A stretch of 64,000 nt of DNA, from contig CAWFJP010000023.1 in assembly GCA_963816145.1 (NCBI GenBank), positions 20,156 through 84,155 on the forward strand. Direction: 5' to 3'. This document shows, in pieces, positions 1 to 64,000 of this stretch. The notes under the pieces are model-generated. The model saw only the letters and a list, made by a program, of their open reading frames with translations. It made no database searches and had not been told where the DNA came from. How positions within the stretch are numbered: position 1 is the stretch's first letter; each line of letters begins with the position of its first letter. The stretch is from an uncultured delta proteobacterium. GTDB taxonomy: Bacteria; Desulfobacterota; Binatia; UBA9968. The translations under genes were made by a program, and so were the position numbers.

Positions 1-171
1 AAACTGCTGGCGGCCAGCCAGATAGTCACTCATGCGCCGCAACAGCTTTTCCGCCTGCGGCTCGACCCCCGTAGGTTGCGCATGGCCAATCTCGGGCAAG
101 CCGGTCAAAACCAGCAGCGCCAAAGCAACTACTGGGAAAATTCGTCGGGCAAAACTAAAGAAACCGTTCAT
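1..171 (-). CDS. DUF2092 family exported protein, 5' part only (runs off window start)
   Basis: Manual translation from ATG 171: MNGFFSFARRIFPVVALALLVLTGLPEIGHAQPTGVEPQAEKLLRRMSDYLAGRQQF; signal peptide plus the typical DUF2092 start (A..LL..MSDYL); GGAGGA RBS upstream. Confidence 0.75.
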   Translation of the reverse strand, partial: MNGFFSFARRIFPVVALALLVLTGLPEIGHAQPTGVEPQAEKLLRRMSDYLAGRQQF

Positions 172-253
172 AACATTATCTCCTCCATTTGATCTGCCGC
201 TCCGCTCGTTGACCGCTTGAGACACGCTGGCCTCAAGGCTTCATGGCGTTAAC

Positions 254-454
254 CTAACCTAAGAGGGTCGCCCTTGGATATTGGCCTTTAGTCCAATAAG
301 GGCCGAGAAGCAAACAAGCGTGCCGCCTCACCATGCTAAGATCGTCAAGAAAACGCTTCTCACAGGAGTCAACCGACGTGAGCACAATGATGGCTACGGC
401 CAGGAGTTCGATTCCGAGTGCCGAGAACTCGATGAGAGTACGGATAGATTCCAT
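254..454 (-). pseudogene. Probable truncated DUF1622-like membrane protein remnant
   Basis: N-terminus MESIRTLIEFSALGIELLAVAIIVL resembles the first DUF1622 helix; downstream sequence is unrelated and overlaps the operator site. Confidence 0.35.
279..298. promoter_or_regulatory. Palindromic operator-like site TATTGGCCTTTAGTCCAATA
   Basis: Copy of recurrent TATTGGAC-N4-GTCCAATA palindrome, ~107 nt upstream of the DUF2092 start. Confidence 0.7.
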
Positions 455-622
455 GACATCATTTCTCTAGAGGTGAGTGACGGGTTTAGCTAGCAATGGA
501 ATCTTGGAAAAAAGGCATGATGATTCGCGAATATTTTAGTATTCCATTATTCCAGGACTGCGTCGCTGAAACCTCGATGGTTGCTCTGCCCTGCTGCTGG
601 CGCAACCAACCCTCCGTCCGGA

Positions 623-1801
623 TCACAATAACAGAGCAACGATCCGATCAACCATTTCTTCCAAAGGGATTACGAAGAGGAGGAGCGGCAGCAGCGGAGC
701 AGCCAATATAATCGTCAATGAAAAGACCTGCTCCTTGCCGAAAGGCGTCAGGCGCGTCTCCTTCGCGACGGTGAAGCTGTTTGCCAGATCCGCCAATGAC
801 TGGATATCACCGGTGCCCAGCAACCGGTCGCCATCGGGGTTTCGGCCCTCGATCCATTTAGCGCGAAAGTCGCGAGTATAAACGCCGGCCACATCACCGT
901 ACTCCCGCAGCCCTCTTCGCTTCGCGTACGTCAGTTGAACACTAAAGTGAGCGGAACCAACACGAGGAGCAAAAGAAAAATTAGAATACCCGCAATCTCC
1001 AGTTTGAATTCCGGCAGGTGCGCCCCGGCGTGCCAGATGCGATTGGCAATTGCCCCCGAGAAAAAAACCGTGTGGGCCAGCAGCACAGGGGAAAAAGCAA
1101 ACATGCTTCGGGCTAAAAAACCAAGCCCGCCGGCATGATCCGGATGAAGCGTATTCAACCGCAGCGGCAGTCGCGCCACCTGCCACAAAAATCGGTACCA
1201 GATGAAAAGACGAAAGTACCGGCGCAAAACAATGAAGCGAAAGAGAGGCAGGCTGATGCAAGCGAACCAGTATCCGGCCGGCGTGAGATGCAGAGCGCCG
1301 TCGACCTCGGCGCCGTACCGCGTTGGCGCGTTGAGCGTCTGCGCTAGAGCCACCCAATGCCCCGCAAAAGCCAGGACGATCAGCAGGAGTTCCATGACAA
1401 CCAAATTACGCAAGTTCAGCGCGGAGGTGACAATTCTATTGAACCGGGGGCGGTCCTCGGCGGCGATGATCTCACGTTCGATGAACTGTCGGACGATGCC
1501 ACGGCTCCATTCGTGAACGAACAGCTCCGCTGCGATCAGAAGCGGCAATACCACCAGTAAGCGAACCTGAGCGTCGAGGGCGAAAAAAACGGCACTTGAA
1601 CACGCTGACAAGATGTCCTTGCAAAGCCGTGAGCAACGTGAGCGGCAGCCAGGCGATGGCCGTAATGACGATGATCCGGCGATTCAAAAGTTCGAGTGCG
1701 GGCCCCGACAGCCGGGTGCGTAGACAAAATTGAAACAGCGGCCCACCCAGCGCCAGGGAAAAATTCTCCGGCTCAGCGAAAATGTCGTTCTTGTTGGTCA
1801 T
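623..1801 (-). CDS. Conserved multi-pass membrane protein (two apparent frameshifts)
   Basis: Three consecutive ORF pieces (1472-1801, 931-1611, 623-~935) join into one protein: FSL..GGPLFQ ... HPD.AGGLGFL ... LLGTGDIQSLADLANSF; one break lies at an A7 run near 1585. Confidence 0.75.
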
Positions 1802-1921
1802 AAAATTTTTGCTTGCTTATTCACGAGCCGCAACAGAGCCGGGCGCGGATATCGGAGCCCCGGTGTCAGCTTGTTCGACGATGTTTACACGACGTCTCTA
1901 GACCTTAATTGAAGTCGGTCT

Positions 1922-2797
1922 CTATTTCGCAACCGGCCGGGCTACGTCCGCCGGATCGCGCAGCATTTTGCCCGTGACCAGCGCGAAAACCATATTCATT
2001 GGAATCGAGATACCGCTAAACGCCATGATCGGCGCGATTACTTCGGTGCCGGGAAAATAATAAAGCGCCACCGGAACACAAATTCCGAAATTGCGCATGG
2101 CCGTACTGATGGCGAGGACTTTTCGGTATCTGATCTCCGGGCCTCCCAGTATCCAGCCGACGACCCAACAAAGAACGGTCAAGAGCACGATCGCAGCGAT
2201 ACCGTGGGCATCCAGGGCCTTGATCGCGGGCGTCTTGAACCTGCCGCTCAGCAGCGCCGCGGCGATGAAAATCACGATCGACAACAGGCCCAACCAGCGG
2301 CCCAGTTTCGGCGCGACTTCCGGAAATCGCTTTTGCAGAGCCCGCCCCACCAAGAGCGGCGCCACCACCAACAGCAAAAATAGCAGGACGATCCGGATAA
2401 ACGGCCGGCCTTCTCCATCCGTCCTGGGAAAAAGCCAATCGGCCAATAGCGGCGTGATCAAGATCGCCAGGATCGTGAGAACGATCACCAGCGCAACCGC
2501 AAAAACGCGATCGCCTTTGGAGACGCGGGCAAATTGCAAAGCGAACAGGCCGCCTGGCGAGATTGCCAGCATCATGATGCCGATTCTGATGTCGGGCGAC
2601 AGGTTCAGCAGTCGGACGAGAATAAAGCCCAGGATGGGAACGATGATCAGGTTTGCCAACAGTCCTCGACCCATCTTGCGCCGATCCTGGAGCATCGTCA
2701 CGAGCTCGCCCCGCGTGGTCTCCAGCATGACCGAAACCATAAAGACCACGACAAAAATGAACATGACAACTTTGACGTAAAGAGGTGCATCTCCCAT
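1922..2797 (-). CDS. Bile acid:sodium symporter family transporter
   Basis: 291 aa, ~8-9 TM helices, ANLIIVP, A.SPGG and STAMRNFG motifs of the SBF/BASS family. Confidence 0.8.
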   Translation of the reverse strand: MGDAPLYVKVVMFIFVVVFMVSVMLETTRGELVTMLQDRRKMGRGLLANLIIVPILGFILVRLLNLSPDIRIGIMMLAISPGGLFALQFARVSKGDRVFAVALVIVLTILAILITPLLADWLFPRTDGEGRPFIRIVLLFLLLVVAPLLVGRALQKRFPEVAPKLGRWLGLLSIVIFIAAALLSGRFKTPAIKALDAHGIAAIVLLTVLCWVVGWILGGPEIRYRKVLAISTAMRNFGICVPVALYYFPGTEVIAPIMAFSGISIPMNMVFALVTGKMLRDPADVARPVAK

Positions 2798-3110
2798 AGG
2801 GATTCCTAAAGCCTACCAATCTCACTCGAACTGCTGGCCGCAGTCGATCGGCGACCCGCGTCAGCCGTTCGCCGTCACCTGCAATCGGGCTCAGCATACT
2901 AACCTAAAGGCGAAGCGGAGCCGTCTGTCGCAATTCTTTTATGATCCGATCGTTCACGCTTCGCTCGACGCCGCTAGTCCTCACGTAATTTCAACGGCGA
3001 TCAGTTGCTCGGCAACGCGATCGTTTCCAGTTGTTCCAGCCGCTTGAGCGCTTCGGCCATTTTTATCGTTTGATAGCCGATGCCCGCGGCGTGACTCACT
3101 TATGATCCGT

Positions 3111-4648
3111 CTAGCCGCCGCTCGACGCCGCCGTCATCTTCTCGATCACCTGGTCGAGGCTGAAGCTCGCCGACTTCTGCCGGGGCGGGAACTCCTTGAA
3201 GGTGCTCAGGAACTCGCCGACGAAGGCCTGCGCGGGCACGAGCAGGTAGACGCGCCGAAACATCCAGTCGTAATAGGTATTCGACGTGATCTGCGCTTTC
3301 TCGTACGGGTCCGTCCGCAGGTTGAAGATAAACGGCACGCGCAGAGTCACGAACGGTTCCTGCCAGATTTGGAACGTACCCGGAACGCGCTGCTCCATGA
3401 ACATCATCTTCCAGTTGTCGTAACGCAGCGCCGCAACGTCGCCATCGTCGGTGAAGTAGAGGAAGGCTTGGCGTGGGCTCTTGGCTTCCTTGCCCGTGAG
3501 GTGTGGCAGCAGGTTGTAGCCATCGAGGTGGACCTTGTAGGTCTTCTTGCCAATCTTGTGGCCCTTCTTCAGCTTCGCCGCGATGTCAGGCTCGCCGGCC
3601 ACCGCCAGGATGGTCGGGAACCAGTCCTGGTGGCTGATGATCTCGTTCGATACCGACCCGGCGGCAATCCTGCCGGGAAAGCGCACCATGCAGGGCACGC
3701 GATACGCGCCCTCCCAGCTCGAGTTCTTCTCGTTCCGGAAGGGCGTCGTGCCTGCATCCGGCCAGGTGTTCATATGCGGCCCATTGTCGGTGCTGTACTG
3801 CACGAACGTGTTGTCTGCGATGCCAAGCTCGTCCAGGAAGTCGAGCATCTCGCCGATGTGCTTGTCGTGGTCGATCATTACGTCGTGGTACTCAGATTGC
3901 CAGCGGCCGGATTGGCCACGGCTCTCCGGCTTCACATGCGTCCACGCGTGCATGTGCGAGGTGTTGAACCAGACGAAGAACGGCTCGCCGGCGTCGTGGG
4001 CGGCCTGAATGAACTTCTTGGCGGCTGCGAGAAACTCCTCGTCGCACGTCTCCATGCGCTTCTTGGTCAGGGGGCCGGTGTGAGAGGTCTGACGGTAGTC
4101 GAGGTAGACGAACACGGAGGCACGGCGCAGCGGCGACACCGTGTTGTTGGTCACACGCGACGTGAATACTTCGCCGTTCGGCACGAGCACCAGCCGGCCG
4201 TCGTAGGTCCGGATGTGCGTGACGCGAACCTCAATCTGCTCGACCGTCCCCTCAGTCTCGCCAACGACGATCTGATCGCCGATCTCGAAGGTGTGCGTTA
4301 GGAGTATCAGCAATCCGCTGACGAAGTTCGAGATGATGTCCTTTAGCGCAAAGCCCAGGGCGACGCCGCCGAGGCCCAGACCCGTGACAACGGCCTGCGC
4401 GTTGACACCCAGCACATCAAGAGCGACGAAGACACCGACCGCCCACACCGTGTAGTACGACACCTGCAGGAGCAGGTTGCGCTGCGTCCGATTCTCGACG
4501 CATCCGGCACCGAACAGCGCGACTCGCCGCGCGAGCCTTGCCAACCCCAGAAAATCAGGAGCACGGTGATTGCTGCGGCGAACGCACGGCCGTGCGCGTG
4601 AAAATTCTCCATATGCTCCTTGGTGATATTATTAAATTGATCGTACAT
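3111..4648 (-). pseudogene. Chimeric remnant: N-terminal MscS channel portion fused in frame to C-terminal half of an arylsulfatase
   Basis: MscS motifs (ALGFALKDIISNFVSG, FEIGDQI, DGRLVLVPNG) run to ~4090, then sulfatase motifs (TGPLTKKRMET.DEEF, STDNGP, GTTPFRNEKN, NLRTDPYE); catalytic CxAxR missing; extra frameshift near 4545. Confidence 0.8.
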
Positions 4649-5195
4649 TTTCTTTTTGAAGGCTTCGTTTAAATGCTGTCAAAGTACTTGATGATTACGC
4701 CGGCTACTTGTTCCCCAGTCGCAGTTCCATTCAATTGTTGGCCTGCTTTAATCGCCTGCACCAACTTTTCGTTTACCCGAATGCCAAAACTGGCCAAGAT
4801 AATTTTGTCACTAAGTGAGGAAACCGCGAGGCAAAAGCAGCAACCACGACTCCCCCCAAGAGGCCCCGGCAACGGTCGATTTTTCACGGGCATTTTGTGC
4901 TAATAGAACTTGGTGTAAGACTTCGACCTGCTCATCTAACCAACAACGGCAGAGCCGGAGATGATTTGAGCTCGCCCTGACCGGGAAAATCGAAGAGCAA
5001 CAACCTGTAATCCTCGAAAATAGCTTACCACGGGTCTCCATGCGGCATGGTTTGCTGAGCACGTTCCAAATCAGGCTCGATCCGGCCTGATAGGGATACT
5101 TCTCGAAATCGACGAAAAATTCCTTAGCTTACCGATCACTGATCACTCGCCAACGACAAGATCACCGATTACTATAATTTCCCCCTCGTCCCCCG

Positions 5196-7617
5196 CTACT
5201 TGTCTGTCAGCTTGCGCAGCCGGTCGGCATACTTCTTCGCCGCCGCGCTGTCACCGCGCGCTTGGTGGAAGCTAGCCAACGCCTGGACAATGTCGCGGTC
5301 GTTGGGATGGGCGAAATACGCCTTCTCCAGGCGCGCGATCGCCGCTTCGACCTTGCCCAATGAGTGCAGCGCCACAGCGTAGACATAAGCAAAGCGCGCG
5401 TTCGCCGGTTCAAGTATCGTGGCGCGCTCGAACTCACCGAGCGCTGTGTCGGTGCGTTTCATCCGCACCAGTGCCAGGCCGAGGCTATGGTGCAGCATGG
5501 CGCTGTTGGGCGCGCTCTTGAGTCCATCGCGCAGCACCCGCTCGCCTTCCGCATCGCGGCCTTGGGCACGGTAGAGGTCGGCAAGATTCGCGTATGCCGG
5601 AACAAAGCCGGGATCGTGAACGATCGCTGCTTTAATTTCTTGTTCGGCCTTGGCCGCCTCACCGCGATTCGCATAGAAGGTTCCGAGATTGACCCGCGCT
5701 TCGCTCCGATCAGCATTATATCGTTGGCTGGCGACATACTCGGCGCTGGCGCGCTCGAAAGCCGCGCGCTGCTCCGGGCTTAGTCGGTCGGCAGGGACAG
5801 ACGCCAGCAAGCTCACCGCCTCGATGCGTAGCGCTTTCAATGGATCGGCGAGCAGCGGCGCCGCCAGCGATACGCGCGTGGCGAGCGGAACGTTGGCGAG
5901 CGACTGAAGCGCCGCGAGCCGGAGCAGCGGACTGCGATCGCGCGCGCCCGCGGCCACGGTTTCGAGCGCGCGTTGACTGTCTGCCGCATTCAATTGCGCC
6001 AACGCTGTGGCGCGGACGATGGCGGGATGGCTGGCATCGGCGGCGATCGCGAGCAGTTGCGCCGGAGCATCGAGCGCGCCCGCAGTCGCGGCCGAGAACG
6101 CCTCGCTGAAGCGTTGGAATCCTTGGGGCTCGCGGCCGTACCACGTCGTCACTTGCGCCGCCGCCCAGCGCGCATCGCGGTGAGTGTGACAGCCGTTGCA
6201 CGGGTTGGGCGTGCCGAGCTTTACCGACAAATCAGGCCTTGGCACGCGCAAACTGTGATCGCGGCGCGGATCGACGACCATATAGGTGGCGCTCGGCATG
6301 TGGCACGCCACGCACGCTGCGCCGGCACTGGCTGGCTTGTGGTGGTGGTGCGCCGCCGTATCATACTTACTTGGCAAGTGGCAGGTGGCGCAAAGCGTAT
6401 TGCCCTCCGTCCTCAATTTGCCGCTGTGCGGGTTATGGCAGTCGCTGCAAGTGACGCCGTTGGCGTACATCTTACTCTGCAGAAATGAGCCCCAGTTATA
6501 AACCTCGCCGCGTTGCTGGCCGTCGGAATAGTAAAGCGGCGCGGTCAAGAACGCCGGGCGATAATAGTCGAGAAACGGCTTGCCCGCTGCGTAACCCTCT
6601 GCGATCTGGCCGCGCCGCGCGTGACATTGGGCGCAGACCTCGATTTCCTGGTCGGCTACGCGCGGCTTCGAACGCGCGGAATTGCCGGTTGTAGGATTGG
6701 GGGTCCAGACGATGCCGCGCCGTTCATCAAGGCTCGCGCTCAGACCCTTGGACAATTCCTCCCCCTTTGAAAAAGGGGGATTGAGGGGGATTTTAGCCCT
6801 GGATTCAAATTCCCCCTCGCCCCCCTTTTTCAAAGGGGGGATTTGCAATCGAGCCCATTCAAGATGGCGCGAGCCTGGTCCGTGGCAGGCCTCGCAACCG
6901 ATGCTGATCTCGCTCCATTCAGTCTTGAATCGGTTGGCAACCGGATCGTAATTTTTTCGCAAGCCGGTTGAGTGGCAGTCGGCGCACATGAAGTTCCAGT
7001 TTTGCGCCGGACCGGTCCAGTGCAGTTCGTCGTCGTGAGTGATCCGCTCGTTGGGATACAGATGAAACCAGCGCTGGCCGCCGTCCTTTTTGGGACGTGC
7101 ATCCCAAGCGCTTAACAGCGCCTGGATTCGCCCATCGGGAAACTCGACCAAGTATTGTTGCAGCGGCGCGACGCCGAACGTGTACTTGATCTCATAATCG
7201 GTCAGCTTGCCGTCGCGGCCTTCGGTGTTGGCAAAAAACTTTCCATCGCGCTTGAAAAAAGTGGACGTGAGTCCGGCGTAGGTGAACTTGGCACTATTGA
7301 AATTACCCAGCACGCTTTGTTCGCTCGCCGGCGCCATGGCGTCGTGGTGTTGAGATTTTTGCCACTCACCGGCCTCCTTCTCGTGGCAGGAGACGCAAGC
7401 TTTACTGCCGACGTATTGCCCAGCGAGCGCCACAGTTCTTATCCTCGCCCTTTGGGAGAAGGTTCGGGTGACGGCTCTTGTCCGCGAAAAAGAAGTAGAG
7501 CAAAGCAGACGCGCCAAGTATGACGATCGCCAAGCCGCCCAAAAGCCAGTTGCGGCGGTTCCCTTTCTCCGGCTTAACCGGTTTGGCTTTTCGATCACGA
7601 GATTTTTTTTGCGCCAC
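5196..7617 (-). CDS. Membrane-anchored octaheme c-type cytochrome with C-terminal HEAT/TPR repeats (frameshift near 7435)
   Basis: Eight CxxCH motifs (CVSCH, CADCH, CEACH, CAQCH, CSDCH, CATCH, CVACH, CNGCH) followed by TPR-like helices; TM anchor is in ORF 7402-7617, which must join by frameshift. Confidence 0.85.
6760..6844. repeat. Palindromic CCCCCTTT-N-AAAGGGGG double-hairpin element inside the cytochrome gene
   Basis: TCCCCCTTTGAAAAAGGGGGATTGAGGGGGATTT...AAATTCCCCCTCGCCCCCCTTTTTCAAAGGGGGG; related non-coding copy at 31016-31112. Confidence 0.8.
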
Positions 7618-7812
7618 TTCGCTGCTCTTCGGTCGAGGAGTTTATCGAGCTAGACATTCCCTGATCAAAATTCTAAATGCATGCTCCATAAGGGACTTTG
7701 TTCGTTAGCTTGTACTATTTTTTTTCTTTTAATTAGAGTCTGAATAAGAATCGGCCAAGAGGAGTGAAAATGCGCTATTTCTCCGGCGCCGCGATCGCTC
7801 GCTTGCGACCGC

Positions 7813-8508
7813 TCAACTGTGCGGTTCGCGGTCTCGCTCCGGCGCTTGTGAAAGCCGCGCGCCCACCAACTGCGCCACGACGACGGCGATGTAGAATTGG
7901 CCGAACACCGCTTCGATGTTAGTCAATACGGTTGCCGGTGGCACGATCGGCACAACCGTGCCCGAACCAAGACTCGTCAACGAGCCCATGCTGACGTAAT
8001 TCATGACCGCGATGCGCCCATGCCAGCTGTCGAGATTCAGGCCAAACCCCTGGCCCAGGCTGAAGGAGCCAGGAACAAAAACTTCGACCAACATGTAGAG
8101 ATTGGACCACGCGCCGGCCGCCAGCAGATAGCCGCACACCGCGCCCAGCACATCGTCGGAGCGGACCACGCGCTGCCGGAAAATATTTCGCAGCATAAAG
8201 ATCGTCGCAAAGCCCAGCAGCAGAAGCAACGCAGTGTGATAGACCAACCGGAGCGGCGCTTCAGGATACGTCGGCGGCAAGACGTAGTGAGCTAAGGCGC
8301 TCGCAACCGCCACGGCGAAAGCAATGAATGCGACCACGCGGTGCCCCTTACGTTCGAAGACGATCAGCAGCATCAGCATCTCTATCGCGGCAATGGCAAG
8401 ATCCGAAGCCAAAGGCCCGAGCAGCCGCCGATGACTAAAAGACTCGATAAGAGCGACAACGATTATCCCAACGAGCAGAATCGCGTGCTTATGGCTCTGA
8501 AGTTTCAC
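7813..8508 (-). CDS. Two-pore/Ion_trans_2-like ion channel family membrane protein
   Basis: 231 aa hydrophobic protein with GAVCGYLL, pore-like Y.S..SLTSLG.G.VVP and EAVFGQFYIAVVVA.LVG. Confidence 0.7.
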   Translation of the reverse strand: MKLQSHKHAILLVGIIVVALIESFSHRRLLGPLASDLAIAAIEMLMLLIVFERKGHRVVAFIAFAVAVASALAHYVLPPTYPEAPLRLVYHTALLLLLGFATIFMLRNIFRQRVVRSDDVLGAVCGYLLAAGAWSNLYMLVEVFVPGSFSLGQGFGLNLDSWHGRIAVMNYVSMGSLTSLGSGTVVPIVPPATVLTNIEAVFGQFYIAVVVAQLVGARLSQAPERDREPHS

Positions 8509-8572
8509 CTGCTGTCCTCGATCGAGAAGATAAAATCCGCAAACTGTCTTCCCCTCGTGTAGCCTCTCTTTG

Positions 8573-8961
8573 CTATCTCACCCGCTCCAGTCGGACTACA
8601 CCGAACCACGCACGGGCGAGGAGGAACGTCATCCCCGCGTGGAGCGCCACCGCCGGCCACAATAGGCGCCCGACCGGTTGGCCGGCAAGCCCCAGGAAAG
8701 CGAGGTAGAGTGTCGTTAGCAAGTTGTACGCAAGCAGCGCGCGCAGAGCAGAATTGCGAACGCCGGCCGAATCGATACCCGGCCAGCAGGCCAACCCCAA
8801 TGAGAGGAGAGCAAAACCAGCGACGCGGCCCACTACGATCCCCGCGCCGGAAACGACTTCGCCGAGCAGCAGCCAGGAGACGAGAGAAGGATGAACGATC
8901 AAAACAAGGCCCGTCGCCGCTTCAAGCACAGCGGCGACGCGAGCAATTTATTCAACGCCAT
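8573..8961 (-). CDS. Small 4-TM conserved membrane protein (5' frameshift)
   Basis: EAATGL.LI..PSLV, LGLACWP, YN....YL, LWPAVALH; ATG 8961 is out of frame with the body near 8935. Confidence 0.65.
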
Positions 8962-9499
8962 TTCTCTTCGCTTTAGATTCGCATTTTTCGTATCTTGAAC
9001 ACAACGAATTCAGTTTGCAATCCGCGACCTGAAGCGGATACGTGATGTGAGTCACGGGATGCGAGTCGTATAAGCGACCTCAAGTCAAAGGTTGTAATTA
9101 CCCGAAACCGTTGTCGGAAGCGAGTCGCGCGCGACGCGATACGACATCCGAGATTGGAGAACGCGTGTCCCGAACTACGCGATCCGAATAGCCCCCGTCA
9201 CTCGTGCCACGCCGCGGGCCATTCGTCAAACGCGATGATGTGCTTTCGGCCGATTTTTTGCTGATGACTGAGAAGCACAGCACGCCGAAGTCAGAGCATT
9301 TTTTCATCAATAACTCTCAACTCCTGATGCGGCGCCTATCCTGACCACAGCGAAGGTTGCCTGCACAGAGCAATTTCGGAACTTCGAAACATGGGAAATT
9401 TTGAATCCCCTTTTCGTATTCGGGTTGAATTTAGAAACTGCCCGCTCACAAATTTGAGGGGGGCTTGACGCATCCGCCGCTTCCGCGTTACGTTTGGCC

Positions 9500-9733
9500 A
9501 TGAGTTCATTGCTATCACGCATCACTATCGACCCCGAGATTTGCCACGGCAAGCCGTGCATTCGCGGCCTGCGGTATCCGGTCGAGTCCGTCCTCGAATA
9601 TCTGGCCGCAGGCGATTCATTTGAGGATGTGCTTGCGGAGTTTCCCGACTTGGAACGCGAGGACTTGCTTGCCTGCCTTGAATTCGCCAAACGCTCGCTG
9701 CAGTTGAAGAGCCAACATCTCGTCCTGGCATGA
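9500..9733 (+). CDS. DUF433 antitoxin
   Basis: RITIDPEICHGKPCIRGLRYPVESVLEYLAAG...FPDLEREDLLACL is the DUF433 signature; ATGA overlap with next gene. Confidence 0.92.
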   Translation: MSSLLSRITIDPEICHGKPCIRGLRYPVESVLEYLAAGDSFEDVLAEFPDLEREDLLACLEFAKRSLQLKSQHLVLA

Positions 9734-10083
9734 AGTTCCTGGTGGACGCGCACCTGCCGCCCGGCCTCTGCGCTCTCCTTCAGGCAGCCGGACACGACGC
9801 TATCCACACCCTCCATCTCCCGGCGCAGAACAAGACCTCCGACCAGGTCATCAACGAATTTTCCGTGACGGAAACGCGCGTCGTCATCTCCAAGGACACG
9901 GACTTCTACTACTCGCATGTACTGCACGATCGTCCCTGGAAGCTCCTGCTCGTACGGACAGGCAACATCCGCACGCGCGACTTGAAGGAACTTTTTAAGC
10001 GCCAATTGCCGGCCATCTTGTACGCTCTGGAGAATAACTCACTGGTCGAGTTGGACAGAGCCTCGGTTCAAATCGTGTCGTAA
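9730..10083 (+). CDS. DUF5615 PIN-like toxin
   Basis: MKFLVDAHLP...GHDAIH...SD...ISKDTDF PIN-like motifs; translationally coupled to DUF433. Confidence 0.9.
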   Translation: MKFLVDAHLPPGLCALLQAAGHDAIHTLHLPAQNKTSDQVINEFSVTETRVVISKDTDFYYSHVLHDRPWKLLLVRTGNIRTRDLKELFKRQLPAILYALENNSLVELDRASVQIVS

Positions 10084-10192
10084 GAACTGATTCACACGAG
10101 TTAAACATGAAAAACTGCGGTTATTTGAAATCAATCTCTGTTCTCTCCGTTGCCTCCTGTTGAGTTTTCTTCTCCCTCGACACTCGACCCTT

Positions 10193-10349
10193 TCTCACAG
10201 GAGATAACGGAGGAAACAGAGGTTAATTTAAATCATCTCCGTTCTCTCCGTTGCCTCCTGTGTAAAATCAAATCTGAAACCTGACATCCGAATCCCAACC
10301 TCCTCGATCACTGTTCACCGATCATTCATCTTCTCCCTCGACACTCGAC
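10193..10349 (+). repeat. ~160-bp direct repeat, copy 1
   Basis: Aligns by eye end to end with 11151-11310 (ACAGGAGATAAC.GAGGAAACAGAGG...CAAATCTGAAACCTGACA.CCGAAT...CCCTCGACACTCGAC). Confidence 0.9.
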
Positions 10350-10471
10350 TCTCATCACTCCGCACCAGACACGGTGCACTCGACGGCGGCAATTCGCACA
10401 GCCGTAGCGCGGTCGTCGAAAGCGCGCTGATCAAGCTCGGCGCCTTGCGCCAAGATCGCCTCTTCGGTCGA

Positions 10472-10951
10472 TTACGACTTGGGCGGTGCTTCCTGCTCGT
10501 TGAACGAGTTCACCGTCCAGCGTCCGTCTTCGTTAGAGAGGCCCAGGGTAGCGACCACGCTGCCAACATCCGATGTGCGGGCGGTGACCCGGTAAGTAAA
10601 CGTCGCCGAGTTCGCAGTCGGGTTAGTGTTCCCGGTGAGATCATAGTTGACCCGGGGCTCGGCCGCGCTTGAGTCCGGCGCCACGCCTTTGATCGCCTGC
10701 AACTGACTCTCCAGTTTCGTCTTCGCCGCGCCACTGCATAGTTTCACCGCCTCGGCCATATTGGGGCGCGAGTAGTACAGCTCCATGAAGCGGTCGGCGA
10801 CCTCCTGCGGTTTGGATTCCTTGGTACAACTGGTCGCCGCCAGCATGACTACGGCAAAAATCAACAAAGACCCGCGGAAGAGACGCGTGCCGCGACCATT
10901 TATGCGTGCGCTCAACGGTTGTTGGTGAGTTGTGGTTTTCTCGTCGTTCAT
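10472..10951 (-). CDS. Putative lipoprotein, hypothetical
   Basis: Hydrophobic stretch ending LAATSC (lipobox-like); start MNDEK with GGA RBS; upstream ORF extension is repeat-derived. Confidence 0.7.
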   Translation of the reverse strand: MNDEKTTTHQQPLSARINGRGTRLFRGSLLIFAVVMLAATSCTKESKPQEVADRFMELYYSRPNMAEAVKLCSGAAKTKLESQLQAIKGVAPDSSAAEPRVNYDLTGNTNPTANSATFTYRVTARTSDVGSVVATLGLSNEDGRWTVNSFNEQEAPPKS

Positions 10952-11150
10952 ATCCTTTCCTGTCCTTTCCTCTCTGTTGCTGTGGGGGTTAGAGTCGAGC
11001 GGGCGCGACCTGGCACTGCACAAGCACAAGCCCGCATACAAAATTCGAAAAGAGACGAGGGTCGAGGGTCGGGTGTCGAGGGGGTACCTCACTCGACACT
11101 GCCTTTCCCTCGTCACTCATCACTCGACACTCGTGCACCCCTCGTCCCCT

Positions 11151-11310
11151 TCTCACAGGAGATAACCGAGGAAACAGAGGCTAATTTAAAAATCATCTCC
11201 GTTCTCTCCGTTGCCTCCTGTGCGAATTCAAATCTGAAACCTGACACCCGAATTCCAACCTTCTCGATCAATGCTTACCGATCACCCATCTTCTACCCTC
11301 GACACTCGAC
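11151..11310 (+). repeat. ~160-bp direct repeat, copy 2
   Basis: Second copy of 10193-10349; preceded by 7-bp periodic CTCGACA/CTCGTCA repeats from ~11055. Confidence 0.9.
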
Positions 11311-11351
11311 GTTCGCCCGGCGCAGTTCGCGGGGCGGCAACGCGAATTGGT

Positions 11352-13020
11352 TCAGGATTTTTGCCGATCGTTGGCCGGCGCCTGATACCATTGGTCCTTG
11401 GGTACCACCTTGGGCACTTCCGGGTCGCCCTCGTAGGCCGGCGTCATGATCTGCACGCCGTGCTCGTTGAAGACATCGAGGATATTTTGGTGCATCGCGG
11501 TATAGAGCCGCGCCATGGCGTGAGGATCATCGCAGTAGGCATTCAGTTCGTAGGTCACGGCGAAGTCGCCGAGCGACTTCTGCAGCACGAATGGCGCGGG
11601 CTCCTTGAGCAGCCCCGGAGTGCGTTGCGCGGCGAGCAACAGCATGGCCTCGACCTGCCGCCAGGGGGTTTCGTAACCGATCCCGACGGTGGTGTGCAGG
11701 ATCAAGCCGCGGCTGCGGGCGAGCGTGCTGTAGTTCATGATGTTGCTGTTGATGATTGTCGAATTTGGCACGACGACCTCTTCGTTTTTGACCGTGCGCA
11801 GGTGCGTCACCATGAGCCGCCTTTCCGTCACATCGCCGATGACATTGTCGACACTGATACGGTCGCCGACCTTGAAGGCGCGCCGGTAGATCATGGTATA
11901 GCCGGCCATCATGTTGCCGATGACCGACGAGGAGCCCAGCGAAACCATCAAGCCAAGAAAGATCGACACCCCCTTGAACGCTTCCGAACTCGATCCGGGA
12001 ATATAGGGATACGCGATCACCGCCGCGAAGGCGATGATGACCAGCCGCGCGATCCGATATGTCGGCAGCGCCCACTCACGGTCGAAGCGCGCAAGCGTGA
12101 CGGTGCCGCGATCGACGCTGTCGAAATACAGCCGCGTCAGGCGTAGGACATAGCGCGTCACGATTACAACCACGGCGACAAACGCGATTCCGGGTAGACT
12201 GTCGATCAATCCCAGGCCCATGGTCTGTAAAGGGCTCGAGCAGGATCGCCAGCAGTCGCAGCGCCAGCGGCCGCGTCCACGGATACAGGAAAAGCACAAA
12301 GTGGAGGTAGAGATAGCCGAGCGCCAACAGGGACGACAGATAAAGCCCTCTGAGAATGGCGAACAGCGCGCTACTCAATTGCCGCGCCTGCACCAGTTGG
12401 TGCGACTGCGCTTCGAAAGCATGGATGCGGTCTTTGAAGCGCCGCTCGGCGATGGCGTCGAGCTTGCGGAATATGCGGCGAACAGCCAGCAGCGCAATCG
12501 CCAGCAGCACCGTCGCGCCGAGCGCGTACGCCGTATTGATCAGCAGCACCCGCGGGCTGCGGTCATTGCGGTAAGATGCGATCGCCGCCGTGATTTTCAT
12601 CAGCGCCCCTTCGGCCAATAACTGTCGGGAGATACCTTCCGCCGCGGCATCGGCATCGAAAAAGGCCAACACCAGACCGTCGCCGGCCATAATTCTGGTC
12701 CTGTCTTCTATCTCGGACACGCGCAGCGACCCGGCGGTCACAGACTCATCGGCCGCGATCGTTTGAATGCGCTTGCTAATCGCCTTGGCGCGATCTCCGG
12801 CCGGGTACGCCAGGATGCCGCGCACCTGAAATAGCACCTCCCCATCGAGCGTGACGGGCGCGCGCTCATACTCCGCTGCATCGGTCCCGGAGGGTTCCGT
12901 CGCCGAGCCATTGCTCCGTGTTGTAGCGGTTGCCGCCCGCGCATCTTGGGCGACCGGCATCGCGAGCGTTGCCAGAATCGCGCCTATGATCAGAACCATC
13001 ATCGAAATAGATCTGTGCAT
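11352..13020 (-). CDS. Mechanosensitive channel MscS family with N-terminal periplasmic domain (frameshift near 12225)
   Basis: AFKGVSIFLGL..SLGSSS, RAFKVGDRI, VVPNS, IGYETPW, LGDFAVTYELN, GVQIMTP; N-terminal half in ORF 12076-13086. Confidence 0.85.
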
Positions 13021-13315
13021 GAAAAACTCTCCTGCCAAGTAATTAAGCGGGCGGGTGAGCAGCGGCAACGCGCTCACTTGCCGCATCCATCTCCGGTAAG
13101 TATCTGACGCCTGGCGATTTGTCGAACGGAGATATCCGCTGCCAATGTTTTTTCATCTTTATATTCTCTCTTGCCCCTCGCTACCCGACCGAGTTTATTA
13201 CGTTCAGTGCGCATGTGGTGTGACTAGACGAATTCCCCTACTTGTCGAAGGAAGAGCACACTTCGGCACCCGTTCGCGCCTTGCTAGCAAACTTTGCTCC
13301 GGTTAGGCTTCGACC

Positions 13316-13642
13316 ATGCTTGAAGATCCAATGGTACTATCTCCCGAAGATCTGCGCGCGCGGCTGCGTCCGTTCTGTGAGAAGCACCACATCCAGCGGT
13401 TGGAGGTTTTTGGGTCTGGCGCACGCGGGGCAATAACGCCGAGCAGTGATATAGATTTGCTGGTGACGCTCGATCAGTCCGCGCCGGTCTCGACTGCTGA
13501 GCTGCTGGAAATCGCCGGCGAGGCGGAAGAAGTGGTGGGTCGCCCAGTTGATTTTGTCTTGCGTACGTCCCTGGAAAAATCGCCAAACCGCTATGCTCGC
13601 GAGCACATCCTGGCCACCGCCTTGTGCTTGTATGGAAACTGA
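13316..13642 (+). CDS. Minimal nucleotidyltransferase (MNT/MntA-type antitoxin)
   Basis: VFGS.ARG...SDIDLLV motif and GRPVD. Confidence 0.88.
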   Translation: MLEDPMVLSPEDLRARLRPFCEKHHIQRLEVFGSGARGAITPSSDIDLLVTLDQSAPVSTAELLEIAGEAEEVVGRPVDFVLRTSLEKSPNRYAREHILATALCLYGN

Positions 13643-13973
13643 CCAACTCGGCCGCCTTCGTGACATTCTGGAGGCGCCTCGGCTCATTGCCCTGTACGTC
13701 AACGACACAACGGAATCCGCTTTCCGTTCGGATTTACAAAAACAAGACGCCGTGATTCGGCGCATCGAAATCATCGGCGAGGCCGCAGCGCATTTGACTG
13801 AGGCTACGCGATAGCTCATCCCTCAACTCCCTTTGCGAAAAATGCGCGGCATGCGCAACCTCGTGGCGCATGATTACGCAAACGTGAATCTGCAGATTGT
13901 CTGGGAGGTCACTACGATGCACGTCCCGGAAATTTATGCCATCCTAGAAAGGTTCCTCGCCCAGCAAGAATAA
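13632..13973 (+). pseudogene. HepT/DUF86 HEPN ribonuclease toxin with internal TAG stop at 13812-13814
   Basis: QDAVIRRIEIIGEAA before the stop; the same frame continues LIPQLPLRKMRGMRNLVAHDY...VWEV to TAA 13973, so the RxxxxH motif is downstream of the stop. Confidence 0.85.
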
Positions 13974-14235
13974 TCGGGCAAGCGACCGCAGGCCAACCGG
14001 CAGGCGGCGCAAGACCTTCAAGATAAAGTTAACAACGCGTCACTTCCTCCCAAGAGTAAACAGAGCAAAGCGAGAGGCGCCGGACGAGTATCGAGAAAAA
14101 GATCAGTCGTGTTTTTCGCACAGTAGCTGACCGAGAAAACCGAGTTTAATGCAAAATTCATCTTCGTTCTCTCCGTTGCCTCCTGTTGGTTTTCCTACCT
14201 CTCGTCACTCGTCCCGCGACACTCTCATTCTCTCG

Positions 14236-15232
14236 TCACTTGTCGAATGCGAAGATGCGCTTCCAGTCGTCCTTCATGCTGATCATATTCCAGCCGTTCT
14301 TCTTCGCCTGCGCCATCAGCGCATCGGTGAACGTGCCAACTTTGGACTTCGGCCCGTACGCGTACTCGCGCTTGTCGTCGTCGTGGTGCACCAGCATCAT
14401 CAGCCGCGCCCCGTCGCCCGCCTGGGTGTATTCGAGCATTTGCTTGTCGCCGACGGAGTTGCCGAAGGCCGCGACAGGTCGCCGGCCGATCATCAGATGT
14501 ATCCCCTCCGGCTTGCCGGCGCTGTCGTCGTTCAATAGCAGCTTGGGCACTTTGACGAGGTTCGGCTTGCCGCTCTTGTCGTAAACAAAATTGGTTGCGC
14601 CGGCGCTGCCGACCACCTGCTCGGGCGGGATTCCGTAGACTTGTTCTGAATACACGCGCACGAAATCCTGGCCGCCGCCGGTGACGAAATAGGTTTTGTA
14701 ACCATTGGCGCGAAACAGCTTCAGCACTTCCTGCATCGGCTGATAGGTAAGGTCGGTAAACAGCCGGTCGAAACGCGGATGCTTGGCGCTGGCAAGCCAC
14801 TTTTTCGCCTCGGCGTTGAACTCATCCACCGTCATGCCGGTAAGGGTAGCGGCGAGAATCATTTCTAACTGCGGCATCGTGAACTTGGCCATCGCCTCAC
14901 GATTGCCCGACAGCACTGTCTTGAACGGCTCGACGATTTTCAAATCCGGCTTCGCCTTGACCACCGCCGGAACGCGATCCAAACAGTAGATCAATTGCGT
15001 GTACATCGGCTGCTCGACCCAGGTCGTGCCGTCCTGATCGAAGGTCGCGATGCGCGCCTCCGGCGCGACGAACTTCGCGACTGCTCTTTTCCGTGGTCGC
15101 CTTGACGAACTCGACGATCGCCTTTTTCGCCGCGCCGTCGTTCCACGACGGCAGCGGGTCGCTCTGAGCGAAAGCTTGCGCGGCCGCCAGCAAAAAGATG
15201 AATGCTGCGAGCGGAGTTCTGTTTGGCATCAT
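14236..15232 (-). CDS. Exported HAD-family hydrolase/phosphatase (frameshift near 15070)
   Basis: Signal + DPLPSWNDGAAKKAIVEFV; RIATFDQDGT in second frame; YQPM.E.L, GNSVGDKQML, HHDD.KREYAYG. Confidence 0.85.
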
Positions 15233-15458
15233 AGGTCTCACGGGAAGTCTCCTTCTTATCATTTGTTGTACCCGATGTAACCGCGGACAGCGGAGGTCGA
15301 GGCCACGATCACTCGTGCCATCCGCACAGGAGCTAATAGAGAGAACAGAGAAAACAGAGGTTAAGCTGACTTTAGTCTTCGTCTCTGTTCTCTCCATTGT
15401 CTCCGGTAAAAACTCAACGCAAGATAAGATGCAACGGCGCAGAGGGTTTACAATCAAC

Positions 15459-15480
15459 GGGCGGCCCATTTGGGCCGCCC
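15459..15480 (-). terminator. GC-rich hairpin downstream of arylsulfatase
   Basis: GGGCGGCCC ATTT GGGCCGCCC perfect 9-bp stem ~40 nt after the stop. Confidence 0.5.
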
Positions 15481-15518
15481 GCTCAGGCGCAATTCACAAT
15501 CTGCAATCCGCTTCCGGC

Positions 15519-17246
15519 CTATGAACTCGGGTGGCCGGCCGCCTGCATTTGCTTAAGAATCCCGTCCAGGTTGTAGGTTTCCGGCGCCTGCATCGGCGGG
15601 AAATCCTTGTACGAAAAAAGCTCCTTCTCCCAGAGCAACTGCCCGAGCGGCAGCATGTTCCAGTTGTAAATATAAGCGTTGCCGGCGGAACCAATTGATC
15701 CGCCGTAGCCAATGATTGACTTCGCATCGGCACCGACCGTCTGCTCGAAGGGATCACGCTTGATGTTGGTGAGCTGGGTCCAGTGGTAGGTAACCGCGCC
15801 AAACAGCCCGCCGACCGCGGTGTCGGGCACCATCGTGTAGTACATTTTCCAGTTCTTGTAGCGCACCGCCGACGGTTGCGATCCCGTATAGTAGAAGAAA
15901 ACTTCACGCGCCGACTTCTCGGACTTGCCTTCGAGGTAGTCAGTCTGGTCGACGCCGTCGAGCTTGGTCTTGCGGATCCCAGGATACTTGCCGGCCATGA
16001 TCTGCTCGTTAAGCGCAGTGCCTTTCGGTCCGCCGGCGATGTTGACCAGCGTCGGCAACCAGTCCAATGCGGCGAACAATCCGTTCTTGACCGTGCCCGG
16101 CTTGATGTGGCCGGGCCAGCGGACCACCAGCGGAGCCTTCATGCCGCCTTCCCACGTGGTCAGCTTGCCGCCCTTGAAGGGGGTGGTGCCGCCGTCCGGG
16201 AAAGTTATATTCTCGGCGCCATTGTCAGTCGTGAAGACAAGAATGGTGTTGTCGAGTTCACCCATATCCTCGAGCTTTTTGATCACATAGCCGATGTTGT
16301 CATCCAACTGCTTCATGCCGGCTTCGTTAAGGCCCCAGTCCTTGCCGCCTGGTTCGCCGACCATGGCCTCGTATTTCGGCGGGAGTACAGTTGTGATATG
16401 CATGCGCGCCGGGTTGTACCAGACGAAGAAAGGCTTGTTGGTCTTCTTCGGGTCGTTGCGGTCGAGATAATCGATGACCTTGGACGAGATTTCTTCGTCC
16501 ACTGTCTTCGACCGCTCCAGCGTTAACGGACCCTGGTCTTGGCATGTCTGATTCGCCTGGGTGCCATCACTGGACCTGCACCAAATGACCGGGCGCGGCG
16601 GGGTCAGGCAGGTCGAGGTCCGCGGATCCAAGCCACCGGGGACCTCCGGCAAGCCAGGGACCGGTGAGTTCCGGCACGGCGGCGCGATCCCTTGGACAAG
16701 TGGGGTTTTGTTTAAGTCGACGAAGCTCACGCCTTGCATGGCGTCGAGGTGGTACAGGTAACCCCAGTATTCCTGGAAGCCGTGCGCGGTCGGCAGGGAC
16801 TCGGCGTGATCGCCCAAGTGATTCTTGCCGAACTCGCCGGTGTTGTAACCAAGGTCGAGCAGGAACTTGGCCACCGCCGGCGTGCCGGCGCGCAGCCACG
16901 ACGGGCTGCCGGGCAGCTGCGGCGGAATCATGCCGGTGCGCAGCGGCGTCATGCCGGTAAAGAAGGCATTGCGCCCTGCCGTGCAGCTCTGCTCTGTCAG
17001 ATAGTCCATGAAGATCGCGCCCTCTTGACCGATGCGGTCGATGTTGGGCGTTTCGCCGACCATTAAACCACGGTGATAGATGCTCGGCTGCATCCAGCCG
17101 ATGTCATCGCCCATGATGAACATGATATTCGGTTTCTTCTGCTGCGCCGCCGCTGGTCCTGCTATTAGGCCCAGCAATGCCAGCAATATGAATGTTGTCA
17201 TTGAAAACTTTTTCCCGTATCTCATAAAATCTCTCCTCTTCTCCAT
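15519..17246 (-). CDS. Exported arylsulfatase (Cys-type, FGly-dependent)
   Basis: KPNIMFIMGDDIG, TPNIDRI, SCTAGRNAF.TG, GKNHLGD, TDNG, GGK.TTWEGG motifs; signal peptide. Confidence 0.93.
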   Translation of the reverse strand: MEKRRDFMRYGKKFSMTTFILLALLGLIAGPAAAQQKKPNIMFIMGDDIGWMQPSIYHRGLMVGETPNIDRIGQEGAIFMDYLTEQSCTAGRNAFFTGMTPLRTGMIPPQLPGSPSWLRAGTPAVAKFLLDLGYNTGEFGKNHLGDHAESLPTAHGFQEYWGYLYHLDAMQGVSFVDLNKTPLVQGIAPPCRNSPVPGLPEVPGGLDPRTSTCLTPPRPVIWCRSSDGTQANQTCQDQGPLTLERSKTVDEEISSKVIDYLDRNDPKKTNKPFFVWYNPARMHITTVLPPKYEAMVGEPGGKDWGLNEAGMKQLDDNIGYVIKKLEDMGELDNTILVFTTDNGAENITFPDGGTTPFKGGKLTTWEGGMKAPLVVRWPGHIKPGTVKNGLFAALDWLPTLVNIAGGPKGTALNEQIMAGKYPGIRKTKLDGVDQTDYLEGKSEKSAREVFFYYTGSQPSAVRYKNWKMYYTMVPDTAVGGLFGAVTYHWTQLTNIKRDPFEQTVGADAKSIIGYGGSIGSAGNAYIYNWNMLPLGQLLWEKELFSYKDFPPMQAPETYNLDGILKQMQAAGHPSS

Positions 17247-17280
17247 ATTTATACGTCAGTGATTGCCGTTCTTGAGCCGT

Positions 17281-17601
17281 CTACACGCCGCAGGCGAACT
17301 TGATCTCGGCGATTCGTTCGTCGATCCGTTTGTTATATTCACCGGTCGCAACCCTAAGCTTTGTCCCTGTAGTCCCGGTAACCAGGCCAAGGACGATCCC
17401 AGCTGGAACAAGCGATGTAACCCCGGCGACAACTTGCCTTGCCACATGGGCTTTTTCCGATTCCAGGACACGTATATCTCCTTCGGCGACGTCACAGTTG
17501 ATTGGCTGCTTGAGCGACTTTTCAACGCTCCTTTCCTGGAACGCGCACCCCGTCAGCGTCATCGCGGCAAAAATAATTACGACTTGCTTCTTCATGGTCA
17601 C
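17281..17601 (-). CDS. Small lipoprotein, hypothetical
   Basis: Lipobox LTGC; PINC..AEGDIRVLESEK...ATGEYN.RID.RIAEIK..CG. Confidence 0.75.
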   Translation of the reverse strand: MTMKKQVVIIFAAMTLTGCAFQERSVEKSLKQPINCDVAEGDIRVLESEKAHVARQVVAGVTSLVPAGIVLGLVTGTTGTKLRVATGEYNKRIDERIAEIKFACGV

Positions 17602-17777
17602 ATCCCCCTTTTAGGCTTCTCCTTTTACCTGCGTAATACCTATAAACTTCATTTGATTTCAGAATTGTTACAGGTTCGAGCAAATGCGTTTATAGCGATA
17701 ATTCATTCGCGAATTTCTCCAGGCTGTAGATGCGATGTCGGGGGAGCTGGCAGGCGGCAGAAAACCCGATGGCCGAC

Positions 17778-18104
17778 TTACCGATTCCACTGTTCCAATT
17801 TTATTGTGGAATCGCCTGACTCGACGACCTTCGCTTCGCAAATTCGGATATCGTCCAACTTCCCAAGCACCTTGACGGCGCCAATCAACGCGCGAAATCC
17901 TTCCGATGATAAATAAGCGTGCATCGCTGTCGCTTCGGACCATTGCTCCAGGAGCAATAAATGGGTTGGCGCCATGGCGTCTTCATATGCCCGCCTTTCC
18001 AAACAACCCGCCGGCAAATTATCGGACAACCACATTTTGCACGTCTGCATCAACTCCCGTCGTAGCTCGGGTTCAACTTCCGCTCTGATCGATATGCCAA
18101 TCAC
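17778..18104 (-). CDS. ABM (antibiotic biosynthesis monooxygenase)-like dimeric alpha/beta barrel protein
   Basis: GC.....YED......LLLEQW....M..YL.SE.FRALIGA pattern; lies downstream of a sigma-54 promoter. Confidence 0.7.
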   Translation of the reverse strand: MIGISIRAEVEPELRRELMQTCKMWLSDNLPAGCLERRAYEDAMAPTHLLLLEQWSEATAMHAYLSSEGFRALIGAVKVLGKLDDIRICEAKVVESGDSTIKLEQWNR

Positions 18105-18161
18105 AGGTTAGGCTTCCGCTGGAAAAGCATCTCTGGTCGCTTCCAGCGAGAACTGCTGTGA

Positions 18162-18176
18162 GCAGTTATCAGGCCA
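18162..18176 (-). promoter_or_regulatory. Sigma-54 -24/-12 promoter
   Basis: Minus strand TGGCCTGATAACTGC (GG-N10-GC) ~57 nt upstream of the ABM gene, next to a bEBP gene. Confidence 0.7.
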
Positions 18177-18304
18177 AATCTCCAACGAGTGGATCACAGC
18201 AGTCAGAAGGTTAGTATTATCAATGAGCTACGAAACTTCGTTACGACTATGTTAAGCGCACAAAGCTTTAGCGGCTCGCCACTGAGATCTCAGGATATGG
18301 CGAA

Positions 18305-18322
18305 GTCTCAAAATGTTGAGAC
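18305..18322. promoter_or_regulatory. Candidate enhancer (UAS) for the sigma-54 activator
   Basis: Near-perfect palindrome GTCTCAAAATGTTGAGAC ~130 nt upstream of the -24 box; IHF-like TATCAATGAGCTA at 18218-18230 in between. Confidence 0.5.
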
Positions 18323-18487
18323 CGGCGGCAGGCAGTTCAAGTCGTCAAAAACAATTGATCTAACAAGGCAATGGATGACAGAGGCATTCAGGAATGATCG
18401 ATCCGAGGAGGAACTGACTCTTAAGGTAGGAGAGTTCTGGAAGCGGGAGTTTGAAGTAGAGTATCAGTGTTTTTCGTTAGGGCAAAT

Positions 18488-21400
18488 TTATTTCTGGGTT
18501 TGCCCTGGTGTATAGCCCGAGATTTTGGTCAATCCCAGTTTTTTCATGCGGAACCTGAGCGTCGATGGATGAAGTTTTAGCATCGCCGCCGAACCGTTAG
18601 GCCCATTGATACGCCACCCGGTCGCCTCAAGCGCCCGCAGAATGTGGTCCCGCTCTGCTTCGTTCAACGACGATACGCTGGTCGATTCGTAGGAATGCTT
18701 AACCTCGCTGAGAGCTGTATTCGTTGCTTGAAGTAGCGGTTCAGGCAAGCGCAAAACGCCATCCGATGAGACGATCACCGCCCGCTCGATCACGTTTTGC
18801 AGTTCGCGGATGTTACCCGGCCAGTTATACTCCGTGAATGCGCGCATCACTTGCGCCGGCACTTCGCTGATAGTCTTGCCCAAACGTTCCCCGAGCTGTC
18901 GCGCATAATGGCTTACCAGCAATGGAATGTCTTCCCGTCGTTGCGACAGCGGGGGAATGGTAATCGGATAGACATTGAGCCGATAATAAAGATCCTGGCG
19001 GAACCGGCCCGCCGAGACCTCGTCATGCAATTTGCGGTTGGTTGCCGCAATGACTCGGACCTTGACCTTGATCGTGCTCGAACCACCGACCCGCTCAAAC
19101 TCGCCTTCCTGCAGCACGCGCAAAAGTTTCGCTTGCGTCCCGGCGGGCAGCTCCCCGACTTCATCGAGCAGGATCGTGCCACCGTCGGCGAGCTCGAATC
19201 GGCCTTTGCGTTGGCGCTCCGCGCCTGTAAAGGCGCCTTTTTCATGGCCAAACAGTTCGCTCTCGACGAGAGCCTCAGGCAGCGTTGCGCAGTTCACCTT
19301 TATGTATGGCCGGTCGAATCGGGAACTTCTGTCGTGGATCGCGCGCGCAATGAGTTCCTTGCCCACGCCAGTCTCGCCCTGCAACAGCACGGTGGCGTCG
19401 GTCTTAGCCACTTGCTCCACCCGCGTGAGCACATATTTCAAGGCGTCGCTCTTGCCGACGATTTCTTCGAAGCCCTTTACCTCGGAAATCTCCTCCTTTA
19501 GATAGAGGTTTTCCTCCTCGAGACGCTCTTTAAGGCCGCGGATCTCGTCGAAAGCCGCGTTGAGATCATGCTCCGCCTGCTTGCGCGCGGTGACATCGCT
19601 GATCGAAGCCAAAACGAACAGTCCTCGCGGCGTGCGCAGCGGACTAAGGCCGATTTCGAGCGGGACTTCACTGCCGTCTTTGCGGCGGCCGAAAATTTCA
19701 CCATTGGCGCCCATCGGGCGCAATTGTGGATCGGCAACGTAATTTTGCCGATCTCGCAAATGATTGACGCGGAACCGCTCGGGAATCAGCATTTCGATGG
19801 GTTGGCCGATCAGCTGGCCGCGCGAGTAACCGAAAAGCGCCTCCGCGGCCGCGTTGACCGAACTGATAATGCCCGCGCGATCCACCAGGATCATGCCATT
19901 GGGCGCCGCCTCGAGAATTTGCCGCGAGCGCTCTTCGGCCTGCTTGCGCTCGGTAATGTCCAATACCACGCCCATCCGGCGCCCTGCAGCGCCGCTGGAT
20001 TCATTACTGGCGCGACCGCGCGTCAGCACCCATCGCTCGCTGCCGTCGGGACCGACCACGCGAAATTCCCCTTCATAGGAGCTGCCGGCCTGTTGCATGC
20101 GTGCAACCTCGGCGGCGACACGGGCTCGATCATCAGGATGAACCGCGCCGAGCAGATCTTCGAATCGGAGCGCATCGTTCGCTGCTAAGCCGAACCATGT
20201 CCGCAAGCGCGGATTGGCCCACACTTCACCGCGTGCTAAATCGCGCACCCACAGGCCGAGCTCGCCGGCTTCGGTGGAGAGTTCCAAGAATTCCTGGCTC
20301 TCCCGAAGTTGAGTCTCCGCGCGACGGCGCCGCCTGCGTTGCAAAAGCAAACCAGAGATCATTGCCGCTTGAACCAGAATGGTGGCGAGTACGGCGATGA
20401 TGTACCAATGGTATTGCTCCCAGATTGAAGGCGAACGAAATCGAATAACTCTGCCTTGGGGTAATCGTGATTCGTCGATGCCCCAGCGCTTCAACTCGCG
20501 CCAGTCGTACTCTGGTGCCGCTGGTTTCAAGAATACGGGCTTGATACTACTTGCGGATGTCCCGTTAAGAATCCGGAGCGCTATTTGGGCCGACTGCCGG
20601 CTCACTTCCTGGTACGGAGACAACGGGCCGCCAACGATGCCCCCGCCGAGTTGATGATCAAAGATTCCGAAGATCGGGGCGTTACTATGTTGTCGAAGCA
20701 CATCGAGAGCTCTTTCCTGTTCGTAGGGCACACCGGCCGCGTCAACAACCAGTAGAAAATACACGATTGCTGAGTCAGGCGGGAGCCTGGACAAGCGCCG
20801 GTCTAGCTCCTCGAATGAGAGCTCATTGAGCCAATTGAATTGGACGCGTTTGGTTAAGTGCTGCGTATCCCGGCGGAATTCCGCCTGCCAGTATTTTTCG
20901 AAGGGCGAGTTGCCGGTTACGACTTCAATGTTCCTGGTTTTAGGCAAAATCCGCAAAATGTGTTCGACGATCCCCGCCAGATCCAGACTGATCCCGAACG
21001 CCGTAGCATTGCTGCGGTTTAGCTCGCCTACACGCCGATTGTCGGCGGCCACCACTAGCATGGGAACCTTCGGCAACAGAATGTCGCCGTGTCGCTGCAA
21101 GAAAAACATCGCCGGAGCGCCGATCGGCACAATCAGGTCCGGGGGTCGTTTAGTGAACAGGGCGCGCAAGTAGTTGACCAAGGGAGTTTCCGAACCGGCT
21201 TCGGCAAACATCGTGGATTCCAAGGAAGCCTCGAGAAAATCGATAGGGGCCGCCGATTGCCGGGCCAGTTCCGCGCGAAACGTCGTCGATACAGCTGTGA
21301 ACGGCGCAAAATTCCGACCAAACGAATGTAAGATTAATACCCGTCTGACTTGCGGCTTGTCGGTAGCTTTGCCCTCTTTGACCGCAGGAATGTTCTTCGC

Positions 21401-21553
21401 ATCCTGCGCCCTCGCAGGCAAACCTAGAATTAGTAAACACACCGCGACTAGCAGCAACCGATGCGAAAAATGAAATAGGGGTGAGATTCTAGTTTTTTGC
21501 GGACGTGCCCGCCGCGCAGGCAGTCCCAAACTTGAGGTAGGGGCAAATTCCAT
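18488..21553 (-). CDS. Membrane-bound sigma-54 enhancer-binding protein: periplasmic ABC-binding-like sensor, TM, 2 PAS, AAA+, Fis-HTH
   Basis: [51 protein letters not shown]-terminal HTH; start uncertain (ORF open to 21610). Confidence 0.92.
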
Positions 21554-21738
21554 TGCGAAACTCTTAGCCGGGTCGACGCCCGGCAATATACCGAGTGGTG
21601 CGCGCAACAATAACCGTTACCACGGCCGCGCTTCCCGATCGCCAGCTAGACTTGGCTGGCAGCACGATCGCGTTAGGGAACTAACCGTATCGAGTGCGAT
21701 CAGGCTCACTAAATCTATCGAAGAGTTAGAAAAGGATA

Positions 21739-21758
21739 TATTGGACCTTAGTCCAATA
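21739..21758. promoter_or_regulatory. Palindromic operator-like site TATTGGACCTTAGTCCAATA
   Basis: Perfect 8-4-8 palindrome upstream of the bEBP gene. Confidence 0.75.
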
Positions 21759-21930
21759 GGCGGACGTGCCGCGATTATCTCTGTTACCTCCTGTTAAGAA
21801 CCATCCCGTTGAGGATAGTGGGCCACCGTGCCGGCCCGAACCACAGTTGTTTGGTATGACGGATCAATTATGTTTTGGATCTCGGGGTCAAGACTCCATT
21901 ATCTGTCCTTCGAAACGAGAACCCACAAGA

Positions 21931-21950
21931 TATTGGACCTTGATCCAATG
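21931..21950. promoter_or_regulatory. Palindromic operator-like site TATTGGACCTTGATCCAATG
   Basis: Second copy 192 nt from the previous one. Confidence 0.65.
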
Positions 21951-21951
21951 G

Positions 21952-22356
21952 TTATCGCTTCGAATCGCCGGCGGTATGATTCACGATCGCCTGATGCACG
22001 TTTTCGAACATCAGCGGCTTTCTTAAGCACTGATAAATTCCACGATGCTCCAGCTCTGCCGGCTCAGGCACCGACCGAAACCCCACCATTCCCAGGATCA
22101 AGGCTTTCGGCACAAAAGTTCTCGCGTGGCGCAGAAGCGATTTCCAGTGCGGCATATCGAGATCAGATAGAACCACCGCGAGATCCAAATTTTTGTCTAT
22201 ACAGGAAATCGCCGCCTCACGGTCAGCAGCCTGAAACACCCGATAGCCATCATGTTGTAGCAACTCCGCGAGACTGATACGCGCAAGCGGATACGATTCC
22301 ACGACGAGAACTGCGGGCGGTAGAACTAGGGACGGATTCGCTGAGTACTCAATCAT
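21952..22356 (-). CDS. Single-domain response regulator (atypical receiver)
   Basis: VLVVES...R..L.ELL...GY.V, VLSDLDMP, LRKP. Confidence 0.7.
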   Translation of the reverse strand: MIEYSANPSLVLPPAVLVVESYPLARISLAELLQHDGYRVFQAADREAAISCIDKNLDLAVVLSDLDMPHWKSLLRHARTFVPKALILGMVGFRSVPEPAELEHRGIYQCLRKPLMFENVHQAIVNHTAGDSKR

Positions 22357-22431
22357 GTCAATAGTGCCAAAGTAATCGCCGCTTATTCCCATGAAGGAGA
22401 AAAACGGGGAGAGTTTGACGTTGTTCTATGA

Positions 22432-22446
22432 GCACCGCAAATGCCA
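22432..22446 (-). promoter_or_regulatory. Sigma-54 -24/-12 promoter candidate
   Basis: Minus strand TGGCATTTGCGGTGC (GG-N10-GC) upstream of the receiver gene. Confidence 0.5.
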
Positions 22447-22857
22447 GACCAGGTCGCGAGCGTGCTGATTTTCGTTCTGGCACGCGATTGCGCTCCGAAC
22501 CACCAGTCCGCAATATCTGCCAACCCCTTATATTCAACGGCGCTTATGCCAAGTACCGACAGCTGATTAAAGCGTGGCAAGCGCAACTGTTGGATTCTCG
22601 CCCAACCCGGAGAGACCGCAGGTATTTTGGCGGGCACACAGCGAGACGGATCGCGGATCGTCAAACTTTGCGAGAGGACACGTGGAGAGTGGCCGCCTAA
22701 TGAGTCTCAAGTCTTGGCTCGAACTCTTAGCTAAAACGGACACGTGACGAATCTCGACCGCCAGAATTGTCAGTGCGGCGATGACTCAGGCGAAGACACG
22801 AAATCCTTGCCGAGACTGACGCTGCTCGCGCAAAGCCGCCAAGTTTCACCGGATGAA

Positions 22858-23193
22858 CTGCCAGACGAGAAAGCGCGCAAAGCCGGACTCTCGCCGAAGT
22901 GCATACTGAAAGCCGATAAAGACAGCGGTCGGATTGTCATCGATAGCGAAACGACGCTAACCGGCATCCCACCCGAAGCTTGGGATTACCGACTCGGCAA
23001 CCGCTCAGCGCTCGAATGGATTCTCGACCAGTACAAAGAAAAGAAACCGAAGGACCCGACGATCCGCGAAAAGTTCAACACCTACCGATTCGCCGACTAC
23101 AAAGAAAAAGTAATCGATTTGTTAATGCGCGTAACCACCGTGAGCGTCAAGACCGTTTCCGTGATCGACGCGATGAAACGCGCTTCTCGCTGA
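22858..23193 (+). pseudogene. C-terminal fragment of a type ISP restriction-modification enzyme
   Basis: GIPPEAWDYRLGNRSALEWILDQYKEKKPKDPTIREKFNTYRFADYKEKVIDLLMRVTTVSV is typical of the type ISP C-terminus; upstream portion absent. Confidence 0.8.
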
Positions 23194-23445
23194 TTAGCAA
23201 CTATACGTTCAAAGCATCTGGGATGTTCACTGCCTGACCTCTGTTTAGAGATAGAGCGGCGGACGGCCCTTGCCGGTGATCACGTCAGTCTGGCGGATGG
23301 CTATCATTTACGCCGAGGCCGCAACGAGAAATGGATTGGCGGAAGTGCTTGAATGGAATTGGCTAACGATAACGAGGATCGAGTAATAAGAGTCGAGGGG
23401 GAATCGATCTCCCCCTCGACTCTCCACCCTCGTCACTTCTCCCGG

Positions 23446-23673
23446 TCAGACCAATAAACGTTTTTGCCGAAGACGTCCGCGATAGTGCCTGCCACTTCGC
23501 CTGCGCCATCGGCTTCCCAGAGCGGCGGCTCCTGTGCCCGCCGCGCCAACAGTGGCGATCATCAGGAAGAAGGGAACCACGAAGCACAACGTTACGGCTA
23601 ACAAAACTATAACGAACAAATTATGAACCGTGGGGCCCATCAACGCAGTGATGGGGTGGAATATTGCAGTCAT
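23446..23673 (-). CDS. Small membrane protein, hypothetical
   Basis: One TM helix plus basic tail; starts 7 nt after the upstream gene stop. Confidence 0.45.
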   Translation of the reverse strand: MTAIFHPITALMGPTVHNLFVIVLLAVTLCFVVPFFLMIATVGAAGTGAAALGSRWRRRSGRHYRGRLRQKRLLV

Positions 23674-23680
23674 GGCATCA

Positions 23681-25369
23681 CTATCTTAGCGTGATCTTCA
23701 TGCCGGCAGGTCCGACGCTCAATTGCGTGCCGGACTCCTGGCCTTCGTTTTTCAGGATCACGATGGTCACGCCCCGTTCATTTTTCATCGACATGGCGCT
23801 GGCTCCTCCGGCGATGGCAAAGGTCGCCTGGCTTGCCGCGTAGCTGCCGGTCAAATCCCCCGGGCTCCTCAGATCGTAAACTTTCCCAGCGCCGGTATAA
23901 GTCGAGACACCGATGTCCGCCAGGCTCATGCCCGAAATCGAGAACGGATAGCTCCTTCCCTGAAAGTTAAGCGTGCCCTCGCCCGAACTCCCGCCTACTC
24001 CCAAGGCCACGGTTCTCAGAGTCAGTGTGACCAGCCCCGACGGCAGTCTTTCGTCGGGCTTCTTGTAATCCGGATAGGTCTCCACCCAACTGAACAACTG
24101 TGCTTCGGCGCGATCATGAATCTGCCAGCCCCGGCTCTGGATTTCTTTTCGCGCCCGCGGGCTCAGCGTGCCGGTGAGCCAGATTTGTTTTTCCTTGACC
24201 CCCGGCAATGCGTTCACCAACTTATTCCCCGCCGTTATCATCTGCGCCATCGGTTCGGTCCAGGCCACATAGTCCGCCGGGAAATTGACCACCAACGCAC
24301 CATTGGTGGCGCGGCTCACGGCGAATTGTCCGAGGGGGATGAAATTTGCCAAGGGCGCCACCGACTTGTTGTAACCGGCATACATTTGCGCTTGGCGCTG
24401 GCGGAAGAATGCGATCATCGGGTTCTGGGTCGCCAGCGACAACCGAATCAATGCGCCACGGTCCGCCACGCCGTTCATCTCGCCCAATGCATGAACCATA
24501 AGGGTCTGCTCGCGCGGCGAAAAAACCGTGTTGTTTATATACGTGTCAGCGATCTCGGGATGGACTCCCATGGCAAGGAGTTTTTCGGTATTCATCTTGC
24601 GCAGCGCCACCGGCGGGGTGGTTTGGAAGATCTGGTTCAACAGTTTGTTGGTGCCGATGACGGTCATGGCGACACCGGCGCCGCCCGGCACCGCCGCCAT
24701 CGCTGCCGACCAGGTTAGTGATCCCGCATAGCCGGCCCATGAGATCTTGTTCAACATGTCCTGCAGCTTCTGGTTGTCCGAATAAACATCGACGTCGAAC
24801 TGATAAGCGTACTCCCGTTTGGTCGTCGAGAATCCAATGGCGTCTTTGATGCGCGCATCCTCGGACGCGCTGCGGTCGGCGCCAAACAGGCTTTCGCCGA
24901 CCCTGGAAAAGGCCGCGCCCAAACCCTGCACCGCGCCGCTCACGGTCTTCACTGGGCTGGTGATCAGACTGAGAGCGCTGGTCATGGCGTCGAGCCCGCC
25001 CTCTTTAATGGAATCGACGTATTCCTTGCTGCCCTGGACCTTCTCCATCACGACCATGGCGTTAATCTCGCCGATGCGCTTCCTCAACATGGCGGTGGAA
25101 ATGGCCGTGAAGGTGCCGAACTTGGAATCGATCTGGTAGGTGTTTAAAAAGCCGTCGTTGGTAACTCGCTCCTGGACCCGATGATTCGGTCCGGACAAAA
25201 GCTCGGGTGGCAAAATCTTTGACGCGCTGAGCACCGGCGCGGTCTCATAGGGCTGCTGGGCAAAAGCCGGTGTGACGGCTGCCAAAAGTAATCCCATCGC
25301 TACGGCGCTAATTAATCTCCATAACGGCTTGCGCAAGTTAAATCTCGGGTCGGTATTTTTGCTATTCAT
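23681..25369 (-). CDS. Exported protein with C-terminal EipA/DUF1134-like beta domain
   Basis: Signal ending AFA; C-terminus VALGVGGSSGEGTLNFQGRSYPFSISGMSL.DIG...GKVYDL...M.NE.GV.I. Confidence 0.75.
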   Translation of the reverse strand: MNSKNTDPRFNLRKPLWRLISAVAMGLLLAAVTPAFAQQPYETAPVLSASKILPPELLSGPNHRVQERVTNDGFLNTYQIDSKFGTFTAISTAMLRKRIGEINAMVVMEKVQGSKEYVDSIKEGGLDAMTSALSLITSPVKTVSGAVQGLGAAFSRVGESLFGADRSASEDARIKDAIGFSTTKREYAYQFDVDVYSDNQKLQDMLNKISWAGYAGSLTWSAAMAAVPGGAGVAMTVIGTNKLLNQIFQTTPPVALRKMNTEKLLAMGVHPEIADTYINNTVFSPREQTLMVHALGEMNGVADRGALIRLSLATQNPMIAFFRQRQAQMYAGYNKSVAPLANFIPLGQFAVSRATNGALVVNFPADYVAWTEPMAQMITAGNKLVNALPGVKEKQIWLTGTLSPRARKEIQSRGWQIHDRAEAQLFSWVETYPDYKKPDERLPSGLVTLTLRTVALGVGGSSGEGTLNFQGRSYPFSISGMSLADIGVSTYTGAGKVYDLRSPGDLTGSYAASQATFAIAGGASAMSMKNERGVTIVILKNEGQESGTQLSVGPAGMKITLR

Positions 25370-25640
25370 TCGTCTATCCCCCGTTTCATTTTACATTGAG
25401 TAATAGGTTTCAACCTGAATCCAATATGGCAACTTTTCAGCGTTACTATTTGTTCCTTTGACACTCGACCGGCACCACTTAGCCGCGGTGTTTGCAACAC
25501 GACGCGTCCCGACCCGCAAATCTCCCTACAAGCAAGTTAGAATTGGCGGCAGCAGACGCGCGACAGAGCTAACGGATCTTCAACCCGATTGGTCAGACGA
25601 TTTCATCGAAGAGAATTAGGGATGCGTTGTATTAGACCTT

Positions 25641-25660
25641 AGAGTGACCTCGGTCCATTA
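25641..25660. promoter_or_regulatory. Degenerate operator-like site
   Basis: AGAGTGACCTCGGTCCATTA with overlapping half-site TATTAGACCTTAG at 25630. Confidence 0.35.
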
Positions 25661-25696
25661 CTTGTCGGCGCTTAAATCATTTTTTTGAAACTTAAC

Positions 25697-25925
25697 GAGA
25701 GTCGAGAAAAAGAATGTCGAGTGATCTTCCCCCTCGACACCCGACTCTCTTCCCTCGACACTGAACACTGATTGCGCTCTTCCACCAACACGTCCCTCAA
25801 CACTCGACACTTTTCCACAGGAGCAAACAGAGGCAACGAAGTTCGTCCCAAAAAATCCATCTCTGTTATCTCCGTTACCTCCTGTTAGTTTTTCCATCCC
25901 GTCGACACTCGACCCTCGACACTTT
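25697..25925. repeat. Cluster of 7-bp periodic repeats plus ACAGGAG...CTCCTGT inverted repeat
   Basis: CCCTCGACAC/CTCGACA units and ACAGGAGCAAACAGAGGCAAC...CTCTGTTATCTCCGTTACCTCCTGT. Confidence 0.8.
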
Positions 25926-26375
25926 TTATTTCATCCTCACGAAGTACACATCATAACGCTGCTGCTCGACCGCCTGAAAATAGATTCCCCGGAGTTGGTC
26001 GGGCTCCCAATCGTAGGTCAGCGTGTAAGTGCTGCCGGGGTAATTCGGCGCGCGCAGCTCGACGAAGACCTTCACTGTCGAGCCATCGCGTGACGCATCA
26101 GCTTTGGCGATGTTGATCGGCTTGGGGTTGAGATAGACCGCGTCGATTTTGCCGTTGGCATCGACAGCCTTGATCTCCAAAATGTAACCGCCGTCGGGCC
26201 GGACCCAGCGGCCGTTCAGCGCGTCGAAATCATTGCCGCCTCCGCGCAAAAACGCAGCGGCGGCAGCGATCCCAACCAGCAGCACGAGCGTGATAGCGAT
26301 AAAAAGTTTGCCTCGCCCGCCCGACTTGGCGCGAGGGTCGGGAATTCGCAATGTCTTGTGCTTAGTCTTGCTCAT
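25926..26375 (-). CDS. Membrane-anchored conserved hypothetical protein
   Basis: TM helix then GRWVRPDGGYILEI...YLNP.PIN...ELRAPNYPGSTYTL.Y. Confidence 0.8.
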   Translation of the reverse strand: MSKTKHKTLRIPDPRAKSGGRGKLFIAITLVLLVGIAAAAAFLRGGGNDFDALNGRWVRPDGGYILEIKAVDANGKIDAVYLNPKPINIAKADASRDGSTVKVFVELRAPNYPGSTYTLTYDWEPDQLRGIYFQAVEQQRYDVYFVRMK

Positions 26376-26440
26376 CGGTCGTCATGCCCACAGTGAAGGC
26401 TTGAGTGAAAAAATCATAAACCCTTTCTCACCACAGAGTG

Positions 26441-26636
26441 TTCATGAGCTTATGCTCGTCTACAGAGTATGAAATTGCCCGGTACCCCGCCACAGGTTCT
26501 TTCATTGATCCGTCATGCCGGCACAGGCCGGCATCCAGGGGCGGGAAGGGATGGATACCGGCTTTCGCCGGTATGACGAAACCTTCGTGCCAAGTCGTGG
26601 CCCGGAGCCTACCTGCACATGTATTTTCGAAGGAGG
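26441..26636. mobile_element. Non-coding structured insertion interrupting a CACAGAG 9-bp periodic repeat, carrying a nested REP-like hairpin
   Basis: Removing TTCATG...GAAGGAGG restores CACAGAG-TG-CACAGAG-CT-CACAGAG; nested GTCATGCCGGCACAGGCCGGCATCC...GGATACCGGCTTTCGCCGGTATGAC at 26512-26577. Confidence 0.55.
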
Positions 26637-26928
26637 CACAGAGCTCACAGAGTTCAGAATAATTTCCAATCGAAACCGCTTCACGCCGCACCCCCGCGGT
26701 GATTCGTCGGGAAACCTGATAGCCGGCGATCCTATAGAGGCGGGCGACTCATCCTGGATCGCCCGCCTTACAGGTCAGCAAAACGCCATCGGCTGCTTAC
26801 TTGGCCGATTGATACTTGTGATTACCTTAATTTGAGATTGATCCCTCATGGGCTCGCCGTGAGCTGCGTCCGTGACTCTTGCGATACCAGCGAGATGACC
26901 ACGCCTTTGGCGTTGGTCATGGTTAAAT

Positions 26929-27210
26929 CTCCGTTAACTCCGTTCCCTCTTGTAAAAACATTCGTTCCGTTAAACTCTTTTCATTGAACAGGAGGAAACA
27001 GAGAAACCGGAGTTTTTTAAATCCGTCTCTGTAATCTCCCTTCGCTCCTGTTCAAGTCTCTTCTCTGCGCGTTATCTGACGCTCGTCACTTCTTTACACG
27101 AGACAACAGAGGAAACCGAGGTTTGTGAAAAAATTCTCCGTTCACTCTGTTTGCTCCTGTTAAAGTCCCCATCCTTTGTCACTCGACACTCGACACTCGT
27201 CCCTCGACCC
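26929..27210. repeat. Tandem ACAGGAG/ACAGAG...CTCTGT/CTCCTGT inverted repeats and 7-bp repeats
   Basis: TTGAACAGGAGGAAACAGAG...CTCTGTAATCTCCCTTCGCTCCTGTTCAA at 26985-27055; second copy 27094-27163; CTCGACA repeats. Confidence 0.8.
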
Positions 27211-27213
27211 TTC

Positions 27214-28593
27214 TTAGAACACCATCTGCATGCGCAGACCGAGGATCGTTGCCGTGCCGATGCTTTTCCGGCTCGATATAAAGGGGATTCCGATGGGGCC
27301 GGGAGCGGTGCCGATGGTGATTTTCTCTTTCTGTGCCCCTCGGACAACTTGGATGTCCGGTGTCAATTGTAGCCACGGCGTTATTGCGAAATTGTAAAAT
27401 GCCTCAAATCCGTACTCATCACGCAACAATTTAGTGTTCTGAAACGGACGGCGGAGGTCAGGATTGTTGACATCCATGTAATAGAAACCGAAGCCGTAGC
27501 GATCGTCTGCGCGAGTAGGAATAACACCTTTACCACCGATCCCCAGGCTGTAGAAAAAGTGCATGAAGTTAGGATTGCCATCCGACGCGCCGAAGCGACC
27601 GAAGACACCGATTCCTTCACCGGAGCCTTTTTTCGGCTCATAAAAATACTGGTCGAAGTTGTAATGGATGTTCCAAGAACCTTTCTTCCCCTCGAAGGCT
27701 CCGTTCTCGAACATGAAGCGCGCGTTCTGATCGATCGAAGTGAATGTCCGGTTGGAAAAAAGCGCCCCGAAAAGCTGGTGCCCGGTAAGCCCAAAAAAAT
27801 CGGTCCTCAAACGCCCCTCGCCGATAAACGTCAAGTTGTTGCCGTCAAGATCTTCGAAGCCGCTGGTGCTGGCTTTTCCGGTGGCTGAAAGAACCATAAA
27901 ACTCACGATCGCTTGAGTTGGATCTTTCGTTGGCAACGCGATGAATCCGGTGCCCAACGTCGAATAGGGCACCGTCGTCAGCAACACCGGATTGATATTA
28001 AACGCGAGGTTCATGAATTGGGTATCGCCCTTGCCGTGGGCAAACTCATTCATGTCGCCGCTATTGCTCGTGATCGTAGCGTACTTGCCGATCGTCAAGC
28101 CGAAATAAGGGGAAAGAAATTGGCTGAAGTTTAACGCCGGCAGGTTAAAGTTGTCACCGGCGGGGGTGGGATAAAACTGGCTGCTGTTGACCGGCATGAG
28201 CGCGCCGGACCTGCCGTTGATCGATTTGAGCAAACTATCGGCCGGTATGAAATTGCCCTCGGCTTCGACGGTGAGAAATCCGCCGGGCCACAAGCCAAGT
28301 TTTCCGGTGTCGAGCAGGAGATTGATGTCACCGCGCCCGCCGCCGTACTGCCAGCCGGTGTCCTTGCCGCCATGGACGATGCCTTGGGCGGCCTGGGTCA
28401 GGCTCATATCGAGGGTCACGCCCTTGGCGGCCAACTCGTTGCGCAGGCCGAACCAGTCGCCGCTGAGCGTCGAGCGCGACCAGATATCCCCTGAGTACGG
28501 GGTTGGTTCCGGCGCCTCGCCAGCGTGAAGTTGCGCGCCCAGCACAAAACTTAGCGCCAAGGCAAAGGCTACGACTATTCTCGCTAAAATCAT
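27214..28593 (-). CDS. Carbohydrate-selective porin, OprB family
   Basis: LSGDWFGLR..LA.KGV, LDT.KLGLWPGG, TQFMNLAF, YNFDQY, GFEAFYNFAITPWLQLTPDIQ, terminal Phe. Confidence 0.88.
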   Translation of the reverse strand: MILARIVVAFALALSFVLGAQLHAGEAPEPTPYSGDIWSRSTLSGDWFGLRNELAAKGVTLDMSLTQAAQGIVHGGKDTGWQYGGGRGDINLLLDTGKLGLWPGGFLTVEAEGNFIPADSLLKSINGRSGALMPVNSSQFYPTPAGDNFNLPALNFSQFLSPYFGLTIGKYATITSNSGDMNEFAHGKGDTQFMNLAFNINPVLLTTVPYSTLGTGFIALPTKDPTQAIVSFMVLSATGKASTSGFEDLDGNNLTFIGEGRLRTDFFGLTGHQLFGALFSNRTFTSIDQNARFMFENGAFEGKKGSWNIHYNFDQYFYEPKKGSGEGIGVFGRFGASDGNPNFMHFFYSLGIGGKGVIPTRADDRYGFGFYYMDVNNPDLRRPFQNTKLLRDEYGFEAFYNFAITPWLQLTPDIQVVRGAQKEKITIGTAPGPIGIPFISSRKSIGTATILGLRMQMVF

Positions 28594-28738
28594 CTCGTTT
28601 TCTCCAAACCTATTTTCATCTTTCAGTTCCGCCGCAGCGATTTTGTCTCCATGGCCATCGGTTTTTCGCCTTTGCCGTCAACCCGATTGCCGCCTTGCTC
28701 GCGAACGATGGCATCGCGACTTATCCGTGAATCTGATT

Positions 28739-29374
28739 TCACGGCCGATTCATCTCCTGGAACTGGCGCTGGTTTTGCGTCGCGATATCCTCAAGTTGTT
28801 CATAATTGAGCGCCAGCGTTTCGCAGTTCGAGATCAGCGTCGGCCAATCAACGTTGGCGCTCGCAACCAGCGCCAGATTAGTCGCCAGCGACTTTCGCAC
28901 ACTGCCGTCCTGATCCCAAAACGAGCCGAACGAGTTCGAGAAAGTATTGATGATATAATTGACGAATGACTGCATGCCTTTGAGCCCGCTTTCGATATTT
29001 ACCTGGCCCGCTTTCCGGTCGCCTTGCTTTGCCTGGGTAAGTCCGAGGTATAAGCGCGCGAGATTATCCCCTTTATGCTGCGCCAGGGCTTGCTGCAGCG
29101 TCGCCTGGGCTGCGGGAAGCTGGCCGGTAAGGTATTGAGCTCTGCCGAGATAACTCAAAACCCCTTCGCGGAGCTCAGTGCCATAGATATAGTTCGGGCT
29201 GATTTGCGCAGCGCTCTCAAAGTCGCCCAACGCGGCTTGAGTATTACCCATAAACAGCGCTTGCCTGCCGCGGGTGATATCGCTGCCACCTTGAAAACTC
29301 GCACCGCAACCCGACAGTAGGGCAACCAATAAGACTATCGACAGATGACCCAGAACACTCATTGTTCGCTTCAT
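28739..29374 (-). CDS. TPR-containing lipoprotein
   Basis: Lipobox LSGC; TPR-like YLGRAQY..G...A...L.QAL and ARLYLGL. Confidence 0.8.
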   Translation of the reverse strand: MKRTMSVLGHLSIVLLVALLSGCGASFQGGSDITRGRQALFMGNTQAALGDFESAAQISPNYIYGTELREGVLSYLGRAQYLTGQLPAAQATLQQALAQHKGDNLARLYLGLTQAKQGDRKAGQVNIESGLKGMQSFVNYIINTFSNSFGSFWDQDGSVRKSLATNLALVASANVDWPTLISNCETLALNYEQLEDIATQNQRQFQEMNRP

Positions 29375-29633
29375 GACTTCACCTCTTCTCCAGGTTTTGT
29401 TTCCAGGTATCGGTTGTCCGAGGCCAAAGCGCCCGCACCGGGCGCATTCTGCCTCCGGCTACTGAAGCCTGGAAACCGTCAATATTTGTTATCCCTCACC
29501 TCGCCGTCATTTCGGACACAGGAACTGTATCTGAAAGCGCAAAAATCGTCAGCCGGCTCATGCTCAACTGCCTTGCCGAAACCTCGACCTTGTTTCGACT
29601 CAATTCCATATACCGAAAAATCGATTATTCCCC

Positions 29634-29653
29634 TATTGGACTTTAGTCCAATA
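29634..29653. promoter_or_regulatory. Palindromic operator-like site TATTGGACTTTAGTCCAATA
   Basis: Perfect 8-4-8 palindrome ~260 nt upstream of the TPR lipoprotein/porin unit. Confidence 0.75.
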
Positions 29654-30188
29654 CCCAGCGGCGCGGCAAAATGTCGTATCCGCATGCCGCCGTCGGTCGG
29701 GTGAATACTCTGCTCCGTAAGAAGTTTGACGGACTTGGCAATGGGTATGGGTGCTACGCAGAAAGCTTCGGGGAATCGACCCGCAGGGATTGAACAACTC
29801 TCGGCTACCAGCCGATGGAGTTTGAAAGTATCGGCTTTAAGTCGAATTTCGCTTGATCGTCATGCCCGCGAAAGCCTTCATCCAGGTTCTCGCCTGACCA
29901 TTCCGAAAGAGACCTCGACGCTCGGACGAGGTCGAGCACCGGGATCGCATTCTCAAACGAACCTTCTGGCCGTGTCACTTTTCTGCTGGAGGCAACCATG
30001 GAAACAGCGATTTTAAGAAAACTCTTCGTTATATCCCACTACACCTGTGTGGCACCAAATGTCGAGGGGCTAGTGACAAATGGAAAACCAGAGACACGAA
30101 AAACGGCGAACAAAATCTGGCATTTCCCCTCGACACACCAATCCCGACACCTTTTCCACTCCTCCCTCGACACTCTCTCGCGCACCGA

Positions 30189-30929
30189 TCAGTAAACCAT
30201 TCGCGCTTTGCGCACCTGATCGGCGCGAATCCATCCCTGCTTGGCGAAAAACTCCGAGAGATAGCGCGCGACCTGATCGCCGCTCGTTGCGGCCATTCGA
30301 GCGACATCCGATTTGTAGGTCTTCACGCCTGAGACCGCGGCGTTGGCGACCACCATGCCTGCGGTTACGCCGCCGCTAACGATCGCTCCGGCGCCGAGCA
30401 TGGGCGCCGCGCCGGGCATCTTGCCACTGTCGGATTGAGTGGTGAAAGCGAGCAGCTTGCGACCGTCTGGCCCCTGATAAACTTGAACCTGACTCTCCAC
30501 CGTGGAGGCTCCGTTGCCGAAGCCAACCGCCAAACGACGCAGCGGATTGCCTTCGTCGACGGTCATAAACTGACCGTCGATCAGCAGATCGGTCCCCCCG
30601 GCCTTGGTGTCGCGGCCGACCCGCTCGACGACGAATCCGAGCGGCTTCAAGGCGTCGACAATTTCCTCGGCCAAAGCATCTTTCACTTCCCGCGCCAGAA
30701 CACGCTCCCGCTCGGAAGCGTCTTTGATGGTCGGCTGTTGGCGCATGATGCCCTGGTACTCCTTAACTTCGCCCTCGCTCACGGCGAAGTCGAGAACAAG
30801 TATACGGCTAGGCCGCGGCAGATTGGTATCAGCAACGCGCGCGGCACGGCGAATACCCGTCTGAGCGCAGGCCGCGGTTAAACACAATAGGAGTACGCCG
30901 AAATAACCACCCGTTCGGTTCGCTAACAT
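30189..30929 (-). CDS. DUF4410 family lipoprotein
   Basis: LTAAC lipobox; P.RILV.DF, G.F..VDEGN.LRR..VGFG.G.S, SGKMPGAA, QGWI. Confidence 0.8.
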   Translation of the reverse strand: MLANRTGGYFGVLLLCLTAACAQTGIRRAARVADTNLPRPSRILVLDFAVSEGEVKEYQGIMRQQPTIKDASERERVLAREVKDALAEEIVDALKPLGFVVERVGRDTKAGGTDLLIDGQFMTVDEGNPLRRLAVGFGNGASTVESQVQVYQGPDGRKLLAFTTQSDSGKMPGAAPMLGAGAIVSGGVTAGMVVANAAVSGVKTYKSDVARMAATSGDQVARYLSEFFAKQGWIRADQVRKARMVY

Positions 30930-30954
30930 ACAACACCTCCTCCTCTTGTTTAAC

Positions 30955-31172
30955 GGGTCATCGCGTAATCGAGTGGGCGCTGACTTAATGGCAAATTACT
31001 CTCCCATGGCCGGTTCCTCCCTTTCGCAAAGGGAGGTTAGGAGGGATTTTTCATGGCTTGAAAGATCGTCTTCTGCACAAAATCCCCCCAACCCCCCTTT
31101 TCTAAAGGGGGGTGAAACCTACAAGAACAGCATTTCTCAACAAATTTCACCCACTCGATTACGTGAAGAGCC
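30955..31172. mobile_element. MITE (218 bp), ISL3-like ends, 8-bp target-site duplication
   Basis: 23-bp TIRs GGGTCATCGCGTAATCGAGTGGG / revcomp GGCTCTTCACGTAATCGAGTGGG (20/23 match); TGTTTAAC directly repeated at 30947-30954 and 31173-31180; no transposase. Confidence 0.88.
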
Positions 31173-31264
31173 TGTTTAACTTCCTCAGAGCGACGAACCT
31201 ACGGCATCAAAATGCCACAAAATGGTTAGCTGAAGAAACAAACTCTGCTTGAGCGACGTCAGCG

Positions 31265-32008
31265 CTAACGCGCTTTGGCGGCCGGGCTCGGCGTCCCGGC
31301 TGTTCCGCCGACACCGATCGCGTCTCGGTAGACCATTATTTCGACCCGGCGGTTTTTCGCCCGCCCGGCCTCGGTCTTGTTATCAGCCACCGGGACGCGC
31401 TCGCCGTAGCCCACCGCCATCACCCGGCTCGGGTCGACATCTCTTTCCGCGATCAGAAACGCGGCGATGCTTTCGGCGCGCCGCTTTGACAGCTCATAAT
31501 TGTAGGTTGGCGCGCCGGAGGCATCGGTGTGGCCGGCTATTAGATAGACCAAATTGCCGCCGTCATCGGCCTGCCCCTTAACGTCGCTCAGGAAGCTGTC
31601 GATGTCTTTCTTCGCCTGGTCACTGAACTGAGCTGAGTTGGACGCGAACTGCGGCCCAGCGGTGAAATTCAACACCATTTTTCGTTCGGGCTTGAGCCGC
31701 TGCAAGCTCTCTAACGCAAGATTCGCCTTGGCGTCGGTTTGGCCGACGCGGGCTTCGAGATCGGCGATCTGTTTGGCCATGGTGTTCACCCGGGCGTCGA
31801 CTTGGGTGACCCTGCCGTCCGTCTTAGTCACATTCGCCTCTGTGTCCGAAAGTCGCTTATTGATCGGGAACAGTTGCTCGTTGGTCCAGCTTTGCACCCA
31901 GTCTTGGGTCGCTAGACAGCCCGAGGCGCCCAACATTGCGAAAACACTAAACAGCGGCAGTCCTCGCCGCAAGAAATTGGAATTATGCACAAAGAATCTC
32001 CTCTTCAA
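31265..32008 (-). CDS. OmpA/MotB-domain lipoprotein with N-terminal coiled coil
   Basis: ASGC lipobox; GHTD..G...YN.ELS.RRA, GYGE..PVADN.T.AGRAKNRRVEI. Confidence 0.92.
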   Translation of the reverse strand: MKRRFFVHNSNFLRRGLPLFSVFAMLGASGCLATQDWVQSWTNEQLFPINKRLSDTEANVTKTDGRVTQVDARVNTMAKQIADLEARVGQTDAKANLALESLQRLKPERKMVLNFTAGPQFASNSAQFSDQAKKDIDSFLSDVKGQADDGGNLVYLIAGHTDASGAPTYNYELSKRRAESIAAFLIAERDVDPSRVMAVGYGERVPVADNKTEAGRAKNRRVEIMVYRDAIGVGGTAGTPSPAAKAR

Positions 32009-32227
32009 TTAAATTTTTTCGATCCACTCTTGAAATTGTCGTTATATCTTTCCACAAGCGCCGCGCCGTAACCGATTGCACCAGCGGCACTACAGCACTC
32101 TTCCCTCGCCACTTCCATCTTTACAGGAGGCAACAGAGAAAGCAGAGAGAGTCTTAAAAATTTCTCCGTGATCTCCGTTTGCTCCTGTTAAATCCCTCGA
32201 CAACCGACACTCGACCCTCTTCACTCG

Positions 32228-32722
32228 TCACTTCACCAGCGGCACACCCTGGGCGATGTCGTACCGGATGACGGCGCGAATCTTGTTCTCGATCTGCAGG
32301 TAACGCGCGACTTTGACCATCGGCAGCGCTTTAGCGAGCTTGGGCGCGAAGGTGCTCTTGAGATTGACCTCCGCCTGTTCGATGGCGTTGGCCTCCTCGA
32401 TCAGCTTCTTTGCCTTGTCGTCGGTCAGCGACTTACTACGGAAGTCAGCGGCGTAGATCTCTAGCACATTAACGATGCGCTGATTGATCTTGCGCAATTC
32501 CTTTTGATATTCGTCATAGATCGGCCAGAAGTTCTTCGCCTCCGACTCGGTCAATTCCATGTTGCTCGCCACCAGCAGCTTTTTGTCCGCTTTGATCTTG
32601 TCACGCAGGATCTGCATGTTGTCCGCTGGCTTGTCCTGCGCCGCCAAATTCATCGATGGGAGCCCCAACAGCACGATCGCCACTGCAACGCGGATTGTTT
32701 TTTTCAATAAATCGATTCTCAT
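32228..32722 (-). CDS. Exported helical protein (Spy/CpxP-like), paralog A
   Basis: Signal; KADKKL.V...MELTESEAKNFWP.Y..YQ, SLTDDKAKKL, ARYLQIENK. Confidence 0.8.
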   Translation of the reverse strand: MRIDLLKKTIRVAVAIVLLGLPSMNLAAQDKPADNMQILRDKIKADKKLLVASNMELTESEAKNFWPIYDEYQKELRKINQRIVNVLEIYAADFRSKSLTDDKAKKLIEEANAIEQAEVNLKSTFAPKLAKALPMVKVARYLQIENKIRAVIRYDIAQGVPLVK

Positions 32723-32855
32723 TGCTTCTCTCCTTCAGGTTTCATTTGTCAGCAACCGAGGGGCGAGTGTCGGGTGTCGAGGCGAATCCCACTCGACCCT
32801 CGTCACTCGTCACCCTCTTTTTTCTCACTCGACCCTCGACACTTGTGTCGGCCGC

Positions 32856-33437
32856 CTACGGATTTGGATTGATCTTGGTAATCTTGGTTCCCTGGATGCC
32901 CATGCCGCCCATCAGTCCCTTTTGGTCAAAGATGAATGCATACACACCTTTTTGCAGGGTCGTGGTCGATAAGTTCTTGCCGAATCCTTCGTCCAACACC
33001 ACCAGGCTAGGCCCGACCCCCAATTCGAAGCCGGCAGTGTTGTCGAGATACTGCAACGACGCATTATCCATAAAAAACAGCACGTAGCCGTAGGCTTGAA
33101 TGCCGGCTTGAAATCCATACGACACCGCGAGCGAACGGTAATAGGCAACGGTCTTGCCGCGTTTGCGTAAAGCGCCGTCGCCGAATTGGCCGGCGAAGAT
33201 GAATCCGCCTTTGACGATGCTCGGGAAGACCAACACTCCGACCGCCTTGTCCGCCAATGCCTTGGCGGCCGGATAGTTTTTAGTGAGTTTCGCCACCGTC
33301 GCCCTCACGTCACGGTCGATCTCGCTCGCACTCGCCGCCTGCGCCGCAGCCGGACTCAAGACATGGAAGGTCAACAGCATCAATGCCAGCCCGACGATTA
33401 AGTTGGGCATCTTGGTATTTCGGTTATTTGCTCTCAT
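32856..33437 (-). CDS. YSC84/SYLF lipid-binding family exported protein
   Basis: GVLVFPSIVKGGFIF.GQFG.GAL, SYGFQAG.Q, VYAFIFDQKGLMGG.GIQGTKITKI. Confidence 0.88.
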   Translation of the reverse strand: MRANNRNTKMPNLIVGLALMLLTFHVLSPAAAQAASASEIDRDVRATVAKLTKNYPAAKALADKAVGVLVFPSIVKGGFIFAGQFGDGALRKRGKTVAYYRSLAVSYGFQAGIQAYGYVLFFMDNASLQYLDNTAGFELGVGPSLVVLDEGFGKNLSTTTLQKGVYAFIFDQKGLMGGMGIQGTKITKINPNP

Positions 33438-33570
33438 TCTGTGCTCCTGTCATCAAATTAGAAGGTAATCCCGCTCGCCATTTTTTACTGGAGGAAACCG
33501 AGGTTTTCGAAAATGCTCCGTTAACTCCGTTTGCTTCCGATTAGACTCCCTCGACCCTCGACCCTGATCC

Positions 33571-34062
33571 CTACTTCGCCAACGGCACCGTGGTCGCGAG
33601 ATCATATTTCAGCAGCACGCGGTACTCGTTTTCGATCTGCAGATAACGCGCGGCCTTCTTGGCCGGCAGCGCTTTCATCACCTTGGGGATGAAGGCGGTG
33701 CGTTGCTTGACGTCGTCCTGTTCAAGGGCGATCCACTCGTCGAGCAGCTTCTTGGCTTTGTCGTCGGTGAGCGACTTGCTGCGGTAGTCCGCGGCGTAGC
33801 TCTTCAACAGCGCGCCGAGACGCTCATTGATTTTCTGCAAATCGTTTTGGTAGTCCTCGTACACCGGCCAGAAGTTTTTGGCTTCCGATTCGGTCAACTC
33901 CATATATTTGGAGACAATCAATTTTTTGTCCGCCTTGAGTTTCTCGTGGACGATTTCCAGATTGTTGGCAGGCTTATCCTGCGACCGCGCAGCTATCGGC
34001 GCACTTCCGAGCGCAGCCACGAATAAAACCGCCAAAAACTTTGTCCCTGTCTTGTTCTTCAT
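33571..34062 (-). CDS. Exported helical protein, paralog B
   Basis: Shares QDKPA.N, KADKKL, MELTESEAKNFWP, SKSLTDDKAKKL, ARYLQIEN with 32228-32722. Confidence 0.8.
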   Translation of the reverse strand: MKNKTGTKFLAVLFVAALGSAPIAARSQDKPANNLEIVHEKLKADKKLIVSKYMELTESEAKNFWPVYEDYQNDLQKINERLGALLKSYAADYRSKSLTDDKAKKLLDEWIALEQDDVKQRTAFIPKVMKALPAKKAARYLQIENEYRVLLKYDLATTVPLAK

Positions 34063-34090
34063 CTCGACCCTCCCTTTTTCGATGTTTATA

Positions 34091-34513
34091 TCACGAATCA
34101 ATATTTCCCTTGACAGCTTGGCGTCCCGGCGCCGAGATCAAGTAGCCGAGCATCACCGCCGGGACGATCGCCCAAAGCAGTGCCCGCACCGGGGTGTCGC
34201 CTTGAATTATGACACTCAGCACCAGCAAAAAATTGACGATCGCCAAGCAGATTCCCAACCACCGCGCCCAATGCCGCTGCAGCAATACGCCGCATGCAAA
34301 AGCGACAAATAAGAGCGCTAGAACCGCCACCAGCATGCCCCTGCCGATGGCGATCAGTCCAAGCAACGGCAGTAACAGCAGGCCCTGCCCCATCATATCA
34401 CTGCCGACGTCGAACCACTGTAGCGCACGCAGAACAGCAGCGATGCTTTGAAGCACCGCCAGCACGGCAACGACCTTCAAGCCCAATGGATTATTTGGCA
34501 GTACCGATACCAT
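34091..34513 (-). CDS. Small 4-TM membrane protein
   Basis: Four hydrophobic helices; upstream ORF extension is repeat-derived. Confidence 0.7.
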   Translation of the reverse strand: MVSVLPNNPLGLKVVAVLAVLQSIAAVLRALQWFDVGSDMMGQGLLLLPLLGLIAIGRGMLVAVLALLFVAFACGVLLQRHWARWLGICLAIVNFLLVLSVIIQGDTPVRALLWAIVPAVMLGYLISAPGRQAVKGNIDS

Positions 34514-34636
34514 GGTGTCCCTAAAGAAGTGTCGGGTGTCGAGTGAAAAAAGCGCCCGACCCCACGTCTCTCGCCGACCCCTCGACACTCGACACTCGTC
34601 CCTCTTATCTCCCCCGACCCCCGTGCCTCGTTGCCG

Positions 34637-35608
34637 CTACGGCTTCACTTCCGTCCAGCTTTTATCAGGGTCGAACTCTTTCATCGCCTGGGCGGCTGAG
34701 CGGGTATTAGCACCCAAATCCTTTTGAAAAACTTTGCCTTCGTGGTTGACCGTGAACGTCATCACGCCGGAATTGCCGTACTCGGCGGGAAAGGCGACGA
34801 GCGCAAAGCCGCCCATCATGTTGCCATTAACGACGTAGCTGTAAGCCCCGCCAGTAGCGTTCTTTCCCTGACCCTCGAGGATCTTGTAATAGTAGCCGTA
34901 ATAAGGCGCCGCGGTTTGCCCGGCGCCCGGACCTTGAGCGGAATAGCCGGCGCCTTGAGCCTGCGCCCAGAGCGGCCCCAGCGGACTCTGCTCTTCGCCG
35001 CTCTTTGCTTCCCAGTACAGCCCATTTTTCTTACCGGCCTCGCTGCGGATGCGGCGCGCGTATTCGAGAATCTTGTCGTCGTCGCGATCCTTCATCGCAT
35101 ACTCGCGCTGGGCATCGACGAACGTCAATGCCACTTGAATCGCGTTCAATTCGTTGGTGCCGATACGGCGGTTGAGAATTTCCTCGCGGCCCTTGTCGGT
35201 GTCGAATACCCAACTATCCGCTTTCTTGACGAGCGGAATCGGGAATGGCCAGGCATTGTTGCCGATCGTGATGATCCGGCTATCGCCTTCGCTAACGATA
35301 GTGTTCTTCTCGTTATAGGCCGCCAAGAACCGCTCACGCCAATGCTTGTCCGCAACCGGATCGCCGGAAAACATCAGATCTTTGGCTTGCGCGCCGAAGA
35401 TCGCCAAGAGCTCTTTGTCATCATTACTTTTGGCGGCGGCCACCGCGGCCTTGACTGCCTCTTCGGGGCTAGCGAATGTCTTTTGTTTTGCCGGCGTAGC
35501 GGCCACGGCAAACTGGCCTATCGTGAGCGTCAAAATGATCACCGCCGCGAACCCGGCCCAATACCAATTCGTCGGTTCTTTTGGATCTGCGCTTAGATTG
35601 TGCAGCAT
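34637..35608 (-). CDS. DUF2950 family protein
   Basis: QKTFASPEEA, SGDPVAD, WPFPIPLVK, GREEILNRRIG.NEL, AQREYA, GLYW, PYYGYYYKIL, YGNSGVMTF.VN. Confidence 0.92.
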   Translation of the reverse strand: MLHNLSADPKEPTNWYWAGFAAVIILTLTIGQFAVAATPAKQKTFASPEEAVKAAVAAAKSNDDKELLAIFGAQAKDLMFSGDPVADKHWRERFLAAYNEKNTIVSEGDSRIITIGNNAWPFPIPLVKKADSWVFDTDKGREEILNRRIGTNELNAIQVALTFVDAQREYAMKDRDDDKILEYARRIRSEAGKKNGLYWEAKSGEEQSPLGPLWAQAQGAGYSAQGPGAGQTAAPYYGYYYKILEGQGKNATGGAYSYVVNGNMMGGFALVAFPAEYGNSGVMTFTVNHEGKVFQKDLGANTRSAAQAMKEFDPDKSWTEVKP

Positions 35609-35664
35609 CGCTTCTTTCTCCCTAACCTACGGCTCACCGTGAAGTTCTGAGCAAAGCCAAACCA

Positions 35665-37037
35665 TCAGCGGCGTCCGCCACCGCCACCGCCGCCTCTGGC
35701 ACCACCGCCACTCCGTGCAGCGCCACCACTGCTCGTGCGGCTCGCGCTGCCGCGTTGGCTGGAGCTTTTGGCGGAACTGCCACCGCGGTCGATGCCTTCA
35801 AACGCGCCGCCGCGGCTGCTCGAAGCACCAAGGTTGGCGTTCGACTGGCTCGCGCCGCCGCGGCTGCCGGCAGTCGCCGAAGTTCTAGCCTGTTCGCCGC
35901 CACGCGCCTGCTGGGTTCTGGTTGCGGCGCTCGTTGCTGCCGGCTGGTCGATTGTTGCTGCGGCTTGCTGCGCTTGCTGTCCGGTGTTTTGTTGCTGGGC
36001 CTGCTGACCGGCTGATTGCTGACGAGCTTGTTGAGCTTGCTGTCCGGTTTGTTGTTGCTGCGCTTGCTGCGCTCGTTGTTGCGCCTTTGCTGTTCCGCTG
36101 GGGTCAAAGCACTGCCGGTGTAACCGCGATACGCCTGGCGCGCCTGAACCTGTTGGCTCGGCGACGCCTGGTTATATTTCTGCGCCACCGCTTGATTGCC
36201 GTAGGGAACTCCCTTGCGATTGGCCGCATTGTGCTGCCAATTACCCTGCGCGTTTGCCGGTAGCTGATTTGCGTATACGTTGCGGTTGATGTTGGTGTTG
36301 ATATTGACGTTCTGGTTGTAATTGTAGTGAACGTGTCCGTTGTTCCAGTTAGGGCTGCCCCATGCGTAGCCCCAGGCCGCGCCTAGCGCGACCGCGCTGC
36401 CAAACCAAAATGCCGACCTTGCCGCGACATATCCTGGCGGATAGTAGTAATACGGTGGATAGGCCGGATAGGGCCAGGTGCCATAGACTACGGTTGGATT
36501 GTAGGCGGGAACATAGACGACCTGCGGACTGGCAGGCTCGATGACAATGATCTTATCCTGAACGATCACCTTTTGCTCTTGCGTCGTTTTAAGATTACCC
36601 GCCGCTTGCGCCTTGGCACGCAGACTCTGGATGGTATCCATGACGGGCTTTTCCCCTGCAAGAAACGCGTCGCCCAGTTTTTGCGTCCAATCGAGCTTCT
36701 CGTTCATCATGGTCAACACCTGGGGGAAATTGACCAGCGACTTCACGCTCGGGTCCCAGCTCTGCGCTTCCAGCGCTTTGGTCAAGGCGTCGCCTTTGAG
36801 ATTTGCGTTCTGTTTGGCGAATCGGGCGGCGTTAACCACATCGAGCGGATACGTCGACGCCATCAGGATCTGCGCGATCAATGAATCAGGATAGAGCGCG
36901 ATCGGCGCGAGCAACTGATCGAGCTCTTCCTGCTTAACCACCGGGGCATTAGCCGCATCCTGCGCCCATGTCCCCGGAGGTACAGCCAACAGCGTAACCA
37001 AATAACATGAAAGCGCAATTTTTATGACTTGCCTCAT
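35665..37037 (-). CDS. DUF3300 family protein with Gln/Gly-rich tail (frameshift near 36085)
   Basis: LDQLLAPIALYPD.L.AQILMASTYP, WDPSVKSL..FP, WTQKLGDAFL, VYVP.YNP.VVYG.WPYP; the alternative frame gives the typical ...GGGGGGRR stop at 35665. Confidence 0.9.
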
Positions 37038-37153
37038 TATGCTCTCTTCGCTTTTACTCGTTCACTTAGTGAATATGACGCCGCTATACCAGTTTTCTGG
37101 TGACTCCCCAGGCGCACGACACTCAATTTCGCGCCAGACACTTTGCCTTGGGC

Positions 37154-37558
37154 CTATGGTTTATCGCCACCCGCCACTTCGCTCGCCAGCGCCGCGCGCA
37201 ATGTTTTAATCAATAACTCATCGTCGAAGGGCTTGCGCAAAAAGGCCATCGCTCCGGATGCCAACGCCCGCTCGCGCACGCCGACTTCGTCATGCGCCGT
37301 GATAAAGATAACCGGAATGGGGTTGCCGCCGCGCGCGAGCCGTTCCTGGGTTTCCAGACCGTTCATGCCCGGCATTTGCACATCCAAAATGGCGCAGTCA
37401 GCTTGAAACGACGGCATCGCGTCGATACAGTCCAAAAACTCTTGCCCCGACGCGAAGGTCTCAGCGTTCATGCCGAGGGAGCGAACGAGTCTTTTCAAAG
37501 CTCGACGGACCGAAACGTCATCATCGACGATCGCGATCAATGGCAGGCCTTTGGTCAT
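37154..37558 (-). CDS. Single-domain response regulator
   Basis: IAIVDDD.SVR, ILDVQMPGMNG, IFITAHD, FLRKPF. Confidence 0.92.
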   Translation of the reverse strand: MTKGLPLIAIVDDDVSVRRALKRLVRSLGMNAETFASGQEFLDCIDAMPSFQADCAILDVQMPGMNGLETQERLARGGNPIPVIFITAHDEVGVRERALASGAMAFLRKPFDDELLIKTLRAALASEVAGGDKP

Positions 37559-37649
37559 TAAATTTTGTTGCGCAAGACATTCGAGGACAAACCAGATCCC
37601 GAACAGCTTTCGCTAACGATCATCTATATAGGAGAGCAGAAGGGCTGTA

Positions 37650-37669
37650 TATTGGACCTTGGTCCAACA
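37650..37669. promoter_or_regulatory. Palindromic operator-like site TATTGGACCTTGGTCCAACA
   Basis: Between the LuxR-type regulator and the single-domain receiver, ~90 nt upstream of the latter. Confidence 0.75.
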
Positions 37670-37760
37670 CAGAAAAGGCGGCCAAAACTCATCGCAAGTG
37701 AACGTTGGTCAAAATTAGGCGACAACGGAGAGGCCGACGATCATGCGCACCGGCACCCGT

Positions 37761-38402
37761 TCACCTACGAGCGCTTGCGGCTGTCGGCTGTTTCTGCGCT
37801 GGGATACCGACTTTTTCTGCCAGCCGTACCAGCTCCGCAATCGAATCCACTGCCATCTTTTCCATCACCCGGGAGCGATGAACTTTGATGGTTTTCTCGA
37901 CTGTGCCGAGCTCCCATGCGATTTGCTTGTTTAACATTCCGGTGACCACCAGGGCCATGACTTCGCGCTCGCGCGGCGTGAGCGACTCCAGACGCCGGCG
38001 GATGTCGACCAGTTGGGCGGCCTCGGCACGCTGCCCGGCCGCCCGTGCCAGCGCCTGCTCGATGGCGGGCAAGAGAGTTTCTTGGCAAACCGGCTTGGGC
38101 AGGAAATCCACCGCCCCGGCTTTCATCGCCTGCACGCCCATCGGGATATCGCCGTACCCGGTGATGAAGATAATCGGAATGGCTATTTTCGCCGCTTGCA
38201 ACGCCTCCTGAAGCTCCAAGCCGTTGACACCGGGCATACGCACATCGAGGACAAGACAGGCGACCCCCGCGGTTTCAGGCTTGGACTCGAGAAACTGCCG
38301 GGCCGATGCGAACGGCGCGACCTCATAGCCCGCCGCGCGAATCAGCCGCGCCAGCGCTTTGCGCACCGAGCTATCGTCGTCGACCAAAAACACCGTCGTC
38401 AT
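37761..38402 (-). CDS. FixJ/NodW/TodT-family response regulator (REC + LuxR HTH)
   Basis: VDDD.SVR, LDVRMPG.NGLELQ, ITG.GDIPM.V.AMKAGAVDFL.KP, LTPREREV...LNKQIA.ELG..EKTIKVHR. Confidence 0.93.
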   Translation of the reverse strand: MTTVFLVDDDSSVRKALARLIRAAGYEVAPFASARQFLESKPETAGVACLVLDVRMPGVNGLELQEALQAAKIAIPIIFITGYGDIPMGVQAMKAGAVDFLPKPVCQETLLPAIEQALARAAGQRAEAAQLVDIRRRLESLTPREREVMALVVTGMLNKQIAWELGTVEKTIKVHRSRVMEKMAVDSIAELVRLAEKVGIPAQKQPTAASARR

Positions 38403-41400
38403 AAAGGATGCTCAAGCCGCCGCTCGGCCGCGGCCATTTCCGGCAACAATAAATGGAACGTTGCGCCGCGATCCCGGTTATTCTCCGCCCACAAGCGCCC
38501 GCCGTGCCGTTCAACGATCGCCCGGCTGATCGACAATCCCATTCCCAGCCCCTCTCTTTTGGTCGTGAAGAACGGCTGAAAGATCGTGTCCAGCATATCG
38601 CTCGTCAAGCCTGAGCCGCGATCGCCGACCGATACCTCGACCATGCCGGCGCTGCCGGAGTCGACCCGCACCGTCACCTGGCGCTCGTCGGTTGGGCATT
38701 CTTTCATCGCATCGAACGCATTGAGAAATAGATTGAGCATGACCTGTTGCAACTGAACCCGATCACCACGGACCGGTGCGACGCTCTCACCGGCTCGGCA
38801 ATCCACCTTCACGTTGCGCAAAATCGCATCGCTATGCACCAACGACACGACATCACCGACAACCGCCGTTAGATCCAAGCGCGCCAACGTGAGCTCTTCC
38901 TTGCGCACAAGCGACCGGATTCTGCGAAGGATCTCGCTGGCCCGATTGTCATCCTCGACGATATCATTGAGAATTTCCCGCACCTCGTCAAGGTTGAAGG
39001 CTTTGTTCGTGAGAAATCGTTGCGCCGCCTGGGCGTTACTCAAAATCGCCGTGAGCGGCTGATTCAACTCGTGCGCTAAGGAAGCTGCCAATTCACCCAT
39101 CAAAGAGACACGCGAGACATGCGCCAACTCATCGCGTTGTTGCCGCAGTTCGGTTTCCGCCTGCTTGCGGCTGGTGATGTCGGTCGACGCGCCCAAGATC
39201 TGATTCGCAACGCCATCTTTGCCAACGATGGGCCGTTTAACGGTCTGCAACCAACGAATTCTCCCCTGCGCGTCGGTTAAATGCTCCTCCGCGATGAAGA
39301 GCTCTTGGAGTTTGTCGATCACCTCCAGGTCCATGCGGTGGAAGTACTCGACTTCATCGCGGTTCGGATTGAAATCCGCATCGGTCTTGCCGATCAGCCC
39401 ATCCACCGTCGTACCGTAAGCGTCGGCGACAGCCTGATTCACCAGCGTGAACCGTCCATCGCGATCCTTGGCAAAAATAAAATTCGGGTCGATGTCGATG
39501 ACTTGACGCAAAAACGCACGCTCCTTTTCCAACGCCTCCTCGGCTTGCTTGCGCGCGCTGATGTCGACGATCGACGTTAGTACAAGAAGGCCTTCCTGGC
39601 TGTGGATCGGCGTCAGTCCGATTTCAACCAAAACCTCGCTACCGTCTCTGCGCCGCGCGCGCAGATCCCGTCCCGGACCAAGCATCCGCGCCTGCGGCGC
39701 CGCGGCGAAGCGCGCGCGATGAGCCAGGTGGTTGTCGCGAAAACGTTCCGGTATGAGAATCTCCACCGACTGCCCGATCATCTCCTCGCGCGAGTAGCCG
39801 AACAGGATCTCGCTCTGCTGGTTCACAAGCACGATCTGTCCCTGAGCATTTACCATGACGGTCGCATTGGATGAAGCCTCGACAGCCAGCCGAAACCTTT
39901 CATCGCCTCGCTTGATCTCACTGAGATCGGTGGCCGTACCGATGTAGCCGAGAAAGGTTCCGTCGGCTTCGAAGCGCGGCACGCCGTGGCCAAGCACCCA
40001 GCAATACTCTCCATCGCTTCTCCTCAGGCGGTATTCCATAGAATATTCGTGCCGAGCGTCGAAGGACGTCCTGTAGAGGGTGAGACTGTGATCTAGGTCG
40101 TCCGGATTAACGCCTTCGGTCCAACCATTGCCGAGTTCCTGCTCTAGTGTCCGGCCGGTGAAGTCGAGCCAGCCTTTGTTGAAAAAGGTGCAAAGCTTGT
40201 CCGTGCCCGACATCCAAATCATGACCGGCGCTGCGTTGGCCACGGTGCGGAACCGTTCCTCGCTCTCGCGTATCGCCTGCTCGCTCCGTTTGCGCTCGGT
40301 AACGTCAAGCATCAGGCCGCGAAGCTGGAGCGGCTCGCCGGCCAAATGGTTACAATTGACGATGTCGTGCACCCAGACGACCTCCCCCGACGATCTGATC
40401 ATGCGATACTCGAATTCGAAATCGTCAGCCCTCTGGCTCATGGTCAAACAGGTGTCGATCGCCCGTTGCCGATCATCCGGGTGAATATGAGAAGTCCAAA
40501 AATCTTTCTCGTACCATTGCTCGAGCGGATAACCGAGCAGCTTGACCGCCTGTGGAGTGACATAGGTAAACCTCCAACTCTCAACATCGGCCTGCCATAG
40601 AACCGCCGCCGTGTTTTCCACCAACCGTCGAAAATTCTCCTCGCTCTCGCGCAGCACCGCTTCCATCTTTTTGCGTTCGGTGATGTCTAACAAGACACCC
40701 ACCCTGTGCACGCCACGGCCGCCCACTACGTTGACGGTCGATCCTTTCGCTAACACCCAGCGCTCCCTGCCGTCGGCCAGTCGGGTGCGAAACTCGCCTT
40801 CAAACGGCGCGTTGGCTTGCTGGGCGCGCTCGACTTCGGCTACGATTCGCTCTTTGTCATCAGGATGAATGCGGCTAAGTATGTCGCCCACCCGGACAGC
40901 TTCATTCGGGCCGATACCAAGCTCGGCGCGTAGCACCGGGTTAACCCAGACATCGTTTCCGTTGAGACCGCGCGCCCATAAGCCCAACCTGCCGGCGCGG
41001 GTCGCCATCTCCAGTAATTCCTGGTTATCCCGAAGCTCTTTTTCAGCCCGGCGCCGATTCAATCGATTGAAAACCAAGCCGGAAATCAAAGCGGCTTGCA
41101 GCAAGAAAACCCCCAGCGCAATAACGATATACCCGCGATATTGATCCCAAATTGAAGTCGGCCTGAAGTGAACCCTACTGTTTTGCGGCAGGCGACTTTC
41201 GCCGATACGCCAGCGCTGCAACGCGCGCCAGTCGAAGATCGGCACTCCCGTGCTCCGGACTTCCAACCGCAAAGACTTGGGCTCGGCACCCCGCAGAATC
41301 AGTTCGCCCAGTTCACCGGCGCGCTTTCCCAGCGCCAGGGTATCTGCAACCGAACCGCCGACTGCGCCCGTGCCGAGCATGGGGTCTGACATGACATAAA

Positions 41401-42211
41401 CGGGAGCATTGGACACCTTGGCGATCGCCTGGGCCGCCTGCGACGAAATGACTGCCCGGCCAGCGCCATCGCGAAACATCCGGGTAAAAAGAATTGCGGT
41501 TCTGGGCGGCAAAGCACTTACGCCCTGTAGAATGGCGTCCATCGAGCGATCGGCCCAGACCTCGACCTCGACTCTTCCGCCAAACGAGCGCGCAACCTTC
41601 GTCGCTCGGGCCATGACTTGACGATCCACCTCGGCGACTCCGCCGATGAGCAAGATGCGCTCAATTTCCGGCTGCAACCGGAGAATCAATTCGATGGTTC
41701 CGCCGGGGTCGGAGCGTTGAACGGTGCCGGCTAAGTACTGGCTAACTTTCGACCCGGACAGTTCCTCCTCGCTCAATCCGACGGCGACCACAGGAGTGCC
41801 TGGGAAGATATCGTCAAGCAGTTGCTGGGCGACGACCAAGTTGCCGACAAAAATCAGCACGATCACATCGGGAACATCGTCAACGTATTTATTGCGCAAG
41901 TAATCGCGGAAAAGCGAATGAAAGGTTTTGCTCGGAAAGCGAACGATATCGAGATACTCGGAATAAAGCTCAAGCTCGCCGGCGTGCAGCTTGCGCAATT
42001 CGTCAATCGCGCTTTGCTCAACAAGCGGAAAGCCCGGCGAGAACCGGCTGCCGGTCGACAGCACCAACACTCGTTTGGCACGCGAGGAATCTGCGCCGAG
42101 GAGGCGCCCGGCCGCGGCAACGCCGGCAAGCACACACAGGAGACAAATAAACCAGCGCCTTAGGAATGGGCCTGGGGGGTGCTTGGTAAGGATAGTGTCG
42201 GAAGGTGCCAC
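38399..42211 (-). CDS. Sensor histidine kinase: periplasmic ABC-binding-like domain, TM, 5 PAS, FixL/NodV-type kinase
   Basis: MGELAASLAHELNQPL H-box, QLQQV.LNL..NA, D.GSG, FQPFFTTK..G.GMGLSI; overlaps regulator start. Confidence 0.93.
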   Translation of the reverse strand: MAPSDTILTKHPPGPFLRRWFICLLCVLAGVAAAGRLLGADSSRAKRVLVLSTGSRFSPGFPLVEQSAIDELRKLHAGELELYSEYLDIVRFPSKTFHSLFRDYLRNKYVDDVPDVIVLIFVGNLVVAQQLLDDIFPGTPVVAVGLSEEELSGSKVSQYLAGTVQRSDPGGTIELILRLQPEIERILLIGGVAEVDRQVMARATKVARSFGGRVEVEVWADRSMDAILQGVSALPPRTAILFTRMFRDGAGRAVISSQAAQAIAKVSNAPVYVMSDPMLGTGAVGGSVADTLALGKRAGELGELILRGAEPKSLRLEVRSTGVPIFDWRALQRWRIGESRLPQNSRVHFRPTSIWDQYRGYIVIALGVFLLQAALISGLVFNRLNRRRAEKELRDNQELLEMATRAGRLGLWARGLNGNDVWVNPVLRAELGIGPNEAVRVGDILSRIHPDDKERIVAEVERAQQANAPFEGEFRTRLADGRERWVLAKGSTVNVVGGRGVHRVGVLLDITERKKMEAVLRESEENFRRLVENTAAVLWQADVESWRFTYVTPQAVKLLGYPLEQWYEKDFWTSHIHPDDRQRAIDTCLTMSQRADDFEFEYRMIRSSGEVVWVHDIVNCNHLAGEPLQLRGLMLDVTERKRSEQAIRESEERFRTVANAAPVMIWMSGTDKLCTFFNKGWLDFTGRTLEQELGNGWTEGVNPDDLDHSLTLYRTSFDARHEYSMEYRLRRSDGEYCWVLGHGVPRFEADGTFLGYIGTATDLSEIKRGDERFRLAVEASSNATVMVNAQGQIVLVNQQSEILFGYSREEMIGQSVEILIPERFRDNHLAHRARFAAAPQARMLGPGRDLRARRRDGSEVLVEIGLTPIHSQEGLLVLTSIVDISARKQAEEALEKERAFLRQVIDIDPNFIFAKDRDGRFTLVNQAVADAYGTTVDGLIGKTDADFNPNRDEVEYFHRMDLEVIDKLQELFIAEEHLTDAQGRIRWLQTVKRPIVGKDGVANQILGASTDITSRKQAETELRQQRDELAHVSRVSLMGELAASLAHELNQPLTAILSNAQAAQRFLTNKAFNLDEVREILNDIVEDDNRASEILRRIRSLVRKEELTLARLDLTAVVGDVVSLVHSDAILRNVKVDCRAGESVAPVRGDRVQLQQVMLNLFLNAFDAMKECPTDERQVTVRVDSGSAGMVEVSVGDRGSGLTSDMLDTIFQPFFTTKREGLGMGLSISRAIVERHGGRLWAENNRDRGATFHLLLPEMAAAERRLEHPL

Positions 42212-42282
42212 GGCACCGTGACTTTACGAACACAGGCCACGGGAATCAAGCGCGGCGCGCCTCGCGCAACGTTATCTTAATG

Positions 42283-42690
42283 TTAGAAGACGCGATCGTT
42301 GGTTTCTTCCACCAACCAATCGTTGGCCCTCTTTTCCTCGTAGAAAACCCCAACGTCAACCCCCAGCGCCGAATTGGGCAACCTTAACAGCCGCAATAGA
42401 CCGAATTGCTCTTGATGCCGGGGTGTCACCAGCGCAAGTTTTAAGTTGCTACCGTCGGTCCACGGAAAGCTGGCTAGCGCACACTTCAAATCGACAAGTT
42501 CGTCGAGACCTAAATCGCACGTAGTATCCTGGACATCGATCAAGATTTTACAAGCGTTGAGCGGCCTAGTGAGGTCGACAACTTCCTCCATCAGCCGCAG
42601 AAAGGAATCTCTATTAATAAGTCCGCGGGCGACGATAACTAGACAATGTCCATTATTTTGCCAGTAAAACAATTTGAGCTGATGATTCAT
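42283..42690 (-). CDS. Hypothetical protein (possibly STAS/SpoIIAA-like)
   Basis: KILIDV.D...KLALV...VF.EE..A.DWL pattern. Confidence 0.5.
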   Translation of the reverse strand: MNHQLKLFYWQNNGHCLVIVARGLINRDSFLRLMEEVVDLTRPLNACKILIDVQDTTCDLGLDELVDLKCALASFPWTDGSNLKLALVTPRHQEQFGLLRLLRLPNSALGVDVGVFYEEKRANDWLVEETNDRVF

Positions 42691-42783
42691 GCGTACTCGT
42701 TTAATGTCTAGCCGCCTGGTTGTCTTGACTTTCCGTGACACTCGATTGACAGTTGGCGCCCGATTCGGCAAAGCAATAGATCT

Positions 42784-43797
42784 ATGGGCATTCGACCGCT
42801 AATCTCCAGCAGCGTGACCACAGGTCTGATCGATGCCATCGCCGCCACCAATGCCGATGTGGATCAGGTCAGAAAATCGTTGACGCACGACTTCACTACT
42901 TTGGCCAACGCACAGGGTTTTATCGCCTGCGCTGATTTCGCTCGTTTGCTGGAGGAGATCGCGCAAGCGACCGGCGACGGGTGCTTTGGCCTCCACTATG
43001 GCGAGCGCAGCAACCCAAAAAATCTCGGCCCGCTGATTTATGCGGTCCTCAACTCGCCGACGATTGCAATAGCGTGCGCGACCGCAGCGCGTTATCTTCA
43101 TGTTCATAATCAGGCTTTGCAGCCGACTTTAGACGTCGATTCCAAGCTCGCGCATTTCGCCTACTCTTACGCCAATGTTGGACTGGAGAACTCAAGACAG
43201 TTCAGTGAATTTACCATGGCGGGCGTGCTGAACACTTTTCGAATCATGGTGGGCAGCCAATGGACGCCAAGGGAAATTCAATTTACCCACGACGCCCCGA
43301 AATCGATAACCGAACACCAGCGAATTTTCAGCGCGCCGGTTATTTTTCGCTGCGCCAGCAATGCGCTGGTAATGGAACGCGAGTTCCTTGACCGCACGAT
43401 TCCGGCCGCGGATCATCGCTTATATGGGATTTTGAGCCGGTATCTCGACGATGTGATCAATAAAATACCCCAGGAAGACCGCCTGGTTGCCACGATCCGA
43501 AAAGCGATCGGCGAATCACTCAAGGATGGCACGCCGCAGCTCGCCGGCGTGGCGAAATCGTTTGCGGTCAGCCCGCGCACGTTGCAGCGACGACTGGATA
43601 AACAGGGCCTCGAATTCAAAAAGTTAGTGCATGACACCCGCCGTCAGTTCGCGCTGGAATATTTACGGGACCAGGAAAACACACTGACGCAGATTGCTTT
43701 TTTGTTGGGCTATTCGGAAGTGAGCGCGTTTAACCGGGCGTTCAAGCGCTGGACGGGCTCGACGCCATTGGACTACCGCCGCAACCAAGTCACCTGA
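42784..43797 (+). CDS. AraC-family transcriptional regulator (OruR-like)
   Basis: GD.CFGL.YG, LGPL.YA...SPT; C-terminal SPRTLQRRL...IAFLLGYSEVSAFNRAFKRWTG.TP..YR. Confidence 0.93.
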   Translation: MGIRPLISSSVTTGLIDAIAATNADVDQVRKSLTHDFTTLANAQGFIACADFARLLEEIAQATGDGCFGLHYGERSNPKNLGPLIYAVLNSPTIAIACATAARYLHVHNQALQPTLDVDSKLAHFAYSYANVGLENSRQFSEFTMAGVLNTFRIMVGSQWTPREIQFTHDAPKSITEHQRIFSAPVIFRCASNALVMEREFLDRTIPAADHRLYGILSRYLDDVINKIPQEDRLVATIRKAIGESLKDGTPQLAGVAKSFAVSPRTLQRRLDKQGLEFKKLVHDTRRQFALEYLRDQENTLTQIAFLLGYSEVSAFNRAFKRWTGSTPLDYRRNQVT

Positions 43798-43925
43798 ACC
43801 AAACGATCCTCGATTCCGGGCCGAGGAATATTTGACTTGTCGACGGCAACCGGTCGGGTGATAAAATGTCACCCTACCCACCCCGCTTTCAGCCGATATT
43901 AGGTTCGCAACCTAACCCACTTACT

Positions 43926-45299
43926 CTATAGCCGCTGCTGATCAGTAATTTGAGCCTGCTTCGAATCGACTTCTTGGGCCAACTGCCGTATCACCGGGGA
44001 GATTCGTACCGGATATTCCGCCGCGCGTTCCAATCCTCTCAGCGCATCGGGCAAGCGATCTAGTTCGCGCAAAGCGCGGGCGCGAGCATCATTGAGCGGC
44101 ACGGGTGGGCCGATTCTTCGTCCCCTGCTCATCACTGGTTGGAGCAAGGCTTCGCCGTCGACCCGATCGCCATCCAACGTCAGAATATCGCCGGCCATTC
44201 GCCCATCGCGCTCGTAGCTGCGAATGATTTGCTTCCGACCGGGCCAAAGCACTTTTCCTTCTGACCGTTTGCGCCGTGCACGTCCGGCGTATTCCACGAG
44301 TTTGTACGCGCAGTCCAAATAAGGCGCGTCGGCCGAGGTATCCATATGCGTGCCGATGCCGTAGCCGTCAATGGGAGCGTTCTGCTTTACGAGCCGGGCA
44401 AGGACATACTCATCCACGCTGCCGCTGGCGAAGATCGTCGCGTCTCTGAGACCGCCGTCATCGAGAATGCGCCGCACCTTGAAGGCGTGGTCGGCCAGGT
44501 CGCCGCTGTCCAAACGAACGCCTTTGATCTTGATGCCATCGCGCGCCAGCTTGGGCGCCAGCGCGACGACCTTTTCTGCGGCGGCTTCGGTGTCATAGGT
44601 ATCGATCAAGAGAATCACATTTCCCGGCAGAGAGCGCGCGAAATGTTCGAAGGCGGTAGTCTCATCGTCGTGCGCCTGAACGAAGGAATGCGCCATGGTG
44701 CCGAAAACCGGCACGCCGTACAGCGGCGCGGCTAGAACCGTAGCGCTGCCCGCAAACCCAGCGAGATAGCTCGCGCGGGCAGCGAGCAAACCCGCCTCGG
44801 CACCATGAGCGCGGCGCAGACCAAAATCGACGAGTAATTTACCGGGAGCCATCAACACCGAGCGCGCAGCTTTTGACGCGATAAGAGTTTGGAAGTGGAG
44901 CAAGTTAATCAACCGGCTTTCCACCAGCTGAGCTTCGGCGATCGGCGCAGTCACGCGCAGGATCGGTTCGTTGGTGAAAAACACGGTCCCTTCAGGCATA
45001 GCGTGGACGGCGCCAGTGAAGCGAACTTGTTCCAAGTAGTTGACGAAGCCGGGGCGAAAAGCGCCGTGATTTGAAATCCAATCAAGCTCTTGCGCTGTAA
45101 ATCGCACGTTCTCAAGAAATTCGAGCCCCTGTTCCAGTCCGGCGGCGATCAGAAAGTTTCGCTGGCCCGGCAACTTGCGCACGAAAAATTCAAACACTGC
45201 GGTCTCCTCCATGCCCTGATCGAAGTAACCCTGCAGCATGGTGAGCTGGTAAAGATCGGTTAACAGCGCGCTTGACGACGCGTTTGACTCAAATATCAT
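43926..45299 (-). CDS. pncB: Nicotinate phosphoribosyltransferase
   Basis: LLTDLYQLTM, AQLVE, DFGLRRAHG, GTMAHSFVQ, LIDTYDT, GVRLDSGDL, YKLVEY. Confidence 0.96.
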   Translation of the reverse strand: MIFESNASSSALLTDLYQLTMLQGYFDQGMEETAVFEFFVRKLPGQRNFLIAAGLEQGLEFLENVRFTAQELDWISNHGAFRPGFVNYLEQVRFTGAVHAMPEGTVFFTNEPILRVTAPIAEAQLVESRLINLLHFQTLIASKAARSVLMAPGKLLVDFGLRRAHGAEAGLLAARASYLAGFAGSATVLAAPLYGVPVFGTMAHSFVQAHDDETTAFEHFARSLPGNVILLIDTYDTEAAAEKVVALAPKLARDGIKIKGVRLDSGDLADHAFKVRRILDDGGLRDATIFASGSVDEYVLARLVKQNAPIDGYGIGTHMDTSADAPYLDCAYKLVEYAGRARRKRSEGKVLWPGRKQIIRSYERDGRMAGDILTLDGDRVDGEALLQPVMSRGRRIGPPVPLNDARARALRELDRLPDALRGLERAAEYPVRISPVIRQLAQEVDSKQAQITDQQRL

Positions 45300-45352
45300 T
45301 TCACCTCATCGTGGCTTGCCGCCGCCCCATCGTCCATTTAACTCTGAAAATC

Positions 45353-45367
45353 GCATATGGCGTGCCA
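45353..45367 (-). promoter_or_regulatory. Sigma-54 promoter of pncB
   Basis: Minus strand TGGCACGCCATATGC, close to consensus TGGCACG-N4-TTGC, ~53 nt upstream of ATG. Confidence 0.75.
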
Positions 45368-45866
45368 GCGCATATCGACTCTTAGCGCCACTGCAAGACC
45401 AGGATCACAGGAATACTCCGCGCGTCATTCGCGATTTCAAGAAGTTTAACCGGCCAGCTATATCAAAATTGCAAAAACCGAAGAACGTGATCACTGAGAA
45501 ACATCCCGATCCTCCAGATCGTCAGACTTGGTTTAATGAGTTCAGGTGCGGGCGGCTGTTTGAAGCGAGCTGACCACGATTCGGCTGTCGCTTTACGGGC
45601 TTTGTCCGACGAGACTGGCTGATTGCTAGGATTGCCGCGAACGGATTTGGCATGGCCTAAAATTTGGATGATTGTTAGAAGCAAAATACAATCCTGAAGC
45701 CCGGCAAAATCGCTACGCGACGCGCTGTGGTTGGCTGGGAATGCTTACCGAACCGCACCGCCCCCCGGAGCGGCAGTGAGTTATGGGCTAAGGGCACTAA
45801 ATGCGCCGAGGCGAAATATGAGGCGCTACTAAGCGGTTCTTTAACGCCCATTGGGAGGACACGCAC

Positions 45867-46530
45867 ATGAGCAGCCCAGCGGCCAAAGGAAATCAAGCCA
45901 GAACAGAGGTCAATATCCCCGTCAATGGCGTTTTTCTCGAGGGGATTCTTACCGTCCCAATGCATGCCAGAGGGTAACGTGTTATTCGTTCACGGCAGCG
46001 GCAGCAGCCGGCTCAGTCCGCGCAATAATTTTGTTGCCGCGGCGCTTAACCAGGCGAGATTCGCCACCCTGCTCATGGACTTACTGACTAGTCAGGAAGA
46101 CGCCACCTACGACAACCGCTTCGACATTGAGCTGCTCACCCGGCGGCTCGAACGGGCGTCTCAGTGGCTCATGGAGCAACCCGGATGTGCGTCGCTGCCG
46201 ATCGGCTTCTTCGGCGCCAGCACGGGTGCGGCGGCGGCGCTGAATGCCGCAGCGATACTGGGTCCGCTCGTCGGCGCCGTGGTATCACGCGGCGGCCGGC
46301 CGGATCTGGCCATGGACTCTTTGCCTCGAGTGCAAGCGCCGACGTTATTGATTGTCGGCAGCCTGGACGATGTCGTCATAGAACTGAATCAACAGGCGTA
46401 TAGGATACTCAAGAGCGAAAAGCATCTGGCGATCGTTAAGGGAGCGACCCATTTGTTCGAGGAGCCGGGAACCCTGCAAGAAGTAACCCGGTTAGCCACG
46501 GTTTGGTTCAGCAAACACCTCGGACGCTAA
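45867..46530 (+). CDS. Dienelactone hydrolase-like alpha/beta hydrolase (PRTase-associated type; frameshift near 45975)
   Basis: HGSGSSRLSPRN.FVA, RFDIELL..RL, GFFGASTGAAAAL, VVSRGGRPDLA, GATHLFEEPG; GGAGG RBS before ATG 45867. Confidence 0.88.
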
Positions 46531-46593
46531 CCTAGGAATGTTATGCTGGCACAATCGACCTACGGTTAAGCTTCAAAAGGGACGCGCCTTAGA

Positions 46594-48375
46594 ATGGCAC
46601 CAAGGATGTCCAATTCTTCGTTAACCGATACCGCGCCTTCAAGCCGCACTCGATCCGAAACTGCGCGGGTCATTCTCGCTGAACGTTATTTGCGGCGTGA
46701 CGATCACGGGAAAATCATCGAGACTGTTGACGAAATGTTCGTACGGGTCGGACGCGCCGTCGCCCAGCCCGCCCGTCGCTATGGCGAAGATGTGGAATTT
46801 TGGCAGGAACGTTTTGTCGAACGGATGCGTCGATGCGAATTTTTGCCCAACTCGCCAACTCTGATGAACGCAGGTTTACCCAACGGCCAACTGGCCGCCT
46901 GCTTCGTCCTGCCGGTCGAGGACGACCTCGATTCCATATTCACCGCGCTTGGTCAGATGGCACGCATTCATCAGACCGGCGGCGGCACGGGCTTTTCTTT
47001 CAGTCGCTTGCGCCCGCGCGACGACCGCGTGCGCTCCACGGGCGGGACCACTTCGGGGCCGTTGTCCTTCATGGAACTTTTCGATCAAACCACGGAAGTT
47101 ATTCGCCGGGGCGGCAGACGGCGCGGCGCCAACATGGCGGTGCTGCGGGTCGATCACCCAGACATTGAAGCCTTCATCGACGCCAAGAAGGATGCGCGGC
47201 GGCTGCAGAACTTTAACCTCTCGGTGGGCATCACTGATGAATTTTGGTCAGCGTTGACGCAAGACAAAGCATTTGCTTTACGCAACCCTCGTAGCGGCGC
47301 GATCATCGGCCGCGTCAAAGCCCGCCAACTTTTCAACAAGATTACCGAAGCAGCCTGGATCTGCGGCGATCCTGGTCTGCTTTTTCTCGACGAGATCAAT
47401 CGCGCCAATCCAACACCCGCGCTCGGTGCCATCGAGGCGACCAATCCATGCGGTGAGCAGCCGCTGCTCCCTTACGAATCTTGCACGCTCGGATCGCTCA
47501 ACCTGGCGGCCTTTGCTGCGGACAATGATCTAGACTGGCAAAAATTCGCCGCCGCGATTTACGACGCGGTCGTCTTTCTTGATAACGTGATCGACGCGAA
47601 TCATTACTCATTTCCGGCAATCCAATCGGCAACGCGCCAAACTCGAAAGATTGGCCTTGGGGTCATGGGCCTGGCGGATCTCTTCGCGCAATTGGGTATG
47701 GCCTACGATTCGGAGGCTGCGGTGGCACTTGCAGACAAAATTGCCAGATTTCTTAGCAGTGAAGCTAGAGCCGCCTCCGTTGAGCTCGGGGAAAGGCGTG
47801 ATTCTTTTCCGGCGTTCTCACAAAGTGTGTGGCGGCGGCGTGGGGTTTCGTCGCTGCGCAACGCTACCGCGACCTGCATCGCCCCGACCGGCACCATCAG
47901 CTTGATCGCCGGAGTGTCCCCATCCATCGAGCCATTTTTCGCTCTGGCGCTGTCCCGCCTGGTAATCGATCACCCAGCGCGAACAGAAATGAATCCGCTG
48001 CTAAAAAGCGAGTTGGCAAAGCTAGGAACTTCAGACGTGAGCGATCTCGATATCATCAAACATCACGGTTCGATTCGCGGCTTGAGCCTATTACCCGAGG
48101 CGCTTCGCCGCCGTTTTCCAATCGCTCTGGAAATTTCGCCGCAGTATCACCTGCGGATGCAAGCAGCTTTCCAAACCCATGTCGACGCGGCGGTATCCAA
48201 AACCGTAAACTTGCCGAACCAGGCGCCGCAATCGACGGTCGAAGAGATTTTTACCCTCGCGCGGGAGTTGCGGCTCAAGGGTGTGACGGTTTACCGTTAC
48301 GGTAGCCGCGCGGGCCAGACATTGTCGCTCGTCGAAGACCAATTGCAGCCCGACTGCCGGGAATGCGCGGTGTAA
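46594..48375 (+). CDS. nrdJ: Class II (adenosylcobalamin-dependent) ribonucleotide reductase
   Basis: FLPNSPTLMNAG, GQLAACFV, GGGTGF.FS.LRP, RRGANM, TNPCGEQPL, C.LGSLNL, IAPTGTIS, SKTVN, KGVTVYR.GSR, C-terminal CREC. Confidence 0.93.
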   Translation: MAPRMSNSSLTDTAPSSRTRSETARVILAERYLRRDDHGKIIETVDEMFVRVGRAVAQPARRYGEDVEFWQERFVERMRRCEFLPNSPTLMNAGLPNGQLAACFVLPVEDDLDSIFTALGQMARIHQTGGGTGFSFSRLRPRDDRVRSTGGTTSGPLSFMELFDQTTEVIRRGGRRRGANMAVLRVDHPDIEAFIDAKKDARRLQNFNLSVGITDEFWSALTQDKAFALRNPRSGAIIGRVKARQLFNKITEAAWICGDPGLLFLDEINRANPTPALGAIEATNPCGEQPLLPYESCTLGSLNLAAFAADNDLDWQKFAAAIYDAVVFLDNVIDANHYSFPAIQSATRQTRKIGLGVMGLADLFAQLGMAYDSEAAVALADKIARFLSSEARAASVELGERRDSFPAFSQSVWRRRGVSSLRNATATCIAPTGTISLIAGVSPSIEPFFALALSRLVIDHPARTEMNPLLKSELAKLGTSDVSDLDIIKHHGSIRGLSLLPEALRRRFPIALEISPQYHLRMQAAFQTHVDAAVSKTVNLPNQAPQSTVEEIFTLARELRLKGVTVYRYGSRAGQTLSLVEDQLQPDCRECAV

Positions 48376-48516
48376 TCTCGACCGTCACGGTACCCGGCAA
48401 CCAATCAAGACACCCGGCGTTCAAACACGAATCTTCTTGATCGGGCTGCGCTTAGGCCAAGGATTCTGCTTTCGAGATTAACCCGATCATTCGGTGAAGT
48501 CAGAAAATACCGCATC

Positions 48517-49377
48517 ATGAATTGGCCATTCGTGCAGCGCGTCATCATCATGAGTTTGCTGCTGTGCGGCCTGCTGCACCGGCAGACCTTCGCAGCCAGT
48601 GAGAGACCGATGACAGCAGCCAAGCAACCGGATACTGAAGCGACCGTTTGCGGCACTTTTCGTGAGCCTTTCATGTTTTGGCTGTGGCACAGAATGGCCG
48701 GCGCAGCTGATCCGCAAGCTCTCGTCAATATTCCCGGCTTGGAGCGGCTCACATTTAACACTCGAGACGGGATTACACTGGCCGGCTACAAGCTCGCCGC
48801 CGTCAATCCGACCGCTTATCTCTTGGTCGCGCAAGGCAATGCCATGCTCGCCGATCAACTCATCGCCGACCTGCAGACGTTTCGCGACCACGGCTGGGAC
48901 GTCTATATTTATGACTACCGTGGTTATGGCAATTCACAAGGAAAGAGCCGCCTGGCGGCGATCGTTGATGATTATGGCGAAATCGTGGCTCATCTAAACA
49001 CACAGGGCTATAAGCAGCGCTTGCTATACGGCATCTCCATGGGCGGAGTGATTCTGCTCAACGCGGTGGGAAAGACCGATCTGTACACGCGCTTGGTGGT
49101 CGATTCTTCCCCAGCGCGCATCTCGCACCTCGGCTGCCCGGAACAATATGACCCGGTCGCCCATTTGCCGAACGATGGAGCGCGGGTGATGATAATTTCC
49201 GGCGCACGGGATCGCGTTGTCTCACCTGACCAAATGGACGAACTGCTACGTAGCGCCAGGTCACGTGGCGCTCGGATTCTCCAGGACAGAGAATTCGCTC
49301 ACCCCTATCAGGATTCCTCGATGGCGATCCACCGCCGCCGGCAACGTGAAGTAGCGACTTTTCTCGATCACGAGTGA
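48517..49377 (+). CDS. Exported alpha/beta hydrolase
   Basis: YDYRGYGNSQG, nucleophile elbow GISMGG, G.RD.VV, His in FAHPY. Confidence 0.8.
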   Translation: MNWPFVQRVIIMSLLLCGLLHRQTFAASERPMTAAKQPDTEATVCGTFREPFMFWLWHRMAGAADPQALVNIPGLERLTFNTRDGITLAGYKLAAVNPTAYLLVAQGNAMLADQLIADLQTFRDHGWDVYIYDYRGYGNSQGKSRLAAIVDDYGEIVAHLNTQGYKQRLLYGISMGGVILLNAVGKTDLYTRLVVDSSPARISHLGCPEQYDPVAHLPNDGARVMIISGARDRVVSPDQMDELLRSARSRGARILQDREFAHPYQDSSMAIHRRRQREVATFLDHE

Positions 49378-49424
49378 GAGATTGCGCGGTCCGATACAAC
49401 TTCGGAAAGCGGCGATATTCACAA

Positions 49425-50633
49425 TCAGCAAATCGAATACTTGCCGCTCGCCAACTCTTGGCAGAACTGTGGCATGCGCTCCAGCTCGCGTTTGACGATT
49501 TTGCCGATGGGCTCTTCGACGTTGACAAGTTGAGTTGCGGCATCCAGCGCGACCTGCACCGCGACCACTTGCGGGCGCTCGACCGGGTCGCCGATACGGC
49601 TACACAGCCAGACAATCGCTTGTTCGATGCCGGGAACTTCAACGTGAATCTGTTCGGCCAAGCGATGGGTTAAGACGCTATAAATTTTGCCGACATGGCT
49701 CACCGGATTCTTTCCCGCGGCAGCTTCGGATCCGCGCGGACGATTGAGCGCGATAATGCCGTTGACCTGATTGCCTCGCCCCACTTCGCCGGAATCGGCA
49801 TCTTCAGCGGAAGTGCCGAGCACGGAGAGATACATTCCCGTTAGTCCGGCGCCGCGACGGTCCAAGGTGTTGAGCTCGACAGTGACCTGATTAAACTTGG
49901 CCGCCTGGGAGCGCAGATACGCGATCAGCGCGTGACATATTTCGTCTTTCTTCTGGAAATAAGCCGCTTCGTCGGCGATATACTTGTCCAACAACGGCAT
50001 CGCCGCGGTGATGCCGATTTGCTTTCCGCGGCGAATTCCCATGATCTTCACGTCTGTGCCGCTTTGCGGGAATTTCATTTTGAACTCGCGGCCGTTCAAA
50101 CATCTTTCGGCGTCCAAAACCAACCGCTCGGCCTCGCTCAACGGCGCGTACCCCACCGCCGCCGATGTGTCATTGGCCGGAATAATTTCGGAGCCGGGCC
50201 GAAAAATTCCGGTCAACTCGTCGGAGCCGCCTTTGAGCTCGACCTGATACCGAAGATGTCGTTCGGCATCGACTTCGGGAATATTCTCGCGAAACCAAGT
50301 CTTTGCAGTTTCTATAGCCAGTTCGGCAACATTGAAATCTTGCACCATCGTCGCCCGATCGCCGATGACCAGGCGCATCGGTTCGACCACTTTGCCGCCG
50401 CCGTAGCGCCGCTCCACCTGTCCCGCGACCAGCAAACCTTTGTCGCAATTGTGGTGGAGAATTCTGCCGTAATGCTTGAGATACGCTTGCGACAGGGCTT
50501 GAGAAATCCGCTCCATGACCAGATCGCACATCGTGTCGGGATGGCCCAGTCCTTTGCGTTCGACGATCTCCACATCGGCACCTGCCGCTGGCGGCTCGTG
50601 AATTTGTTGAATATGAATTGGCTCCATGGTCAT
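49425..50633 (-). CDS. mat: Archaeal-type S-adenosylmethionine synthetase
   Basis: EIVERKGLGHPDT.CD, HHN.DK, ANDTS..VGYAPLS, G.DVKIMG.R, GTSAE..DSGEVGRGN.VNG, EAAAGKNPVSHVGKIY. Confidence 0.92.
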   Translation of the reverse strand: MTMEPIHIQQIHEPPAAGADVEIVERKGLGHPDTMCDLVMERISQALSQAYLKHYGRILHHNCDKGLLVAGQVERRYGGGKVVEPMRLVIGDRATMVQDFNVAELAIETAKTWFRENIPEVDAERHLRYQVELKGGSDELTGIFRPGSEIIPANDTSAAVGYAPLSEAERLVLDAERCLNGREFKMKFPQSGTDVKIMGIRRGKQIGITAAMPLLDKYIADEAAYFQKKDEICHALIAYLRSQAAKFNQVTVELNTLDRRGAGLTGMYLSVLGTSAEDADSGEVGRGNQVNGIIALNRPRGSEAAAGKNPVSHVGKIYSVLTHRLAEQIHVEVPGIEQAIVWLCSRIGDPVERPQVVAVQVALDAATQLVNVEEPIGKIVKRELERMPQFCQELASGKYSIC

Positions 50634-50988
50634 TCGCGGTCCCGCACCCACGGTACCGGTTTAATCGTAAACCAGCAAAAGACACGCCACCCAGGGAGAG
50701 GCTTACATTGCTGCACATCCCTCACTATCGCCAATCGCTAGCGCCCCCTCATCCATGCAACAACAGCCAAGACTTTTTGCCATAACAAATCGGTGGTCTC
50801 AAAATAGCGAATAATGGAAATGGATGGCAGCACCGCATCATGACGAAAATACCCCTAGCAAAGTGAAGGCGTCATTTTGCTTTTCGAGTATGAGAAGGAA
50901 TTCTTGTATGGTTCGCGACAATGAGAAGCGCTTGCGCGCGCGCCGGTTACGAACTGACTTTTTTGACGGCATCGTGATGCTGCGCGCT

Positions 50989-51003
50989 TGGCATCTCGTT
51001 TGC
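50989..51003 (+). promoter_or_regulatory. Sigma-54 promoter candidate upstream of prs
   Basis: TGGCATCTCGTTTGC (GG-N10-GC with TTGC). Confidence 0.65.
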
Positions 51004-51170
51004 GCTGCTAAAAATCGTTGCAAACGGAGGTGACACCCGCATGGAGCTGTTACGGCTGAGACTGATCTCCCCAGGGTCGCGCGTCAGCTCTGCCGGTGCG
51101 CCAGCCTAATCGGTCAAACCGATCGTCCGGAGAAGGGACGCCAAAGGGGATCAGCCAAATTCTATGATTC

Positions 51171-52106
51171 GTGAAAATCTTGTCAGGCGCTGCGAACCTC
51201 AAGCTTGCAACCGCCATTGCCGCCGCTCGCGGGACCCAGACCGTTCAACGGCGCTTAGAGCGTTTTCCGGACGGTGAACTGCACATCGAGCTACAGGAAA
51301 CCGTGCGCGGCCAGGATGTTTATTTGATTCAGCCGACAAGTCCGCCGGTGGACGAGCATTTGTTCGAACTGCTCCTTCTGGCCGACGCCTGCCGCCGGGC
51401 CGGAGCGGCGCGGCTCACCGCGGTGATCCCCTATTTTGGCTATGCTCGGCAAGACCGCCGTGCTCACGGCCGGGAGCCATTGAGCGCGCGGCTAGTTGCC
51501 GAGTTGATTCAAGTCAGCGGCATTGAGCGGATCGTCACAGTGGATCTCCACAGCCGCGCTGTCGAAAGCGCTTTTGCCATTCCGTTAGAGCACCTAAGCG
51601 CGGTTCCCATGCTGGCCAAAGCGGTTCGCCCGGCGCTTAATCGAAACGCCGTGGTGGTCGCCCCGGATCTGGGCGCCGCGAAAATGGCCGAACAGTACGC
51701 CGACCTGCTCGACTTGCCGGTGGCGATCGTTCACAAGACCCGTATCAGCGGCGAACAGGTAAAGGTTCAGCGAATCATTGGCGATGTGCGCGGCAAAGAA
51801 CTGCTGGTTGTCGACGACATGATCAGCACCGGGGGCACCATCGAGAAAGCGATCCAGGCGCTGCTGGGAGCCGGTTGCTCATCGTCCGGCATCAAAGTTT
51901 TGGCAAGTCACGGGCTATTTGTTGGGGCGGCAGCGGAACGGCTCAGCGCCTTGGCGATAGACGAGTTGTACGTTTCCGATAGTGTGCCGGCCCCGGAGCA
52001 GTTTCCCTTGCCGCTCCAAGTCGTGTCGCTGGCACCACTCCTTGCAGACGCGATTCATTGTCTTAACGAAGATGAATCGCTTGCCCGTATCATCGCCGCT
52101 AAATAA
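51171..52106 (+). CDS. prs: Ribose-phosphate pyrophosphokinase
   Basis: FPDGE, VRG.DVYLIQ, VIPYFGYARQDR, VDLH, VVAPDLGA, LVVDDMISTGGT. Confidence 0.95.
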   Translation: MKILSGAANLKLATAIAAARGTQTVQRRLERFPDGELHIELQETVRGQDVYLIQPTSPPVDEHLFELLLLADACRRAGAARLTAVIPYFGYARQDRRAHGREPLSARLVAELIQVSGIERIVTVDLHSRAVESAFAIPLEHLSAVPMLAKAVRPALNRNAVVVAPDLGAAKMAEQYADLLDLPVAIVHKTRISGEQVKVQRIIGDVRGKELLVVDDMISTGGTIEKAIQALLGAGCSSSGIKVLASHGLFVGAAAERLSALAIDELYVSDSVPAPEQFPLPLQVVSLAPLLADAIHCLNEDESLARIIAAK

Positions 52107-52137
52107 GCAGCAAAACAATGGAGGCGAACAGATCAGC

Positions 52138-53257
52138 TTGACAACGGCGGATCGTCTACGACTATTTCTCTGCGGCGACGTCATGACGGGGCGAGGCATC
52201 GACCAAATCCTCCCCCATCCCGGCGATCCAACGTTATACGAGCCACACACGAAAAGCTCGCTTGACTATGTAAAGCTCGCCGAGCGAGCCAGCGGCCCGA
52301 TCGATTGGCCGGTCGACTTCAGCTACATCTGGGGCGACGCGTTGGAAATTTTCCAGCGTGAAAAACCCCAAGCGAAGATAATCAATTTAGAAACTGCCAT
52401 AACCCGCAACGACGTGTATTGGCGCGGTAAGGATATTCACTACAAAATGAGTCCGGAGAATGTCGGCTGTCTTACCGCCGCAGGGATCGATTGCTGTATT
52501 CTGGCGAACAATCACATGCTTGATTGGGGAATTTCAGGATTGATCGACAGCTTGAAAACTCTCGACCAAGCGGGAATCAAGCACGCCGGGGCCGGGCGAA
52601 ATCTGCGCGAAGCGCAACAACCAGCGATTCTGCCGGTTGGAGAGGCCTCAAGGGTCCTTGTGTTCAGTCTGGGTTCAACAACCAGTGGCATACCAATCAC
52701 TTGGTCCGCTGAAGAGGATCACCCCGGCCTCCATCTAATCGAAACCCAACGTCATGATCCGATTCAGGCCCTGGCGCAGCAAATTGACAAGATGAAACGG
52801 CCGAGCGACATCGTCATCGTTTCGATCCACTGGGGCGGAAACTGGGGATATACAATTTCGCACGACTCAGAAAGAACTGGCTCATCGACTGATTGATGAA
52901 ATCGGCGTCGACGTCGTCCATGGCCATTCGTCGCATCATGTAAAAGCGATCGAGGTCTATAAGGAGCGGATAATTCTTTACGGCTGCGGCGATTTTCTCA
53001 ATGACTACGAGGGCATCCGCGGCTATGAAGACTTTCGCGGCGATCTCGCGCTCATGTACTTTGCCGATCTCAATCCCGCCACCGGCAAGTTAATTGGTTT
53101 GCGGATGATACCCACCCAAGTGCGCCGTTTTCGCGTCAAGCTTGCCTCCCAAGCCGACACTCTCTGGCTCGAAGCCCTGCTCAATCGCGAAGGGAAACGA
53201 TTTCACACCGGGGTAAGTAAAAGTGTCGACGACAGGCTTTCCCTCCACTGGACCTAG
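52138..53257 (+). CDS. CapA/PGA_cap family metallophosphatase (frameshift near 52870)
   Basis: LFLCGDVMTGRGIDQILPHP, INLETA, LANNH.LDWG, SIHWG.NWGY; second frame HGHSSHH.K.IEVY...YGCGDFLNDYEGI.GYE.FRGDL. Confidence 0.9.
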
Positions 53258-53278
53258 CACAATTATATTATCGCGCTG

Positions 53279-55948
53279 CTAGGCCGACGCCGTCTTCGCA
53301 GCGCTTTGCGCCGCGGCCCCCGCTTGCGCCTCGTCATGGGCTTGAACGCTGAATTTCAGACCGGCAGCTTTGGCCTCGGCGTCGACGGTCACGGTTTCGC
53401 CGTCTTTGACTTCCCCTTTGAGAATGAGCCGACCCAAAACGGTCTCGATTTCTTTTTGGATCAACCGTTTGAGCGGACGGGCGCCGTAATTGGGGTCGTA
53501 ACCCGTGGTCGCGAGATGTTCGCGTGCAGCCTCGGTCAGCCGCAAAGTGATATGCCGGTCATCGAGCCGCTGTTGCAGCCGCCGCAATTGAATATCGGTG
53601 ATCGCTTTGAGGTGTTCACGCGACAGATTGTGGAACACGACAATCTCGTCGACACGGTTTAAAAACTCCGGACGAAACTCGCGCCTGAGCGCATCGAGCA
53701 CCTGCGCGCGCATGGGCGCGAACGCCGCGGCATCGTCGCGCCCGCGGTAGTTGGCGATCAAATGGCTGCCGACGTTAGAGGTCATGATCACCACCGTGTT
53801 CTTGAAATCGATGGTGCGTCCATGGCCGTCGGTGAGCCGTCCGTCATCGAGGATCTGCAACAAGACGTTGAACACATCCTGGTGCGCCTTCTCGATTTCA
53901 TCGAATAACACGACGGCAAAGGGCCGCCGCCGCACCGCTTCAGTGAGTTGGCCGCCCTCTTCGTAACCGACATAACCCGGCGGCGCGCCGATCAGCCGCG
54001 CCACGGTATGTTTCTCCTGATATTCCGACATATCGAGGCGGACCATATTGTTTTCATCATCGAAGAGAAATTCCGCGAGGGCGCGGCCGAGCTCGGTCTT
54101 GCCGACGCCGGTGGGACCCAAAAAGATAAACGAGCCGATCGGTCGGTTGGGATCTTTGAGCCCGGAGCGGGCGCGCACCACCGCGTCGGCCACGGCCTCG
54201 ACAGCTTCCTCCTGGCCGACGACGCGCTTGTGCAGGTGCTCGGGCAGACGAAGCAGTTTTTCCTTTTCGCCTTCGAGCAATCTTGACACCGGGATGCCGG
54301 TCCAGCGCGAGACTACAGATGCGATATCGTCTTCATCGACCTCCTGTTTGAGCAATTGCATACCGCCGCTCTGGCGCAAGCGCTCTTCCTCGGCCGCCAG
54401 TTCCCGTTCGAGTTGGACCAGCTTGCCATACTTGAGTTCGGCCATGCGGTTCAGATCGTAATCCCGCTCGGCCTGTTCCATGGCGAGTTTATTTTTTTCG
54501 ATCTCCTGCTTGAGACTGTTGAGCCGGCCGATGCCCTGCTTTTCCACTTCCCAACGAGCGCGCAATTGACTCTGTTCGGCTTTTAATCCCGCCACCTCGC
54601 TTTCCAACTTAGCCAAGCGCTCGCGCGAAGGCTTATCCGTCTCCTTGCGCAGCGCTTCCCGTTCGATCTCCAGTTGCATGACCCGGCGCGAGACCTCGTC
54701 CAGCTCGGTGGGCATGGAGTCGATCTCGGTGCGCAACTTGGCCGCCGATTCGTCCACCAGATCGATCGCCTTATCGGGCAAGAAGCGATCGCTGATGTAA
54801 CGATGGGACAACACCGCGGCGGTCACCAGGGCCGCATCTTTGATGCGCACGCCATGGTGCACTTCATAGCGTTCTTTGAGGCCGCGCAAAATCGAAATGG
54901 TATCCTCGACATTGGGCTGATCGACCAACACGGGCTGGAAGCGCCGCTCTAGGGCGCGGTCCTTCTCGACATATTTGCGGTACTCATCCAACGTGGTTGC
55001 GCCGATGCAATGAAGCTCGCCGCGCGCCAACATCGGCTTGAGCAGATTGGACGCATCCATGGCGCCTTCCGCCGCGCCGGCACCGACCACCGTATGCAGC
55101 TCGTCGATGAACAGAATCACATCGCCTGCGGAATCCTGCACCTCTTTGAGAACCGCCTTCAGTCGCTCTTCAAACTCGCCGCGGAACTTGGCGCCGGCGA
55201 TGAGCGCACCCATGTCGAGAACGATCAAGCGGCGATTTTTAAGACTCTCAGGCACGTCGCCGCGGATAATGCGCTGCGCCAGGCCTTCGACAATCGCCGT
55301 CTTGCCGACACCGGGATCGCCGATCAGCACCGGGTTATTCTTGGTCCGGCGCGAGAGCACTTGGATAATCCGCCGGATCTCATCGTCGCGACCGATCACA
55401 GGATCGAGTTTGCCTTGACCGGCCAACTTGGTGAGATCGCGGCCGTAGCGCTCGAGCGCTTGATAGGTCGTTTCAGGATTGGGCGAGGTAACCCGCTGGC
55501 TACCGCGAATTTTTTTAATCGCCGCCAGCAGCCGCTCGCGGGTTAAACCCAGAGGCCGCAGTAGCCGCGCCACCGCACTACGCTCATCGGCGATCATGGC
55601 AAGAAGCAAATGCTCGACGCTGACATACTCGTCCTTGAGAGCCTTGGCTTCGTCTTCGGCCAGGGCCAGGAGTCGCGCCAACCCCTGAGTAAAATACACT
55701 TGCTGGGCTTCCATGCCCGGCCCCGATACCTGCGGCATCGCATTGAGCTCCTGCTCAACTCGTTCGCGCACCGCGCTCGGGGCAATGCCCGCTGCGGCGA
55801 GACAACCGGCAGCCAAGCCTTCCTTTTCTTCCAGTAGCGCCGCCAAAAGATGTAGTGAATCAATGCCCTGGTGATTACGGCGAACAGCCAACTCCTGCGC
55901 GCTGCGCAACGCTTCCTGGGATTGCTCCGTCAAACGATTGAGATCCAT
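53279..55948 (-). CDS. clpB: ATP-dependent chaperone ClpB
   Basis: Two AAA+ modules ([16 protein letters not shown]), DKAIDLVDE, coiled-coil middle domain, GARPLKR. Confidence 0.97.
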
Positions 55949-56072
55949 GATGATTCTAAACCTCGATGGATGATCCGATTTCGCTGCTTCTCATGAATGC
56001 ACATCACTGCAGCCAGCTTTCCTACACCTGCGAAAAACGCAGCCGACCCGGATGCATCTATTGGGTGGTAAC

Positions 56073-56087
56073 GCACAAAGCATACCA
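56073..56087 (-). promoter_or_regulatory. Sigma-54 promoter candidate for clpB
   Basis: Minus strand TGGTATGCTTTGTGC (GG-N10-GC). Confidence 0.5.
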
Positions 56088-56130
56088 GGCAAAGACGATG
56101 CTTTTGGCAACAGGTCAACATTTTCAGCGA

Positions 56131-56145
56131 TGGCATACGCTTTGC
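56131..56145 (+). promoter_or_regulatory. Sigma-54 promoter for the DksA-BON operon
   Basis: TGGCATACGCTTTGC, 27 nt upstream of ATG 56173. Confidence 0.72.
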
Positions 56146-56172
56146 CATTGAATCTTGGCAATAGGTGATTTT

Positions 56173-56946
56173 ATGAACAAAGAACAATTGGCAGCGGTAG
56201 GCCAGCTCCTGCGCCACCAACGCAATCACTTTCTTCAGGAATTCCGTAGAGCGGAACAAGGTTTGGACGCGATTGCCGAGGAGCGCGAAAGTGAGCTCGA
56301 AGAGCATGCCCAGGAAGAACAGACTGCGCGACTTTTGACCCGTCTCGACGACCAGACGCTATGCGCAATAAAGGAAATCGACGCTGCGCTGCAAAAAATT
56401 CTCGACGGTACCTACGGCAAGTGCGAGGCTTGTCACAAGCCGATAGCGATCGCCCGTCTCCGCAGTTTACCGGCAGCCCGTTGCTGCAGGCGCTGCGCCG
56501 CCAAGAACGAGTCGCGGCCGATCAGCCCCGGTGGCGCCGCCGAGACGCCGGCCGTAGGGCCTATTCCAGCCGACCTGAACTTGCTGAGTGACCAGGAGTT
56601 GACCGAAGCGATTAACGAGCACCTGAAGGAAGACGGCCGGATCGACGTGGAAGAATTGCATGTCGCTTGCCGTAAAGGCGTCGTCTACCTGTCCGGCGTG
56701 TTGCCCAGCGAAGCGGAGCATCAGATCCTGCTGAGCACCCTTACCGATGTCATGGGTTTGCAAGCGCTTGTCGATCATTTGGCGATCGAAGAGCTGCTTT
56801 GGCAAACCGAAAAGCGCACGAAAGAGGTTGGTCCGGAGACGATCACCCGCTGGCAAGAGCCGCCTGGGTCCGAAGATATCGTCGAGAGCATGGATGAGGA
56901 CAAGGAATTTGTCGCACCGGCGAAGCCCACGCCCAACGAAGAATGA
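56173..56946 (+). CDS. TraR/DksA C4 zinc-finger protein fused to a BON domain
   Basis: IDAAL.KI..GTYGKCEAC..PI..ARL..LP.A.CC..C then BON-like L.EDGRID...L.V....GVVYLSG. Confidence 0.85.
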   Translation: MNKEQLAAVGQLLRHQRNHFLQEFRRAEQGLDAIAEERESELEEHAQEEQTARLLTRLDDQTLCAIKEIDAALQKILDGTYGKCEACHKPIAIARLRSLPAARCCRRCAAKNESRPISPGGAAETPAVGPIPADLNLLSDQELTEAINEHLKEDGRIDVEELHVACRKGVVYLSGVLPSEAEHQILLSTLTDVMGLQALVDHLAIEELLWQTEKRTKEVGPETITRWQEPPGSEDIVESMDEDKEFVAPAKPTPNEE

Positions 56947-56974
56947 AAAGACACTGACCAACCGGCGCACACAG

Positions 56975-57916
56975 ATGAATAACCAATTGGTGGGAAACAC
57001 TGTGAATTTCCGCGTTGCGCGACGCCTTGAAGAAGTCGCGCAAATACTAGAGTCGCAGGGCGCCAACCCGTTTCGGGTGCAAGCCTATCGACATGCGGCG
57101 GAGACCCTCAGGCACCTTACCCGCCCGGCCGATGAAATCCTTCGCCTAGAGGGTGAACCGGGGTTGCGCAAGCTGCCCGGCATCGGTGAGCGGCTCGCGC
57201 GCTCGATTGCAACGTTATTGATTACTGGAAGACTGCCCATGCTCGATCGGCTCCGCGGCAAGGGTGAGTCGGGGGCATTACTCGCTTCTGTCCCAGGGAT
57301 TGGCAAAAGTCTGGCCGCGCGACTGCACCGGGAACTTGGCATCGATACTTTGGAACAGCTTGAGTCCGCCACACATGACGGAAGGTTAAGAGCGATCACC
57401 GGAATCGGCGACAAACGAGTCGCCGGGATTATCGACTCCCTTTCGGCACGGCTCGGCCGAGTGCGCCCGATCCGTACCGCGCACAAGGCCACCGATGCAG
57501 CCATCGCTGAAATCCTTGATGTCGACCGGGAGTACCGCCACAAGGCGGCAGCCGGCGCCTTGCCGACCATCGCGCCGCGACGCTTCAATCCGAACCGTGA
57601 AGCGTGGCTGCCGATCCAGCATTCAAACCGAGGCGAGCGGCACTACACGGCGTTGTTTTCCAATACGGCGCGCGCCCACGAAATGGGTAAAACCAGGGAC
57701 TGGGTGATACTTTACTACGATGGCCCGGACGGAGAACGACAGTGTACTGTGATCACCAGCCAGCGCGGTCCGCTCATCGGCGAGAGAATTGTGCGCGGAC
57801 GGGAAAGCGAATGTCTTGAGTACTATCGGCAAGCGCACGTTCACGGCGTGCCGACCGATGACACAAAACAAGACATTGACAATCCGCAACCGGCTCCGCA
57901 CCGCGCCGCTGGATAG
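56975..57916 (+). CDS. PolX N-terminal/helix-hairpin-helix DNA-binding protein with uncharacterised C-terminal domain
   Basis: LE.QGANPFRV.AYR.AA, LPGIG, VPGIG..LA.RL..ELGI.TLEQLE.A.HDGRL..I.GIG; no palm or PHP domain. Confidence 0.85.
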   Translation: MNNQLVGNTVNFRVARRLEEVAQILESQGANPFRVQAYRHAAETLRHLTRPADEILRLEGEPGLRKLPGIGERLARSIATLLITGRLPMLDRLRGKGESGALLASVPGIGKSLAARLHRELGIDTLEQLESATHDGRLRAITGIGDKRVAGIIDSLSARLGRVRPIRTAHKATDAAIAEILDVDREYRHKAAAGALPTIAPRRFNPNREAWLPIQHSNRGERHYTALFSNTARAHEMGKTRDWVILYYDGPDGERQCTVITSQRGPLIGERIVRGRESECLEYYRQAHVHGVPTDDTKQDIDNPQPAPHRAAG

Positions 57917-58377
57917 CACCACTGTGTTGAGGATTCGACGCCATCGCAAAGGCGATCTTCTCCCTGAGCTTGATCCGGGTCAAAAATCATATCCTTAAGT
58001 GGTGCAGGGATTGCTTTATAGAAATTGCGCTGGTCCAATTTACCATTCGGAGAGTCATGTACCTCCGGCAAAGCCGGAGGCTTGGCGTTTGCTGGCCCCT
58101 CAAAGAGGCCATTTCGCAAACGGGAAAGATAAGATTTTGCGAACATCGATTCTGTAATGTCATTTCCTCTGGCTATTGCCGATGACTTCAAAGCGCCTTC
58201 GTTGCAAAATAGCTAGTTACTGCTATTCGCTGTCTTACCACCTACGCAAAAATCAAACTTAGGGAGTCCCCTGGCAAGGCCGGGGGTGTAACAACGATCA
58301 ATTGATTTCACGCTGCCGTAACATGCCGGCGAGGTGGCATATGTTAAACAATTAGCGCAGAGACGGGAGCAGAAATC

Positions 58378-59484
58378 ATGACGCGAACTTCTGAAAACCT
58401 CACCCACGACGCTCAGGGGAGCGCACTGGACCCTCCCCTGCACGCGCTAATCGAGGCCACGCAAGACGCGGTGATCTTCATCGATCGGCAAGCCCGCATC
58501 GTTATTTTCAATCCCGCCGCTGAAAACATTTTCGGCTACTCGCGAGCCGAAGCCCTGGGGCAGAAGATCAATAAACTCATGGCCGAGCCCTATGCCAGTG
58601 AACATGATCGGTATCTCGACCATTACGAAAAGACCGGCGAGCAGCGCGCGATTGGCCGCATCCGCACCGTCGCGGGAAAGCGCAAAAATGGCGAAACCTT
58701 TCCAATCGAGTTATCGGTAACGCAAGTGGCTTCTGGCGCCGAGGTCAATTATGCAGCGTTCATTCGAGACATTTCGGACAAGGTCAAACACCAGCGCGAA
58801 CTCACTGAAAATGCCCGGCTGGCATCCATTGGCGCGACCGTCGGCAAGCTGACCCATGAGATTGGCAGTCCCTTGAACGGCATGTATATCACGGCTCAAC
58901 TCCTGGAGCGTATAGTCAAGAAGCCGATAAGCCTGCCGGACGAAAAGATCTCGTCAACGGTCAATTCACTCCTGCGTGAGATCCAACGTCTCAATTCACT
59001 GTTGAGCGAGTTTCGCGCCGTTTCCCGCGCCGAACATTATGATTTCAAACCCGTGTCACTCCCTGCCGTGATCGGCGACGTGCTTTCCTTGGAACGGCCG
59101 CACTACTTCAACCGCGGCGTCCGCGTTAATCAGCTCGTTCCCGCCGACCTGCCGATCGTCATGGGAGATGCCGACAAACTCAAACAAGTGATCCTCAATC
59201 TTTGCAATAATGCGGTCGACGCGATGGCCAACGGCGGCGAGCTGATTCTGCGTGCCTCCACTGACGATCGACACGCGGTTGTCGAGGTCGCCGATACCGG
59301 CGAAGGCATTCCGCCTGAACTTAATATCTGGGCGCCGTTCATGACCACCAAGCGCTCGGGCACCGGGCTTGGATTGACCATCGTGCGAAATATCGTCACC
59401 GCTCACCATGGAACCATCGACTACACCAGTGAAGTGGGCAGAGGGACAGCTTTTCGGTTGGCGCTGCCGCTAAGCACGAACTGA
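58378..59484 (+). CDS. Cytoplasmic FixL-type heme-PAS sensor histidine kinase
   Basis: LM.EPY.SEHD.YL.HY..TGE.R.IG..R.V.GKRK.GETFP.ELSV (FixL PAS signature with proximal His); HEIGSPL, NAVDAM, DTGEGI, GTGLGL. Confidence 0.85.
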   Translation: MTRTSENLTHDAQGSALDPPLHALIEATQDAVIFIDRQARIVIFNPAAENIFGYSRAEALGQKINKLMAEPYASEHDRYLDHYEKTGEQRAIGRIRTVAGKRKNGETFPIELSVTQVASGAEVNYAAFIRDISDKVKHQRELTENARLASIGATVGKLTHEIGSPLNGMYITAQLLERIVKKPISLPDEKISSTVNSLLREIQRLNSLLSEFRAVSRAEHYDFKPVSLPAVIGDVLSLERPHYFNRGVRVNQLVPADLPIVMGDADKLKQVILNLCNNAVDAMANGGELILRASTDDRHAVVEVADTGEGIPPELNIWAPFMTTKRSGTGLGLTIVRNIVTAHHGTIDYTSEVGRGTAFRLALPLSTN

Positions 59485-59503
59485 CCCGCTTACGTCTTCT
59501 TTT

Positions 59504-60352
59504 CTAGAGTGCGCTCAAGCCGCGCACGACGCCCTCGCACACTTTTGCCATGAAGTCGATGTCCAGAGTTTCGATTGAATCTGTGGCGCCGTGGTAGTGG
59601 GGATTGCGATAAAAAGAGGTGTCGGTAATCATCAAAGCCTCATACCCCAAATCCCAAAACGGCGCGTGATCGCTCAAACGGACGGCCGGGATCAGCGCCC
59701 CTTTGCCGGGAACCGACAGAGTCTCCACCTGAAGCTTTGACACCTGGCGCATGCCGGCAGCAAACTGATGCAGCAGCGCATTCGATTGCCAATTGCCGAC
59801 GACACCAATGAAATCGCCTCGATCGGGGTAGAAGCGGTCGAGGCCGACGGGTAGTTTCTGACTGCCGGGCCGAGGGTCCGTATAACCAACCATTTCCAGG
59901 GAGATCATCGCCTGGATTTTCATCCCGGCGGCCTTGAGTTTTCGGGCGAACGCGGTGCTGCCAATCATGTTGAGCTCTTCGAGATTGAAGGCACAGAAAA
60001 GCACTTGCGTTGCCAAAGCAACCTGAGCGAGCAACCGCGCAGTTTCTAGGAGAACCGCTACACCGCTGGCATTGTCGTCGGCGCCTGGCGTACCGACCAC
60101 CGAATCGAAGTGCGCTCCAAGAATTACCAGCGGTTCTTCGTCTCGCGGGCGCCGTCGCGCAACGATATTGTGAAAGGTTTCACCGGCGTAAGAAAAGGAA
60201 TCACTTTCGGTGTCGAGACCGTAGCTTGCGAATTCCGCCTTTATGAACTTTGCGACTGCGGCCAAGTGCCGCGCGCCACTAAAAGGACTCCTCTCGCCGA
60301 CAATGATTTGCAGATGGCGGTTGAGCCGCTCGCGATCAACGTCGATCTTCAC
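59504..60352 (-). CDS. M28-family peptidase
   Basis: ILGAHFDS, PGADDNASGVA.LLE, FNLEE, SLEMVGY, SDH.PFW..GY.A.MITDT.F.RNPHYH. Confidence 0.9.
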   Translation of the reverse strand: MKIDVDRERLNRHLQIIVGERSPFSGARHLAAVAKFIKAEFASYGLDTESDSFSYAGETFHNIVARRRPRDEEPLVILGAHFDSVVGTPGADDNASGVAVLLETARLLAQVALATQVLFCAFNLEELNMIGSTAFARKLKAAGMKIQAMISLEMVGYTDPRPGSQKLPVGLDRFYPDRGDFIGVVGNWQSNALLHQFAAGMRQVSKLQVETLSVPGKGALIPAVRLSDHAPFWDLGYEALMITDTSFYRNPHYHGATDSIETLDIDFMAKVCEGVVRGLSAL

Positions 60353-60718
60353 GGAGAGCTTCGCTATCGTTACACCGGACTCTCAACGTAACCCGCTCAG
60401 CAGTCAGCGACATCAACGGGAGCATCACTGCCGGAAAAATCGCCCAGCAACAGCGAAAGCTCCGGGTAGTGAACGGGTTTCAGCAAATGGGCGTTGAAGC
60501 CAGCATTGTGTAGCATTTGACTCGTTCTAGGATTCGAAAAGGCTATTTTACGAGGTTATCTTTGTCAACTTCTGAATCAGTTTACCTTTTGATGACAGGA
60601 TCCTTGTTTAGCATTTTCAAAAACCAAGGTGAGGCTTCTGGCTCGCCCACCGACAATCGGCAATGCGTTGCTCAGCCGGGAAAAATCGGCCATAGTCCGT
60701 CCGTGGCGTCGTGAACGT

Positions 60719-62791
60719 ATGAAGACAGGCGAGTTTTTCAATCTCTACAATCACGGGTTCATCCGTGCCGCAGTCGGCGTTCCAGAAGTCCGGGTGGCTG
60801 ATCCTGCGTTTAACGCGGAACGGACTATCGAGCTTATGGAAAAGGCCGTGCTGGAAAAGGCCATCCTCGTGCTATTTCCGGAGTTGGGGTTATCGGCTTA
60901 TTCCTGCGAGGACCTCTTTCACCAACAGGCATTACTCGACGGCGCGCTTGACGCGCTGCGACGCGTTCTTCAGTCCTCTGCGGCGTTAAATTTGGTTACT
61001 ATAGTAGGAGTCCCACTGCAGGTTGATGACCTCCTGTTTAACTGCGCGGTCATAATTCAGCGCGGTAAAATTCTTGGAATCGTGCCCAAGACATTTTTGC
61101 CCAACTATCGAGAGTTTTACGAATATCGACAGTTCGCCCCGGCGAGCGCGGCCCATAGCAACGTTGTCGAAGTTCTTGACCAGCGAGAAATTCCTTTTGG
61201 GGAGCACCTACTTTTCCGCTGTGAAGAAGTGCCACGGCTGACGTTTTTCGTCGAGATTTGCGAAGACCTCTGGGTGCCCATCCCGCCTTCGTGCACCGCC
61301 GCCCTGGCCGGAGCCACGGTTCTCCTCAATCTCTCCGCTTCAAATGTCACGATTGCCAAGGATGAGTACCGCCACAGCCTGGTCGCCAACCAATCGGCGC
61401 GCTGCTTGGCCGCCTATCTTTACGCTGCGGCCGGAACCGGCGAATCGACCACCGACCTTGCTTGGGACGGGCACGCCATGGTTTACGAGAATGGATCTCT
61501 GGTCGCCGAGTCGGAACGATTCAGCTATGAATCCCAGCTCGTTGTCGCAGAGCTAGATTTGGAACGGCTCACCCAAGAACGAATGCGCCAAAACAGCTTT
61601 GGCCAGAGCATGCAACAGCACCGCGACGAAGTGCGGCAGTTCCGCAAAGTGAGCTTCAGTCTTGAAGTTCCGAGAGCGCAGCCATTGCTTTGTCGGCGCC
61701 AGTTTGAGCGGTTTCCCTACGTACCGTCAGACCCGGAATTGCGCAATCGGCGCTCCTACGAGGCCTACAACATCCAGGTACAAGGGCTGGTGAAACGCCT
61801 TCAGAGTGCTCGCCTATCGAAAGTGGTTATCGGTATCTCCGGCGGTCTGGATTCAACCCATGCTCTCATCGTAGCCGCCCGAGCCATGGACCTCCTGGGG
61901 CTGCCTCGGCCGAATATTCTCGCCTACACCATGCCTGGTTTCGCCACCAGTCAGCGCACTTTGGCAAATGCCAAGGCGCTCATGGAAGCGGTGGGCTGTA
62001 CCGCCGAAGAGATCGACATTCGTCCAAGTTGTGAACAGATGCTGCGCAACATCGGGCACCCATACGCGGGCGGTGAACCTGTCTACGACGTAACGTTTGA
62101 AAATGTTCAGGCCGGAGAACGAACCAGCCACTTGTTTCGGTTGGCCAATCTTCATCAGGCTCTTGTCGTCGGAACCGGTGATCTCAGTGAACTCGCTCTG
62201 GGCTGGTGCACCTACGGTGTGGGCGACCACATGTCGCATTACAACGTCAATGCTAGCGTGCCAAAGACGCTGATCCAGTTTCTGATCCGCTGGCTCGCTG
62301 ACACAAACCAATTAGGCGAAAAGACTAGCCTGGTCCTGCGTTCCATACTCGACACCGACTTTAGCCCGGAACTCGTTCCCGGCGATCCGAACGGCGAGCA
62401 ACCGACGCAGAAAACCGAGGATGTCATTGGCCCTTATGAGCTTCAGGACTTTACTCTCTATTATACCGTGCGCTTTGGTTATCCACCCTCTAAGATAGCG
62501 TTTCTCTCGTACTGTTGTTGGCACGACCGTACGTTGGGACATTGGCCCGACATCTCCGAGACCAGGCGAAATCAGTACACGATCGCCGATATTAAACACT
62601 GGTTAGCAGTTTTTGCCTGGCGGTTTTTCCAGATAAGCCAGTTCAAGCGAAGCTGCATACCGAACGCTCCCAAGGTTGGCTCGGGCGGTTCCCTCTCGCC
62701 CCGCGGCGATTATCGCGCGCCCAGCGATAGCGAAGCCACAGTTTGGCTCGAAGAGATCAAACAGATCCCCGATCACGAGTCCACGCGCTAA
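60719..62791 (+). CDS. nadE: Glutamine-dependent NAD+ synthetase
   Basis: Nitrilase-like domain ([22 protein letters not shown]) plus [38 protein letters not shown]. Confidence 0.96.
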
Positions 62792-63059
62792 CCGTCGGTC
62801 AAAACAACCTTCGCATCAGAAACCGCGTCCTTGCCTTGAAGAAAATAGCCGCGGCCTCGATCGCTCTCATTCGGCGATGAAATGGCTGGCATGATTGCCG
62901 ATGCGAGAATCGTCCCGCACGCCGCGACTATCAAGCGTCTCTTCATTCGGCTCTCCTGCTTTTTATTTTATCGGTTGATGTTCATCGCACGACCCTTTTA
63001 AATCGGGTAACTTTCTACATAATTCACAACGAATTGACGATTTCTGGGGGTGATACACT

Positions 63060-63976
63060 TCATCCCTTGGCGGGAAGATCTGGGCGCACAACCAGCACTG
63101 GATTAGCCGCGTGCCGCACCACCGTCTCGGTCACGCTACCCAACACCCAACGTTTCACACCCGACCGGCCGTGCGAGCACATGACGATCAAACTCTTCGG
63201 TGTCTGCTCTGCGATGGACACAATCTCATCAGCCGCAATCCCCTCCTGGAGCAGATAGGAAACCTGCTCGACGCCGCGCTTTCTCAGCTCAGCCATTTTG
63301 GCTTCGAGATAGTTGCGCGCCTGGTCGCGGATGTCTTTCATCAGCTCATCGACATTCACGGCATAGTGTCCGCCACCGCTGATGAATCCGCTATAGGGGT
63401 TGCTGTAAACTCGGATCAAGAACACTTCGAGACGAAGTTTCCTGGAGATCCGGATAACGGTCGGTAGCACGGTTTCCGCCAATTCGGACCCATCCAACGG
63501 GACAATGATCGATGATAAACTTGCTACCTGATTGGCTTCACCCTCATGGTCAGCTCTGACGACCAACACGGGATTCGTCGTCGCGCGCAAGACTTTCTCG
63601 GCCACGCTCCCTAACAACCACCGGTTCAAGCCGGAACGGCCATGCGTGGTCATCGCGATAAGAGTGGCTTTACCCGCTTCGGCTTTTTTGACAATCAGTT
63701 CTGCCGCCCCACCTTGCTCGATGCTCCGCCTCACTCTGCCACCGACAAAGCGACCGGAGATGCGCTCGAGGTAGGTCTTGCTATCGCGCGATCATTGTTC
63801 GACCAGTTTGTCAAAGTGGCGTGCCAAATCGGCGGACGTAAGTAACGTCTCGACATCGACCACCGCCAGCAGGATCCACCGGCAGTTTAAAGCTCTCGGC
63901 AAAAGCACGCGCCCATGGCAGCACTTGCTCTGCGGTTTTCGAGCCGTCAAGCGGTATCAGTAAGTCTCGTGAACAA
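63060..63976 (-). CDS. Tandem-domain universal stress protein (5' part disrupted by apparent indels and a stop)
   Basis: LIPLDGSKTAEQVLP near 63960, THGRSGLNRWLLGSVAEKVLR, IIVPLDGSELAE.VLP, SHGRSGVKRWVLGSVTETVVR. Confidence 0.85.
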
Positions 63977-64000
63977 GCTCTGCCCCCCGCAAACTAGTCC

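Follow-up and report, generated by a model that had tools for sequence, protein, structure and literature searches.

A polar 20-bp palindrome predicted to be the operator of a FixJ/StyR-type response regulator in an uncultured delta proteobacterium

The window analyzed here, a stretch of 64,000 nucleotides from an uncultured delta proteobacterium, carries on one strand a histidine kinase, a response regulator and a stand-alone CheY-like receiver, together with several further gene units and recurrent copies of a 20-bp palindrome, TATTGGAC-YAAR-GTCCAATA (Table 1). The regulator consists of a receiver domain (PF00072, E 7.1e-27, residues 4-114) and a C-terminal GerE/LuxR helix-turn-helix (HTH; PF00196, E 1e-19, residues 139-195). 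Its best solved relatives are StyR (1yio, E 3.5e-58) and FixJ (5xso, E 9e-46), in agreement with the FixJ/StyR type given in the first-pass annotation, and the HTH alone gave StyR (1.2e-14), FixJ (2.6e-14) and EL222 (4e-13). The best NCBIfam match is FixJ (NF006900), with a score of 216.8 bits that stays below the 255-bit equivalog cut-off; we therefore consider the protein FixJ-like and not FixJ proper. A 46%-identical paralogue is encoded elsewhere in the genome (C24:17211-17834) and could share sites with it.

Table 1. Genes and predicted operator copies in the window, in coordinates of the whole stretch
Feature	Position	Strand	Context	Promoter-like elements
DUF2092 gene, 5' part, extending off the window	1-225	-	Pfam, gene calls	
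Predicted operator copy, 1 mismatch	279-298	-	54 nt upstream of the GTG start of the DUF2092 gene (window 225)	-10-like TAGGTT at 251-256
Membrane-anchored sigma-54 enhancer-binding protein	18488-21610	-	Pfam	
Predicted operator copy, perfect (0 mismatches)	21739-21758	-	129 nt upstream of the sigma-54 activator	-35-like TATATC at 21735-21740; -10-like TAGATT at 21712-21717
Predicted distal operator copy, 2 mismatches	21931-21950	-	192 bp upstream of copy 21739-21758	
562-aa protein, hydrophobic N-terminal stretch, no Pfam family	23681-25369	-	Downstream of the split site	
Predicted split/degenerate operator	25630-25660	-		-10-like GATGAAAT follows
OprB-family porin	27214-28593	-	With TPR protein in unit 27214-29374	
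TPR protein	28739-29374	-	With OprB-family porin in unit 27214-29374	
Predicted operator copy, perfect (0 mismatches)	29634-29653	-	260 nt upstream of the TPR gene	-10-like TATATG at 29607-29612
Gene row: DUF3300, DUF2950, two small unknowns, SYLF/Ysc84 lipoprotein, unknown, OmpA-like, DUF4410	30189-37037	-		
Stand-alone CheY-like receiver	37154-37558	-	43.5% identity to the receiver domain of the regulator	
Predicted operator copy, 1 mismatch	37650-37669	-	92 nt past the regulator stop, 92 nt ahead of the receiver start	-35-like TATACA at 37646-37651; -10-like TATATAGAT at 37622-37630
FixJ/StyR-type response regulator (receiver + GerE/LuxR HTH)	37761-38402	-	Proposed cognate factor	
Histidine kinase	38399-42211	-	Periplasmic binding-protein-like domain, several PAS, HisKA, HATPase	

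A search of the window recovered the five strong copies of the first-pass annotation at exactly the positions reported there, against 0.07 expected from 100 dinucleotide shuffles, none of which (0/100) reached five. The copies all lie outside gene calls and none with three or fewer mismatches occurs past position 37669, both as annotated (the latter for 44-64 kb). The distances given earlier, ~90-380 nt, need correction, as the minus-strand start codons are 54, 129, 321, 260 and 92 nt away. A degenerate sixth copy, placed at 25641-25660, is real and better seen as a split site, which reads geneward TAATGGAC-CGAG-GTCAC/TC-TAAG-GTCTAATA; here the promoter-proximal half and the centre are retained and the distal half is shifted by 11 bp. 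At copy 21931-21950 we found no -10-like element at the usual distance, and it is therefore likely an auxiliary site.

Among the genes behind these copies, Pfam confirmed the annotated DUF2092, sigma-54 activator, TPR/porin and receiver-DUF3300-DUF2950 units; the EipA-like label was not borne out, with 25926-26375 and 23681-25369 both yielding 0 Pfam families at E≤0.5. Past the DUF2092 gene, the contig continues with two small ORFs, two PqiA genes, an MlaD-type PqiB and a PqiC-like lipoprotein. In the sigma-54 activator, the periplasmic sensor, the TM segment and the first PAS domain are all paralogous to the histidine kinase's. Its proposed control through the palindrome is plausible, given the perfect copy with a -10-like element in front of it and another perfect copy that precedes a homologous activator on a metagenome contig. 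The 562-aa protein has an 80%-identical orthologue, also on a metagenome contig, where an intact and perfect copy of the motif is located 240 nt ahead of the start.

In the whole genome (7.82 Mb), 14 copies have at most two mismatches (5 with none, 5 with one and 4 with two), and all are on three contigs, C23 (n = 5, all in the window), C24 (n = 7) and C9 (n = 2). A control with the reversed pattern found 0 copies. The 14 further matches with three mismatches are scattered and close to the arithmetic expectation of about 27, and are therefore mostly noise. In the relative G018, 23 of 24 copies fall inside 160 kb. Conservation is restricted to the 20-mer, with unrelated flanking sequences. Rather than being scattered regardless of promoters and regulator, the copies precede genes and largely co-occur with the regulator, and judged by its sequence context the motif behaves as a promoter-linked operator would, not as a repeat. 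The wider set of predicted targets includes Mla/Pqi lipid transport, phospholipase D (in one target unit with MlaC), sulfatases, RND efflux, phosphoketolase, acyltransferase and others; common to G000 and G018 are PLD, OprB, sulfatase-DUF1622-DUF202, a GH63-like gene, DUF4410, DUF3300 and Mla/Pqi. The envelope regulon proposed earlier is supported as a regulon, with an extent about three times that in the window and reaching beyond the DUF3300 island to which it had been assigned.

The motif is polar. Its centre, YAAR, points toward the adjacent gene (AA on the coding strand) in 35 of the 37 sites of G000 and G018, a count that includes the divergent pairs G018 651362/651390 and 554601/554766. 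For the 71 metagenome sites with downstream sequence, a same-strand ORF follows within ≤700 nt in 59, an opposite-strand ORF in 3 and none in 9; five of the 71 are located inside an ORF call. The proximal end is near-invariant (T19 37/37, A20 34/37) and the distal end variable (T1 and A2 both 29/37). A symmetric dimer does not account for the conserved asymmetric centre.

Beyond the motif, TA is found at positions 42-43 (27/37 and 25/37 sites of G000 and G018), and TANNNT begins at positions 41-44 in 13/37 sites, compared to a background of 1.7%. The 75 independent metagenome sites have TA at 41-43 in 65 cases (background 0.11). The -10-like element is loose, strict TANNNT occurring in only 13/37 and 32/75 sites. 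Positions 19-24 of the metagenome sites read TA[T/G]ACA, a -35-like hexamer that shares the motif's last two bases, and the -10-like TA lies 21 nt beyond the motif. This -35/-10 spacing puts the centre of the motif at about -43, where a class II activator would sit; in silico, the sites thus show class II geometry (centred -41.5 to -43.5, overlapping -35, at a fixed -10 distance). A site that overlaps the -35 region could suit a repressor too. A sigma-70 consensus scan found no promoter at the motif copies, which is compatible with a weak -35 and is not positive evidence.

We compared the presence of motif and regulator across genomes, defining regulator orthologues in same-genus genomes by E≤1e-30. 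Every same-genus genome with an orthologue (12/12) has the motif, and the orthologue is missing from all 17 genomes that lack the motif. Over the 40 other genomes scored, the presence of the two agrees in 29, and the regulator never occurs without the motif. Two same-genus genomes have motif copies but gave no full-length regulator even at E≤1e-8, G006 (5 copies; 99% complete, in 430 contigs) and G011 (13 copies; 88% complete, in 680 contigs). In G011, no regulator is encoded in the 420 nt that separate a receiver-proximal motif from the end of the contig. Since both assemblies are fragmented, we do not take these absences as refuting. On metagenome contigs, at least three receiver-proximal copies have no regulator directly upstream. 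The motif adjoins the orthologue in six genomes (G002, G009, G010, G017, G018, G005). In other phyla, it lies 0-105 nt past the regulator stop codon, in the same orientation, in 9 of the 26 closest loci (43-65% identity), and the receiver gene comes next in five of these nine; in all, at least six phyla have the motif immediately after the stop codon of the orthologue. By this comparison of loci, the most conserved target of the predicted operator is the stand-alone receiver gene and not the DUF3300 island.

Beside GGAC operators, the regulators carry the helix EKT[IV]KVHR[SAG]R, and beside GTAC operators (n = 2, one on G000 C24 and one in a Sedimentisphaerales MAG) they carry TERT[IV]KAHR, so that residues of the predicted recognition helix co-vary with the GGAC-to-GTAC change of the operator. 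The sole GTAC copy in the genome sits beside the C24 paralogue. The motif was not found at FixJ-like loci whose helix reads TVE[AI]H[RK]SK.

StyS/StyR and TodS/TodT of Pseudomonas resemble the system described here in that StyR is the regulator's closest solved relative and both have a receiver and a GerE HTH. The StyR box is a shorter palindrome, and the operator predicted here differs from it in sequence and length. Further differences are a kinase that, compared to StyS/TodS, has a periplasmic binding-protein-like domain and several PAS domains, about 14 predicted envelope/transport promoters instead of one catabolic operon, and a receiver gene as conserved first target. According to the StyR study, StyR dimerizes upon phosphorylation, activates PstyA from a high-affinity inverted repeat at about -40 and binds extra upstream sites cooperatively (PMC2442086). 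FixJ is the regulator's best NCBIfam match and ranks second, after StyR, among its solved relatives; we identified no haem-PAS FixL-type kinase here, and fix/nif targets are absent among the downstream genes scanned. FixLJ is known to receive feedback through a small additional protein; in Caulobacter this is FixT, a single-domain receiver.

The lux box of LuxR/TraR is a 20-bp palindrome as well, with an HTH dimer of LuxR type that we also infer here. Lux-box sites lie just upstream of the -35 region and overlap it, the arrangement of class II activation. In contrast to LuxR/TraR, the regulator here is of the phosphorylation-controlled type, not dependent on an autoinducer, and its operator is unrelated in sequence and has a polar centre. 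The DosR/DevR box of Mycobacterium tuberculosis is likewise a palindrome of 20 bp, its core being GGAC-N4-GTCC and its centre A/T, and serves a multi-promoter stress regulon with tandem boxes, resembling the set found here. Its consensus is given as TTSGGGACTWWAGTCCCSAA in PMC2275270 and PMC2703886, and the DevR C-terminal dimer touches G4G5G6A7C8T9 in each half, as stated in PMC3177182. Yet the half-site here is TATTGGAC, not TTSGGGAC, and kinase and targets differ. We rejected an identification as DosR/DevR box, the half-site being TTGGAC[C/T] rather than GGGACT and DevR only a distant match of the regulator (full-length match to 3c3w at E 1.1e-14; HTH match to 1zlj at E 1.3e-5).

Alternatively, the regulator could repress through this operator, if binding at the -35 edge blocked RNA polymerase until a signal removed it. 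The two base pairs shared with the -35-like hexamer would fit this, as would the tandem pair 192 bp apart in the window, considering that the extra StyR sites permit a repressive loop (PMC2442086). However, the -35-like TA[T/G]ACA is weak and gave no promoter in the sigma-70 scan, a site centred near -43 does not cover the -35/-10 core, and the closest characterized relative, StyR, activates from about -40 (PMC2442086); we regard repression as unlikely. It appears quite improbable that the sites belong to another DNA-binding protein, or mainly to the C24 paralogue, with their position behind 37761-38402 reflecting co-inheritance in a cassette. Such a factor would explain the copies in G006 and G011 without detectable FixJ/StyR-type regulator and the receiver-proximal copies without an adjoining one, but not the agreement in 29/40 genomes with no regulator lacking the motif, the adjacency in at least six phyla, or the co-variation of helix and operator, in which the only GTAC copy accompanies the C24 paralogue.

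The remaining explanations concern other uses of a palindrome. If the motif acted as nucleic-acid structure, be it a hairpin or terminator in the RNA after the regulator gene or a REP-like repeat, no protein-specific operator would be needed. An 8-bp stem with a 4-nt loop is possible (z-score down to -3.9 in one copy), the variants C24:17076 and C24:58548 alter both arms together, the centre is polar, and one RNA-library contig covers the copy at 37650. Against this, hairpin z-scores are only -0.4 to -1.8 for 4/5 window copies, single changes mostly affect the distal arm while their proximal pairing partner is invariant, which speaks against selection for pairing, and, given the fixed distance to a -10-like element, transcription is predicted to start downstream of the motif. 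With just 1/5 window copies terminator-like and with unrelated flanks, we rejected the intrinsic terminator and REP-like repeat, and consider a structural role in general very improbable. Enhancer-binding proteins of the sigma-54 type also use palindromes upstream of promoters and one, 18488-21610, is encoded behind two copies, yet -24/-12-like elements (≤3 mismatches, 250 nt downstream) are not enriched (7/109, compared to 46/545 random segments), a sigma-70-type -10 follows at a fixed distance, and in other phyla the motif accompanies the FixJ/StyR-type gene, not an enhancer-binding protein. We therefore judge an upstream activating sequence of this protein extremely improbable.

On the sequence evidence, TATTGGAC-YAAR-GTCCAATA is probably the operator of the FixJ/StyR-type regulator 37761-38402, which would most likely act on it as a class II activator. 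The first-pass annotation had already proposed this regulator, and it is the most likely cognate factor, as the motif stands ahead of genes, largely co-occurs with the regulator and follows directly behind its gene in several phyla. In the mechanism we propose, kinase 38399-42211 would phosphorylate the regulator, which, as in its family, would bind the palindrome as a dimer with one GerE-type helix-turn-helix on each half-site. The site would abut, and overlap by 2 bp, a weak -35-like TA[T/G]ACA located 17 nt ahead of a -10-like TA.A.., and from a centre near -43 the dimer would most likely activate transcription. The predicted operator would head at least 14 promoters on three contigs in this genome. 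The receiver gene directly behind the regulator is predicted to be the ancestral target, and its product probably exerts feedback on the phosphorelay, either as a sink for phosphate or by inhibiting the kinase.

More speculatively, and with considerable doubt, kinase, regulator, polar operator and receiver may form an ancient, horizontally mobile module (at least six phyla) that expanded in one uncultured soil genus to an island of ~160 kb with 14-24 promoters. This island might coordinate outer-membrane lipid transport (Mla/Pqi, phospholipases), porins, sulfatases, ion/acid homeostasis, DUF3300, DUF2950, DUF2092 and DUF4410, with YAAR as a direction signal read by an intrinsically asymmetric regulator-polymerase complex. 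The predicted operator would provide a regulatory handle on several families of unknown function.

Within the window, the palindrome occurs in the five strong copies listed by the first-pass annotation (see table); nothing with ≤3 mismatches lies past 37669, in agreement with the annotated lack of a full copy in 44-64 kb. A shuffled window is expected to yield 0.07 hits, and none of 100 shuffles reached five. When the copies were aligned with 80 nt of flank, only the central 20-22 bases proved common to them; the motif is therefore not a mobile repeat. The 7.82-Mb assembly of the source genome (G000), in which the window corresponds to C23:20156-84155, contains five, five and four copies with zero, one and two mismatches, respectively, against none found with a reversed-pattern control. 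Thus the motif is not scattered over the genome: these 14 copies are all intergenic and confined to three contigs, C23 (five), C24 (seven) and C9 (two). Only hits with three mismatches (14) are scattered, and these do not exceed the ~27 predicted by uniform-composition arithmetic. In the relative G018 the regulon is physically clustered and island-like, with 23 of 24 copies inside one 160-kb stretch (C14:510407-670020).

Two details of the first-pass annotation need adjustment. Its placement of the copies outside genes holds for all 14, but their distance is 54-321 nt before the start codon, not ~90-380 nt. Its degenerate copy at 25641-25660 is real but better described as a split operator, 25630-25660, in which the proximal half and the centre are intact and the distal half is moved by 11 bp; the orthologous promoter on a metagenome contig (L155) has an unbroken copy. 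The inserted 11 bp correspond to one helical turn.

The proposed factor, encoded at 37761-38402 (−), comprises a receiver and a GerE/LuxR helix-turn-helix domain. Its assignment to the FixJ/StyR type is upheld by its best solved relatives, StyR (1yio, E 3.5e-58) and FixJ (5xso, E 9.3e-46). The best NCBIfam model is FixJ, but the score of 216.8 bits falls short of its 255-bit cut-off, and the protein is therefore not filed as FixJ. In G000, such full-length proteins are encoded on C23, C24 and C31, three in all, and every one has a stand-alone receiver gene behind it. The spacer 3' of the C31 paralogue (C31:433200-434700, outside the window) lacks the motif and contains only other repeats, inverted GGTTTCAG / CTGAAACC, which may be a different operator. 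Soil metatranscriptome contigs from four runs, which carry no start, strand or level and may include DNA carry-over, cover the regulator gene (e.g. 37857-38231 with two differences and 37933-38244 with none) and part of the DUF3300/DUF2950 junction, with one contig spanning 37635-37858; none was found on the receiver gene.

We compared the occurrence of motif and regulator in 40 other genomes (24 of the same genus, 11 of family f3 and five of family f2; the unpublished G005 included). At ≤2 mismatches, the motif is present in 20 of the 24 same-genus genomes (1-24 copies each; reversed-pattern controls 0-2), in none of the family f3 genomes and, weakly, in three of the family f2 genomes. Regulator orthologues (E ≤1e-30) were found in 12 of the 24 same-genus genomes and in none of the 16 others. 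All 12 orthologue-bearing genomes have the motif and none of the 17 motif-free genomes has an orthologue. The motif lies directly behind the orthologue in G002, G009, G010, G017 and G018, and ~500 nt behind it in G005.

This adjacency extends to other phyla. Named MAGs of other lineages supplied the 26 closest regulator loci (43-65% identity; including Thermodesulfobacteriota, Desulfamplus, Acidobacteriota, Nitrospirota, Hydrogenedentes, Sedimentisphaerales and Phycisphaerales). Nine of these loci have the motif 0-105 nt past the regulator stop codon, its YAAR centre always facing downstream, and in five of the nine the next gene is a stand-alone receiver. Two further loci have variants of like build, CATACGAC-CAAG-GTCGTATG and CATAGAAC-CAAA-GTTCTATA. 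In 54 more distant regulator loci (27-33% identity) no copy was found, save one hit with four mismatches upstream of the gene. Regulators beside GGAC operators have a common helix, EKT[IV]KVHR[SAG]R. TERT[IV]KAHR is the helix of the C24 paralogue and of a protein of a Sedimentisphaerales MAG, the two regulators that sit beside TATTGTAC-N4-GTACAATA; no such site was found beside FixJ-like proteins with TVE[AI]H[RK]SK. Helix and operator thus appear to covary (V to A with GGAC to GTAC). The GTAC variant, changed in both arms, is seen in two unrelated lineages (C24:17076-17095 in G000 and locus L049:4639-4658).

Among the metagenome matches listed, the regulator lies directly upstream of five of 58 sites with enough upstream sequence and a receiver directly downstream of ten of 67, which is about the expectation for a regulon of 10-24 sites per genome. 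A second protein may bind the motif instead of, or beside, the window regulator: G006 (99% complete, 430 contigs, five copies) and G011 (88% complete, 680 contigs, 13 copies) yielded no full-length regulator even at E ≤1e-8, and three receiver-proximal metagenome copies among the matches listed have no adjacent regulator. These exceptions may be due to fragmentation. The copies in G006 sit on contigs of 4.8-12.3 kb; in G011, 420 nt with no regulator encoded in them separate the receiver-proximal copy from the end of its contig. On the other side, four lines, namely the phyletic pattern, adjacency within the genus, adjacency across phyla and covariation, connect the window regulator with the motif.

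The operator centre is non-palindromic and reads Y-A-A-R toward the adjacent gene in the G000 copies, C24:17076 (TGAA) apart. In a sample of 37 sites (14 from G000 and 23 from the 160-kb stretch of G018), the coding strand of the adjacent gene carries the AA in 35; the misses are the GTAC variant, which is not orientable by this rule, and one G018 site with a weak ORF call. In G018, the divergent pairs 651362/651390 and 554601/554766 have opposite polarity, each copy facing its own gene; polarity therefore tracks transcription and not the replication strand. Counted toward the gene, the distal end of the oriented sites is variable (T1 and A2, 29/37 each) and the proximal end near-fixed (T19 37/37, A20 34/37). 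Beyond it, TA recurs at positions 42-43 (27/37 and 25/37), and 13 of the 37 sites have a TANNNT beginning at positions 41-44, compared with 1.7% in other four-position windows.

Metagenome contigs agree. At least 128 stretches have the exact motif with a YAAR centre, and 80 loci analysed yielded 79 distinct sites. Among the matches listed, 59 of the 71 sites with ≥400 nt downstream have a same-strand ORF within 700 nt (median distance 115 nt), three an opposite-strand ORF and nine none, while five sites fall inside an ORF call; the flank consensus is ...AATA-tACa-N17-ttCG.TA.a, with TA at 41-43 in 65 of 75 sites (background 0.11). Positions 19-24 (TA[T/G]ACA) look like a weak −35 element and positions 42-47 like a −10 element, at 17-nt spacing. 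The operator shares two bases with the −35-like hexamer, and its centre would lie near −43 (inferred coordinates, predicted start). Judged by this arrangement, the operator has the predicted geometry of a class II activator site, and activation would work as in StyR, FixJ and LuxR-type systems; that the regulator represses these promoters instead seems improbable. A sigma-70 consensus scan gave seven promoter-like sites (7.9 expected), none of them at the copies.

The sigma-54 activator (18488-21610) has two operators upstream, copy 21931 lying 192 bp upstream of 21739 and without a −10-like element at the usual distance. A like pair, 201 bp apart, precedes OprB in G018 (C14:579748-579968), and in both pairs only the proximal copy has a −10-like element behind it. 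On the model of the StyR sites, which bind cooperatively (PMC2442086), the distal copies may be auxiliary sites. The activator is anchored in the membrane, and its periplasmic binding-protein-like sensor is a paralogue of the one in the histidine kinase (38399-42211): the two are 33% identical over 585 residues (E 5e-85) and have in common the periplasmic domain, the transmembrane segment and the first PAS domain. For an enhancer-binding protein, input through such a sensor is unusual. A metagenome homologue (38% identity over the sensor part, 87% over the contig's portion of the AAA+ region) also has a perfect operator copy upstream.

Other functions for the palindrome found little support. 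Only one of the five window copies is terminator-like. For an RNA hairpin, the z-scores range from −0.4 to −3.9; this reading is disfavoured by arms whose pairing partners are not co-conserved and by wobble-compatible changes on both strands. For a sigma-54 enhancer, −24/−12-like elements downstream are not enriched (7 of 109 segments vs 46 of 545 random ones). A stretch of the window without the motif (43926-63734) brings together NAPRTase, ribonucleotide reductase, alpha/beta hydrolases, PGA_cap, ClpB and a tandem-Usp gene, a set that we take to recall a mycobacterial dormancy-regulon neighbourhood. A DosR-type system, suggested by the GGAC-N4-GTCC core and the NAPRTase, ribonucleotide reductase, PGA_cap and Usp genes, is rejected because DevR is a distant hit (only E 1.1e-14) and 44-64 kb holds no copy. 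The core of the DosR box (consensus string in PMC2275270, half-site contacts in PMC3177182) resembles that of the operator, whereas the window regulator is not a DevR orthologue.

Operator copies in G000 and their predicted target genes, named by Pfam
Site	Mismatches	Predicted targets
Window 279-298	1	DUF2092, two small ORFs, PqiA, PqiA, MlaD-type PqiB, PqiC-like lipoprotein
Window 21739-21758	0	sigma-54 activator
Window 21931-21950	2	sigma-54 activator (distal copy)
Window 29634-29653	0	TPR protein, OprB porin
Window 37650-37669	1	receiver, DUF3300, DUF2950, four further genes, OmpA-like, DUF4410
C24:3017		MlaC, phospholipase D
C24:17076 (GTAC type)		receiver; SBF transporter and DUF2092 genes further along the strand
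C24:23401		unknown protein, amylase-like protein
C24:34433		LOG-like, DUF2934, GH63-like
C24:40944		phosphoketolase
C24:58548		HlyD, AcrB, OEP
C24:98570		unknown protein, sulfatase
C9:28841		acyltransferase
C9:55208		sulfatase, DUF1622, DUF202

Targets common to G018 and G000 are DUF3300, PLD, OprB, DUF4410, sulfatase-DUF202-DUF1622, the GH63-like gene, RND and Mla; G018 adds MlaEFD, MlaA, patatin, carbonic anhydrases, MscS, a molybdopterin oxidoreductase and succinate dehydrogenase/fumarate reductase. Among the metagenome matches listed, the commonest first gene is the receiver (eight in the Pfam table), and HdeA (2), DUF308 (2), Asp-Al_Ex (2), DUF1254/DUF1214 (3), PqiA (3 ORFs on 2 contigs), Sdh/Frd (3) and a sigma-54 activator (1) also occur. 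The predicted regulon centres on the handling of envelope lipids, on porins and on ion or acid homeostasis. In the metagenome loci L147 and L196 an HdeA-family gene lies directly behind a perfect copy, followed in L147 by DUF308; the HdeA targets hint at an acid-stress link in some relatives.

Three further window genes deserve mention. The 477-aa ORF at 3111-4544 matches mechanosensitive-channel domains (residues 28-134) as well as sulfatase domains (152-426); it represents either a fused gene or reading frames joined in error. The 149-aa ORF at 22744-23193, probably the remnant of a gene, matches nothing but the C-terminal end of a Type ISP restriction-enzyme specificity domain (PF18135). 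At 49425-50651 this bacterial genome encodes an archaeal-type S-adenosylmethionine synthetase (PF01941, E 6e-146).

Two-component regulons with a LuxR-type palindromic operator are of a textbook kind. In the literature searched, two operator 16-mers were not found, and the regulator-operator pair therefore appears undescribed; 8-mers occur, in unrelated contexts among the matches listed, and a StyR-box string had no occurrence among the matches listed. DUF3300 or DUF2950 is mentioned in three papers. Two features stand out: the conservation of a regulator-operator-receiver cassette across phyla, and the polar operator centre. The predicted regulon would bring several widespread, functionally uncharacterized families (DUF3300, DUF2950, DUF2092, DUF4410 and a 562-aa family without a Pfam match) under a common signal pathway, alongside porins, sulfatases and Mla/Pqi lipid transport. 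Experiments could start from the purified regulator and a single 20-mer, and the two natural helix/operator variants (V to A, GGAC to GTAC) would allow a direct check of base-specific recognition in the FixJ/StyR branch. The outcome would be a regulon model for an uncultured soil lineage, transferable to the many metagenome contigs with an exact copy.

Follow-up and report, generated by a model that had tools for sequence, protein, structure and literature searches.

In rhizobia, a FixL-type haem-PAS kinase senses O2 and acts through FixJ, a LuxR-type regulator, ultimately controlling sigma-54 promoters via NifA, a separate activator. In the available part of its description, the NmpRSTU system of Myxococcus xanthus links a haem-based sensor kinase to an NtrC-like activator and sigma-54 promoters, and its hypoxia regulon includes USP genes (PMC11841059). 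In M. tuberculosis, the DosR regulon contains the block Rv0569-Rv0574c, with nrdZ, Rv0571c, pncB2 and Rv0574c, according to the accessible sections of two reports (PMC5309233, PMC4428469). The lxa locus of Burkholderia cenocepacia is described as encoding six USPs, an alpha-crystallin, 'phospholipid-binding' proteins, a nitroreductase, a class II RNR and a ribose/PRPP-related kinase, and its authors remark on the overlap with the DosR regulon (PMC3721108).

A 20-kb part of the window (the whole 64-kb stretch of DNA that was analysed) had originally been predicted to be a DosR-like low-oxygen module, rewired to sigma-54 and a FixL-type sensor. Pfam and NCBIfam profile searches found all of the genes named in that prediction and confirmed the gene set, with two corrections (a frameshifted CapA-like gene and a broken tandem USP gene), and the interpretation as a whole was partly supported. 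The stretch is, we think with modest confidence, a stress island of a soil/wetland bacterium, in which spare enzymes for NAD, PRPP, SAM and DNA precursors and chaperones are accompanied by sigma-54 promoters. Its features are the following:

43926-45299, minus: pncB, nicotinate phosphoribosyltransferase, extra copy (NF006696, 657 bits, cut-off 503)
45353-45367, minus: sigma-54 type -24/-12 motif TGGCACGCCATATGC, 68 nt before the pncB ATG
45925-46530, plus: DLH-type alpha/beta hydrolase, 201 aa, standalone (weak Pfam DLH match, E 1.1e-4)
46594-48375, plus: class II (B12) RNR, 593 aa, without ATP-cone, NrdZ-type clade (TIGR02504 NrdJ_Z, 656 bits, cut-off 400)
48517-49377, plus: second alpha/beta hydrolase (Hydrolase_4, Pfam), 286 aa
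49425-50651, minus: archaeal-type methionine adenosyltransferase, MAT (PF01941; NF003363, 575.5 bits, cut-off 557)
50675-50689, minus: sigma-54 type motif TGGCGTGTCTTTTGC before MAT
50989-51004, plus: sigma-54 type motif TGGCATCTCGTTTGCG before prs
51041-51109, plus: 22-codon ORF with Shine-Dalgarno, between the sigma-54 motif and prs, read from the sequence
51171-52106, plus: prs, PRPP synthetase, extra copy (Pfam, NCBIfam)
about 52138-53257, plus: CapA-like PGA_cap protein, in two frames (Pfam)
53279-55948, minus: clpB disaggregase, extra copy, divergent from dksA-BON (Pfam, NCBIfam)
56131-56146, plus: sigma-54 type motif TGGCATACGCTTTGCC, 42 nt before the dksA-BON ATG
56173-56946, plus: fusion of a DksA/TraR zinc finger and a BON domain (Pfam, NCBIfam)
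56747-57916, plus: PolX-like protein, recognisable only in its 8-kDa and fingers HhH part (Pfam)
58378-59484, plus: orphan PAS-HisKA-HATPase kinase with FixL-like PAS
59504-60352, minus: M28 peptidase (Pfam)
60629-62791, plus: nadE, glutamine-dependent NAD synthetase, extra copy (Pfam, NCBIfam)
63060-63963, minus: tandem USP, disrupted in the assembly, at the contig end (USP ORF 63060-63734, minus)

The +1 frameshift that the CapA-like gene shows in this assembly lies at about 52861-52867, with 7 nt in place of two codons of an intact, 71%-identical homologue, and no indel was found at this place in two DNA runs. In the final 250 bases of the contig, the tandem USP gene is interrupted twice, by a frameshift near 63876 and by a stop codon in frame near 63781, and the base at 63876 is absent from contigs of two other metagenomes. 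In the PolX-like protein, the true start of which is probably near 57000, residues 88-244 match residues 4-162 of Thermus PolX, and the C-terminal 145 aa had no family match.

Extra copies and linkage in a related genome

When separate housekeeping copies were searched for in the genome (completeness 99.5%, contamination estimate 6.7%), paralogues were found for pncB (47% identity, contig C5), prs (39%, a housekeeping copy on contig C2 in the context ispE-prs-L25-pth), clpB (64%), nadE (27%) and the RNR (27%), as well as a bacterial MetK besides the island's archaeal-type MAT; most of the predicted genes are extra copies. A nadE copy on contig C11 is present as two ORFs, and no paralogue of the second alpha/beta hydrolase was found in the genome. 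Among 150 further genomes from the phylum, 12 carried an archaeal-type MAT.

In a close relative, the MAG G152 (titled Candidatus Binatia; MetK 91% identical), a stretch of about 35 kb contains clpB/dksA-BON, a PRTase, pncB, an NtrC-type activator, BON, CBS and the RNR. Also kept together in G152 are prs, CapA and a USP, as well as the kinase and nadE. Identities to the orthologues were 78% for pncB, which adjoins a PRTase, 71.5% for prs, near CapA, 88% and 61% for the conserved clpB/dksA-BON pair, and 74% for the kinase, which is directly upstream of nadE, the M28 peptidase being missing between them. The island genes are linked there in a different order and are spread over several contigs.

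Given the second copies elsewhere and the linkage of the same genes, though differently ordered, in a relative, the grouping is beyond chance. A chance neighbourhood of ordinary housekeeping genes would agree with the central metabolic role of every enzyme, with the alternation of strands through the set and with the absence of a single operon covering all of it, but the location of second copies in classical housekeeping contexts, the four sigma-54 motifs at promoter positions and the linkage kept in G152 make such an explanation hardly credible. Contigs near-identical to pncB, DLH, RNR, prs, clpB, dksA-BON, polX-N and nadE were present in two soil metatranscriptomes, as assembled contigs of RNA libraries that may contain DNA and that allow no oxic/anoxic contrast.

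Actinomycete relatives and distribution of the gene set

In the RNR tree, the island protein formed a 100/99 clade with RNRs embedded in two actinomycete DosR-type islands, which contain HSP20, WS/DGAT, USP, M50-CBS, RtcB, S30AE and a PRTase-DLH fusion, as expected from the proposed kinship with DosR-type homologues. This kinship held only in part for pncB: the window copy and the island-linked pncB of an actinomycete (G1206) fall in one 100/100 clade, but the former is not closer to the latter than the genome's second pncB is. The small hydrolase, encoded on the same strand as the RNR and 63 nt upstream of it, matched the C-terminal half of PRTase-DLH fusions at 60-68% identity and the fusion of a mycobacterium-like island at 58%, so it represents the DLH half of this family, in line with its earlier description as DLH-like. 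Among the matches listed for it, 116 of 120 longer relatives carried PF00156, and DLH was also found fused with PGA_cap and with USP. An overlap of the gene families with DosR-type islands is thus supported down to specific clades.

The O2-independent dNTP supply ascribed to the module does not set the island RNR apart: the other RNR of the genome likewise belongs to class II, and a search for NrdB in this 99.5%-complete genome found none, so oxygen does not explain the extra RNR.

The set had also been viewed as a portable cross-phylum kit, and it could in that case be a mobile genomic island crossing phyla as one block. The patchiness of the RNR clade (2 of 401 sampled Actinomycetes genomes), the occurrence of the CapA-like subfamily on 18 plasmid/chromid records of several phyla, the DLH fusions and the horizontal acquisition held for mycobacterial NrdZ and pncB2 in the accessible part of PMC4428469 are all compatible with this view. 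In contrast, another module gene was present at just 1 of 24 RNR-relative loci, and the neighbours at 80 CapA-like metagenome loci were DLH in 10, PRTase in 7, prs in 3, RNR in 1 and pncB in none; at seven close actinomycete CapA-like loci, DLH appeared once and RNR and pncB never. Moreover, the GC content is even over the 64-kb window (0.53-0.60), no integrase was seen in the region by Pfam search, and the genes are scattered in G152. Therefore, only sub-modules recur, the set does not move as one unit, and a block transferred across phyla is highly unlikely.

Sigma-54 type motifs and FixL-like kinases

The sigma-54 pattern was matched eight times in the 64-kb window against 2.07 expected, and eight matches were reached in 0 of 100 shuffles. 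Four matches lie inside the 20-kb island, all of them intergenic and correctly oriented, and the start codons of four units (pncB; MAT; prs-capA; dksA-BON) are 38-182 nt downstream of them. In a weighted scan these motifs were four of the five top-scoring sites of the whole window, the genome-wide number being 225 in 7.82 Mb, and no such site was found in promoter position in the regions around the paralogues. In G152, 15 of the 16 letters of TGGCATACGCTTTGCC are kept before dksA-BON, and the TGGCATCTCGTTTGCG 16-mer is identical, there located before archease-RtcB and divergent from MAT. The genome contains rpoN and 34 strong activator genes. The predicted rewiring is supported for the four units, which would depend on sigma-54 as judged from motif position, scan and conservation. 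The motif was not found before DLH-RNR, clpB, the kinase, nadE or the USP. The 22-codon ORF upstream of prs is a possible leader.

Sister islands contain USPs, HSP20 and CBS proteins, and DnaK, FtsH, HSP20, the hibernation factor S30AE and RtcA/RtcB are encoded in them behind similar motifs. On contig C1, HSP20 followed by four USPs, PFOR and BON are each preceded by a sigma-54-type site. The stretch is somewhat likely to be a stress-survival island with many sigma-54 promoters, one of several such islands in this bacterium.

The PAS of the island kinase matched FixL haem domains (E 1.9e-26) and retains both the proximal His and the distal Arg (His200, Arg220), so that haem binding is predicted, as anticipated for a FixL-type sensor. 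This kinase has no adjacent response regulator. Its paralogue on C1 (55%), which retains His200, Arg206, His214 and Arg220, is upstream of an NtrC-type activator (REC-sigma54-HTH_8), and the pair adjoins islands with HSP20, USP, BON and CBS genes. The LuxR-type regulator neighbouring the island resembles StyR/FixJ, and its partner is another kinase, of multi-PAS type.

On balance, we lean towards a sigma-54 stress-survival island with a FixL-like low-oxygen input. NaPRT, PRPP synthetase and glutamine-dependent NAD synthetase would constitute a Preiss-Handler NAD salvage with its own PRPP supply, and the extra or non-orthologous enzymes would keep small-molecule pools alive once growth stops, including the products of the NrdZ-clade B12 RNR and of the archaeal-type SAM synthetase. 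Beside them would stand ClpB, DksA-BON, the PolX-like DNA-binding protein, the CapA-like protein, the DLH-type hydrolase and the tandem USP, in a presumed survival role. At least four units (pncB; MAT; leader-prs-capA; dksA-BON, perhaps with polX-N) would be transcribed from -24/-12 promoters, and would therefore stay off as long as the sigma-54 holoenzyme has not been remodelled by an ATP-dependent NtrC-type activator. As the signal, low oxygen (or NO/CO) is most likely, and it would be sensed by the FixL-like haem-PAS kinases, the orphan one linked to nadE and the C1 paralogue presumably paired with the activator directly downstream.

Heat or proteotoxic stress would account equally well for ClpB in the island and for DnaK, FtsH and HSP20 in its sister islands. 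The regulon could thus serve proteotoxic/heat stress or general starvation/stationary phase, with oxygen not being the signal and the FixL-like kinase having another target, and S30AE and RtcA/RtcB behind similar motifs and the oxygen independence of both RNRs agree with this; no enhancer motif common to 14 promoter regions was found either, and the kinase-activator-promoter chain is hypothetical. However, two FixL-like haem-PAS kinases are tied to the islands, one of them linked to nadE in two genomes, the oxygen-sensitive PFOR and HSP20-USP have a divergent sigma-54 region in common, and the closest RNR relatives outside the lineage lie in hypoxia-type (DosR-like) islands, which render an oxygen-unrelated regulon rather unlikely.

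Comparison with known systems

For the DosR block, the M. tuberculosis proteins were likened by family, via other actinomycete islands, with a domain make-up of Rv0571c and Rv0574c that we in part assume. The putative low-oxygen island resembles it in having class II RNR, NaPRT, CapA-like and DLH-type hydrolase families within 9 kb, in an RNR clade common with actinomycete dormancy-type islands, in sister islands with USPs, HSP20 and CBS, and, in G152, in RtcB, S30AE, a nitroreductase and a P-type ATPase. In contrast to DosR, the DosR-box shows no enrichment (26 matches, with 28 expected), the LuxR-type regulator nearby reaches 58 bits with DevR but 200 with StyR, the promoters are of sigma-54 type and the sensor is PAS-haem instead of GAF-haem. 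PRTase and DLH are encoded separately, each on its own contig, the RNR has no ATP-cone, and the island adds MAT, prs, nadE, ClpB, DksA-BON and PolX-N.

With the lxa locus, as far as the available text of PMC3721108 describes it, the island shares a diderm host and a stress locus, here presumably co-regulated, with USPs and a class II RNR, whereas the 50 genes of lxa form a single contiguous locus that has an lxa motif of its own, and the class II RNR there backs up a class I enzyme; that text makes no mention of NAD salvage, MAT or ClpB and does not invoke sigma-54. The NmpR regulon, in the portion of its description at hand, has a haem sensor kinase, NtrC-like activator, sigma-54 promoters and USP genes in common with the proposed scheme, but its sensor, a globin-coupled kinase, belongs to a four-part phosphorelay, and cbb3 oxidase, hemN and hemerythrin are part of the regulon; this DNA shows no enrichment of the NmpR box GCGCA-N5-TGCGC (81 matches, with 90.7 expected). 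Finally, unlike the rhizobial FixL-FixJ arrangement, the FixL-like paralogue of this genome is presumably paired directly with an NtrC-type receiver-activator.

Gene content of the island and second copies in the genome

The window corresponds to C23:20156-84155 of the source genome. Its region from pncB to the USP gene at the contig end appears to be a lineage-conserved stress-survival island with predicted sigma-54 control. All the genes that the original prediction had named between 43.9 and 64.0 kb of the window were recovered by ORF listing, Pfam and NCBIfam, and the OmpA and OprB genes of the window fit the diderm host assumed there.

Genes of the island, all within 43.9-64.0 kb of the window, with strand and basis (ORF listing, Pfam and NCBIfam, unless a model is given)
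minus strand: pncB, above the curated cut-off
plus strand: DLH-type hydrolase (DLH), 201 aa
plus strand: class II RNR; TIGR02504, 655.7 bits against a cut-off of 399.95
plus strand: second alpha/beta hydrolase
minus strand: archaeal-type MAT; PF01941, E 6e-146, and NF003363, 575.5 bits with a cut-off of 557
plus strand: prs; curated NCBIfam model passed
plus strand: CapA-like gene (PGA_cap protein)
minus strand: clpB; curated NCBIfam model passed
plus strand: DksA-BON
plus strand: PolX-N protein
plus strand: PAS histidine kinase
minus strand: M28 peptidase
plus strand: glutamine-dependent nadE; curated NCBIfam model passed
minus strand: USP

The reading frame of the CapA-like gene shifts at about 52861-52867: the intact, 71%-identical homologue of a related genome (G152, a MAG titled Candidatus Binatia) has two codons at this place and the window seven nucleotides, one in excess. 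No indel was listed at this frameshift in the contigs of other metagenome assemblies aligned to the window, and the extra nucleotide may reflect a pseudogene or an assembly error. The tandem USP is broken less than 250 bases from the contig end by a frameshift near 63876 and an in-frame stop near 63781; its N-terminal part (window 63735-64000) lies in a different frame and contains this stop. The base at 63876 is missing from two other metagenome assemblies, and one of the two shows 26 differences over 432 positions in this stretch. A USP repeat may have been collapsed at the contig end. Pfam gave no family for the C-terminal 145 aa of the PolX-N protein, for a 162-aa ORF or for a 96-aa ORF.

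The existence of separate housekeeping prs, clpB, metK and nadE genes had been put forward as a point to check. When the source genome (7.8 Mb, 31 contigs) was searched by tblastn, other copies were found of prs (39% identical, contig C2, in the classical ispE-prs-L25-pth context), clpB (64%, C13) and nadE (27%, C11), as well as of pncB (47%, C5) and the RNR (27%, C10), and a bacterial-type MetK is also encoded on C11. These island genes are extra copies, not the housekeeping set. The other NAD synthetase (C11:63391-65206) is made of two adjacent ORFs, CN_hydrolase and NAD_synthase, and not of one fused gene.

The second RNR, a protein of 958 aa with Ribonuc_red_2_N and TSCPD, is class II too, and NrdB was not found in the source genome, estimated to be 99.5% complete. 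Therefore, independence from O2 does not set the island RNR apart, and the O2-independent dNTP supply that had been proposed as its mark is not upheld.

The closest relative of the island RNR (70% identical) is encoded in G152. The MetK of this genome is 91% identical to that of the source genome, compared to 65-71% for four sampled genomes of the same class, so both are close kin. On one G152 contig, clpB (88%) is divergent from dksA-BON (61%) and accompanied by a PRTase gene (67% to its homologue on contig C1 of the source genome), pncB (78%), a sigma-70 gene, an NtrC-type activator gene (83% to that of C1), BON, CBS and ferritin-like genes and the RNR, the whole set within about 35 kb. Another contig carries USP, S30AE-CSD, RtcA, CBS, FtsH, prs (71.5%), the intact CapA-like gene (71.7%) and a nitroreductase. 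Furthermore, a FixL-like kinase gene (74%) lies directly upstream of nadE (84.5%), and archease-RtcB is oriented divergently from MAT (68%), which has two tandem USPs and a P-type ATPase nearby. The island genes are linked in G152 too, in a different order.

At least half of the sampled words were present in 16 DNA runs from wetland, soil and sediment metagenomes. Near-identical contig pieces covering pncB, DLH, RNR, prs, clpB, dksA-BON, PolX-N and nadE were found in two soil metatranscriptome runs; as RNA-library contigs, these pieces attest presence only, without level, strand, condition or transcript ends. None fell on MAT, the second hydrolase, the kinase, M28 or USP, and such gaps carry no meaning.

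Predicted sigma-54 promoters and haem-PAS kinases

The window was searched with the sigma-54 pattern TGGCRY-N5-WTGC and with a weighted scan. The pattern gave eight matches against 2.07 expected, a number reached in none of 100 shuffles, and four of the eight fall in the island, all of them intergenic and in the correct orientation. In the weighted scan, the four island sites are among the five best of the whole window.

Predicted sigma-54 motifs of the island
before pncB: 68 nt to the start
before MAT: 38-56 nt to the start
before dksA-BON: 42 nt to the start
before prs: 52 nt to a 22-codon ORF and 182 nt to prs

All four sites have GG at -24 and GC at -12 at the fixed spacing upstream of a gene, and the source genome encodes RpoN and 34 strong activators. 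In G152, the dksA-BON motif is conserved at 15 of 16 positions within a spacer that otherwise differs, and the 16-mer of the prs promoter is identical, there located before archease-RtcB. The proposed wiring to sigma-54 is supported for these four units of the island. No such motif was found before DLH-RNR, clpB, the kinase, nadE or USP, and a loose pattern with two mismatches gave 31 matches against 32.4 expected. Genome-wide, 225 sigma-54-type sites were detected; the regions around the paralogues showed none in promoter position. The 22-codon ORF between the motif and prs (window 51041-51109) has a good ribosome-binding site.

The PAS domain of the island kinase matches the haem domain of B. 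japonicum FixL with an E value of 1.9e-26. The equivalents of His200 (proximal) and Arg220 (distal) are kept, whereas two other pocket positions depart from FixL, 206 being His and 214 Arg (FixL numbering). The PAS domain is followed by HisKA and HATPase, as in a FixL-type layout. The curated FixL model NF041777 gave 190 bits with a cut-off of 850, AtoS scoring higher, and no response regulator adjoins the kinase as a FixJ partner would. The claim of a FixL-type sensor thus stands for the haem-PAS residues and the kinase layout, but not for the curated score or the partner. A paralogue on C1 (55% identical) keeps all four pocket residues and is encoded directly upstream of an NtrC-type activator at C1:82995-84353 with REC-sigma54-HTH_8 architecture.

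This kinase and activator pair lies in a second stress region (C1:6600-94800), with several genes behind sigma-54-type sites; 13 of the 22 strong sites of C1 are in its first 90 kb. The region also contains USP, an ArsP permease, an adenosine-specific kinase, HSP20 followed by four tandem USPs, PFOR divergent from HSP20, PRTase with CBS, BON, two CBS genes and a rubrerythrin-like gene.

Other control elements were assayed in the same sequences. For a shared enhancer, exact palindromes with half-sites of 4-5 nt in 14 promoter regions did not exceed shuffles except in divergent pairs sharing the same DNA, and the 9-mers common to the promoter regions were weak. The FNR/CRP box had 37 matches against 22.6 expected, scattered over the whole window, with a single one-mismatch site at 57970 that is not tied to a module promoter, and the NmpR box was not enriched. 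For GGGAC-N4-GTCCC, the core of the DosR box, 26 matches with up to two mismatches were found against 28 expected, none of them with one mismatch or fewer in the module promoter regions. The LuxR-type regulator encoded just upstream of the island scored 58 bits to DevR and 200 to StyR and is StyR/FixJ-like. Control by DosR is not supported, as the box is not enriched and this regulator is StyR-like rather than DevR-like.

The StyR/FixJ-like regulator is encoded next to a 1270-aa kinase with several PAS domains and a periplasmic ABC-substrate-binding-like part (window 37761-42211). Two paralogous pairs are present on contigs C24 and C31, and no link was found between the window pair and the island. 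In the upstream part of the window, a 14-bp palindrome, TGGACYTWRGTCCA, has eight strand-matches with up to one mismatch against 0.01 expected (282, 21742, 21934, 29637 and 37653), close to the beginning of a PAS-sigma54 activator gene, close to a TPR gene and in the interval that separates DUF3300 from the FixJ-like regulator. The palindrome is probably recognised by a transcription factor belonging to a different regulon.

Kinship with DosR-type islands and recurrence of sub-modules

Among 401 sampled genomes of Actinomycetes, only two encode a close RNR (54-55% identical), both inside islands with hallmark families of the DosR regulon. The first island contains S30AE, RtcB, a 455-aa PRTase-DLH fusion, baeRF, WS/DGAT, HSP20, the RNR with ATP-cone, M50-CBS and a PE-PGRS gene. 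The second contains USPs, GAF, M50-CBS, RNR, HSP20 and WS/DGAT and, 15 kb further, pncB, baeRF, DLH, S30AE and hemerythrin. RNRs about 50% identical are encoded in 148 of 401 genomes from a class of small genomes, so this type is common in that class.

In a tree of 23 RNRs, a small sampling in which the actinomycete rows are of deviant composition, the window and Binatia RNRs are sister to those of the two actinomycete islands (UFBoot 100/SH-aLRT 99). The next branch (98/99) is an RNR adjoining a CapA-like gene on a metagenome contig, and the group is apart from NrdJ of Coriobacteriia, Dehalococcoidia, Planctomycetota and others. In a nine-row pncB tree, a clade with 100/100 support joins the island-linked actinomycete copy to the two Binatia copies and to one linked to MAT; nothing inside this clade is resolved, and the other actinomycete pncB genes fall outside it.

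The DLH is 58% identical to the PRTase-DLH fusion of the actinomycete DosR-type island and 60-68% identical to the C-terminal half of 410-460-aa PRTase-DLH fusions, a very large family: 7999 of 8000 scored candidates had E <= 1e-10, and 116 of the 120 longer relatives listed carry PF00156. In the window, the hydrolase half stands by itself, without the PF00156 part that Rv0571c combines with a DLH-type hydrolase; a separate PRTase on C1 is 36-43% identical to CapA-linked PRTases. Families of the DosR gene set (nrdZ, PRTase-DLH, pncB2, CapA-like, USPs, alpha-crystallin and others) are found in the window and C1 together. The likeness to the DosR regulon claimed originally therefore holds for the gene families, the RNR clade and the DLH, but not for the DosR box or a DevR-type regulator. 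As judged from sequence comparison, the island families overlap those of mycobacterial dormancy islands, with clade-level overlap for the RNR.

Linkage was also followed at other loci. Another module gene was present at only one of 24 RNR loci, that of the Binatia MAG. Of 150 other genomes belonging to the phylum, 12 encode an archaeal-type MAT; among 11 neighbourhoods retrieved, it adjoins PolX-N in two, a DksA-like gene in one and pncB in one, the last with a PRTase 3 kb away. A close CapA-like gene was found in seven of 401 Actinomycetota genomes, once with DLH 5.5 kb away, and neither RNR nor pncB was near any of the seven. Around 80 metagenome CapA-like loci, DLH was detected in 10, C1-type PRTase in seven (eight at a looser cut-off), prs in three, BON in two, and RNR, M28, USP and PolX-N in one each, whereas pncB was in none; among the 26 loci of at least 8 kb, five had DLH. 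Unbiased clustering of the neighbours at CapA-like loci revealed nitroreductase (3), RtcB (3) and acetyl-CoA synthetase (5). The CapA-like subfamily is present on 18 plasmid or chromid records; among three plasmid contexts, related neighbours (nitroreductase, small alpha/beta hydrolase and PolX) were seen only on a Methylocystis plasmid.

These counts for RNR and pncB argue against a kit portable across phyla as one block. Small sub-modules recur widely: CapA-like accompanies PRTase and DLH, DLH accompanies RNR, and MAT is found together with others. The 20-kb set as a whole does not recur. The observation behind the original prediction holds, and its interpretation is partly right.

Unrelated genomes also carry PolX or PolX-N close to a CapA-like gene or to archaeal-type MAT (loci L151, on the Methylocystis plasmid, L041, L042 and L147). 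The longer DLH relatives include a 556-aa fusion with PGA_cap and a 389-aa fusion with USP (P0089, P0110), and these occasional fusions tie the three families together. PRTase-DLH fusions number thousands. CapA-like, PRTase and DLH-type hydrolase are a function-unknown trio travelling together, adjacent on metagenome contigs; as NAD and PRPP enzymes adjoin them here, a role in nucleotide or NAD-related recycling is testable.

Comparison with known hypoxia and dormancy regulons

We infer that the island depends on oxygen, and its activator is likewise a matter of inference. A broader reading, which we consider tentative and rather unlikely, is that soil bacteria of the Binatia type control a dormancy regulon of several islands by way of FixL-like haem kinases, NtrC-type activators and sigma-54, and that the enzymes of this regulon (NrdZ-clade RNR, island-type pncB, PRTase with DLH, and CapA-like) were drawn from a pool of horizontally exchanged genes that also supplied the 'peripheral' block of the mycobacterial DosR regulon. 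If so, the dormancy toolkit would predate its regulators, be more widely shared than they are, and have been rewired independently to DosR, FNR-type factors and sigma-54. Much of the mycobacterial dormancy repertoire would then be cross-phylum survival enzymes with regulation replaced in each lineage, which would account for the patchiness of the horizontally acquired nrdZ/pncB2 block. It would also suggest, as a concrete candidate mechanism, how uncultured Binatia withstand swings in oxygen in the wetlands and soils where they are common.

Our literature search, which covered article texts, found no sigma-54-wired DosR-like set with NAD, PRPP and SAM enzymes, although its absence is unproven. 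The Binatota have been characterised as aerobic methylotrophs and degraders of alkanes (PMC8262859). In mycobacteria, Rv0569-Rv0574c are reported as block 2 of the DosR regulon, with Rv0571c as a putative PRTase (PMC5309233), and NrdZ and pncB2 as peripheral members of the regulon with a patchy distribution and a probable origin by horizontal transfer (PMC4428469). A low-oxygen locus is also known in the diderm B. cenocepacia, namely lxa, and the study describing it noted an overlap with DosR genes (PMC3721108). In the NmpRSTU system of M. xanthus, a haem kinase acts through an NtrC-like activator and sigma-54 on a hypoxia-responsive regulon that includes USPs (PMC11841059). The island shares gene families with the DosR regulon but differs from it in having neither an enriched DosR box nor a DevR-like regulator, and it can be read as a variant of the known hypoxia or dormancy regulons.
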